This document shows positions 1-64,000 of a DNA stretch of 64,000 nt, piece by piece; within the stretch, counting starts at the first letter, position 1, and each line of letters begins with the position of its first letter. Source of the DNA: Paramoeba atlantica (lineage: Eukaryota; Protista; Discosea). The stretch is taken from the NCBI GenBank assembly GCA_977017575.1, contig CDRNVI010000164.1, positions 1-64,000 of the forward strand, given 5' to 3'. A program made the translations under genes and the position numbers. Under the pieces are notes generated by a model. It ran no database searches. It was not told where the DNA came from and was given only the letters and a program-made list of their open reading frames with translations.

Positions 1-13169: not shown

Positions 13170-16100
13170 CCAATATGGACAGAAAAAAGAGATTGATCTA
13201 TCACTCCAATTGTTGTTGGTCTGTACATTTTATGAGAGAGAGAAGAGAAAGAGAGAAAGAAAAAGAAAAGTGAAGAGACAAGATTGGTACATAACTTCCT
13301 TCTGTTGACTTTAATTGATCTCTGTTTTCTTTCCTTTTATTTTGAGAGAGAGAGAGAAAGAAGAAAAAAAAGAAAAGAGAAAAACAAAGATAAAGGAAAG
13401 AAAAAAATACCAATAGGTTTGAGAAAGTTCTTCAACTTTCAAATACTTTCTAAGCTTTTTTAATATATTTTTCACCTCTTTTAAATCAAAAAATTAGAAG
13501 AAAAGATGAAGAAAGAGAGAGAAAGACAAACAGAAAAGAAGAGAAAGGAAAGAAAAAAGAAAGAAAAGAAGAACCAACTAATCACACAATAACTGAGTTT
13601 AACACAAGTCATAATGGTAAAGTGATTAATCCCACAAAAAATCACTTTTGCTTCAAAGAAATTTTTTCAATTGAAACAAACCTTTGAGAAAGAGAAAAGG
13701 GAAAGAGAGAGAAGAAAAATAAATTTAAATCAAATGATTCAAGGAAGAAAAAAATGAGTAGAAAAAAAAAAGAAAAAATGGAAAAAAATAAATGGAGCAA
13801 CAAAACTTCAACAAGTTCAATTAACTGTTCCAACAAATTCTCTCTTTATTCAATAGAAGTTCAAAAAAATAAAAAGAGAGAAAAGAGAGAGAAAGAAAAA
13901 GAGAGAAAGAAAGAGAGAAGAGAGAAGAGAGAAAAGAGAGAAAAGAGAGAAAAGAGAGAAAAGAGAAACCAGAGTAACAGTTTGTTGATAGAAAATTTCA
14001 GAAGCAATAGGTATTGAAAGATCATTCAAATGAATTGTTATATTCTTAATATCTTTATCCTATTTTATTTTTTATTAGAGAGAGAGAAGAAGAGAGAGAA
14101 GAAGAGAAAGAAGAAGAGAGAGAAACCTTCTCTTTTGTTAATCAACTCACAAGTTGGTAAAGAGAAATAAGAAACAATATCTCTAAATAAACAACATTTA
14201 TTTGTTCAGAAAAAGAGGGAAAAACAAGAAGGAATAGTATTGAAAGAGGGAGAAAGAAGGAGAAAAAGAAGGAGAGGTTTCAGCAAATTCACTCTCTATT
14301 CAATAAAAGTTCAGAAAAATAAAAAGAGAGAAAAGAGAAAAGAGAGAAAAGAGAAACCAGAGTAATGGTCTGTCAACAGAGAATTTCAGAGGCAATAAAC
14401 ATTGAAAAATCATTAAAACAAATTGTTATATTCTTAATATCTTTATTCTATTTTATTTTTTTATTAGAGAAAGAGAAGAGAGAAGAGGAGAAGAGAAGAG
14501 AAGAGAGAAGAGAAGAGAAAGAAGAAGAGAAAGAAGAAGAGAGAGAAACCTTCTCTTTTATTAACCAACTTACAAGTTGGCAAGAAGAAATAAGAGACAA
14601 TATCTTTGAATAAACAACATTCATTTGTTCAACCAATCCTTAAATATTTCATTCTTTTTTCTGATAAAAGAGAAGAGAGAAGATAAGAACAAAAAAGAAA
14701 GAAAAGAAAAGAAAAAAGAAAAAAGAAAAAAAGAAAATACAAAATACAAAAAGAAATTATGTTCTATTTTGGGTTTAAGAAAAGTAAAATCAATAAAAAT
14801 AATAATAAGAGGAACAAAAACAGAAAGGAAAGAGATGAGAAAAAAGAAAAAGAAGAAAAAGAGAAAGAGAAAGAAAAGAGAAAAAGAAAAAAGAAAAAAG
14901 AAAGAAAAAAGAGAAAAAGAAAAAGACCAATAGAGACTTTTCTGTTTGGATTTGAGGAAAGAAGATTGATCTATCACCTCAATTATTGTTGGTCTGGACA
15001 TTTTATGAGAAAGAAAAAGAAAAAAAAGAAAGAAAGAAAAGAAAATAGAGAAAGAAAAGAAAGAAAGAAAAGAGAGAAAGAAAAGAGAGAAAGAAAAGAA
15101 AGAAAGAAAAGAAAAGAAGAAAAACAAAAAAGAGAAAGAAGAAGAGAAACAAATAAGGGAAAGAATTAGAATGAATTTCAAGTAATTTTGCTCTCTTTTT
15201 CTTCCTTCCTTCTCTTTCTCTTTCTCTCTTTCTCTCTTTCTCTCTTTCTCTCTTTCTCTCTTTCTCTCTTTCTCTCTTTCTCTCTCTCTTTTCTCTCTTT
15301 TCTCTCTCTTTTCTTTTCTTTCTTTCCCTCTTTCTTTCTGTTTTGTTTTTTTTCTCTTTTCTTTCTCTCTCTCCTTTTCTTTCTCTTTTTTTCCTTCTCT
15401 TTGAGAGAAAGAGAGAGAGAAGAAGAAAAAGAAAAGAGAAAAACAAAGATAAGGAAAGAAAAAATTACCAATAGGTTTGGGAAAGTTCTTCAACTTTCAA
15501 ATACTTTCTAAGCTTTTTCAATATATTTTTCGCCTCTTTTAAATCAAAAAATTAGAAGAAAAGATGAAGAAAGAGAGAGAAAGACAAACAGAAAAGAAGA
15601 GAAAGGAAAGAAAAAAGAAAGAAAAGAAGAACCAACTAATCACACAATAACTGAGTTTAACACAAGTCATAACAGCAGGGTGATGAATCCCATAAAAAAT
15701 CGCTTTTGCTCCAAAGAAATTTTTTAAATTGAAACAATCTTTGAGAAAGAGAAGAGAGAAAGGGAGAGAAGAGAAATAAATTTAAATCAATTGATTAAAG
15801 AAAGACAAAAATGAGTAGAAAAAAGAAGAAAAAATGGAAAAAAAAAATAAATGAAGCAACAAAACTTCAACAAGCCCAATTAACTGTTCCAACAAATTCG
15901 CTCTCTATTCAATAGAAGTTCAGAAAAATAAAAAGAGAGAAAAGAGAGAGAAAGAAAGAAAGAGAGAAGAGAGAAGAGAGAAGAGAGAAGAGAGAAGAGA
16001 GAAGAGAGAAGAGAAGAGAGAAAAGAGAGAGAAGAGAAACCAGAGTAATAGTCTGTCGACAGAAAATTTCAGAGGCAATAGACATTGAAAGATCATTCAA

Positions 16101-16630
16101 ATGAATTGTTATATTCTCAATATCTTTCTACTATTTTATTTTTTATTAGAGAGAGAGAGAGAAGAGAGAGAAGAGAGAGAAGAAGAGAAGAGAGAGAAGA
16201 GAGAGAAGAAGAGAGAGAAACCTTCTCTTTCATTAACCAACTCACAAGTTGGCAAGGAAAAATAAGACAACATCTCTGAATAAACAACATTCATTTGTTC
16301 AACCAACCCTTGAACATTCCATTCTTTTTTCTAATAAAAGAGAAGAGAGGAGATAAGGACAAAAAAAAAAGAAAAGAAAAGGAAAAAGGAAAGAAAAAAA
16401 GAAAAAAAGAAAAAATACAAAATACAAAAGGGAATTATGTTCCATTTCGGGTCTGAGAAAAGTAAAATCAATAAAAATAATAATAAGAGGAACAAAAACA
16501 GAAAAGAGAGAGGGGAGAGAAAAAAAAAAGAGAAAGAGAAAGAGAAAGAGAAAGAGACTAATAGGGACTTTTCTGTTTGGATTTGAGGAAAAAAAATTGC
16601 CAATTATTGTTGGTCTGTACATTTTATGAG
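13170..16630 (-). repeat. Tandem segmental duplications of exon-like blocks separated by GA microsatellites
   Basis: 13380-14200 matches 15435-16300; 14280-14620 is a third partial copy; 14620-15010 matches 16300-16630. Short complex islands (e.g. NLLEQLIGLVEVLLLH on the minus strand) recur. Confidence 0.85.
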
Positions 16631-17818
16631 AGAGAGAAGAGAAAATAAAGAAAGAAAAGAAAGAAAGAAAAGAAAGAAAGAAAAGAAAGAAAGAAAAGAA
16701 AGAAAGAAAAGAAAGAAAGAAAAGAGAAAACATCCAAAGAGTAAGAAGGATTACAAGAAGAATGAGGAGTCACAAATGTTGATTTTTGAGAAGAGACCAC
16801 AGAGAAGGGGAGAAGAAGAAGAAGAAGAACTTTCTGGTTTCTCTTTTTTTCTTGAGATGAAAAGAAGAGAGAAAGAGATAAAAGAAGAGAAAGGAAGAGA
16901 AAGAAGAACAGAAATGAAAAAGAGAAAGAATTAGAATGAATTTCAAGTAATTTTACTTTCTTTTTCTTCTTTCCTTCTCTTTTTCTTTCTCTCTTTCTCT
17001 CTTTCTCTTTCCCTCTTCTCTTTCTCTTCTCTTTTTCTTGAAAAAAATAAATAAATTACCTTGACCATTTACGAGAAGGAGGAGAAGCAAAAAGGAGGGA
17101 GAGAAGAGAGAGGGAGAGAAGAAGGAAAAGAGAGAGGAGCTTGTTTCTATTAAATAAATATTTAAATTAAAATTAAAATTAAAAAACAAAGGCAGAAGAG
17201 AAAGAAAAAGAAATGAGAGAGAAAAGAAAAGAAAAGAAAAGAAAAGAAAAGAAAAGAAAGAGAAAAAAACCAAAACGGAGAGAGAGAGAAACGAAAACAA
17301 AACAAAAAATTAATTCAAAAAATAGGTTTCTTTTTTTGAACCACACAAAAAGTGATGAGAATCGAGCAGTGTGTGGTTTTTTGTTTTTTGTTTTTGAAAT
17401 TCAAAAAAATTAGATTTCCTTTTAGTTTGTTAATTCTTATTCTTCTTCCTTTTTCTACTTGGTTTCAACTCCTTTTTTTACTTTTTTTTTCATCTGTCAA
17501 TTTGGAAGAGAAAAACATCTTCTTTCTTTTTGGTTCTGTTGGGAACCAAACAGAACCACTTCTTCTCTTCTCTTGCTCCAACCCCTCTGATCTCTGTCTT
17601 TCTTTCTTCAAGCAAGATTTGGATTTTTCCTTGTTTGTCTGTTTTGACTTTGCAGATGGTCCTTTGGAGATGATTCACTAAAACACTTCAAAAGCAGCCT
17701 GTCTTTGCTGCTCTGTGGAGTCACAAATAAAATTATTTCTTATTTTTCTCAACAAATCAATTTGATTTCAATAGATAAAAGAGTTCTTTTGCTCAGTCCA
17801 CTTTCACGTTTATTTATA

Positions 17819-18370
17819 ATGTCGATCAAAACTGAGATTCTCAGGCTCGCCCAGACTAACTACTCTATATGGAAGAGTGCTGTCCACACACACACAAATC
17901 CATGCTGCAAATGGCTGGCATTACATCAGCAAGAACATTGAACCTAACACTGTTGATGGTCCTGAAAACATCAAGTCATATTGGACAGCAGCCTTGCTCA
18001 TAACATCCTCTGTTTCAAGTGAGTTGGCATATCTGGTCACTACCGAAAGTGATGAAAGCTAATACAATCCGTCAGTTTCCTGGGCGCACATCCTGTGAAG
18101 AAAGTCAAAGCGATCTGTACCGATAGTTCTAAAGAGTACAACACTTGGAGGTTATGTTCTTATTTGGATAGAAGAGGTATTCAGAAGGAGACACCTGTGC
18201 CCTACTATCAATGTAAAGGAAGAAGTTTGAAAGCAAGGCGCAACAATATGCATTTTTCTTGGGATTGCATCAGAACACACACAGCGGATATCTTCTTCGT
18301 CCAATCAATAAGGAGGGAAAGACATCATCACCCAAGATGCTCATTTTCGAGAAACAATCTTTCCAAAACT
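17819..18370 (+). mobile_element. Internally deleted Ty1/copia fragment (gag start, integrase core piece, SH3-like piece)
   Basis: MSIKTEILRLAQTNYSIWKS (gag-like), VKAICTDSSKEY...RGIQKETPVPY (integrase) and KFESKAQQYAFFLG...IITQDAHFRETIFP (SH3-like) are compressed into about 550 bp. No LTR pair seen. Confidence 0.75.
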
Positions 18371-18889
18371 TGAACCTCAATTTCTAATTTCACTCAAGCT
18401 CTCACTTTTCAACAGGTTTATATCTGAACTGTAAACCAAACGAAAGTATGGTCTCACCTTTGATTATTCTGAAGCAAAAAGAAGAGGAAGAGGAAGAAGA
18501 AAAGACTATCAGAGGATGAAGAAACTGAGAGTGACACACCTCCTGGTACACTGCTGTTACAATCCGATCTTGTGATTGCAGGGAAGAATATATTTGATGA
18601 GGGTGATGAAGAAACCAATCACAATCCTGAGCCTAAAACAACTTTCCACCAGTTCGGAGAAGTTCGAGAGTAGTTCCTGTGCCAAACCATCATTACCCCC
18701 TTGATCTCATCTCTGAGATCACAAAGCCCCTGAGCCAAAATCCTTCAAACAAGCAATTGCATGGTGTAATGAAATGATTGAAACCAACAATTACCATACT
18801 TTTCGTTCGCTCTTTTCACTAAATCGAAGAAAAAACTCATTCTGATTTAATCCAAACAGCATCCTCATTTTGTTCCGAATTATCAATCA

Positions 18890-21140
18890 CCTCTTCAAAA
18901 AAACAAACTCACTCACCATTGGAAGACTTTTGTGAGAAAATCTTCTCTTTTCCACCCTGCTGAATGAAAAAGAAACCAACAAGTTTTTTCTATATTTGTG
19001 GTTTTTCCTTGTTTGTAATTGTTTGACTTCGGCAATTGCAGAACTGCCCCAATAATGTGAAGAGAATTTATTTTTGTAGTTTTTTCTTTGAGTCAAATTA
19101 TTTGAAAGAGAAAGACATGTTGCCAAAAAAGATTTATCACATCCTTGAAAGTAGTTGAAGTTGAAAGAAGGAAAGGGTTATTTTATTCCAAAGTCTCGAC
19201 TTTTCGACTTTCATCTTGATAATGTTCAACAAGATCTTCGACTGCTTTGATTAGATAAGTCACCACCCGGAAACCATGGATACTTTCTTGAAAAACATCA
19301 TTCTCTTGAAAAACTGTGCCGTGACACTTCTGAAATTGGTGGAATACAAGACAGAGAAAGTTAGGATGCATAGTTTGAATTCGTGCCCCCCTTCCACCAT
19401 TCTGATGCTGGAAACAAACCAAATCATTTTGTGGTAATGGATGATCACGATCACAATCTTTAATATTTGGTTCAACAAAACAGGAATAATACATCAATAA
19501 ACCTGAGTTGTAAATTGGATCTTCTGAAGATCATCCACATGAAGGCTAGAACCTCCATTCTTGGCCAATTTCTTGTATTCTTCTGATGGTCGGATCAGGT
19601 TCGAGACAGTCACTAAGACAGTCACTGAGAGAACAAAAAAGAAGAAGAAGAAGAAAAGAACAGGAGAAGAATTAATTCTGAAAGAAGAAAAGGAGCCAAG
19701 ACAAGGAAAAGGGGAGTGTCAGGAGGAGACGTTTAATGAGATGAAGAAGAAGGGAGTGTTGAATTTTGTCTTTGTTTTCGAGCAAGCTTCTGGTGCACTG
19801 CATCCTTTTTCGACCTCTCTCTCTTTTCTGATTCTGACTCGTTTTCTTTTCTCTTGATACCTTCTTTGCTTTTCTCTTCGTTTTTTTTTCTTTCCTCATT
19901 ATTTGTTGCCTGTTTGAAAAGAAAGTAATGAAACAAAGAAGCCAAGAGAGAGAACCTTTGACCAAGGAGTCGCAGTTGCATCAGCAACTCCAGGGCGAAA
20001 ATAAAAAACTGGATTAAGAAAGAAAGAGAGAAGAAAGAGAAGAAGGAAAGAAAAAGGAGGAGAGAAAAATTATTATTTGAAAAAGAAAGAGAGAGAAGAG
20101 AAAAAGAGAAAAAGAGAATAGAGAGGAGAGAGAAAAGAAAGAAAAGAGAGAGAAAAAGAAGAAGAGAGAGAGAAAAGAGAGAGAGAGAAAAAAGAGAGAG
20201 AGAAAAGAGAGAGAGAGAGAAAAGAGAGAGAAAAGAGAGAAAACCATCAATTTGAGTCCCAGAACCACAAAAAAGAGGAAAAATTTTTTGAATTCCACAG
20301 GAAATTCTTCTTCAAAAAGTTGATTTGATAAAAAGTGAGAAAGAGAAGAGAAAGCAAAAGAAGAGAAAGAGAAAGAGAGAAGTGAAAAGAAAAGAGAGAG
20401 AGAGAGAAGTGGAGAGAGAAAACCTTTTCTCTTGCTTCATTCGTATTTGTTGATTGTTTTGGGCATGACATCCTTGCTCCTAAGAAAGAGAGAGAGAGAG
20501 AAGAGAGAAGAGAAGAGAGAAGTGGAGAAGAGGAGAGAAAATTTTATTGAGAAGGAAAAAGAGAAAGAGAGAAAGAGAGAAAGAGAGAAGAGAGAGAGAG
20601 AAAAGAAAAGAGAAAGAGAGAAAGAGAGAAAGAGAGAAGAGAGAAGAGAAAGAGAAGAGAGAAAGAGAAGAGAGAAAGAGAAGAGAGAAAAGAAACCTCC
20701 TCTCATATCTAAAGGTGAATTTCTCTTTTTTGGTGATTTTCTATTTATTTGAATGAGAAAGAGAAAAGAGAGAAAAGAGAGAGAGAAAGAGAGAGAGAGA
20801 GAGGAAGAGAAAGAAAAGAGAAAGAAAAGAGAAAGAAAGAGAGAGAGAGAAGAGAGAAGAGAGAAAGAGAGAAAAAGAAAACGAACAAATTTGTTGTGAC
20901 TTTTCTCATTATTTGTTGCCTGTTTGAAAGGAAAGTAATGAGACAAAGAAGCCAAGAGAGAGAGAACCTGGGATGATGAGGGTTGTTGTTGTAACCTTGA
21001 GGACTTCCGGGGAGGTAAAGAAGGGAGAGGTTGGTTTCTTTTTTTGTTGTACCAATGCTTTTGGTACACGCATTGCTTTTCCTTCCTTTCTTGTTTTTCA
21101 GTTTCTGTCAGTCTTGCGAGTTTGTCTCTGTATCTTTCCA
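18890..21140 (-). pseudogene. Multi-exon gene relic of unknown product, with an internal exon duplication
   Basis: Complex islands such as MERYRDKLARLTETEKQ...WYNKKR are separated by TC-rich introns. A 63-bp exon piece is duplicated at 19895-19957 and 20905-20969. The reading frame is ambiguous. Confidence 0.4.
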
Positions 21141-21229
21141 TGGAAAAAGAGAGAACAGAATTCACATGATTTTCACGTTTCTTTTTTGGAAAATCGCGTC
21201 GGAAGAGTTTGAAAAAACTCTCATTTTTT

Positions 21230-22229
21230 CTTTTTTTTTTTTTGTTTTGTTTTGAGATGAAAAAGATTTTTATTCGAAAAAGATGGTCATAAGAGTAGGG
21301 AATGGTTGCACATTTGGCAGAATATCTCACCCAGTGAGAGGAGGAACTGCAGAAAAAGGGGGTAGTACATGTGGAAAAGAAGAGGGGGGAATGGAAATGT
21401 CATTTAGATTGAGAAATGATGAGAAGCACAGAGAATGATGGGTCAAAAGGGGGTTGCTGGGTTTTAGATTTTCCTGTATGCTCATCATGTGGTTTGCCAT
21501 TGCTTTCATTAGTGCAGCTGAAATCTTCTTCTTTGCTGTTCTCAAGAAGAGGGAGAGGGGGTTGGCATCTAGAACCCGGTCATTTTGGAGGGCAATTGAG
21601 GCAAGGGACCGTAGGAGTGCACTAATGTCAGGGGATATTCCACCACCTGAGGATGAAGATGCTGGAAGGAAGATGACTTCACCTTGGAGATCGGAAAGAG
21701 TTATTTGTTTAAAGGTCCATTTCTCCTCAGGGGTGTCTCTGTCCCTTCCTGCATTAAAGTCTGTTTCAGTCAGATGTCTGTCCACATATTCTCTGCGTTT
21801 TATGATCCTGGCATGGTGTGCAGGTGAGAGGGTGTTGAGTGTGGGGTCAGAGTAGGTTTTGGTGGGTGTTTGGATCACACAACAAAAGCGGGGGGTTATG
21901 TGGGTTGACACAACTCGAACATTAATACACAGATCCTGGTCCCCTTGCCACTCACGGATTGTAAGATCAGGTTGCTTGTGTGACTTCCCAATTGGCCAGT
22001 AGGCTCCATCTTGGATTGTTGTTTTTCCTGCCCAGTTGGCAATGTTCTTGAGTTCATCACGGAGAGCATGGTGTCTTCTTGTGGTTCCTCTTCCACGACT
22101 GGTGCAGTCTGAGAGGTGGAGGAAGGATGCAGCACAGAGTTCTTTTTCACAAAATCCACACTTGACAGTCCCAAGTTCACAGAGAGCCCCAAGGTGTGGG
22201 TCAACGATGTCAAGCCTACGTCGGTAGGC
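21230..22229 (-). mobile_element. 5'-truncated non-LTR retrotransposon with restriction-like endonuclease (CRE/R2-like)
   Basis: One open frame 22229-21327: CGFC...HLSDC zinc knuckle, RHHALRDEL, QPDLTIREWQGDQDLCINVRV, IIKRREY, VIFLPASSSSGGG...ISAALMKAMA. An AATAAA and an A-rich tail follow near 21230-21275. Confidence 0.8.
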
Positions 22230-23243
22230 TTTTTTATTCTTTTTTTATTCTTTTTTTTTCTTTTTTTTTTTTTTTTCTTTTTTTTTCTTTTTTTTTCTTT
22301 TCTTTTTTTCTTTTCTTTTCTTTTTCTTTTTCTCTTTTTTTCTCTTTCCTTTTTGTCATTTTTATTCATATCTGATTTTCTGAAACAGATTTACCTTTGC
22401 ATTGTCTGGTGTTTTCCTTTCTGCAGAATCAAATTGCTGAATGTAATTTATCTTTCTCGAATGTCTTTATTAATTTAAATTAATAAAGAATTATTTTCTC
22501 TCTATATCTCTTTCTTTCTCTTCAAAAAAGAAGAGGAATTTGAAGAAGAATGTTGTCGAGCTGGCTTCTGTGTTTCTTTTGAATCCTTTCCAAGTTGATT
22601 AAGATTGTTTCAAAAATTCTCAAAAAGGCCAGTTCAGTTTTTTCTGCAATTCAAAAAAGGATTATTTGCTTTTTTTTTTAGCCTATTCTACTCTCAAAAT
22701 CAGTTTATTTGTCAAAGGACCCTATTTCTGTCGAAATAGGGAATTTGTTGTTGAAAATTTGTTGAAAATTTGTTGAAAATTTGTTGTGTATTTTTCACAA
22801 CAAAAGAATTTGATTTCAAGTATGGTACACTACTCTCATATGTGAGAGAATAACAAGAAAAGAAACAAGAAGAAACTTTGAAGAGAATAAGTTTATTTGT
22901 ATTAGCAAACAGATTTTGTGAGAAAGAAGGAGTGAGAAAAAACAGCAAAAAAGAAAAGAATGTTTCGAACAGAAATGAAAGAAATATGAAATGAAAGAAG
23001 AAAGAAGAAGAAGATAGAGAAAATAGAGAAAATGCCAGTTGAGGAAAGGAAGCTGGATCATTTGGTGAAGGAAAGATGATAGAATCGTAAAACTGGGAAG
23101 AGGAAAGAAAAAAATTAAATTCTTCAAAGAAATAGAGAAAAGGAGAAAAAGAAAAGGAGAAAAAAGAAGAACAAACAAAATAGAGAAAAAAACCTCTCTC
23201 TCTCACTCCTCACTCTTTCAAAGTTTAAAAGATTCAAAAACAC

Positions 23244-26200
23244 TCATTCAAAATCTTCAAAATCTTCAAAATCATCAAAATCATCAAAATCATCATTCTC
23301 TGTTGTTGTATCATCATCATCATCATCATCATCATCACTCTTTGATGAGGAGATCTCATCGTCATCAACCAGAAGGAGGAGAGAAGATGAAGAAAGAGGA
23401 GAGTGGTTAGGATTTCTTTGGGTGGTCTTGTTCTTTTGTAAACAATGATGAGGGAATAAGTTGGTGTTGGTTTGTTGTTGTTGTTGTTGTGATTTTTTAA
23501 AGTGAAAATTTTGTTGTGGTTCATGTGGTTCAACATAAATAAAAGAAGGAGGAGGAGAATCCTTCTCCTCCTCCTCCTTTTTTTTTAAAGGATTTTGTTT
23601 CTTCTTTCTCTTTGGTTGTGATGAAGATGAAGATGGTGGTTGCTGATTGGCAATCCTCATTGAGGAGAGGTGGTGAGTTGGTAGTGGTGGTAGTAGGAGT
23701 GAGGAGGATTGTTGCTCGGAAGAATAAGAAGAAGAAGAAGAAGAAGGAATGATGTTTTGTTGTGAAGTACAAAGAGGAGGTCGAGGAGGTCGAGGAGGTC
23801 GAGGAGGTTGAGGAGGTTGAGGAGGTCGAGGAGGATATTGGAGCTGGTGTTGTCGTTGTGGCAATAATTGTCTGACTCTTTTTGTTCTTAATTTTGTTGT
23901 TGTTTTCTTCTTCTTCTGTAGTTTCTCCCTTTCAAACTCTTTTCTCTTTGTCTGGGGCAAACAAAACCAAATTGCTTTTTCGAATAATACGTTCCACCCC
24001 TCCCAATGTTCTTCTTCTTCTTTTGCACTATTATCTTTATCCCAGCAGCTGCTTCGCAAAAGGTATTGCACAAAGTTTTTCCATGTAGGAAATTCATTGT
24101 CATCTCTTCGAAAAAAACTTTCCCCACTAATGAGAGCCCACAATAAATCATAATAGAGTTCCTCTTTTGTGAAAAAAGCTTTTGTTTGTCCTCCATTTGG
24201 TCTTCTTGCGCAATATTTAGAGAAGTTTTTTGAATGATGAAAGATGTTCAAATGATCAATAAAGTATTTTACAATCTTTTGAACTTGTGTCATTTCAAAA
24301 ATTCGAAGTTGGAGTGAGGGTGAAAGGTCAGCTGGCCCAATATCAACACTCAAGAGAAGTTCTTTTTGGAACAAAGAAGCAGAAGAATCAGAAGAACCAG
24401 GAGGAAAACAAGAAGAAGAAGAAGAAGAAGACTGAGGAGAAGAAGAATGCTGAAAAGAAGAACACTGAGAAGAAGGACTGAAACAATCAGAAGTCAGAGA
24501 ACAAGAAGAATCAAAAGAAGAATCAGAAGAATCAGAAGAATTAGAAGAATAATCAGCAGAAGAACAAGAAGAAGAATGAGAAGAAAAAGAAGAATGAGAA
24601 GAAGAAGAAGAAGAACGAGAAGAAGAAGAAGAACAAGAACAAGAAGAAGAACGAGAAGAAGAAAAAGAATGAGAAGAAGAAGAAGAACGAGAAGAATCAG
24701 AAGAACAAGGATATCCTTGTGAAGAACCAAGTCGTTGAGAAGAACCAAGTCGTTGAGAAGAACAAGAAGAAGAACCAAGTTGAGAAGAACCAAGTTGTTG
24801 AGAATTACTTTTTGCAAAAGAACCTTCTTTTTCTTCTTCTAAATGCTCAACATCCAATTGTTGTTGTTGGAGATGTAACACAAAATGGGATATCAAATGT
24901 GCATCAGAAAAAAGAAGAAAAAATTCTTTCTTTTTTTGAAAAAAAGATAAGAAACGAGAAAATTGTTGAGGAAGACAAGAAGAAGTTGATGAAGAAGTCA
25001 AAAAAGACTTTTCAATCAAAGAGAGAAGAGCATCATGATGTTCTTGAGAAGGTGGTCTTTGACAAAGACCAAAAGAAGAGGTCTCTTCACAAAAAACACA
25101 AGAATACACTGTGTGATGAGAAGGAGGAGGATCCTTCTTGGAGAGGTCACCATTATCACTACACCCATCACCACACCCATCACCACACCCATCATCACCA
25201 CCATCACCTTTTTTTTTCATCTGTTGGAGCTGTTGTGATGAAAAAAAAGGTTCAAAAAACTCCTTCTTAAATCCAACAAATTCCTCCTCTCCACCAATCC
25301 AAAGTGGAAGAGAGCTACTTCCAAATCCTTTCCCACTTCTTTTCATACGAGTCAGTTGGCCTCCCAAAAATTTGTGACAGTATCCAAAACTGTTAATCAA
25401 ATCTCGGTAAAGAGCTTGTTGATCCGTGGACAAAGGTTTTGTATCTCGCCCAAAAAAAAGTCCTCCAAAATTAAATTCTTGTGTTGGGGCCCAATGAGAA
25501 AGAAAGAGAAGATCTTGCAAATGCTGAATATAAATCTTTTGCGGGATACAAAAGATTTGATCATGATTACGAATAAAGTCAATCATCTGAAGAGAAGAAG
25601 AAGAAGAAGGAGAAGGTGGTCGAAGAGAAAGTGCCTCAAAAAGACTTTGTAGTTTTAATAATTGATTTCTTTTAATAAAAGACAAACTTTCATTAAAACT
25701 CACACCAAAAATTCGAATTTCAATCCGTACCCCACCTAGACAACCATCACCATCACCACCTCCGCCCTCCCCTCCTCTCCTCCTACCATTAACAATCTTT
25801 TCAAATTTAAAGAGTAATTTCTGAAAAGATTTTTCCCGTTGGCGCAGTGCTCCAACTGTCTTTGGCATTTCACTCCACCGAATTTTCGAGAAATTGGTCA
25901 AAAAATGGAGAATTGGTGAATAAATCTTCACCATTGCCCATTTCTCACCCAACAAAAGAAATGGTTTCGTTCGAGACCCAAAGGTCAAAGTTCCAATTGG
26001 ACACTCCTCTTTGAGAATTTCTTTGAAAAAAAGAAATCCTTCAGTTGTACCACTGCTAACATCACCTTTTTCTCCTCCTTCACCTTCTCTCCCTTCTCCT
26101 CCCCCAACAAGAGGAGGAGCTTCTTCTTCTTCTTCTTGTTCCTCTTCATCATACTTATTGTCATTATCCTTCTTCTCACTTCTTCTTCTCTTCCTCACTA

Positions 26201-28575
26201 TCCTCTTCTTTGAGTCAGAGAAGAAAGAAGAAGTTTGGAATGAAGAAAAAATCCCAAAGGATCCAAAAAACCGAAATAATGGAAAAAAGTTTACAATTGG
26301 AATTGGGGGGGGAGGAGGAACAACCACTGTCGCACCAAGGTTTGGGTTTGCTGTTGAAAAAGAGGAGGAGGAAGAAGAAGAAGAAGAAAGAGAGAGAGAA
26401 GATGAGGAAGACAAGCCAGAGGAGGAGGAGGAAGTTTTTTGGGGGAAAAAAGAAGAAGAGATAAGTTTTGGAGAAAAGAGAATAATCTCTTTCATTGGAA
26501 TTGTTGTTGAAAAGTCAAAACAACAACAATGTCTCAATTCTTGAGATGATGATGAAAAAGAGATATTTTCTCTATCTTGTAAGGAACCAGGAGGTGGTGG
26601 GGGAGGGGAATTCGAGAAGGAGGAGGAGAAGGGAGAAGAATGAGAAGAATGAGAAGAAGAGTTTGAACAATGTGACTGCTGCTGCTGCTGTTGAGGCAAA
26701 CGAGAAGAACAAGAATAAGAAGAACAAGAAAAAAAAGAACGACTTAAGGCAGAGGAGGAGGAGGAGGGAGACTGTTGCTGCTGCTGCTGCTGATGTTGCT
26801 GAGCATTTGGATCCAAAGTATTCGAACGAGAAGAAATTTGTTGTTGTTGTTGTGGTCCAACAAAAATCTTTGAAGGAGAGGATGATACACTCTGATCAGA
26901 GAGAAGTGTGGTATCACAAAAAGAAAATTTTCTTAAAAAAAAAAATAAGTCAGCGAATTGTTGTGTTTTTTCACAGTGGTCTGACCACTCCTGATCAACA
27001 ATAGGAGGATCATCAGCATCATCATCACTCCAAAAAGTATGTTTTCCACCGTAACTTCCCACTCGAATATGAGAGACATCACATAACTGTAAGGCTTTCA
27101 CAATCAATGAAATCGAAAAATTTTGTGTTTTCCGGATCACACACTTTCGAGGAGAAGATTTTGGAGGAGGAGAAGATTTTTTCGAGGAAAAAGAAGAAGA
27201 GGAGACATCTTCACCATCTCCTTCTTCATCAAATCCAGGTTGAAGGTCGACTGAAAGGACTCCGTAAATATTCAAAAAGTGAACAAAAGCTGTCCGTTTT
27301 GGAAAAGATTGTTCAGTATCAGGAAACCAAAGAAAAACTGGTTGAATAGAGAGGATATTCACGAAGGGATAACGAAATAAAAGAGGATCTTCAGGGAGAG
27401 AACACGAAAAAGAATCAGGTATCAAAAGAGTTGATGGCCCTCCAACAAATAAAGGAAGCTCAGAGACAGGCAGCCAAAAGGTGTAAAAATCTAAATCTAC
27501 CAATCCATCCGCCCATATTGGCAGTTGAGGTAAATCCAGAATGGATTTACCATCACATTCACCATCACCATCACCATCACCATCACCATCACCATCACCA
27601 TCACCATCACCATCACCATCACCATTACCACCAAAAGACTGCTTTGAAGAAGGAAAGTATTCTTCTTCTTCTTTACTTTCTTCTTCTTCTTCCCCTTCCT
27701 CTTTTACTTCTTCAATTGTCCCTTCTTCTTCTTCTTTTTCTCCAAAAAAAGAAGTTACACAGTGGTAGTGGTGTGACTCTTCTTCCTCTTCTTCAGACAA
27801 AGACCGAATAGAATGATCATCACCATCACCATCACCATCACCATCGCCATCATCCATCTTTTTTGGTTCAAAAAAAATTACATCATCATTGTCACTAAAA
27901 ATTTTAAAAAAAACAATAAATTAGAAAAAAAACAAAATGAAAAAAAGAAAAGAAAAGAAAAAAACAATACTTAATAATAAAAAAAAATAAAGAAAAACAA
28001 CACTTAATAAAAAAAATAGATATTTTAGTGTGAACCTGAAAGAAGAAAAAGAGAGTTGTGGAGACGAAACATTAAGTATATGATCTCTTTCTTCTGTTTT
28101 CTCCTCGTTATAACTACTCATCATGAAGAGTAGTGATTCTTCTGTAAAGAAAAAATAAGAAAAAATTTTCTTCATTGTGTTTTTGTTCATTGAACCTTCC
28201 TCCCAACCCAAAACCCAAAGGAGAGAGAGAGAAGAGAGAGAGAGAGAGAGGGAGGTTGAAAGAAAGAAAATAAAATGAAACAGAGATGAGATACCTTTTG
28301 TTTTGAGGGATGATGGCAGTGCTGATGAAAAGGGTGGGATAAGAGATAACCTCCTCTTTTCCTCTTCTTTTGTGTCCTCTCCTCTCATCCTGAAAGATGG
28401 AAGTGGTGATGGTGATAAAACATTCTTCTTTTTCTTAAATGATGATGATTTACAAGAAGAAAAAAACTTCTTTTTATCTCCTCTAGAAAAATTAAGAAAA
28501 AAAAGGTATCATGTTGTTAGAACAAAAATATCTTAACATCATTTTTTTTTGTGACTTTAATTACTTTTTCTATAT

Positions 28576-28608
<33 letters not shown>

Positions 28609-31140
28609 AAAACTGTTGATCAGAAAAAGAAGAATGAGAAGAAGAAGAATGAGAAGAAAAAGAATAATAATCTTCATTATCATTCCTTTTCAAAGGGTTT
28701 TGGGTTCTGCTTTTTTTGTCAGTCTTCTTCTTCTTCTTAGCCACCACCACCAGAGAGGGAGACTGAGAACCATGGGATTGAGAACCAAATTGTTGGGATA
28801 AAAATTGAGATGATGATCGAGACTTAGTTGGCTGAGATGTTGGCCACTTGAAAATTTCTTTCTCCTGAAACACTTCCCTAAACCCAAAATAACATTAGAT
28901 GAAAATAGTTGAATTTAATAAAAAGAAACAAAAAAATTTTAATTTAAAAAAGAACAACAAAGAAAAAATAAAAAAGACCACATCAACACACAACACACAA
29001 CACATAATACACAATCAATCAATCAATCTATCAATCAATCAATCAAAAAAAAATTGAAAACAAACATTCCAGCAGACAATGGAGAAGGCTACCCCTTTTC
29101 TTGCAGAGAACATTGCAGCAAAGAGGATTGGTGAGAAGGGAAAGGAAAAGGGGAAGGAGGAGAAGGGGAAGGGGAAGGCTGCTGATGAGATGGAGAAGGA
29201 GAAGGAGAAGGAGAAGGAGAAGGAGAAGGAGAAGGAGAAGGAGAAAGAGAAGGAGAAGGAGAAGGAGAAGGAGAAGGGGATGATGATAGAGAAGGGGGTG
29301 ATGGAGAAGGAGAAGAAGAAGAAGGAGGAGGAGAATTAGAGATTTTTTTTCGGTGATTTATCTTCTTCTTTTTTGTTTTGAGAGATGGAGCAGGAGAAAG
29401 TTTCTTCTTCAGTTTTTCAACCCCTCCATCATCCACTAAATAAAATCAAAAAAAAAAAAGGAATTGATAAAACTATTTTTCAATAATAAAGAAAAAGAGA
29501 AAAATCAAAAAGTGAACCAGTAGAACAATAATATTGTGGTAGACCATTATCAGTCACAAAGAAGGATCCAGCTTCATCTCTATTCTCACCACAATTTTTC
29601 TGAATGTTCCTTTTTTTAGAATATCCATAAGGGGGAACCTTCCAAAATAGTATTCTTTGTTGATGATAAAAGAAGTTTTTTGAGTCTTCTGAAAGACTTT
29701 TTCTTCGACGATGACAATGATATTGAGATGGTTCAGATGATTGGCAGTGGATTTGTTGTCTTTCTTGGGGGGGGGGGGGGGGGGGAGCATCCAAATCAGC
29801 AACAACAGGATCACCAGCAAGAGCAACAGCAGCAGCAGCAGGAACAGCAACAGGAGCAATAGCAGCAGCAGCAATATTGCTGTTGCTGGAAAGACTTCTC
29901 TTTCGATGAGTGGCACCAAGAGCAGCAACAGGATCACCAACAGCAGCAGCAGTAGCAGCAATAGCAGCAGGAGCAGCAACAGGATCACCAGCAGCAACAG
30001 CAGCAGGAGCCGGAGCAGAAGCAGCAACATTGCTGTTGCCGGAAAGACTTCTCTTTCGATGAGTGGTGCCAGGAGCAGGAGCCGGAGCAGAAGCAGCAAC
30101 ATTGCTGTTGCTGGAAAGACTTCTCTTTCGATGAGTGGCACCAGGAGCAGGAGCCAGAGCAGAAGCAGCAACATTGCTGTTGCTGGAAAGACTTCTCTTT
30201 TGATGAGTGGCGCCAAGAGCAGCAACAGGAGCAGAAGCAGCAACATTGCTGTTGCCGGAAAGACCTCTCTTTCGATGAGTGGCACCAGGAGCAGCAGCAG
30301 GAGCAGAAGCAGCAACATTGCTGTTGCCAGAAAGACTTCTCTTTCGATGAGTGGTGCCAGGAGCAGCAACAGGAGCAGAAGCAGCAACATTGCTGTTGCC
30401 GGAAAGACTTCTCTTTTGATGAGTGGCGCCAGGAGCAGAAGCCGGAGCAGAAGCAGCAACATTGCTGTTGCTGGAAAGACCTTTCTTTCAATGAGTGGCA
30501 CCAGGAGCAGCAGCAGGAGCAGAAGCAGCAACATTGCTGTTGCTGGAAAGACTTCTCTTTTGATGAGTGGCACCAGGAGCAGCAACAGGAGCAGAAGCAG
30601 CAACATTGCTGTTGCCGGAAAGACCTCTCTTTCGATGAGTGGCACCAGGAGCAGCAGCAGGAGCAGAAGCAGCAACATTGCTGTTGCCAGAAAGACTTCT
30701 CTTTCGATGAGTGGTGCCAGGAGCAGCAACAGGAGCAGAAGCAGCAACATTGCTGTTGCCGGAAAGACTTCTCTTTTGATGAGTGGCGCCAGGAGCAGAA
30801 GCCGGAGCAGAAGCAGCAACATTGCTGTTGCTGGAAAGACCTTTCTTTCAATGAGTGGCACCAGGAGCAGCAGCAGGAGCAGAAGCAGCAACATTGCTGT
30901 TGCTGGAAAGACTTCTCTTTTGATGAGTGGCACCAGGAGCAGCAACAGGAGCAGAAGCAGCAACATTGCTGTTGCCGGAAAGACCTCTCTTTCGATGAGT
31001 GGCACCAGGAGCAGCAACAGGAGCAGAAGCAGCAACATTGCTGTTGCTGGAAAGACTTCTCTTTTGATGAGTGGCACCAGAAGCAGCAACAGCAGCAGCA
31101 GCAGCAGCATTATTACAAGAAACACTTTTTTTTTTGCCTA
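23244..31140 (-). CDS. Large multi-exon gene of unknown function, possibly pseudogenised; last exon is an uninterrupted 1537-codon frame
   Basis: ORF 23244..27857 has ordered blocks between S/E/Q tracts (MVKIYSPILHF, GGVRIEIRIFG, CVFC...C...H). Upstream exons with GT-AG borders lie near 28050-28550, 28690-28890, 29050-29436 and 29515-31140. In-frame stops at 30488, 30848 and about 29086. Confidence 0.6.
27560..27625. repeat. (CACCAT)n microsatellite, Gly-Asp repeat on the minus strand
   Basis: About 11 hexamer units. Confidence 0.9.
29862..31100 (-). repeat. 72-bp coding minisatellite (about 17 units) with a 360-bp higher-order duplication
   Basis: Unit CAACATTGCTGTTGCCGGAAAGAC...GAGCAGAAGCAG. 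Sequence lines 30241-30600 and 30601-30960 are identical. The likely frame encodes NVAASAPVAAPGATHRKRSLSGNS. Confidence 0.95.
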
Positions 31141-31886
31141 AAGAAAGGGTTATCAGAAGAAAAAAAAAGGAAAAAGGGGGTAGTTAAGAGAGGAGAGAGA
31201 AAAGAAAGGGTTTAAAGTCAGATTTAAAAAAACCAACCTTGATAGTTCAACATATTCAGAACCAAAAAAAAACTGAAATAAGAGCGCAGGGGGAGAGTGG
31301 TACAAAAAATACTAAAACGAAAGGATAAAATCGTTTCTCTAAAGAAAGAGTAAAAAAAAAAAAAAAAAGAAAATGTTCTTTTCTTTTTCGCCCAACAAAA
31401 AATAAAAAAAAATGAGTTTTTTTGTTGTGCAAGTGAAAACTCAAGAATAAAAAAAATCACAATCCCAAGGGAATACAACAATTCAGACTATTTAAAAAAA
31501 AAACTATTTGAAAATTCATACCTCTTTTATTTTGTGACATAAAAAAGTTCTTTTTGAATTCAAAAAAGTTCACAGAAATTTCATTTGTAGAGTGAGCGAG
31601 TGAGTGTGACACCACATAAATCAAAAACTCTCTGAAAAAATCACTAAAACCAAAAATTAAAAAAAGATCCTTTTCACTATCAAAATGAGTTAAAATAAAT
31701 CAAACCAAAAAGGAATCATCCCTTCCAAAGCGTGTGGTGTGTGTTTTTGTGTTCTCTATTCTCTCTATTCTCTTTGCTTCCTTATTTTTCCTTCCATCCT
31801 ACATTCTTTTCATTTGGTTTCCTTTTCTTTTTTTTCATTATTTTTGATTCTTTGTAATAACATATTTTTGTTTCATTACGACAAGT

Positions 31887-31933
31887 ATGATGAAACAAGC
31901 GAAGATTGATTTTCAATCGAACCATCAACAACC

Positions 31934-31964
<31 letters not shown>

Positions 31965-34900
31965 CCACAACAATCGCAACTCCAACTACAACCACAACAA
32001 CAACAACAATCGCAACTACAGAATCCACAACAGGGGGATTCTGTTTCCCTCTCTCAACAAGATGCAGCAACACCAACAATCCGAACAATGACAGAAATAA
32101 TTCAAGAACAAAATATTGAAAAAAAAGTCGAATACCTCAAAACATTTTGGACAATTCCATCAAGAGGATCTGCAACACAAAACAAAGAAACCCTTCCAAC
32201 ACATCTCCAAGAACTTGAAAATGAATCCATGATTGAGATATTAGCAAGTCAATATTATGATGATCCGGTAATTATGGTTGATTATGGTTGTTGATTGTTA
32301 TGGTTGTTGTGTGGTTGTATGTAATTGTGGTTGTTGTGGTTGTAGTTGTGGTTGTTGTTTGTTGTTTGGTTGTTGTTGTTTTTTGTTTGGGGAAGGGAAA
32401 AAAAGAGCACCAGAGGTTTGTTTGTTTGTTTTTTTGGCGAGGAAATCTTCTTTTCAGCAAAAAAAAATTCGCGAATTTTTTTGTTTTTTGTTTTGTTTTT
32501 TGTTTGTTTTTTGTTTTTTGTTTTTTGTTTTTTCTGTCAGCAGTTTGAGAAAAGAAAGAAGAAAATTTCTTCAGAAAGAATGAAATGAAGAGAATATTAT
32601 TATAACTCTTTCAGTATTTTTTTTATTTATCTTTTTTTTCTTTTCAAAAACAAACACTTAGGAAGTGAATTCACGATGCATAAGCTCTGAAAAGGAACAA
32701 AATGCATTGAGACAATCACTTTCTCAAAGCGGATGGAATTTGGGTTTGCTTGGTCTTTTTTGTTTTGCTAAAAAAACGAATTGTGATGGAAACAAAGAAA
32801 TTCGAGTGACAAATGAAAATCTTGTAATGTTTTCTGCAATTGATGGGCGACACCGTTGTCTCGTTTTGAAGGTATTTTTCTTTTTTTTTTCAATGTTCTT
32901 TCAAGAGTGCAAGAAAGGGGAGTGTTTCTTGTTGGGGGGGGGGTGTTGTTGTGATTTGGTTTTTTTTGTGTTGTGGGTTTTGGGTTTTGGGTTTGTGTTT
33001 ATGGATATATTTTTATAGGAGTGGAATTCCATACTTTCAACAACATGCTTTTTTTTTGTTTTGTTTTGTGTGTTGTGTTGTAGAAGGATAAAATAATACA
33101 ACACCAATAATGCACAACAACAACCTTTAAAAACCCCATTAATTACCCTATCCCCACCTGGTTATTGACCCCCCTTTTTTTTCTCTAAATTCTCTGATTT
33201 ATAGAATTTGAGTTTTACTCATAATGATGTTTTGGGTTCAGAAACAACACCCTTCTTTCCTCTTTCTGCTTCCTCCTCCTTATCATTTCTTACTTCTTCT
33301 TCTCTTTCTTCTTTTTCTTTTTCTCCTTCTTCTTCTTCTTCTTCTTCTTCTTCTTCTTCTTCTTCTTCTTCTTCTTCTTCTTCTTCTTCTTCTTCTTCTT
33401 CTTCTTCTTCTTCTTCATTGTACAAGAAGTTTCGAACCATTTGCCGAGGGAGATGGTGGTCTTTTACGAACTTTAATTCTGAACCACAACAAAAACTATT
33501 TTTTCTTTTTGAAGGGATTGCTTCAACAAACCGAAATGTTTTTGTTCAATGGACATTATTGGATTTTGTTCGTGCAATTCGAAAAATTCGACAAAATTTT
33601 GAAAGGGCTGATTTTGAAGAAGAAGAAGAAGAAAAGGGAGGAGGAGATAGCAGAGGAGATGATAGCAATAAGGCTGGTGAGTTGAAAGACAGTGAGGAGA
33701 AGGCTGAGGAGAAGACTGAGGAGGAGAAGAAGACTGAGGAGGAGGAGGAGGAAGGAGGGAAGAGGAGAAAAACAAAGAAAAAAAAAAAGAAAAAAAAGAA
33801 AAAAAAGAAAATGACAGAAAATTTTTTAAAAAAACTTTTGCAGTTAGAACACACCTCATCAAAACAAACACTTCTTCGGATGGCTAATACAATTTTAAAT
33901 TCTGCCGGAATGGAGTCTCAAATGATTTGATATTTAGTTCAGAGTGATTTGATTGTTGAAGAGAAAGGAGAAGGAGAAGGAGAAAGAGGAGAAGGAAAAG
34001 GAAGACGAGATTCAAAGGTTTTTTATTTTTTATTAATTTTAAAATATTTAAAGAATATCCTTATTTTTTTAATTTAAACCCCTCCCATAAAAAAGCCAAC
34101 AACCCTCTTTTTTTCTTTTTTCTTTTTCTTTTCTTTCTTTATTGCAAATATTAATTTGAAGAAAAAACTCTTCTCTTCTCTCTCTTCTCTCTCTTCTCTT
34201 TTCTTCTTTCTTCTCTTATTTCTCTCTTTTCTCTTCCCTCTTTCTCTCATTTCTCTTTTTTCTCTCTTCTCTTCTCTTTTCTTCTCCCGGCAGGGTTCTC
34301 TTCTCCCGGGTTCTCTTCTCCCTGGTTCTCCTATCTATCTCTTCTTTCCTTTTCTTTTTTTTTTTAGAAAGTAGATTTTGTTTTAAATGTACTTGAATTT
34401 TGGAGAGTTCTTCATTCGAGCACATATAAAGATATTTTTTATCGTGGCTTTTTTATGTGTGGACCTGTACAACAACAACAACACACCACCACCACCACCA
34501 CCACCACCACCACCACCACAATGTCTCCTTTTGTGGGTGTTGGTTCTCCTATCTCGTCTTCAGAGCATCCATCGTTATCATTGCCATCGCTATCATCCTC
34601 CTGTTTCTTTGCTCAAAACGATCAAAAGAGAACTGAATTTCTTCAATTTTGTGCTTCCAATCTAAAGCGTGTGAGTTCAAAATCAAGTATTGGTTTATTT
34701 CATCAGAAATTTAAAGAAATTTTTATCCCAGAAGATGCTCAAAATTTCATTTTAACTGGCCCTCTTCCGATGAACATCATTAATCGAAACTGTCGAAAAG
34801 GTTTATCTTTCATTTTTTTTCTTCTTTTTTTTTCTCTCTAATTAGAAAAGAACCACACAAAACATACAACACACAACACAACACAACACAACACAACACA

Positions 34901-35405
34901 ACACAACACAACACAACACAACACAACACAACACAACACAACTACAAAAAAAAAACCTGTGGCTGCTCTGTTGTGCTTTATTCATTTTTTAAGAAATAAT
35001 TTTATTAATTATTTTAAATAATTTTAATAGATACGAAACAACAACAACAACCTGCCAAAACTACTAATAGTATCATTGAGGGAGATGGTGGTGACAATGA
35101 GATTATTGTTATTTCTGATGATGAAGTTTTTTCATTGTCACCAGTAATAATAAGTTGTTTGAAGAGTGGTGATGATAAGGAAGAAGAAGAGAAGGAAAGG
35201 GAAAGAGAAAGTGTTTCGGATGATAGTAAAGAAGAAAAGAGAGATGATAAAGAAGAAAAAGAAACTGCTGAGGAAAAGAAAAAAGAAAGAGAGAAGAAAA
35301 AGGGAGAAAGAGAACAACATACTACTGCCACCACAACATCATTATTATCGTTTCTATACCAAAAAATAATCCACTTTTACCTTTTCAATATTTTATCACT
35401 ACAAG

Positions 35406-35464
<59 letters not shown>

Positions 35465-37962
35465 AACTCTTTTTCTTCTTCTTCTTTGAACTACCATTGT
35501 AACATCGTCACTTCTTTAAAAAAAAAGAAGCATTACAAAAAGTTCGATAAAATGATAAAAGAAATTTCTTTTCACGGTTTTAGTTATCTCTCAACCCAAC
35601 CTGCCAGTCTCTCTTTGAAGCATTCTTCTTCTTCTTCTTCTTCTTCATTAGATGGAAATAAAAACCCCTCAATTACCATCGTATCATCGATCGAAGACTT
35701 GCTTGCTGAGGTAACTACTATTTATCTATCTCTCTTCTCTCTCTCTTGGTTAAAAAATCATTTTTTTTATTTAAAATGATTGAAATTTTTTTTTAAAAAA
35801 AGGAAAAAAAGAAAAAACATATCGATATTATCTTTTTTAGTTCTTTTACCAATGATGGTGATGATAAAAGAGTTGCAACTGCTGGTTTTGAACTGGTTTT
35901 TTATTTTCTTATTTTCTCATTTTATTTATATTTATTTAAAAATTATTTATTTTTTATCTTTTCTTTTCTCTAAACCCAAATCATATTGGTCTTTCTAAAA
36001 TCCCCTTTCTTCCACCCAACACCCTAACACCCTAAAACCCTAACCTCAGTTGTACGAACTTCAAAATTTTACCAACTTGCTTAACATTATCAAAGAAATG
36101 AATAAGTTAATTGTTTTCTTTGTTCCATTGAGTCGCTTTGAATTCACTCTCAATCAATTAAACAAAAAACAAATTTTAATTGATTCAATTTGGTTATTTT
36201 TTTATTTATTTTTCCCACCAAATCCAAACACACACACACATAATACAACAATACTCTCTTCTTCTGAACTCTCTTCTGAACACATGTGTCACCCTAAACC
36301 CTCTTTTCTTTTCTTTCTCTCTCTCTCTCTCTCTCTTCTTTTTATATGTAACTCTTCCTCTCCTTCTCCTCTCCCTCCTTCTCTCTTTTCTCTCTTTTCT
36401 CTCTTTCTCTCTCTTCTTTCTCTCTCTTTCTTTCTCTCTTTTCTTTCTCTCTTTCTTTTTCTCTTTCTTTCTCTCTTTCTCTCAGTTTCATTCATTTGAA
36501 GCAAAACAACACCCAAAAAAGCAAAGAAGAAAAATGTTGTAACAAAAATTACAATTCTTTACCAATTTGGGTTTTGATTTATTCCCGAGAACCAAACGTA
36601 AAAAAGACAACGAAAGATGTTCTGTTCCAATGTCGTTATCAGAATATTGTAAAAGATGGTAATTTTGCCCAGTGGCTGCAAGGAAGAGAAAAAGTAAGAA
36701 TGTCGTTCGAGAATGTTGTTATTCAAATGAAAAGTTATTCGTTTCAACGTAGTGATGGTGGTCGTAAAATGATTTCTTACTTTATTGAGTCTGCTGTTCT
36801 GTGCCATATTCATTATCTTTTGAATGAATGTTTTTGCCCTACATCTCGAAATTTACATGTATGGGACCTTTGTGGTCAAGTTTGCCCCCAAAAAGACTTA
36901 TGGGGACATTTCCAGTGGAAGTCAATCTCAATATTGAGTTCTTCCCCTCAATCTCTTGCTGATTTTCTCGAAATTGATAAATTAGTGGACACTCCTCTTC
37001 ACAAATGTGGTGGTGGTCAACAACAACAACAACAACAACAAACAAAAGAGTTCTTTTCCTCTCTTTTCGTGGAGAATGAAGCGAAAGTGAGTCGTTTGGA
37101 TGACGATAGTGATGAATATGATGGTGATGAAGAAGAAACTGACATGCATTCTTTTATTAATGATTCTAATGAGGAGGAGGGGGAAGAGGAAGAAGGAGAA
37201 GGAGAGAAAGGAGGAGGAGGAGAAAGAGAAGAAGATGAGAAGACAAGAGGAGAGAAGAAGACAGAAGAAGAGAGAGTTGAACAAGAAGAAGAAGAGAAGA
37301 GGATTGAGGGAAAAAAAGAGAAAAAGAAACAAAAGGAGGACCAACAGTTGGTTGAGAAAGAAAAAGAAAAAGAGAAAAGAGAAAAAGAGAAAAGAGAAGA
37401 AAAAGAGAAAAGAGAAAAGAGAAAAAGAAAAAGAGAAAAAGAAGAAAAAGAAAAAGAAAAAGAAGAAAAAGAACAAGAAAAAGAAAAAGAAAAAGAAGAA
37501 AAAGAAAAAGAAAAAGAAGAAGAAAAAGAAAAAAAAAAAGAAAAAGAAGAAGAAAAAGAAAAAGAAAAAGAAAAAGAAAAAGAAAAAGAAAAAGAAAAAG
37601 AAAAAGAAAAAGAAAAAGAAAAAGAAAAAGAAAAAAAAGAAACAGAAAAAGGAACCAGGGCCAAGAAGTCTTTTCGTCATGCAAAAAGGGGGAAGGGAAT
37701 CCCTCACAAAACTTCTTCAATTTTTTCATCTTCTATTCAAACACTCTCTTCAGTTCCTTCTTCTTCGTCTTCTTCTTCTTCTTCTTTTTTGTCTCAACCA
37801 CCTCTCTCTTCTCGAAAACGACTTGCTTCTACAAACCTCTCTCCTCAAAACCAAGAAAAGAGAAAAAAGAAGATAAGAGAAGAAGAAGAAAAAAGAAAGA
37901 AAATGAGTGTGAGAAAGAAAAGTGGGAAAAAAAGGGAGGAAGTTCCTCGGATTGATTCTTAG
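31887..37962 (+). CDS. Multi-exon gene: ParB/Srx-like N-terminal domain plus degenerate amino-methyltransferase-like C-terminal region; at least one in-frame TGA
   Basis: AIDGRHRCLVLK (32836-32870) and IASTNRNVFVQWTLLDFVRAI are ParB-like. Later exons read LIVFFVPL...LIDSIWLF, PIWVLIYSR, FENVV and LHVWDLCG...KSISI, in the order of beta-class MTase motifs. TGA at 33928-33930. GT-AG introns. Confidence 0.5.
33325..33417. repeat. (TCT)n microsatellite, poly-Ser in the ParB-like gene
   Basis: About 30 perfect TCT units. Confidence 0.95.
35405..35465. repeat. (CAA)n microsatellite, poly-Gln
   Basis: About 20 CAA units in ORF 35135..35779. Confidence 0.95.
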
Positions 37963-38556
37963 AAAAGTTTTTGTTGGGAAGGGGGGGAGGGGTAGAAAGT
38001 TTAGTGTCTGGTGGTTTTTTTTTTTTTAACTTTGTTGTTTTTATCTCTTTCTCTCTTTAATTTTTTTGGTTGAAAAAAAAAATAAAAATTAATAAAAATT
38101 AAAAAAAAAAAATAAAAATAAAAAAAAATTAAAAAATTAAAAAATCAAAGATTTTTTCTTGTTTCTTGTTTCATCTTTTATTAAAGCCTTCTCCTCCTCC
38201 CTCCTTCCCTCCTCTCTCTATATGTCTAATTAGGGTTGTGCAAAAAATATAAGGTTGTTTGATGTCAACAACACTCGTTCAAAAACTTGATTGATTCCAC
38301 ACTAATTTAGATGGATCAAAAATCGAGTCATGGTATTGAGTTAAAAAACTGCCCGCCTCAACAACACACTAATATCACACTCCTTATGACTGCGTATTTT
38401 TGTGTGAAACACCCTGAACAGTCTGTCAATAAAATTAGAGATATAATCACCCTAATCGGATAAGAATAATTATTATGCCTTGCTCATCCTCATGCTATCC
38501 CAAATTAAGAAAATCAAAAAAAAACCTTTTTTGAGCCCTTTTATCCAGAAGAAATG

Positions 38557-38589
<33 letters not shown>

Positions 38590-38605
<16 letters not shown>

Positions 38606-39560
38606 GTCAGATTGTTGTTGTTGTCGCTTCAGGTTTTCAACCAAAGAATCGCTTCTCTTTTGGTTAAACCATCAAAACCACCACCACCACCACCACCACC
38701 ACCACCACCACTCGCCAGAACACCAACACAACCCCTTACTACACATCAATTCCCATCATCTCAAATAAAGGAAGAAGACACTGGAGCATATTGTTTTGTT
38801 GTCTTATCCGATTGCCCAACCTTCGAAAATACTGTTTCATCTGAAGATTGTCCCATTGAAAGATCCCAATTTCCTCCTTTTGTTCGAATTCAATAAATAT
38901 CTCTTCAACATTGAAACTGAAAGTTCACCCAAAACCCCAAAACAAATGCTTTTCCTTCAAAAAGAACTGAAATCAAAACCTCCAGTAATGTACTTTTATA
39001 AGGTGATGAATTTAACCAAGGTTCAATAATTCCACCACCACCACCACCAAACAACAACCCGCCATGATCCTTATTCTTACTATCGCCATCACAACAACTC
39101 CTACTGCTGTTTCTGTTGCCCGCCATTGCTGCTGCCACCACCACCACCACCATCATTTCGATCATGGTGATGAGAAAAAAAAAGGCATCATCTCATTGAA
39201 GTTCAAAAAAGGTTTGAGGAATGAAGGAATACAAGAACCAACAGCTGAATTATCGAGAGCCCCGAAGCCGTTTCCGTCGAGATGATTGACTTTCCTTTAA
39301 TGAATAATCTGTAATCCCACCACCACCACCCATTCTCAACAGAATTTGTTGTTCTCAACGTATAAGGTAAAAACATGTCTTTTTCGCTCGGATTCATATT
39401 CAACATCAAACGAAGAGAGGAGACAGAGATGTTTCCTTCTCTCCTTCCTCCAGCAGCAGCAGCAGCAGCAGAGGAGTACTAGCAGCAGCTTTCTCCTCCT
39501 CCGTTTCCGTCGTTGTTGTTGTGTGTTGTTGTTGTTGTTGTTGATGAGTTGTCAACGTTG
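38590..39560 (-). pseudogene. Gene relic of unknown function with in-frame TGA stops
   Basis: The frame of ORF 38905..39165 continues about 105 more codons and is broken only by TGA (38905, 38890, 38761, 38746, 38629). Confidence 0.5.
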
Positions 39561-40999
39561 TGTTGTTCTTTGTGGTTGTCTCAAGAAGAGAAGATGTTCA
39601 AAAAAATTCAAAAAAAACCTTTTCGAAAAAAGGTTATCATTGTCCTCTCTCTCGCACCACACCCTTAGTCTTTCCATGTGTACCTCTAAAAAAAGAAAAC
39701 AAGAAAACAAGAAAAAACAAAAATGTTTTTCTTCTTTTCAAAAAAAAATAAATTAATTTTTCACAATAAAAAGAATTCTTTGAAACAAAAAAAGAAAAAA
39801 CCTTTTTTTGAGCTTAAATCCTCTCTCCTCAATATGTTATTCAAACATCAGAAGAAGAGAGAGAAAGAAACACAACTTTTGAACCCCCCTCTCTCTCTCC
39901 GCCCCCCTCCCTTCTTCTCTTGACTTTCATTTGTTTTGAGACTCAAAATGAGAGAAAAGAAAAAATAAATTGAGTATTCAACTTAATCTTTTCTTTTTTT
40001 TTCTCTTTGTTATATTCAACTCTGCTGTTATATTATCGTTGTTGCCTCTTCCTTTAAAAAAAGAAAGAAAGAAAAAGTAATGTTGAATTAGTGTTTTGAA
40101 GGATAAAATGAAAAAAATATTATCTTGTTGTTTTAAATTAAAAAAAAAAAAAAAGAAAACAAAAAACCTTCTTGAAACCTCTTTCTCTTTCTTTCTCTTC
40201 TCTTGAGTCTCTTTCGCTCTTCCCCCCCCCCCGAAACCCTAAATCTCTTTGGATGCCGTCGATTGATTCTCTTCAATAAATCACTAATTACATAAGTTAT
40301 TAAAAAATATCTCTCTTCTTTCATAATATCAAATTAGAACAAACCAGCAAAAAGAAACGATTTATCACTGCTGGAAAAGCTTGATGTTCGCTCTCTCAAC
40401 AAACAATAACAACAACAACAACACATGCATCAATTTTGTGTGAGATGATCTTTCCTCATCTTTCTTTTCCCCCCCCTTTCTTTCGTGGTTTGCCATCATA
40501 ACACATCTTCTCCCTCTCTTTCCCTCTCTTTCCCTCTTCATATACTCACAAGACCAAACATTGACAACACAACAAAAGGATCACTGGAACAACCCAAAAC
40601 CCAAACCCTCTTTTCATTCCAAAAACAAAAACAAAAACAAAAAAAATCAGTGTCCCGAATTAAAAGACACCTTTTCAAATTGTTCATTTTTTTTTTATCA
40701 AAGAATTTTTATTTGTTTCAAAAATAAATATCTTGTTCAAAAGAAACCCAAAAGAAACCCAAACACCCAACAAGATAAAATATGTGTTCATCAAACAATA
40801 GAAATCAAGAAGAGAAAATCCTCAAAGTCAAGCGTACAGTATAATATGACCACGAAATTCATGCGATTTTTGAGCGAAGTCCACAAGTAAGCAGCACCTC
40901 TCACAAGAATTCCTTTTTCACAACTCAACTTGAAGTTTTTGAATAACAATTGTTTTTGTTTGAATAAACAAACAAATAAACAAAAAATCAAAAACTGTA

Positions 41000-41595
41000 A
41001 GCTTTCATTGAATATTCACTTTGGGTTAAAATTCATTGCAGGGTAGGGGTAGTATTCTGTTGCCTGCCATTGACTTTTCCAGAAACAAAAAGTCTGAAAA
41101 GGTGAAGAAAGACTTTCTGCAACGCGGAGTTTTTTCGAGTTGATGAAAGAAATGAAAGACAAACAAATATTTTTTTTCACAGCCCTGATTTAATTAGCCC
41201 CCATTCTTGCCAGTTCTGTGACATCGTTTTCGGGGAATGAGAAAACAGGAATGGGGTGCATTTGTTTTCACTAGCTTGAAGAGATGGATCATATCCCTTT
41301 CAAAGCTCTTTAAAAAAAAAGCTTCTGTGCTAATCTTTTGGAGCTCTTTTTCAAACCCAAAATTCGAAACACTTTTTCGACAACGGCGACGAAAAAATCG
41401 AACAAAAAATCTGGGGGGTTTCATTTGAGAAGAATTGGAGAGGAGTTTACGCGCGGAAAAGGAACGATTTTTGGCTCGGGGTTGTTCTTTTCTCTGGAAA
41501 CCACAGGCCTGAACATTTCTAGGAGAGGTTGGAAGCGCTTTAGATCCACGGGGTGGACTGAAGTTGTGGAAAACTTATCCTAAAAAGTAAGGAGG
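41000..41595 (+). pseudogene. Stop-interrupted upstream part of the dioxygenase gene
   Basis: Same frame as ORF 41596..42666 after a probable 44-nt intron (41139-41182). Stops at 41009 TGA, 41027 TAA, 41191 TAA, 41272 TAG, 41311 TAA and 41581 TAA. Confidence 0.5.
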
Positions 41596-42666
41596 ATGGA
41601 AAGAGAAAAAAAAAACCCTTCCCCCCCCCCAAACAAACGAAGAAAGCTTTTGGAAGAACTCCCTAATGAAAAGCTCCTCTGCCCAAAACCTGGCAACACA
41701 AGAGGCCAAGGACTGAGCGACGAACCGCAACGTGACCTTCCGGCAACCTCAAAGGAATCGATCTCACCAAATGTCTCTGACAACACGAACCCCCCCCCCA
41801 AGAACGAAGAGAAAAAAAAGAACAAGAAATCGAGGTTTTGCATGGATAGAATTCCATTGACCTTAACCAAGAACCAGATGCTTACCTGTGGGTCAGGAAA
41901 AAGGATAGATAAAAACACTTTTTTGAATGTAAACTGCGAGGGAAAGTCTTGCAGGGCACACTTTTTCAAGAAGTTCTTTTCGGAGGACGAAATGCTTCGT
42001 TTGAAAGATCGACTTCTTCAGTGCCCAAAACAATACTGGGAAAGAAAAACAGATAAGAGGGGGACAAGAAGATTTCTTTATTCTGGCCACTGGAAGCATC
42101 GGTTTTACAACCTAGCCTTTGGGGCTGGAAAGGCTGGAAAATTGGAGCTCGAAAACCCGTTTTTGAAAAACATTTTGGTCGAGTTGGGGAAGAAGGTCTC
42201 TCGTGAAGCTTTGTCTCTGAAGAGGCCTGACGTTTATCTTCCCATTCAAGAAGCTGGCTTCGAAGAACAAGACTTTGGGATGTTCCATTTGTTTATGTGT
42301 CCTGCCGGTCGATCTTTTATGCATACAGACGATAACGATTTTGTTTCTTGTATCTTCTCCATCAGTCTTGGATCTGGAGATGGGGACGGGCTTCATATGG
42401 GGGGATGCGGAGTGGACTTCAATTTGCGAGTGGGAGATCTTGTGATTGCAGACACCGATATTTTTTTTCACGGTTCTCCAAGCTACCAAGGAAATGAACA
42501 CCCCAAAATTATTTCGGAAAATGACAGACTGGTGGGTCTCTTTATTCTCCATCGAAAGTTTATGATCATGAAGGGGGTTCCAGCTGATGATTTGGAGAGA
42601 GAACCCTATGAATTTCGAACCATTCCAAACCAAAACCAGAAAAAGAAGAAGGAAGTTGATATTTAA
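41596..42666 (+). CDS. TET/JBP-like 2-oxoglutarate/Fe(II) dioxygenase
   Basis: HxD motif in FMHTDDND, core SCIFSISLG...GDGLHM...VDFNLRVGDLVIAD, distal HGS and C-terminal RLVGLFILH resembling TET RxSxVFYxH. N-terminal basic PPPNKRRK. Intact 356-codon ORF. Confidence 0.72.
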   Translation: MEREKKNPSPPPNKRRKLLEELPNEKLLCPKPGNTRGQGLSDEPQRDLPATSKESISPNVSDNTNPPPKNEEKKKNKKSRFCMDRIPLTLTKNQMLTCGSGKRIDKNTFLNVNCEGKSCRAHFFKKFFSEDEMLRLKDRLLQCPKQYWERKTDKRGTRRFLYSGHWKHRFYNLAFGAGKAGKLELENPFLKNILVELGKKVSREALSLKRPDVYLPIQEAGFEEQDFGMFHLFMCPAGRSFMHTDDNDFVSCIFSISLGSGDGDGLHMGGCGVDFNLRVGDLVIADTDIFFHGSPSYQGNEHPKIISENDRLVGLFILHRKFMIMKGVPADDLEREPYEFRTIPNQNQKKKKEVDI

Positions 42667-42869
42667 TAATTAAATTGTTTATTTTTTTTGTCGTTAGCAC
42701 TCAGTTGAGTCCTCTCTACGAAAATTTTTTCCCCCTTTCTCCACTCTTTTTTCTGAAAAACCAGTTTGATCTTTTGTAAATATTATTCTTTTGCCAAAGG
42801 GTGTTCAGAATAAAAGGAGGAGGAGGGGAGAGGAGGGTGTAGACACAATAATAAAAATAGATTGCTCAC

Positions 42870-44141
42870 AAAGGAAATTTGAGAAAACTTTTTGATTTAT
42901 CAACCTTTTGTTCCGCCCAACTTGGTTCTTTTTTTAGGAAGTGGTTTCTTGGTTTGTTTTTTTCTTTTGTTGCTCTGAGGGAAAGGCAAAAGTTCATTAT
43001 CATAACAACAACAGGGTTCCATTTCATCTGAAGGATTCTCCCAAAAACTATGAGCATACAGGTAATAAAAAAGATGACGTCGAAAACCTTCACAATCGTC
43101 CAAGGTAAAATCCAATCCAAAGTTTTTGATCAGACAAAATCCGACAAAACAAACCATGACTCCACACTCTGTCATGTTCTTGGGGGGGGGGGGTGAGGTG
43201 AGGTGGTGATCAAAGGGGGTTGTGTCAGAAAATATTAAAAACCAAAAAGATTAAACAACAAAAAAAAGGCAAGTTTTTTAACCTGACCCTGCTGTGGGGT
43301 TGTTGGTGAGCTATGAATAAATTCTGGGGGTTGTTCTTCTGGGGGTATTTCCTCTTAAAATCATTTAACAACAATACCTAAAAGATGAGAAGGGTAAAAA
43401 AAAAAAAAACTTAAGCTGAAAAGAAAGAAACAAAAAAATGAAAGAGAAAAGAACTGAAAGGTTCTTCGAATAAAAGGAATTTTTGTGGTAGAGACTGTCA
43501 TAACAATCAAGAACGACCCTTCTTTTCTGTTCACAAATATACCCTACAAGAAGGATCCAATGATTCTGGCTTACAAGACAAGGCAGGTAAAACGTTTTAT
43601 AATCCCAGATAACCACTTTCTATAAATTCAAAACAATTATTGGCAAGAAGATAGATATGGGGGAAAATTGAAAAACAAAAGAAAATAAAAAAAACTTACT
43701 TCCAAATAAGTTTGAGTTTGTTTTTGATACTGTTGTGTGTCATCTAACATAAAAGTGGGAAGTTCAACCAGTTCATCCTTCAGAGCATTTCCCTTTAGGA
43801 GAACTTGAAAGTAGAGACTGACTATCTGATAAAAAAAAGAAAAAGATAATCAGCAAAAGAGGGGGAGGGCTTGAGTGAAAAGGAAATTCAATAAAAGAAA
43901 TATTTTCCTTTTGAACCTGTTCACTCAGTGGACTTGTTAAAATACTCTTAAAATCACTCGGGGAAATGGGGTATCCACCGCTGAGGGTGGATACCCCAAA
44001 ATAGAACTGTGTCTGCATTCCATAAGATTCCAAGTTTCTTTTTGGAATTTCAAGTTGTTTTTCAGTTGGAATAAATCTTTTCCAACGCTGTAGCTCGTGA
44101 TCTTTAAAAATTAAAGTTTCAACTAATTGCTTGATACGCAT
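42870..44141 (-). CDS. Ulp1/SENP-like (peptidase C48) domain exons
   Basis: YLPCLVSQNHWILLV (His, about 43560), CYDSL (Asp, about 43495), TPQQGQ spliced to NMTECGVMVC (Gln, Cys about 43165), then FTLDDCEGFRRHL. Confidence 0.75.
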
Positions 44142-44164
44142 TAACTCCTTCCTTCCTTTCTTTT

Positions 44165-45620
44165 CTAATGTAGTATTATGTGGATCAGCCTTGAAACAAA
44201 GAAGAAAATAAAGTCAATTTTAAGAGAAAAACAAAAGTATGATGAACCAAACCAAACCCCCATTTCTTGAAAAACATCCTCTTTTGATGCCTTTAATCGA
44301 GATATCATCCCTTCATTATGAGTATGGCAAGAGGCACTCGGATATATTGAAATCTTGGAAGGGTATCCTTTTCCTTCCTTTTGATTCTCCCATTTTGCTG
44401 TCTCTGCATGTGTACTGGGTATAAAAGAGGGAGAGAATGAGGAGGAGGAGGAGGAGGAGGAGGATGAGAGAGAAGGAGAAAGAGAGAGAGAAGATGAATG
44501 AGAAGAAAAAGAAGAATGAGAAGAACGAAAATTTGAAGGAGAATGAGAAATAGAAGGAAAAGAAGGAAAAGAAGGAGAAGGGGACAATGAGGGAGCTGAA
44601 GGAAACAGAGAAGGAGGAGAAGAAAATGGAGAAGAAGAGAAAGAAGGAGAACAAAGAGAACTGAGAGGGGAAGAAAAAGAAAGAGAAGGGGAGAATGAGG
44701 GAGAAGGAGAAGGAGAAAATGGAGAAGGAGAAGAAGAAAATGGCGAAGAAGAAGAAGAAAATGGCAAAGAAGGAGAAGGAGAAAATGGAGAAGACAGAGA
44801 AGAAGGAGGAGAAGAAGAGAAAGAAGGAGACTGAAGAGAAAAAGAAAGAGAAGACAACTGATGAAAAGAAGGCAATAGGGGAGATGAGGAAAACAGAGAA
44901 GGAGAAGAAGAAGAAGGAAAACTTGCAAAAGGAGAAAGAACTGGCGAGTGTGAAAAACAGGGACTTGGAGAGAAAGAAGGAGGATGAGAATGAACTGGGA
45001 AAGGAATAAAAGAAGATGGAAAATTACTCATTTTTGGGGTTGATGATGGGGGAAAAAGAGTTGTGGAAGATTGGGAAAGAGAAAAGGGAGGGGAAGAAAT
45101 GTGGATTGGAGGGGATGTGGTTTGGAAAGAAGGAGATGGAGAAGGAAAAGAAGAATGTGAACTTCCTGAGAGATGAGTGGAAGGAGAGAAATTACTTTGG
45201 GATGGGAGTGGAAAGGAAGAATGGGAAAAAGGAAATTGAGAGTTTTTTCCTGGTGATTGAGAAAGAGAAGAAGGGGAAGGGGAAGGGGAAGGGGAAGGGG
45301 AAGGGGAAGGGGAAGGGGAAGGGGAAGGGGAAGGGGAAGGGGAAGGGGAAGGGGAAGGGGAAGGGGAAGGGGAAGGGGAAGGGGAAGGGGAAGAGAGGTT
45401 AATTGGAGTGGTTTGGGAAGACATGTAGTGTGATGAAGGGTTGAGAGAGCGGGTGTTGTGACGATGAGAAGAGGATTGATAATTTGTTATTGGATCCAAA
45501 GTATCCTGAAGGGGCTGGCTACACAAAGAAGCATACTGATAAGCTGATTTGCAGGCAACAGAATTAGGTAGTTTTGTTCTTTTGAGGAGGGGGGGTTGCT
45601 TTGAAGAACCAGAGGGAACA
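44165..45620 (-). CDS. Ser/Pro-rich linker exon between the transposase and Ulp1 domains
   Basis: Open frame from a probable acceptor near 45635 through ORF 44165..45526. Includes a (GGGGAA)n tract at 45273-45391. Confidence 0.5.
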
Positions 45621-45759
45621 AGTTTTGAGGAGTGACCCTGATTTTGGTAGAAGGAAAGAATTATTAGAAATCTGCTTTTGAGTTTTCATATTTTATTTTT
45701 AAAAAAAACAATTTGAAATTTTCAGAAAACAACAAATTTGGGGGAAAAAAGGGTCAACA

Positions 45760-48700
45760 AAAAATACCTCACGAATAAGTCGAGAAGGTTCATTTGCACT
45801 TATTTTGCTTGCTCTGTTTTCAAGTTTTTTCTCTGATCTCAATGCCTCACTTCGCTCCATCATCCCTTTGATCAAGGCATTCATTTGGATTGAAAAAGTT
45901 CCTTTCTCTTGACTGCTCACTCCTTGCCTACGTCTACCTCCAAATGGCTTTTGGGCCCAACAATGAGAACGAGCTGCAAGAATGGCTCCTTCAATTGCAA
46001 ATCCTGCTCTTCGTGGAAGAGGGTATCTGTGTTGTGTATGTCAGAGGGGAGTGACTTTATTCTGTGTTACAGAAAAACTGAAAATCAAAAAAGAAGAATG
46101 GATATTATGAACCATCATTTTTAAAATTTTTCAACACCACAAAAATAATAAAGAAAAAACAAACCTCAATAACTCCCAATGAAGGTGATCATGGAGGGTA
46201 TGTAAATAAGGAGCCCAATAAAGAGGGGAGAAATTACATTCGTTATATTTTCTTCCCCAAAGAAGGGAAGCCTTTCGGACAATATTGATCTCCTGGTGAG
46301 AGAGTTGATATGGGGCTGAAGCCATTTGGAGAATGTCATAAGTCAACGTTAGAAACTCATATTCTGGTTCAAATGTGTTTCGTTCTGAATCTCCAATTAA
46401 AACATCGATGATCGATAAATCAAAATCTGAATAACAAAAATCATGAAAAAACTTTTGAAATTTTTTTTTCTTAATAAAATTATTTGATCAAAAAAAGAGA
46501 GTTTTTGTTTGTTTGGAAAAAACAAGAAATAGTAAATCAACCTTTTGCATTCAACAAAGCTGCATTAAACGTCGAAAAAGGAAGGACTTCTGGTTCCTCT
46601 TGTTCATGTGAAATGCTTTTGACTTTTTCACTTTAGAGATTTGAATCCATCCATTCAGCTAATTTAATAAGATATTCATCATAAAGAAAATCAACAGCTC
46701 CTTTTCGGGCTAAAATAAATGATTTTTTTTGAAAACAAAAATATATTGTCAGTTGCAGAAAAATAAAGAGAGAGAATGTAATAATTAAGATATTCAAAAA
46801 AAAAAAAAAAGTATTTCAAAAAATATTATTCTTTTTTTATTATTCATAAAATTTTAAAAATAAAGAAGATATCAAAGAAAGAAGAGAAGAATAAACCAAC
46901 CAGTTTTATTGGGGAAACCCCTTAAAATCTTGATCCATTGAACGTAACTGGGTCTTACTTTTTTGATTCTCTCCCAAAGGTTGAATACCTTTTGTGATGG
47001 ATCTGGAATTTTCACTCCTCCAATGAGATAAAAAGCAATTCGAATCGTTAAATCATGAGGTGAATCTATTTTCTTTTTCAATGAGAATCTTATTCTTTTC
47101 AAAAGTATTATTTTCAAAATATTCTTTTTTTAACTTACACGGAGAAACATCCATCACAAAAAGTTTAACAACATTTCTACAAGTCCCTTCAACAAAGTGG
47201 ATCAAGTCCAAGTTGTGGTCCCATGGTTGCGATGGAGTGATTGGAGGATTTCTCATTCCCATTTGATTCATAAATTTTGCAAGACTGTTCTTGGATCCCT
47301 CCCAGCCCTGAACCAATTGAAAATCGCTTTTTTTTTGTTCTAAAGTCCACCATGTATGTTTTTGATCCAAGTTACCAACAAGATTAATTGCCAGTTCATC
47401 ATCAGCCTCAGCAAAACTTTCAAAGATACTATAACCACCAAATTGATTATCCCAAAAGTGATGCTGACAAAAAAATATGGGCGGGGGGGTGGATGTTAGT
47501 AAAAACAAAATTATTTTTTTTAGTTGAAATTATTTTTTTTTTCTTAATTATTTTTGAAATTTTTCTTCTTTTATTTTCTTATTCATTTTTATGGAGTAAA
47601 TTATTTTAATAATTTTTTGGAAGAAGCTGCAAACCTTTGTATGATCATCCCAAAGCCCTCCATCATCCTTATCTCGAACAATGTTACAACGCCAACAAGG
47701 CCTTTTTGATGTGTGATGAAACATTGATTTGCCACCATGACCAAAAAGAAGTGAAGAGCATAACATGTCATGTGTTTCAGTGAATGAAATTGTTCGTTCC
47801 TTGAAATCTGAACACTGAATCTTTTTCTAATAAAAATCACAAAAGAGCGCCAAGAGAAGAAAGAGAGAGGAGAGAGGGGAAAGAAAAAGTAGGTAAAAAA
47901 GAGAGGAAAATTAATGAAATTAATATCAAACGAAAAATTAAATTAATTTTTTTTAAAAAAAAAATTAAAAAAGTCAAAAATTAAATTAAATTAATATTAA
48001 TATTAATATTAATATTAAATTAAAAGCATTACAAAAAAATACTTACCTGGTAAATCATCTGATAAATCGGAGATATCTCTTCTTGAAAGGTTTTAAAGCT
48101 CTCTTTCATTACAAAGACACCCAAACTTAAATTGAGGACTGCTCTCCAAGTTCGAGTTCCTTTTGCCCACCACTCTTCATCACCACGTATCAATTTCACA
48201 ACAACTCCTTTGTTCCTTCGATCAAAAGAACCCCCATCAGCAGAAAAGATCATCTTCAGCTTTAAATTTTCCTCTGCATTAGCAACACCACCAATAGTCG
48301 CTTCTTCTTGGTGATTCATGTTGTTGTTCACCCGATCATATTCATCCCAAAGAGGATACTTGTTGCCCTCCCAATCATCATCAAACATTCTATTCACTTC
48401 ACCCTCAACATCATTCACTCTCCAACCATGGTCTGTTTTTTCCAAGGGAATCTGATCTTTTAGTTTTTGGAACCAATACTTGAACTGACAATCTGAAAAT
48501 TCCCAACCCAGTTCAGAATTAAGACCTCGAATCTAATACCTAGTAAGACCCAATCTTAGAAACAATCTTCCAAAAAACTCTGCCTTTTCCTGTTTTTTCA
48601 TACACCGATATTTTTTTGATACTTCTTGCGCATCATTTGGGAGTCCAAAAAAGTTTCTAATCTGTTGTTTCTGAGAAAAACCACTCCTCCCCCTCCTTGC

Positions 48701-49207
48701 ATTTCCATCATCCAACTGAAAGAGTTTCTCTAAGACTTCAACAATCTGAGAAGTGTTGCAATCACTTAAAAGCTGAGCCAAGAAAGAGGTTGGATTTTCA
48801 AAACCAAGTGATCCCACAGCTTCATTCACCCAGTTGGTTCGGAGGAATTTCTCATCTGAGGAACTATGGTGATGGCAAGGAGCAGTCACAGGAGGAGTAA
48901 AAGTGGCGGTGGTGGTGGTGGTGGTAAAGGTACTGTTGGAAGCAGCAATGGGGAGTGTGGTGGTGGTGGTGGTGGTGGAAAAAGAAGAGGTGGTACCACC
49001 TCTTCTTCTAGTCTAAAAAACAGAAATTATTTTTCTTGCAGTGTCATCACTTAACTTGACTTGAAGAATAAAAAGACTCTTCTCTTTGCAAAAAAAAAAG
49101 ACCTGTTCCTGTTGTCCTTGTTGTGGAAAAACTTGAGGAATCGCTCCCATACCCATCATACTCTCAGCAGTTTGATCAACAGCAGCAGCAGCTCTTTCTA
49201 ATTCCAA
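45760..49207 (-). mobile_element. EnSpm/CACTA (CMC)-like DDE transposase, multi-exon, with four in-frame stops
   Basis: MIFSADGGSF (D, about 48237), THDML...GHGG...CWRC (about 47690-47775), WDHNLDLIHFVEG (about 47200), YLHTLHDHL (about 46180) and GFAIEG (E, about 45990). Stops at 49013 TAG, 48533 TAG, 46633 TAA and 46041 TGA. Confidence 0.7.
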
Positions 49208-49269
49208 ACACCAAATTCTTTCAGAATAGCAACACTTTCAAACCCACCAAAAAGAAAAAAGACAAACAG

Positions 49270-52200
49270 AAACTTTAAACCCACCCAACTACACACACAC
49301 ACACAGGTGAGAGAGAGAGAACTCTGGAGAAAGAGAAAAGAAAAAAGATTAGTGTTAAAAAAGGAAGGAAGGGGAGGAGGGAAAGGGGAGGGATAAAATG
49401 AATGTGGTAATCTTTATAATACATGCACACATCATTGATATTTGACAAACAACCTCTCAATAATCGATAAGGGTTTAGGGTGTCCATTCACCTTGCAATC
49501 CAACACACACACAAACACTTTCGTGCACAACACTCTCAACACTCTCCAAGAGTGTGCTTTGGGAGAGCAAAACGCAGCCAGGACCAAAAAATGGAGCCCA
49601 CACCAGCAAGTTAGAGAAAGGCACTGGTTTGTCAAAGTAAAATCATGCACAGTTAATCCCAACTACTTCCAAGGAGGAAACTCACGGGGGTTCCAGAGTT
49701 CCATCGAAAAATCCCAACTTCAAACCCAAAGAGAGACAACCAAAAAAAAAAAAACAGCGAAAAGGGTGTCCCCCCCTTGGTGTGTCCCTTCTGAGAAAAA
49801 CAGAAACTGACTGGAGAAAGAAAGGGGTTTCATTGAATGGAGGGGGAAATATGAGGGGAAAAACACAAAGAAAAAGAATCAAAGAAAACATATATGACCA
49901 AAAACAAACACTAAAACCCCCGATGAGATTCACAACAACAACAACATGATGGTGGAAGTGGGGTGATAGAGCACAGAGCAGGGGGGGCATCCTCCGACAA
50001 ACTCAACAATCAGACATTAACAAAAACAAACTCTCGGTTTAAGTTCTCCTTTTATATTAAGAATTCTATGAATTTCCAACAAACATCTTAACAACAAAGG
50101 AACAATACAACAGCAATTTGTGATGAAACACAAATAAAGACCATCCAAAACGCTCCCTAAACCCTTTTGGGAAAACCCGAAGGAAACACAAAACAACACA
50201 TCAAATCAGGAAGCATCTTTGTGAGTCGCAACACACACACACACTTTGATATTTTTAACAAACAATAACAATCTCTCGATATATTGATAAAGGGTTTTAG
50301 GCTGTCCATTCACCTTACGATTGGTGGGGGGAGGGGATATGGCAGGAAGGAACTAAAAGGGAAAGAGAAAAGGAAAAGATTAGTGTTCAAAGGAATGAAG
50401 GAGGGATAGAAGAAAAAAAAGAGGAAGAGAATAAAAGAAAACAAACATAACAGTTATGCAACGATGGTGGTGGAGATCAATGGCAATCTTTGTGACATAT
50501 TTGATAAACAATCTCTCGATATATTGATAATATTGGTGTCCATTCACTTTGCAATCCAACACACAAACCCTTACCTCAATTAAAACACCTCACAAACCTG
50601 ATGAGAACTGAAAGAGAAAAGAGAAAAGAGAAAAAAGAAAAGAGAAAGGAAGGATTTCGTTCAGTTCAATGTAAGGGGGAAAAGGGAAGAAATACAAAGC
50701 AAAACAAAAACAAAACAAAAACAAAAATAAAACCAATGAATTTTACAACAATATATTATTATAGAAGTTGGTGTGGATCAATTAAAACAAAAAAAAACAG
50801 AGAACTGCCAGTTCAAAAAACAAAAAAAGAGAGAGAGAAAACCAGATGATTGTTTGGGGCTTTTGAAAAATTATTGTCGAATATTTTAGGAACAACACAC
50901 GTCGTGAAACAGCAGCACACTTCCGGAACACAAGAAGTCAAGAAATTATCCAACAATAACAATGACATCTCTCTTTTTTTTAAAAAAAAAAAACATAATC
51001 AGGAAAAAAGAGAGAAAAGAGAGGGAAAAGAGAGGGAAAAGAGAGGGAAAAGAGGAAAGAAAAAGAAAACCAGAAAAGGAGAGTGAACACACAACAAAGC
51101 CTTTGAAGAAGAGAAACATGATTCTTTTTTTTAACAAATATATTTACTTGCTGATTACAAAACTCATCTCCCTTCGAAAAAAAAAATCAGTTTGGAACAA
51201 CAATTAAAAGAAAAGAAAAAGAAAAAGAAAGAGAAAAAAGAAGAAAAGAAAGAAAAGAAAAGAAAACCAAAAAAAACATTGTAAAAACTGTTCAAACTAA
51301 GGAAACAAAATTTTAGAATCTTATTTGGTGAGAAGAAAGAGAACAAAAAGGACACATCAAGAGGAGGGGGTAGGAGAAAACAAAAAGAAAACAGAAACAA
51401 AAAAGAAATGATCTATCAATCGTCAAACGAATGGAGAGAAAAGACAGTCAAACCAAAAAAAATCAAAACAACCACCTTTTATCACGAAAAGGAGGGGGGA
51501 AACACAAAGAAGGAGGAGAATAAAAGAAAACAAAAAAAAAAGAAAACAAACACTAAACACCATGATTCGCAATAATAATAATTGGTAACGGCGAAATATT
51601 ATCACTTCAAACCTTATCAATTAAAACCCCAACAAACACCCACAAGCAAGAGAGAGAGAGAACTCTGGAGAAAGAGAAAAGAGAAAAGATTAGTGTTAAA
51701 AGGAATGAGGGGGAGAGAGGGAGGAAAAAGAGGAAGAGAATAAAAGAAAACAAACCCTTCATATAACAATGCAACAATGATGGTGGAGATCAATGGTTTC
51801 TTTGTGACACACACACTACTGATATATTGACAAACAATCTCTCTTAATATTGAGGCAATTCAACACACAAACACTTTTGCACGCAACAACAACACTCCCC
51901 AAGAGCTCTTTGCAACGCAACAGCAAAGTGTATTGCTTGATCATCACCCAAAACCCTTTCAATCAAGACCCACATCTTGAATGTGGGAATAGCAGCAGCA
52001 GGAATAAGTGGTTTTAAAATCCTTATCAATTAAAACACCTCACAAACCCTGATGAGAACTGAAAGAGAAAAGAGAAAAGAGAAAAGAGAAAAGAGAAAAG
52101 AGAAAAGAGAAAGGATTTCGTTCAGTTCGACGGAAGAAATACAAAACAAAACAAAAACAAAACAAAAACAAAAATAAAACCAATGAATTTTATAATAATA

Positions 52201-52900
52201 TATTATCGAGGTGGTGGATCAATCAAAACAAAAAAAAAACAGAGAACTGCTAGTTCAAAAAACAGAAAAAGAGAGAAGAAAGAGAAAGAAAACCAGATGA
52301 TTGTTTGGGGTTTTTGAAAAATTATTGTCGAATATTCGGAACAACACACGTCGTGAAACAGCAGCACACTTGCGTAACACAAGAAGTCAAAAAATCATCC
52401 ATCAACAATGATGACATTCTCTCTCTTTTAAAAAAAACATAATCAGGAAAAAAGAGATAAAAGAGAGAAGGAGAGAGGAAAGATAAAAGAAAACCAGAAA
52501 AGGAGAGCGAACACACACAACAAAGCCATTGAAGAAAAGAAATACGATTCTTTTTTTTTAACAAATATATTTATTTCCTGATTACAAAACTCATTCTCCC
52601 TTTGAAAAAAAATCAGTTTGGAACGACCAATTAAAAGAAAAGAAAAAAAAAAAAAAAAAAAAAAGAAATGAAAGAAAAGAAAACCGGAAAAAAACTTGGT
52701 AAAAACTGTTCGAACCAAGGAAACAAAATTTCAGAATCTTATTTGGTGAGGAAAAAGAGAACAAAAAGTGCACCAAGAGGAGGGGGGCAGGAGGAAACAA
52801 AAAGAAAACAGAAACAAAAAAGAAATGATCCATTGTCGATCAAATGAACGGAGAGAAAAGAGAGAGAAAAGACGGTCAAACCAAAAAAAACAAAACAACC
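49270..52900. repeat. Direct segmental duplications (about 1.45-kb offset) with exon-like islands
   Basis: 50575-51500 matches 52028-52900. A shorter block recurs at 49300-49520, 50370-50570 and 51650-51880. Confidence 0.9.
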
Positions 52901-53129
52901 ACCTTTTCACGCGAAAAAGCAATTCATCATTTATTTTTAGCACTCTAAAATATACGTCAGCCTTTTTACTACCTTTCGGCTTTGGAGTAGATGAATTTTT
53001 ATATTTTATTTTTTATGTCTTTTTCAATAAAACGAAAATAACAAAAATACTCACAAGAAAATCTGATTCGATATTTTGCCGCCCAAAAATCTTTTATTTT
53101 TTGTATTTTTTTTTGTTTTTTGCCTTGAA

Positions 53130-55970
53130 AAACATGCTGTTGCTTGTTCGGGGGGGATGAAGGGAGTCGCGGTCAGGGGGGCAAAGGGAAAAGACTTTTT
53201 TTTGCTTCTTTCAAACAACTCTTTTTTTGTTTTCTTTGTGTGTGTAAAAAAAAGAGAAAAAGAGTTGATCTTGATGAGGTGAGAGATCGCTTCAAAGACT
53301 ACACGCGGAGAGAGAGGAAGGAAGAATTGTGGTGTGGATTGCTCAGAACATTATCCCTCCCCTATGTGATCAGGTTTTTCTTTGTTTCCTCTCAGTGTTT
53401 TTTTTTTTTTTTGGTCCTTTCTCTCCTCTTTTCCCCCCCCTTTTTTTTTGGTTTTTGATCTCTTTTCCTTTTGTTTGTGTGTCTTTTGTTTGTGTGTCTT
53501 TTGTTTGTGTGTCTTTTGTTCGCCACCCTAAACCCTTGTTTGTCACACTTGTTTTCGTCATGTTTATTTTTCCTTCCTTGGGTATCATGATGGATGAGGT
53601 TTGAGATGTGGTTCTCTTCATCCTTTTGTTTGTCTTGTCTTTTTTATTTGTTCTTCTTTCTTTGTTCTTTTGTTCGTTCTTTTTTTTATCTTTTTGTGTC
53701 CTCTTTGCTCTTCCTTTCCCCCCTTTTCCCCCTTCCCTTTCACTCTCCCTTCCCTAAGCCCTTTTCTGTTGTGAACCCCTACCTTGTTCTGTTGTCTTCT
53801 ATTCATTTTGAAGTCTTTCTCACTGCTCTTTCCTGTCGAATCTCCCCCTGGTTGATTCTCCCCTCTTCTGTTTTTCTACTGTCTCCTTTCTTACCTTTTC
53901 CTCAAAAATTTGTGTTTTCTTCTCACTTTGATTGTTCTTTCTTATTTGGAGTGTTTTCCTCTTTTGTGTTTTTCCCTCTCTTTTGTCTTTCGTTGGTGCT
54001 TTGTGCTCCTTCAACAACAACAACCCTGCCTGCTGTGTTTTGATTCATTTTTGTTTTTTGCCACATTTGATTTTTTTCTGTTTTCTCTCTTTGAATATTT
54101 TCTCTTTTGTTCAAAACCCTATTCTTTCTTTTGTTGTTGTTGTTCCTTTTATTTGATATAAACCACACCTTCTGCTTTTTCGATTTGATCTTTGGATTGA
54201 CTTTCGTTTATTGTTTTGTTGTTTTTCTGTGGAGATCTCATCAATCCTGACATTTTCCCTTTCCCCTCCCCCCCCCCAAATCTTCGCTTCCCCCTCTTTT
54301 CCTTTTCTCTTTTGTTGATATCTCCCCATCTTTACTCTAATAACCTTATTCTCTTTCTTCTCTCTTTCTAAACCTTTTTTTCTTTCAATAGAGTGTAGTT
54401 GTGGGGCAGAGGAAGTTTTTCTCCCTAAATTTGTCGTCATTGCAATCTTTTTCTCTTTCTTTTTTTTCAATCTCTTTTTTGCAAGTACTTTTTTCTTTTT
54501 TTTTTCATTTTCTCTTTCTCTTTCTCTCTTTTAAAGAAATAAAATAGAATGATCAATTATTGCTTGTTCGGGGGAGGGTGATGGAGGGAGTCAAAGTTAG
54601 GGGGGCGGCAAGGGGAAGAGACTTTTTTTTGCTTCTTTCATCAAACAATTCTTTTTTTGTTTTCTTTGTGTGTGTAAAAAAAAGAGAAAAAGAGTTGATC
54701 TTGATGAGGTGAGAGATTGCTTCAAAAACCACACGCGGAGAGAGAGGAAGGAAGAATTGTGGTGTGGATTGCTCAGAACATTATTCCTCCCCTATGTGAT
54801 CAGGTTTTTCTTCTTTGTTTCCTCTCAGTGTTTTTTTTTTTTGTTTTGGTCCTTTCTCTCCTCTTCTCCCCCCTTTCCTTTTTTTTTTGGGTTTTTGATT
54901 TCTTTTCCTTTTGTTTGTGTGTCTTTTGTTCGCTACCCTAAACCCTTGTTCGTCACACTTGTTTTCGTCATGTTTATTTTTCCTTTCTTGGGTATCATGA
55001 TGGATGAGGCTTGAGATGCGGTTCTCTTCATCCTTTTGTTTGTCTTGTCTTTTTTATTTGTTCTTCTTTTTTTGTTCTTTTGTTCGTTCTTTTCTTTATT
55101 GTCTTTTTGTGTCCTCTTTGCTCTTCCTTTTCCCCCTTTTCCCCCTTCCCTTTCACTCTCCCTTCCCTAAACCCTTTTCTGTTGTGAACCCCTACCTTGT
55201 TCTGTTGTCTTCTATTCATTTTGAAGTCTTTCTCACTGCTCTTTCCTGTCGAATCTCCCCCGTCGATTCTCCCCTCTTCTGTTTTTCTACTGTCTCCTTT
55301 CTTACCTTTTCCTCAAAAATTTATTTTCTCACTTTGATTGTTCTTTCTTATTTGGAGTGTTTTCCTCTTTTGTGTTTTTCCCTCTCTTTTGTCTTTCGTT
55401 GGTGCTTTGTGCTCCTTCAACCCTGCCTGCTGTGTTTTGATTCATTCTTTTGTTTTTTGCCACATTTGATTTTTTTCTGTGTTTTCTCTCTTTGAATATT
55501 TTCTCTTTTGTTCAAAACCCTATTCTTTCTTTTATTGTTGTTGTTGTTCCTTTTATTTGATATAAACCACACCTTCTGCTTTTTTTCAATTTGATCTTTG
55601 GATTGACTTTCATTTATTGTTTTGTTGTTTATTTTCTGTGGGGATCTCATCAATCCTCTGACATTTTCCCTTTCCCCCCCTCCCCTCCCCCCCCCCAAAT
55701 CTTCACTTCTCCCCTCTTTTCCTTTTCTCTTTCGTTGATATCTCCCCATCTTTACTCTAATAACCTTATTCTCTCTCTTCTCTCTTTTTAAATCTTTTTT
55801 TCTTTCAATAGAGTGTAGTTGTGGGGCAGAGGAAGTTTTTCTCCCCAAATTTGTCGTCGTTGCAATCTTTTTCTCTCTCTTTTTTTTCAATCTCTTTTGT
55901 AAGTACTTTTTTCTTTTTTTTTCATTTTCTTTTCTCTTTCTCTCTTTTAAAGAAATAAAATAGAATGACC
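53130..55970. repeat. Tandem duplication of a ~1.43-kb unit
   Basis: 53130-54550 matches 54560-55970. Both carry the exon-like KRVDLDEVRD(R/C)FK(D/N)(Y/H)TRRERKEELWCGLLRTL. Confidence 0.92.
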
Positions 55971-56365
55971 AATTGCTGCTGCTGCTGTGTTGTTGTTGTG
56001 GTCAGATGTCAACTATCACCCCATCTGCCTCTCCCCAAACAAAAATATCATTGCTTTTTGGAGTCATTTTTGAGTGCTGCTAAATCAGGTTTACTTCTTT
56101 TATGGTAATTAGTTGTTGTTGATTAATTATTTATTGTTCTTTGTTTGTTCTTTGTGTGAAATTCTTATATATGAAAATTATTAATATTTTGGGGATGATT
56201 ATTTATTGTTAATATTTAACATGTTATTTTTCTGTTGTATTATCAATCCATTTTTATTAAAGTTTTGCTTTCATATATTTGTTGCTCTTGAATAATATAA
56301 CATCTCTCTTTGTTTTGGTTTGATTCCTGGTTGGTTCTTATTTTTTAATTTTTTATTTTTTTTTT

Positions 56366-57232
56366 GGGAGTCAAAATCCAGACTTTTGATCGATTTATTT
56401 TTGGGTTCAATTCTTCATTGGTTCATATTTTTTTTTTAATTTTTTTTGGGGAGTCAAAATCCTTCTGTGACGAGAATTTTGATCGATTTATTTTTGGGTT
56501 CAATTTTTCATTGGTTCATATTTTTTTTTTTAATTTTTTTGGGGAGTCAAAATCCTTCTGTGACGAGAATTTTGATCGATTTATTTTTGGGTTCAATTTT
56601 TCATTAATTCATATTTTTTTTTTTAATTTTTTTGGGGAGTCAAAATCCTTCTGTGACGAGAATTTTGATCGATTTATTTTTGGGTTCAATTCTTCATTGG
56701 TTCATATTTTTTTTTTAATTTTTTTGGGGAGTCAAAATCCTTCTGTGACGAGAATTTTGATCAATTTATTTTTTATTCAATTCTTAATTGGTTCATATTT
56801 TTTTTAATTTTTTTTTGGGGAGTCAAAATCCTTCTGTGACGAGAATTTTGATCAATTTATTTTTGGGTTCAATTCTTCATTGGTTCATATTTTTTTTTTA
56901 ATTTTTTTGGGGAGTCAAAATCCTTCTGTGACGAGAATTTTGATCAATTTATTTTTGGGTTCAATTTTTCATTGGTTCATATTTTTTTTTAATTTTTTTT
57001 TGGGGAGTCAAAATCCTTCTGTGACGAGAATTTTGATCGATTTATTTTTGGGTTCAATTCTTTATTGGTTCATATTTTTTTTTTTTAATTTTTTTGAGGA
57101 GTCAAAATCCTTCTGTGACGAGAATTTTGATCGATTTATTTTTTGTTCAATTCTTAATTGGTTCATATTTTTTTTAATTTTTTTTTGGGGAGTCAAAATC
57201 CTTCTGTGACGAGACTTTTGATCAATTTATTT
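56366..57232. repeat. ~92-bp tandem satellite, 10 units, plus a final partial unit at 57817-57880
   Basis: GAGTCAAAATCC recurs at 56368, 56451, 56544, 56637, 56729, 56820, 56912, 57005, 57099 and 57190. Confidence 0.95.
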
Positions 57233-57816
57233 TCACACCAGGCTGGCTAAACCCTATGCACTTTGAGTCATGAATTTATCAATCATCCAAATCAACCCTG
57301 TTTATTCCTTTCAAACCTGCAAAAAAAATCATGTCCATATCAGTTTTTTTGGTTTTTTTTTTTGATTCACCACTCTTTTTTGTTTTTTTCTTGTGTTTTG
57401 AGTTTCAGAAAAGTTGAAAGATGAGAGAGAAACAAGATTTGTTCTTCTTTTTTTCAAGTTTTTTTTGTAAGCTTTGTTGTTTTTTTGGTTTGGGAGTCTT
57501 CTTGTATCTTCTTGTGTTTTTTTCTTTCATTTTTTTATCTTTTCAAGAGAAAACAAGGTTTTTGTGTTTTTTGAAATTCTAAAAATGAATTTTTTTTTTG
57601 TGTTTGGCTGGATTCTGAGTATTTTGTTTTTTGGAATTCCGAAAAAGAAAGATTGTTTTTCAAAATTCTAATTTTCAAAGGTTTGTTCAAAATTGAGTTG
57701 GAACTGTTTATTTACTAAGGTGGAACTTTTTTTTTGAGGAATGGAAGTGACAGGGTTAGTTTGGATGATTGATAAATTCACAACTCGAGGTGCACAGTTT
57801 AGCCAGCTTGGAGTGA
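57233..57816. mobile_element. Non-autonomous TIR element (MITE-like) with ~70-bp terminal inverted repeats, inserted in the 92-bp satellite
   Basis: Left TCACACCAGGCTGGCTAAAC...GAATTTATCAATCATCCAAA..AACCCTGT (57233-57301) is the reverse complement of 57750-57816. The satellite unit resumes after it. No clear target-site duplication. Confidence 0.85.
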
Positions 57817-58371
57817 TGGGTTCAATTCTTGATTGGTTCATATTTTTTTTTTTTTTTTTGGAGAGATCAAAAATCCTTCATTTTTTTTCTTTTTTTTTTC
57901 TCATATTCTTTTTTTTTTATTTAAAGGTGAATTATTGAGTGAACTTTATGGATTTCACTTTTCTTCTTGTTATGTTAAGCTGTTTTGCTTTTTCTTCTAT
58001 TGTATTAATTGAACCTTGTGTTGGTTACTATTATCAAAAGAAAGAGAAGAATAGATTAAAATCTTTTCTATTGTATTATTTCCTTTTTTTTTATGTTTTT
58101 TGTTGACCTTTTTTTTGTTTGAATTTTTTTCTTCTTTCTTTTTTCTTTCTTTAAATCCTTCTTATTTCTCTTTCAACTTGTTTTCTATTTTTTTTTTTTC
58201 TTTTTAATTTTTTTCAATTGTTTTTTTTAAAAAAATAATAAATAATTTTTCAAAATAAATTGAATGAATTTATTTTTTCAATTTTTTTAAGAAACCATTT
58301 TCTTTCTCTTACAACCATTTATTTTAAATAAAAATCTTTTCTTTAAAGAAAAATAAAAAAAAAGAAGAAAT

Positions 58372-58492
58372 TCTAAGTTGCAGGAAAACCTAATGTTGCA
58401 AAAAGACTTTTAAAAAAAAATATTGATTTAAAGGGAGTAAAGAGCCTAAACCTATAAAATAATAGGTTGAACTGGGCAAGAACTATAAACCC
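58372..58492. repeat. Internal copy of the telomere-adjacent segment
   Basis: Aligns to 691-803 and is richer in G and C at the differing sites. Confidence 0.9.
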
Positions 58493-58615
58493 TTTTTCCA
58501 TTGGGGAATTTTTCGTTTGAGTGGATTATTAGCAACTCCAAAATGGCGGACAAAATTGTGGGGTTTTTCAAAACCTAATCCAAAATTAGGGGAAAACAAT
58601 TAAAGGGGGTGGGGT

Positions 58616-60500
58616 TTAGGGTGTAAGATATAACAGACAAAAAAGAAACAAAAATAAGGTTAGAGAAAAAAGATAAATGAAAAAAATTAAAGAAAAAAGA
58701 GATAAAAAATTAAAGAAAAAAAAATTAAAGAAAAAACCTGTTGCCCCAATTGCATTAACAGTATACCCAATCATAATTGTTCCTTTAAGATCAAAATTTT
58801 TTGAAGTTTGTTTTTGTGAAAAACGACAAAAATTCTTCAAAAAGAAAAAGAAGATGCTCAAATATTGGGAAAGAACTGGTGGACATGTTAGAAGTGGTTG
58901 AGGAAGGTTTGTGTTCGTAAAGATATGATATTCGTGAAGTGAAAAAAAGGGAAGAATTTTGTGTTCTTTTCCAGGTTTGTTGAGAGGGTTTAAAAGGCTG
59001 CTTCTGCTGCTGCTGCTGAGAATGGAGGAGGAAAGATAATAATTTTTGAAAGGCTCTGGAATAGAAACTGAAAAAGGTGGTAATATCGTAAACTTCTCCT
59101 CCTCCTTTCTCAAAGGTGGTAAAGAAGAAGAGGAAGGGAGGTTGCATTGAAATGCTGTTAAGTAAAAATTGTCCTCATTCGTCACTTGTACTTTTCACTT
59201 TTTTGCTTTTCTTTCTTCTCTTTTTTGTAAACACCAGTATGTTCGGCGGTCTTTTTGACGAAGAGAGGGAAAAAGGACTTTATGGGACATGGAAAGAAAC
59301 TAACACAAAAAATGTGTTCAATATTTCTTTTTGTGGAGAATTCAAAAAAAAAAAAAAAATAAAAAAAAAAATAAAAAAAAAAAACAAAAAAAAAATAAAA
59401 AAAAAATAAAAAAAAAATAAAAAAAAAAAAACAAAAAAATTCTCAAAAAATTCTCAAAAAATTCTCAAAAAAAAGTGTCTGCAAAAAAGGGATTTTTGTG
59501 CCTGAAAAATGGGAGGGGGTAGGAACTCTGCTTTTTTTTATTTTTTTTTTTTTGTGAGAATTTTTTTTGTTTTTTTTTGAGAATTTTTTGAGAATTTTTT
59601 TGAGAATTTTTGAGAATTTTTTTGTTTTTTTTTTTTGTTAGAATATTTGTGGGTTTAGAGAAGAAAGAAAACAAAAGAAAACTCTACCGCTATGTTGGCA
59701 GAGTTCTTAAAACAAAAAAAAAAGATTTAAGAAGCAGCTTACTGGCACACTAAAAATTGAAGTCTAAACTCTAACCCTTAAAGAGACATCCCCTCCTCTT
59801 CCAAGAAAAAATAAAAGTGTTTGCTGATTCACCAAGCATAAAGAGGCAACAACACAACCAACAACAACCAAATAACAACCCTGAAACCCTAGTATTTCAA
59901 TTTCCAGATTTTTCATCTTCTTGCCATCTTTACACAGACAGAGGGGCACCACACCACTGCTGAAGAGAGGAAGTCAACTCTCCATAAGTCTGGAAACTTG
60001 TGCAATATAGTTGGTGTTGATAAAAGGAAGGGTTAATGGTTTTTTTCTTTGTTGTTAAGGTGATATTAGTTTGTTTTTCATTTGCGATCATTGTGTTGTG
60101 TGTTTGTGTTTTTCATTTTTTTTCAAAAAAACCAAAAAATAAAACAAATCAAAAATTGATTTTTTTATTAATATTTTTTTGATTTTTCAAAAAAACAAAA
60201 CAAACCTTTAACCTTTCTTTTTTATTATTTTGAACTCCAAAAAACAAAAGAGAAAGTAAAAGAAAAAAAATAAATCAGAAAAGAGGAGAGTAGATTTTGG
60301 CTGTACACAGACAGGACATGTTAAAGATGAAACAAAAGAAAGGAAAGCAAATTGAACACAAAGAGAGAGGGAGGAAGGGAAGGAAAAAAGGAGGAGCAAT
60401 GAAAGGAGAGGGAGAGAAGCTTGTAAACCTAATTAGATGTGGTCCACAATATCACCCCTAAACCTCCAACAATACTTTGGTAAGAGAGAAAGAGGCAAAA
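58616..60500 (-). pseudogene. Multi-exon gene or relic of unknown function
   Basis: ORF 58616..59185 plus complex islands at 59180-59330, 59750-60000 (in-frame TAG) and 60290-60480, separated by T-rich introns. Confidence 0.35.
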
Positions 60501-60527
60501 GAGGAAAATCAGCAAAAAGAAAAAAGA

Positions 60528-60559
<32 letters not shown>

Positions 60560-60789
60560 AGAAAAAAGAAAAAAAAAAAAGAGAAGAAAAAAGAGGGAGA
60601 AGAGAAAAAAAAAAAGGATTGGAGGAGCAAAAGACAAAAAAGAATAAAAGAGAGAAAAAAAAAGAAAAAGAAGAGAAAAAAGAAAACGAAAAAAAAGAAA
60701 AAAAGAAAAAAAAGAAAGAAAACCAAAGCACAAAGAAATCTCAGTCCATTAAAAAATAAGAATGCTCTTATTTCTTGGTGGTTTCAAAG

Positions 60790-62660
60790 CAAGAGTAAAT
60801 CACAAGGGAATAAGACGATACAATTTTTCAATGGATAAAGAACATTCTCTGAAAGAAAAAACATTAAAATAAAAAGTTATTTAAATATTATTTTAAAAAA
60901 TATCAAAAAAAAGAAACTAAATCCCTAACCCATCACAACATCATTGTGCTTTATCTGAGAGAAAAATAGGATTCTTTGAATACAGTAAATCACAAGGAAT
61001 AAGATGATGTAATTTTCAATGATAAAAAACACTCTCTGAAGAAAAAAACAATAAAAAAAAGTAATTAGTTACTGTTTAAAAAAATACCAGAAAAAAGAAA
61101 CTGAACCTCTCACATCACATCAAGTGCTTTATCTGAGAAAAATAGACTTCTTTGGAGAGAGTAAATCACAAGGAATAAGACAATGTAATTTTCAATGATA
61201 AAGAACATTCTCTGAAGGAAAAAACAATAAAAAAAAGTAATTAGTTATTATTTAAAAAAATATTGGAAAAAAAGAAATTGAACCCCTCACATCACATCAG
61301 GTGCTTATCTGAGAGAAAAATAAACTTCTTTGGATACAGTAAATCACAAGGAATAAGACAATGTTATTTTCAATGATAAAGAACACTCTCTGAAAAAAAA
61401 AAACATTAAAACTTTAATTATTTAAATATTATTTAAAAAAATATCAGAAAAAAGAAACTAAACCCCTCACATCACATCACATTGTGTTTTATCTGAGAGA
61501 AAAATAGGATTCTTTGGATACAATAAATCACAAGGAATAAGACGATGTAATTTTCAATGATAAAAAACACTCTCTGAAGAAAAAAACAATAAAAAAAAGT
61601 AATTAGTTACTATTTAAAAAAATACCGAAAAAAAGAAACTAAACCCCTCACATCACATCAGGTGCTTATCTGAGAAAAATAGGCTTCTTTGGAGAGAGTA
61701 AATCACAAAGGAATAAGACGATAGTATTTTCAATGATAAAGAACAGTTTCTGAAGGAAAAAACAATAAAAAAAAGTAATTAGTTATTGTTTAAAAAAATA
61801 TTAAAAAAAAGAAACTGAACCCCTCACATCACATCAAGTGCTTTATCTGAGAAAAATAGGCTTCTTTGGATACAGTAAATTACAGGAAATAAGACGATAT
61901 CATTTTCAATGATAAAGAACAGTTTCTGAAGAAAAAAATAATAAAAAAAAGTAATTAGTTACTATTTAAAAAAATACTGAAAAAAAGAAACTGAACCCCT
62001 CACATCACATCAGGTGCTTATCTGAGAAAAATAGGCTTCTTTGGAGAGAGTAAATCACAAGGGAATAAGACGATAGTATTTTCAATGATAAAGAACAGTT
62101 TCTGAAAGAAAAAACAATAAAAAAAAGTAATTAGTTATTGTTTAAAAAAATATCGAAAAAAAGAAACTGAACCCCTCACATCACATCAAGTGTTTTATTT
62201 GAGAAAAATAGGCTTCTTTGGATACAGTAAATCACAAGGAATAAGATGATATCATTTTCAATAATAAAGAATAGTTTCTGAAGGAAAAAACAATAAAAAA
62301 AAGTAATTAGTTATTGTTTAAAAAAATACCGAAAAAAGAAACTGAACCCCTCATATCACATCAGGTGCTTTATCTGAGAAAAATAGGCTTCTTTGGATAC
62401 AGTAAATCACAAGGAATAAGACGATATTATTTTCAATGATAAAGAACAGTTTCTGAAGGAAAAAACATTAAAACTTTAATTATTTAAATATTGTTTAAAA
62501 AAATGTTGGAAAAAAGAAACTGAACCTCTAACCCATCACATCACATTGTGCTTTATCTGAGAGAAAAATAGGATTCTTTGGATACAGTAAATCACAGGAA
62601 ATAAGATGATGTCATTTTCAATGATAAAAAACATTCTCTGAAGAAAAAAAACAATTAAAA
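60790..62660. repeat. ~177-bp tandem satellite, about 11 units, with a 3-mer higher-order pattern
   Basis: AGTAAATCACAAGG recurs at 175-190-bp intervals. A variant monomer occurs at about 60863, 61403 and 62465. Confidence 0.95.
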
Positions 62661-62989
62661 TAAAAAAAAATAAAACAAAAAAAATTCCGAATATCAACAA
62701 AAAGATTAAAACTCAAAAAGAAACAACAAAAAACAAACTTTCATATTTTTAAGCTTTCAAAACCCTGAAATAAAAAAGAAATAAAAAAAAACAAAAAGAA
62801 AAAAAAAAGAAGAAAATGAGAGAAAAAGAAAAAAAGAAATCAAAAAAGAAATCAAAAAACCATTGAAAAAAAAGAAATCCTGTTCCCACTCAACACAAAA
62901 GAAAATGAATCCCTTTTGATTTTTTTTATTTTGTTCATTCTGAGAATAAAAAGAATTAGTTTTTCATTTTTCTAAATCTTTTCAAAAAA

Positions 62990-63110
62990 GAAAAAGAAAA
63001 AGAGAAAAAGAAAAAAGAGAAAAAGAAAAAAGAGAAAAAGAAAAAAGAGAAAAAGAAAAAAGAGAAAAAGAAAAAAGAGAAAAAGAAAAAAGAGAAAAAG
63101 AAAAAAAAAA
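62990..63110. repeat. 15-bp A-rich minisatellite
   Basis: An AGAGAAAAAGAAAAA-type unit is repeated about 7 times. Confidence 0.8.
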
Positions 63111-64000
63111 ACAATTTTGTGTGAAAAAAAGTAAAAAAGAAAAAGAGATGAAGGAAAAAGAAGAAAAAAGAAACAAAAAAGAAAAAGAGAAAAAGAAAAA
63201 AAGAAACAAGAAAAAGAAGAGGAAAAAAGAAAAGAAAGAAAACCTCAAAGAATTGGATCACCGGATAAATCTTGTGAATTCTCTTATCTTTCTCACTTTG
63301 AGAAAAATAGATTGGTTTTTCATTTCTCTTTCTTAATATAAAAGTGATACATTGAAAAAACCAAAAATCTCTTGATTTCTAAAAGTCTATTTTTCTCATC
63401 TTTCAAAAAACAAAAACCAAACACAAAAATCAAACAAAAACAAAAAACAAAAAAGAAAAACTTTTTTGCCGAAAAACCGATTTTTATTTTGGGTGCGATT
63501 TTTTTTCTTGAAATTTGGCAAGGAGGTGAAAAAGAATTCAAATGTTCTTGTTTTTTCTTAGTTGTTCAAGCTTCCATCAAGATAGGACCAATACAAATTC
63601 AATTCTTTTTCTTTTTTTCTTCTTTAATCTTATTTTTGGTTTGCATTTGGATCTTTTCAATCAATTTTGGTCATACAATCCTTTTTCTTTGTTTTTTTTT
63701 GTTTTTTTCTCTTTTTTGTTGAATCTTTCTCTTTCTCTTTCTTTTTCTTTTTTTCTTTCTTTTTCACAAACAAAAAAGAAAAAAAAAACTGTTCGAAACA
63801 AAAAACCAAAAAAAAAACCAAAAAAAGAAAAAGAAAATGGCTGATGTGGCAACATTTGATTGGGAATTGGATTTTTTTTTCTTTTTCAGAAAAGAAAGTG
63901 GCGGATGAGAAAAAAAAAGAAAAATAGAAAGAGAAAAGAAAGAAATTGAAAGAAAAGAAGAGTTGAAAGGTTTGGAAAGATACATGATAGATTGTTTGAT

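Follow-up and report, generated by a model that had tools for sequence, protein, structure and literature searches.

The window analysed here is a 64,000-nucleotide stretch of Paramoeba atlantica DNA. Its plus strand carries a ParB/methyltransferase-like gene and a gene for a TET/JBP-family dioxygenase, while a long open reading frame and a multi-exon transposase gene, the latter followed by a Ser/Pro-rich stretch and Ulp1-like protease exons, lie on the minus strand. The dioxygenase and transposase genes are convergent and belong to a mobile element whose left terminal inverted repeat (TIR) begins at 41017. Positions below are those of the window.

23244-27857, minus: 1,537-codon open reading frame (ORF), homopolymer-rich, outside the element, beyond the left TIR
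31887-37962, plus: ParB/methyltransferase-like gene with introns, low-complexity-rich, outside the element, beyond the left TIR
41017-49293, minus (the transposase gene's strand): right-truncated (5'-truncated) transposon copy, 8,277 bp (~8.3 kb), from sequence shared with L002, L005, L003 and L013
41017-41034, plus: left TIR, CACTTTGGGTTAAAATTC, from six ends at six loci with unrelated flanks
41596-42666, plus: TET/JBP-family 2OG-Fe(II) dioxygenase, single intact 356-codon ORF (atlas, AF2, Foldseek, transcript)
42319-42339, plus: MHTDDND, HxD iron-binding motif (H243, D245; alignment A2)
42466-42483, plus: FHGSPS, distal iron-binding His (H292), invariant in A2
43002-43619, minus: Ulp1/C48-like cysteine protease exons (Pfam, fold and profile matches, conserved motifs)
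43161-43172, minus: Cys in TECG
43494-43502, minus: Asp in YDS
43557-43565, minus: His in NHW
44168-45685, minus: open stretch of 506 codons, Ser/Pro-rich and of low complexity, separating the transposase part from the Ulp1 part (frame listing)
45702-49012, minus: transposase exons, DDE core (alignment with P0021-P0027, tblastn)
46027-46164, minus: intron, 138 nt, GT..AG, joint only in run X5 (presumed RNA)
46427-46541, minus: intron, 115 nt, GT..AG, joint only in X5 (presumed RNA)
47185-47220, minus: H(5)H(2)E in DHNLDLIHFVEG
47455-47466, minus: HH
47686-47697, minus: CWRC
47758-47778, minus: second D, ETHDMLC
47827-48046, minus: intron, 220 nt, GT..AG, joint in X5 (presumed RNA), absent from DNA runs X1 and X6
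48221-48244, minus: first D, SADGGSFD
48533-48535, minus: stop codon in transposase exon 1, this assembly only (Y*I vs YQI)
49293-49320, no strand: truncation point by comparison with L005; the element stops ...CCCAACTAC, next to a (CA)n/(GA)n microsatellite

Ends, copies and extent of the element

The ends were observed directly by comparing independent insertions. Six ends from six loci, with unrelated flanks, begin CACTTTG(G/A)(G/A)(T/A)(C/T)AAAA (shared start CACTTTGGG). The complete copy of this CACTA-like element measures 9,409 bp (L013:964-10372) and terminates ...TTTTAACCCAAAGTG; the complete termini read 5'-CACTTTGGG...CCCAAAGTG-3', and over ~14 nt each end repeats the other in inverted orientation. 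Alignment of copies has thus supplied the termini that the earlier note had missed. The complete copy interrupts a retrotransposon integrase gene exactly between codons (...NGAV/ERYV...), and an uninterrupted relative in L008 aligns across the insertion site. Target-site duplications measure 3 bp in CACTA and 5 bp in Transib elements; one was expected here as well, but none is present at L013, the sole complete copy.

The window shares 41014-41138 and 41449-43124 with L002, where the upstream flank differs, and its sequence is common to L005, L003 and L013 as far as 49287-49292. It lacks the final 1.33 kb of the full element, which comprises the zinc-finger exon and the right TIR: nothing in the window corresponds to L005:8221-9548, and the zinc-finger exon is located in the ORF L005:9290-9598. 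Copy number and linkage were likewise observed directly. The family occupies ~10 contigs with copies 95-99% identical, gene order is the same in L004, L005 and L013, and both genes occur together on at least five contigs (those of 241442, 25667, 27138, 13968 and 13462 bp are in both the TET and the transposase lists); the linkage of these two genes is retained at several loci. Clustering of the proteins of the other assembly at 90% identity, as a measure of copy number, gave 4 window-type TET proteins, 9 L005-type TET proteins and 9 transposase-exon proteins. There are two subfamilies, ~95-96% identical in the transposase half but only 39% identical in their TET proteins, with a recombination point at ~45127, inside the Ser/Pro-rich stretch, where L005 and L013 lose their high identity to the window. 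Between L005 and L003, 213 of 242 differences are G>A or C>T, directed towards L003, the mark of C-to-T hypermutation of repeats in the host.

We conclude, with a probability of about 80%, that 41017-49293 is a truncated, non-autonomous copy of a multi-copy, cut-and-paste TIR DNA transposon, ~9.4 kb when complete and carrying two convergent genes, and that the neighbouring genes are not its cargo. Passive copying of the TET/transposase block by subtelomeric segmental duplication, with an incidental short inverted repeat, would agree with the near-terminal position of the locus (in the other assembly it lies on a 241-kb contig, 9-45 kb from its end), with the wealth of repeats and tandem arrays in the region and with the missing duplication at L013. 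It is nevertheless very unlikely, given six ends that stop at exactly the same nucleotide in unrelated flanks, their mutual inversion, the precise splitting of the integrase ORF between two codons, and near-identical copies spread over so many contigs.

The earlier note had proposed a single giant transposon of ~30 kb, spanning 23-53 kb and carrying a ParB/methyltransferase-like "writer" and the TET "oxidiser" as cargo. The genes are indeed closely spaced, and no recognisable housekeeping gene separates them. A DNA transposon that unites a transposase of the CMC clade, a Ulp1-like domain and a TET/JBP oxidase does exist, its linkage kept at several loci. The larger size and the ParB/methyltransferase cargo fall away. 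The mobile unit is confined to 41017-49293: the left inverted repeat at 41017 divides the TET and transposase genes from the ParB-like gene, beyond this end the DNA of L002 and L013 is wholly different, and 23-53 kb is not flanked by inverted or direct repeats. This places both the ParB/methyltransferase-like gene (31.9-38 kb) and the 1,537-aa ORF (23.2-27.9 kb) outside the element, and of the genes at 31.9-49.2 kb, taken earlier as one packed unit, only TET and transposase/Ulp1 are linked. In the other assembly the ParB-like exon with DGRHR is the sole member of its cluster, on a single contig, without a relative at ≥90% identity, in contrast to the 4 to 9 of the TET and transposase exons, and the 1,537-aa ORF is represented by two ORFs of 984 and 521 aa. 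Profile support is absent for both neighbours. The ParB/methyltransferase-like identity could not be confirmed, as the gene has no match in Pfam (E≤1), in the PDB or in the atlas, nor by tblastn to phages; because neither domain could be confirmed, the idea of a writer plus an oxidiser is without support. The giant-transposon model is largely refuted, and we regard it as highly improbable.

Proteins encoded by the element

The TET gene of the transposon is intronless, and the N-terminal 80-90 residues of its product are low-complexity or disordered. Its transcription and intactness were observed directly: residues 229-356 are 100% identical to the MMETSP transcript fragment P0031, and the window differs from L002 by 7 synonymous and 4 non-synonymous changes. 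Across 11 homologues (alignment A2) H243 is invariant and D245 nearly so, and the FHGSPS stretch aligns with the distal-His strand of gamma-butyrobetaine dioxygenase. The AF2 model (pLDDT 71.7 overall, core >85) finds CcTet as its best Foldseek match in the PDB (E~1e-8); CcTet chains take all of the first 11 places, and CMD1, TET2 and NgTET1 come next. Among Swiss-Prot models the 17 best are JBP2/JBP1 (2e-11 to 4e-8), save two AlkBH3 at ranks 8-9, and in the atlas 71 of the 100 nearest clusters are Tet_JBP, with a score of 0.95 and 198 features in common. The intact ORF, the CcTet/JBP-like fold of the AlphaFold model and the conserved HxD and distal His confirm the TET/JBP-like gene. Only a handful of sequence relatives are detectable, and scores stay short of the Pfam Tet_JBP cut-off (E=0.044 in 1 of 11 homologues). 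This last point, together with an identity of only 10-12% to any solved TET and the good scores of AlkBH3 and AlkB in fold searches (E 1e-6 to 1e-8), would also fit another 2OG-Fe(II) oxygenase, such as an AlkB-like repair enzyme or a protein hydroxylase, carried for another purpose. The ranking of CcTet and JBP models ahead of nearly all others, the atlas neighbours and the precedent of TET-bearing transposons (PMC12730594) make such an identity unlikely.

The transposase has the motif order DGG...(N/H)DM...C(2)C...HH...H(5)H(2)E, and its D, D, C(2)C and E motifs are common to the intronless homologues P0023, P0024 and P0027; in place of the clade's H(3-4)H motif, which was not seen as such, the family has HH and H(5)H. 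Run X5 (presumed RNA) shows directly that the gene is spliced and transcribed, and the reading frame across the 220-nt intron, once joined, agrees with the uninterrupted homologues. The "similar nonsense damage" described earlier is mostly wrong: three of the apparent breaks are GT-AG introns with joints in RNA, the TET ORF is intact, and the single nonsense codon that was tested, 48533-48535, encodes Gln both in the other assembly and in three runs (YQI in P0008, L004 and L005; position 48535 is G in X5, X1 and X6). The N-terminal C2H2 finger scores E=0.017; no Pfam model matches the transposase, Transposase_21 (PF02992) included, and only ~10 relatives are detectable. Its fold was modelled on the homologue P0023 (mean pLDDT 52, a poor value; 28% identical to window exon 1). 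The best ~40 Foldseek matches of this model in the PDB are nearly all RAG1/Transib, and its RNase H-like core matches RAG1, HzTransib and BbRAGL at Z 6.3-7.6 (e.g. 128 residues at 3.5 Å to RAG1 506-708) against 3.5 for the next fold, although Z <8 can reflect a common arrangement. The DDE motifs on the minus strand (49.0-45.7 kb) and a homologue fold matching only RAG1/Transib support the CMC-like transposase of the earlier note, probably a zinc-finger DDE enzyme of the CACTA/Mirage/Chapaev/Transib (RAG1-like) clade.

RNA coverage (X5, presumed RNA) ends near 45.75 kb. The Ulp1 exons match Pfam Peptidase_C48 at E=0.0064 (16.8 bits, below the cut-off of 20.7), ChlaDub2 and RickCE at E~0.5-0.8 and, with a Cys-motif profile built from two sequences, SENP5/SENP1 at E=0.012-0.02. 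The order of H, D and C is correct, and all three are kept in the L005 copy, whose pieces are 37-42% identical. The Ulp1 domain is thereby weakly confirmed on the transposase strand, and it may form one protein with the transposase. Profile searches, proposed earlier as a check, have thus given sub-cut-off matches to C48 and Tet_JBP and nothing for Transposase_21, ParB or methyltransferase.

Possible role and relation to known transposons

In the mechanism that we propose, the first gene (spliced) would supply an N-terminal C2H2-type zinc finger and DDE transposase and, further along the same strand, the Ser/Pro-rich stretch and Ulp1-type cysteine protease; the finger may bind the CACTTTGGG ends and the transposase would move the element. 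The second gene, intronless and convergent, would supply the TET/JBP 2-oxoglutarate/Fe(II) dioxygenase, which may oxidise 5-methylcytosine (or thymine) on element DNA and so erase or alter repeat-silencing methylation in a C-to-T-hypermutating host, as proposed for fungal TET transposons. By likeness to other Ulp1-bearing transposons, the Ulp1 domain could be an accessory deSUMOylase.

TET-carrying transposons have so far been described in fungi only, and the window element lies outside fungi. The fungal TET-bearing elements are EnSpm, Plavaka and ESTA (the CMCT clade, with termini CAC..GTG) and KDZ, i.e. Kyakuja, Dileera and Zisupton (Iyer et al. 2014; Kojima 2025, PMC12730594). Like these, the window family appears to be a DDE element with an apparently functional TET/JBP dioxygenase within inverted repeats, has several families or subfamilies per genome and a host with C-to-T hypermutation of repeats, and its TET module seems to switch from one element backbone to another; its 5'-CAC...GTG-3' termini are those of the CMCT clade. 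It differs from them in several ways. Its host appears to be a marine microbial eukaryote, given the presence of its TET transcript in MMETSP, outside the three fungal groups described; the transposase is without a Pfam match, has few detectable relatives and shares its strand with a Ulp1-like protease. A target-site duplication, expected at 2-5 bp, is absent from the only copy that is complete, and the TET proteins have an identity of only 10-12% with CcTet.

Among solved structures, only RAG1, Transib and ProtoRAG match the transposase core in the low-confidence model, and they share with it a C(2)C motif after the second Asp; RSS heptamers and Transib TIRs likewise start with CAC. The window family differs from them in showing no sequence similarity by HMMER, in lacking a 5-bp duplication and a RAG2-like partner, and in its C2H2 finger at the N-terminus. 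The CACT at the termini and the presence of a Ulp1-type protease alongside the transposase recall CACTA/EnSpm elements with Ulp1 (C48) and the Ulp1-bearing Mutator, Zisupton and Ginger elements; unlike all of these the window element has a TET gene, and unlike CACTA/EnSpm it shows no Transposase_21 match and no 3-bp duplication in its one complete copy. The modelled dioxygenase shares the double-stranded beta-helix and HxD...H arrangement of CcTet (Coprinopsis cinerea), NgTET1 (Naegleria), CMD1 (Chlamydomonas) and JBP1/2 (kinetoplastids) at an identity of only 10-19%, with 5mC, T or 6mA as candidate substrates. CcTet itself is probably from a Kyakuja transposon.

Boundaries and copies of the element

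The transposase and TET genes of the window lie within one copy, at 41017-49293, of a repeated element whose ends can be read from loci in another assembly of the organism (ENA ERZ24900291; L001-L013). That assembly holds the window's own locus (L004) at 98.6% identity, along with many other copies. The genes in and beside the window copy are arranged as follows.

Features of the window copy and of its left-hand neighbours
23244-27857: ORF of 1,537 codons, outside the left repeat
31.9-38 kb: ParB/methyltransferase-like gene, outside the left repeat
41596-42666, + strand: predicted TET/JBP dioxygenase ORF, one open frame of 356 codons
45685-44168, - strand: Ser/Pro-rich open stretch of 506 codons, 3' of the transposase pieces
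~49.0 to 45.7 kb, - strand: transposase gene, exon-sized open pieces (from the frame listing)
47827-48046, 46427-46541 and 46027-46164, - strand: transposase introns, seen as GT..AG joints in the presumed RNA sequencing run X5

Similarity between L002 and the window begins at 41014 and is preceded by unrelated DNA carrying a GPCR gene, while on the transposase side four further copies (L005, L003, L008 and L010) start to resemble one another at CACTTTGGG, each beside a different flank. When inverted, the left and right ends match over ~14 nt (CACTTTGGGT(C/T)AAAA). Termini of the form CACTTTGGG...CCCAAAGTG were present at six ends as well as in a complete copy, and fit the 5'-CA(C)...(G)TG-3' pattern of the CACTA-Mirage-Chapaev-Transib (CMCT) clade. 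The complete copy, L013:964-10372, measures 9,409 bp and reads 5'-CACTTTGAGAC...AACCCAAAGTG-3'.

Joining the flanks of the L013 element restores an integrase reading frame (...YPAQNGAV|ERYVREV...), and an uninterrupted relative of this site (L008:4545-4650) aligns through the junction in step with its codons, without any duplicated or missing base. It follows from this alignment across the empty site that the insertion made no target-site duplication: its length is 0 bp in the only copy with both flanks (n=1), compared with 2-5 bp in CMCT transposons. The element thus sits between two codons of an LTR-retrotransposon integrase without a duplication, which is unusual for a DDE transposon. The flank of another copy, L005:8190-8220, looks like a tRNA-derived SINE or the 3' half of a tRNA gene (GGATTTGAACC...), and a tRNA-related repeat may have been the target of this insertion.

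The window copy ends at 49293 beside a (CA)n tract and is without the terminal 1.33 kb that in L005 and L013 comprises a zinc-finger exon and the right repeat; it cannot be autonomous. Because the right end is missing here, searches for inverted repeats within the window, around 23-53 kb or 40.5-50.5 kb, returned low-complexity pairs only. Just inside the left end, a 310-bp stretch (41139-41448) is kept in the window, L004, L005 and L013 and deleted in L002.

Clustering at 90% identity gave four proteins of the window-type TET (one being a transcript fragment from MMETSP that is identical over residues 229-356), nine proteins on nine contigs for the L005-type TET, and nine proteins on ~9 contigs for the transposase exon, with five contigs common to a TET list and the transposase list. 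The family includes copies at different sites that are 98–99% identical. In several copies, namely the complete L013 as well as L004 and L005, the TET gene is found within the element's ends and linked to the transposase; all three share their gene order and orientation with the window.

The earlier note had envisaged a giant transposon of ~30 kb carrying a possible base-modification 'writer' as well as a TET/JBP-like oxidiser. With the ParB-like gene and the giant ORF both outside the left repeat, such an element very probably does not exist, a correction that is of use in itself. The proposed ParB-methyltransferase identity of the former gene found no support: six exon pieces had no Pfam match of any kind at E<=1, ParBc (PF02195) and N6_N4_Mtase (PF01555) included (being short, they leave room for the spliced protein still to score), and the exons matched no PDB sequence, nothing in a language-model protein atlas, and nothing by tblastn against 50,697 phage records. 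By eye, a DGRHR-like motif alone is discernible, the 'DPPY' position reading GPLP, and the ParB-like exon forms a 90%-identity cluster of one member on one contig. The 1,537-codon ORF was likewise unrecognisable, with no Pfam match and nothing in the atlas. It is open in the window and called as ORFs of 984 and 521 residues in the other assembly (L012:667-5279). The gene is rich in homopolymers, and the difference reflects either variation between strains or a mistake in assembly. Across all genes, Pfam searches with 40-odd exon pieces and their homologues gave nothing above the cut-off.

Transposase gene and its predicted fold

All three intron joints of the transposase gene are present in the RNA run and absent from two DNA data sets, and joining across 47827-48046 yields a frame colinear with intronless homologues. 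Most of the 'similar nonsense damage' that had been attributed to all genes of the region is therefore explained by introns, given the GT..AG joints seen in RNA and the restored reading frame. The one stop codon that was checked, at 48533-48535, is a Gln codon in the other assembly and in each of the three runs.

Sequence searches place this transposase in no named family. Its detectable relatives number ~10, all of them without annotation or Pfam domain; an exhaustive HMMER search with exon 1 gave 11 matches, zero of them annotated, and a profile search for named relatives gave three, all unnamed. Pfam Transposase_21 (PF02992) did not match the transposase exons or their homologues. A C2H2-type finger at the N-terminus gives a weak match (E=0.017), and C2H2 fingers are also all that the transposase profile found among PDB sequences, with no RAG1/Transib sequence match. 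Alignment of the homologues reveals conserved blocks reading S.DGG..D.RN, (N/H)DM(K/L), C..C, HH and PIT...H.....H..E. Conserved D, D, C(2)C and E-like positions can be followed through these blocks, and the His motif takes the form HH plus H(5)H(2)E, not the H(3-4)H of CMCT transposases.

The model of a transposase homologue (P0023) is poor overall (pLDDT 52), with an RNase H-like core at 65-86. Among its first forty PDB matches by Foldseek, nearly all are RAG1 or HzTransib (E 2e-3 to 0.1). Further to that, VIA-align scored 32 RAG1, Transib and BbRAGL entries at Z 6.3-7.6, the next fold reaching 3.5; in one example, 128 residues fit RAG1 506-708 at 3.5 A. A fold search against AlphaFold database clusters was uninformative, returning uncharacterised proteins and one MULE-annotated protein at TM ~0.2. 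Taken from a weak model (pLDDT 52), these matches support a catalytic core that is structurally RAG1/Transib-like. Via this fold, the description of the transposase as 'CMC-like' in the earlier note is supported in the wide sense of the CMCT clade.

Two other affiliations were considered and rejected. Membership of the KDZ (Kyakuja-Dileera-Zisupton) transposons is contradicted by the lack of any KDZ transposase or CxC Pfam match on any exon or homologue and by the fold, which points to RAG1/Transib; a Helitron is at odds with an element that has inverted repeats and a DDE core. A distant paralogue of the transposase in the same genome (P0024, at L006) has no TET gene nearby.

TET/JBP dioxygenase and a probable Ulp1-like protease

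The TET ORF has few sequence relatives, seven among 5.8 billion proteins, and falls below the thresholds of conventional family searches. At the gathering score, Pfam Tet_JBP (PF12851) does not match the window protein, and one of 11 homologues reaches E=0.044; phmmer against PDB sequences found no match, the sole marginal match of a TET profile there being gamma-butyrobetaine dioxygenase. Metagenome scans for TET relatives with flanks found none. At the same time, the language-model atlas places the ORF among Tet_JBP clusters with a score of 0.95 (198/256 features shared), 71 of its 100 nearest clusters being Tet_JBP.

Across an alignment of 11 sequences, H243 and H292 do not vary and D245 hardly does, giving the HxD...H iron-binding triad, and several Arg are also invariant. 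An AlphaFold model built from this alignment has a confident core (pLDDT above 85; 75-97 for residues 110-340). Its best PDB fold matches are eleven CcTet (Coprinopsis) chains (E 1e-8 to 1e-7), followed by CMD1, TET2 and Naegleria NgTET1, with AlkBH3 interleaved; in a search of Swiss-Prot models it came closest to two thymine dioxygenases of kinetoplastids, JBP2 and JBP1 (E 2e-11 to 4e-8). On the strength of the CcTet/JBP fold matches, the atlas placement and the conserved triad, the assignment to the TET/JBP enzymes, as already made in the earlier note, holds for the fold and the intact active-site pattern, short of the Pfam threshold, with oxidation of 5mC or T as the predicted activity.

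At L001:5314-9599 and L001:10001-11116, a third, remoter TET paralogue (P0007, 44% identical) adjoins piggyBac-type (DDE_Tnp_1_7) transposase genes, which hints that TET genes here may also go with another transposon superfamily.

Beyond the Ser/Pro-rich stretch, on the same strand as the transposase, come pieces with the motifs NHW...YDS and N.TECG. The His, Asp and Cys motifs (NHW, YDS and (K/Q)N.TECG) follow the expected order, and a copy with pieces only 37–42% identical has kept them. Pfam C48 scores the window pieces below the cut-off (E=0.0064, 16.8 bits vs 20.7), and the L005 pieces alone gave no Pfam match. The best PDB matches of the His-Asp piece are the CE-clan proteases ChlaDub2 and RickCE (E ~0.5-0.8), and a two-sequence profile of the Cys piece matches SENP5/SENP1 at the catalytic Cys (E=0.012-0.02). 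Judged from sequence, a Ulp1 (peptidase C48, clan CE) domain is probable, and its fusion to the transposase, as in the earlier note, is putative.

Module exchange, hypermutation and relation to fungal elements

L005 and L013 closely resemble the window (~95-96% identity) from 49287 to 45127, the transposase half, and from 41337 to 41017, at the left end. Between the breakpoints at 45127 and 41337, however, the Ulp1 and TET parts are only 39–50% identical in protein (39% for the TET proteins, with 37-42% for the Ulp1 pieces). Near-identical backbones with such diverged cargo indicate two subfamilies that differ by an exchanged TET-Ulp1 module. The breakpoint at 45127 falls in the Ser/Pro low-complexity linker.

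Compared with L005, the decayed copy L003 carries 242 substitutions. Of these, 213 are G>A or C>T changes in the direction of L003, with CpG sites mutated at 55% and other contexts at 18–23%. This hypermutation is one-directional and RIP-like, its context being unlike the CpA of Neurospora. Nested in the same copy is a pogo/Tc5-type DDE_1 transposase ORF (L003:10985-11590).

Transposon-borne TET/JBP enzymes are thought to undo host methylation-based silencing of mobile DNA, and to our knowledge they have so far been described in three fungal groups only. We infer that a RAG1-like DDE enzyme would move the element by cut-and-paste at its CACTTTGGG ends, that the TET protein may oxidise 5mC (or T) on element DNA, so that silencing would be relieved or deamination blunted, and that Ulp1 might serve as an accessory deSUMOylase. 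DNA transposons with a TET gene are established among the Pucciniomycetes, Agaricomycetes and Pezizomycetes; EnSpm, Plavaka and ESTA elements of the CMCT clade, which have CAC..GTG termini, belong to them, and their proposed role is to counter methylation and RIP-like mutation (PMC12730594). The present family is of the same working kind. It differs from the fungal elements in its host, the source of a transcript in MMETSP (the marine microbial eukaryote collection), in a transposase without a family match, in the Ulp1 companion, and in the lack of a target-site duplication in the one testable copy (n=1).

We tentatively suggest, with a probability of about 0.3, that these copies represent a new RAG1/Transib-related transposon lineage in a non-fungal marine protist, recently or currently active (transcribed, spliced and present in 98–99% identical copies), inserting without target-site duplication and carrying an exchangeable 'anti-silencing cassette' (TET/JBP plus Ulp1) swapped between near-identical backbones. 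If true, transposon-borne TET enzymes extend beyond fungi, and a tractable system is at hand for asking whether a transposon oxidises away its own methylation or escapes C-to-T hypermutation. The family offers a compact element with clear boundaries, whose TET gene is intact and expressed, two subfamilies with an exchanged TET-Ulp1 module and a host visibly hypermutating C to T in repeats, and is therefore suited to a test of whether TET cargo protects against methylation or deamination. It also offers a RAG1/Transib-fold transposase missed by every sequence family, one more example of how diverse RAG1-like transposases are.

The surrounding DNA is AT-rich and eukaryotic (GC 25–42%), with abundant simple repeats, tandem arrays and decayed mobile elements. 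Direct repeats of 310 bp at 3945-4254 and 10506-10815, 88% identical and 6.5 kb apart, mark an LTR retrotransposon. Duplicated blocks occur at 13.0-16.7 kb, 50.4-52.9 kb and 53.1-56.0 kb. A 72-bp tandem array at 29994-31111 (15.5 copies, 92% identity) is open on both strands as 24-residue repeats (...SNSNVAASAPAPAPGATHRKRSLS...), and further arrays, with a 93-bp unit and units of ~180 bp, are found at 56380-57233 and 60792-62673.
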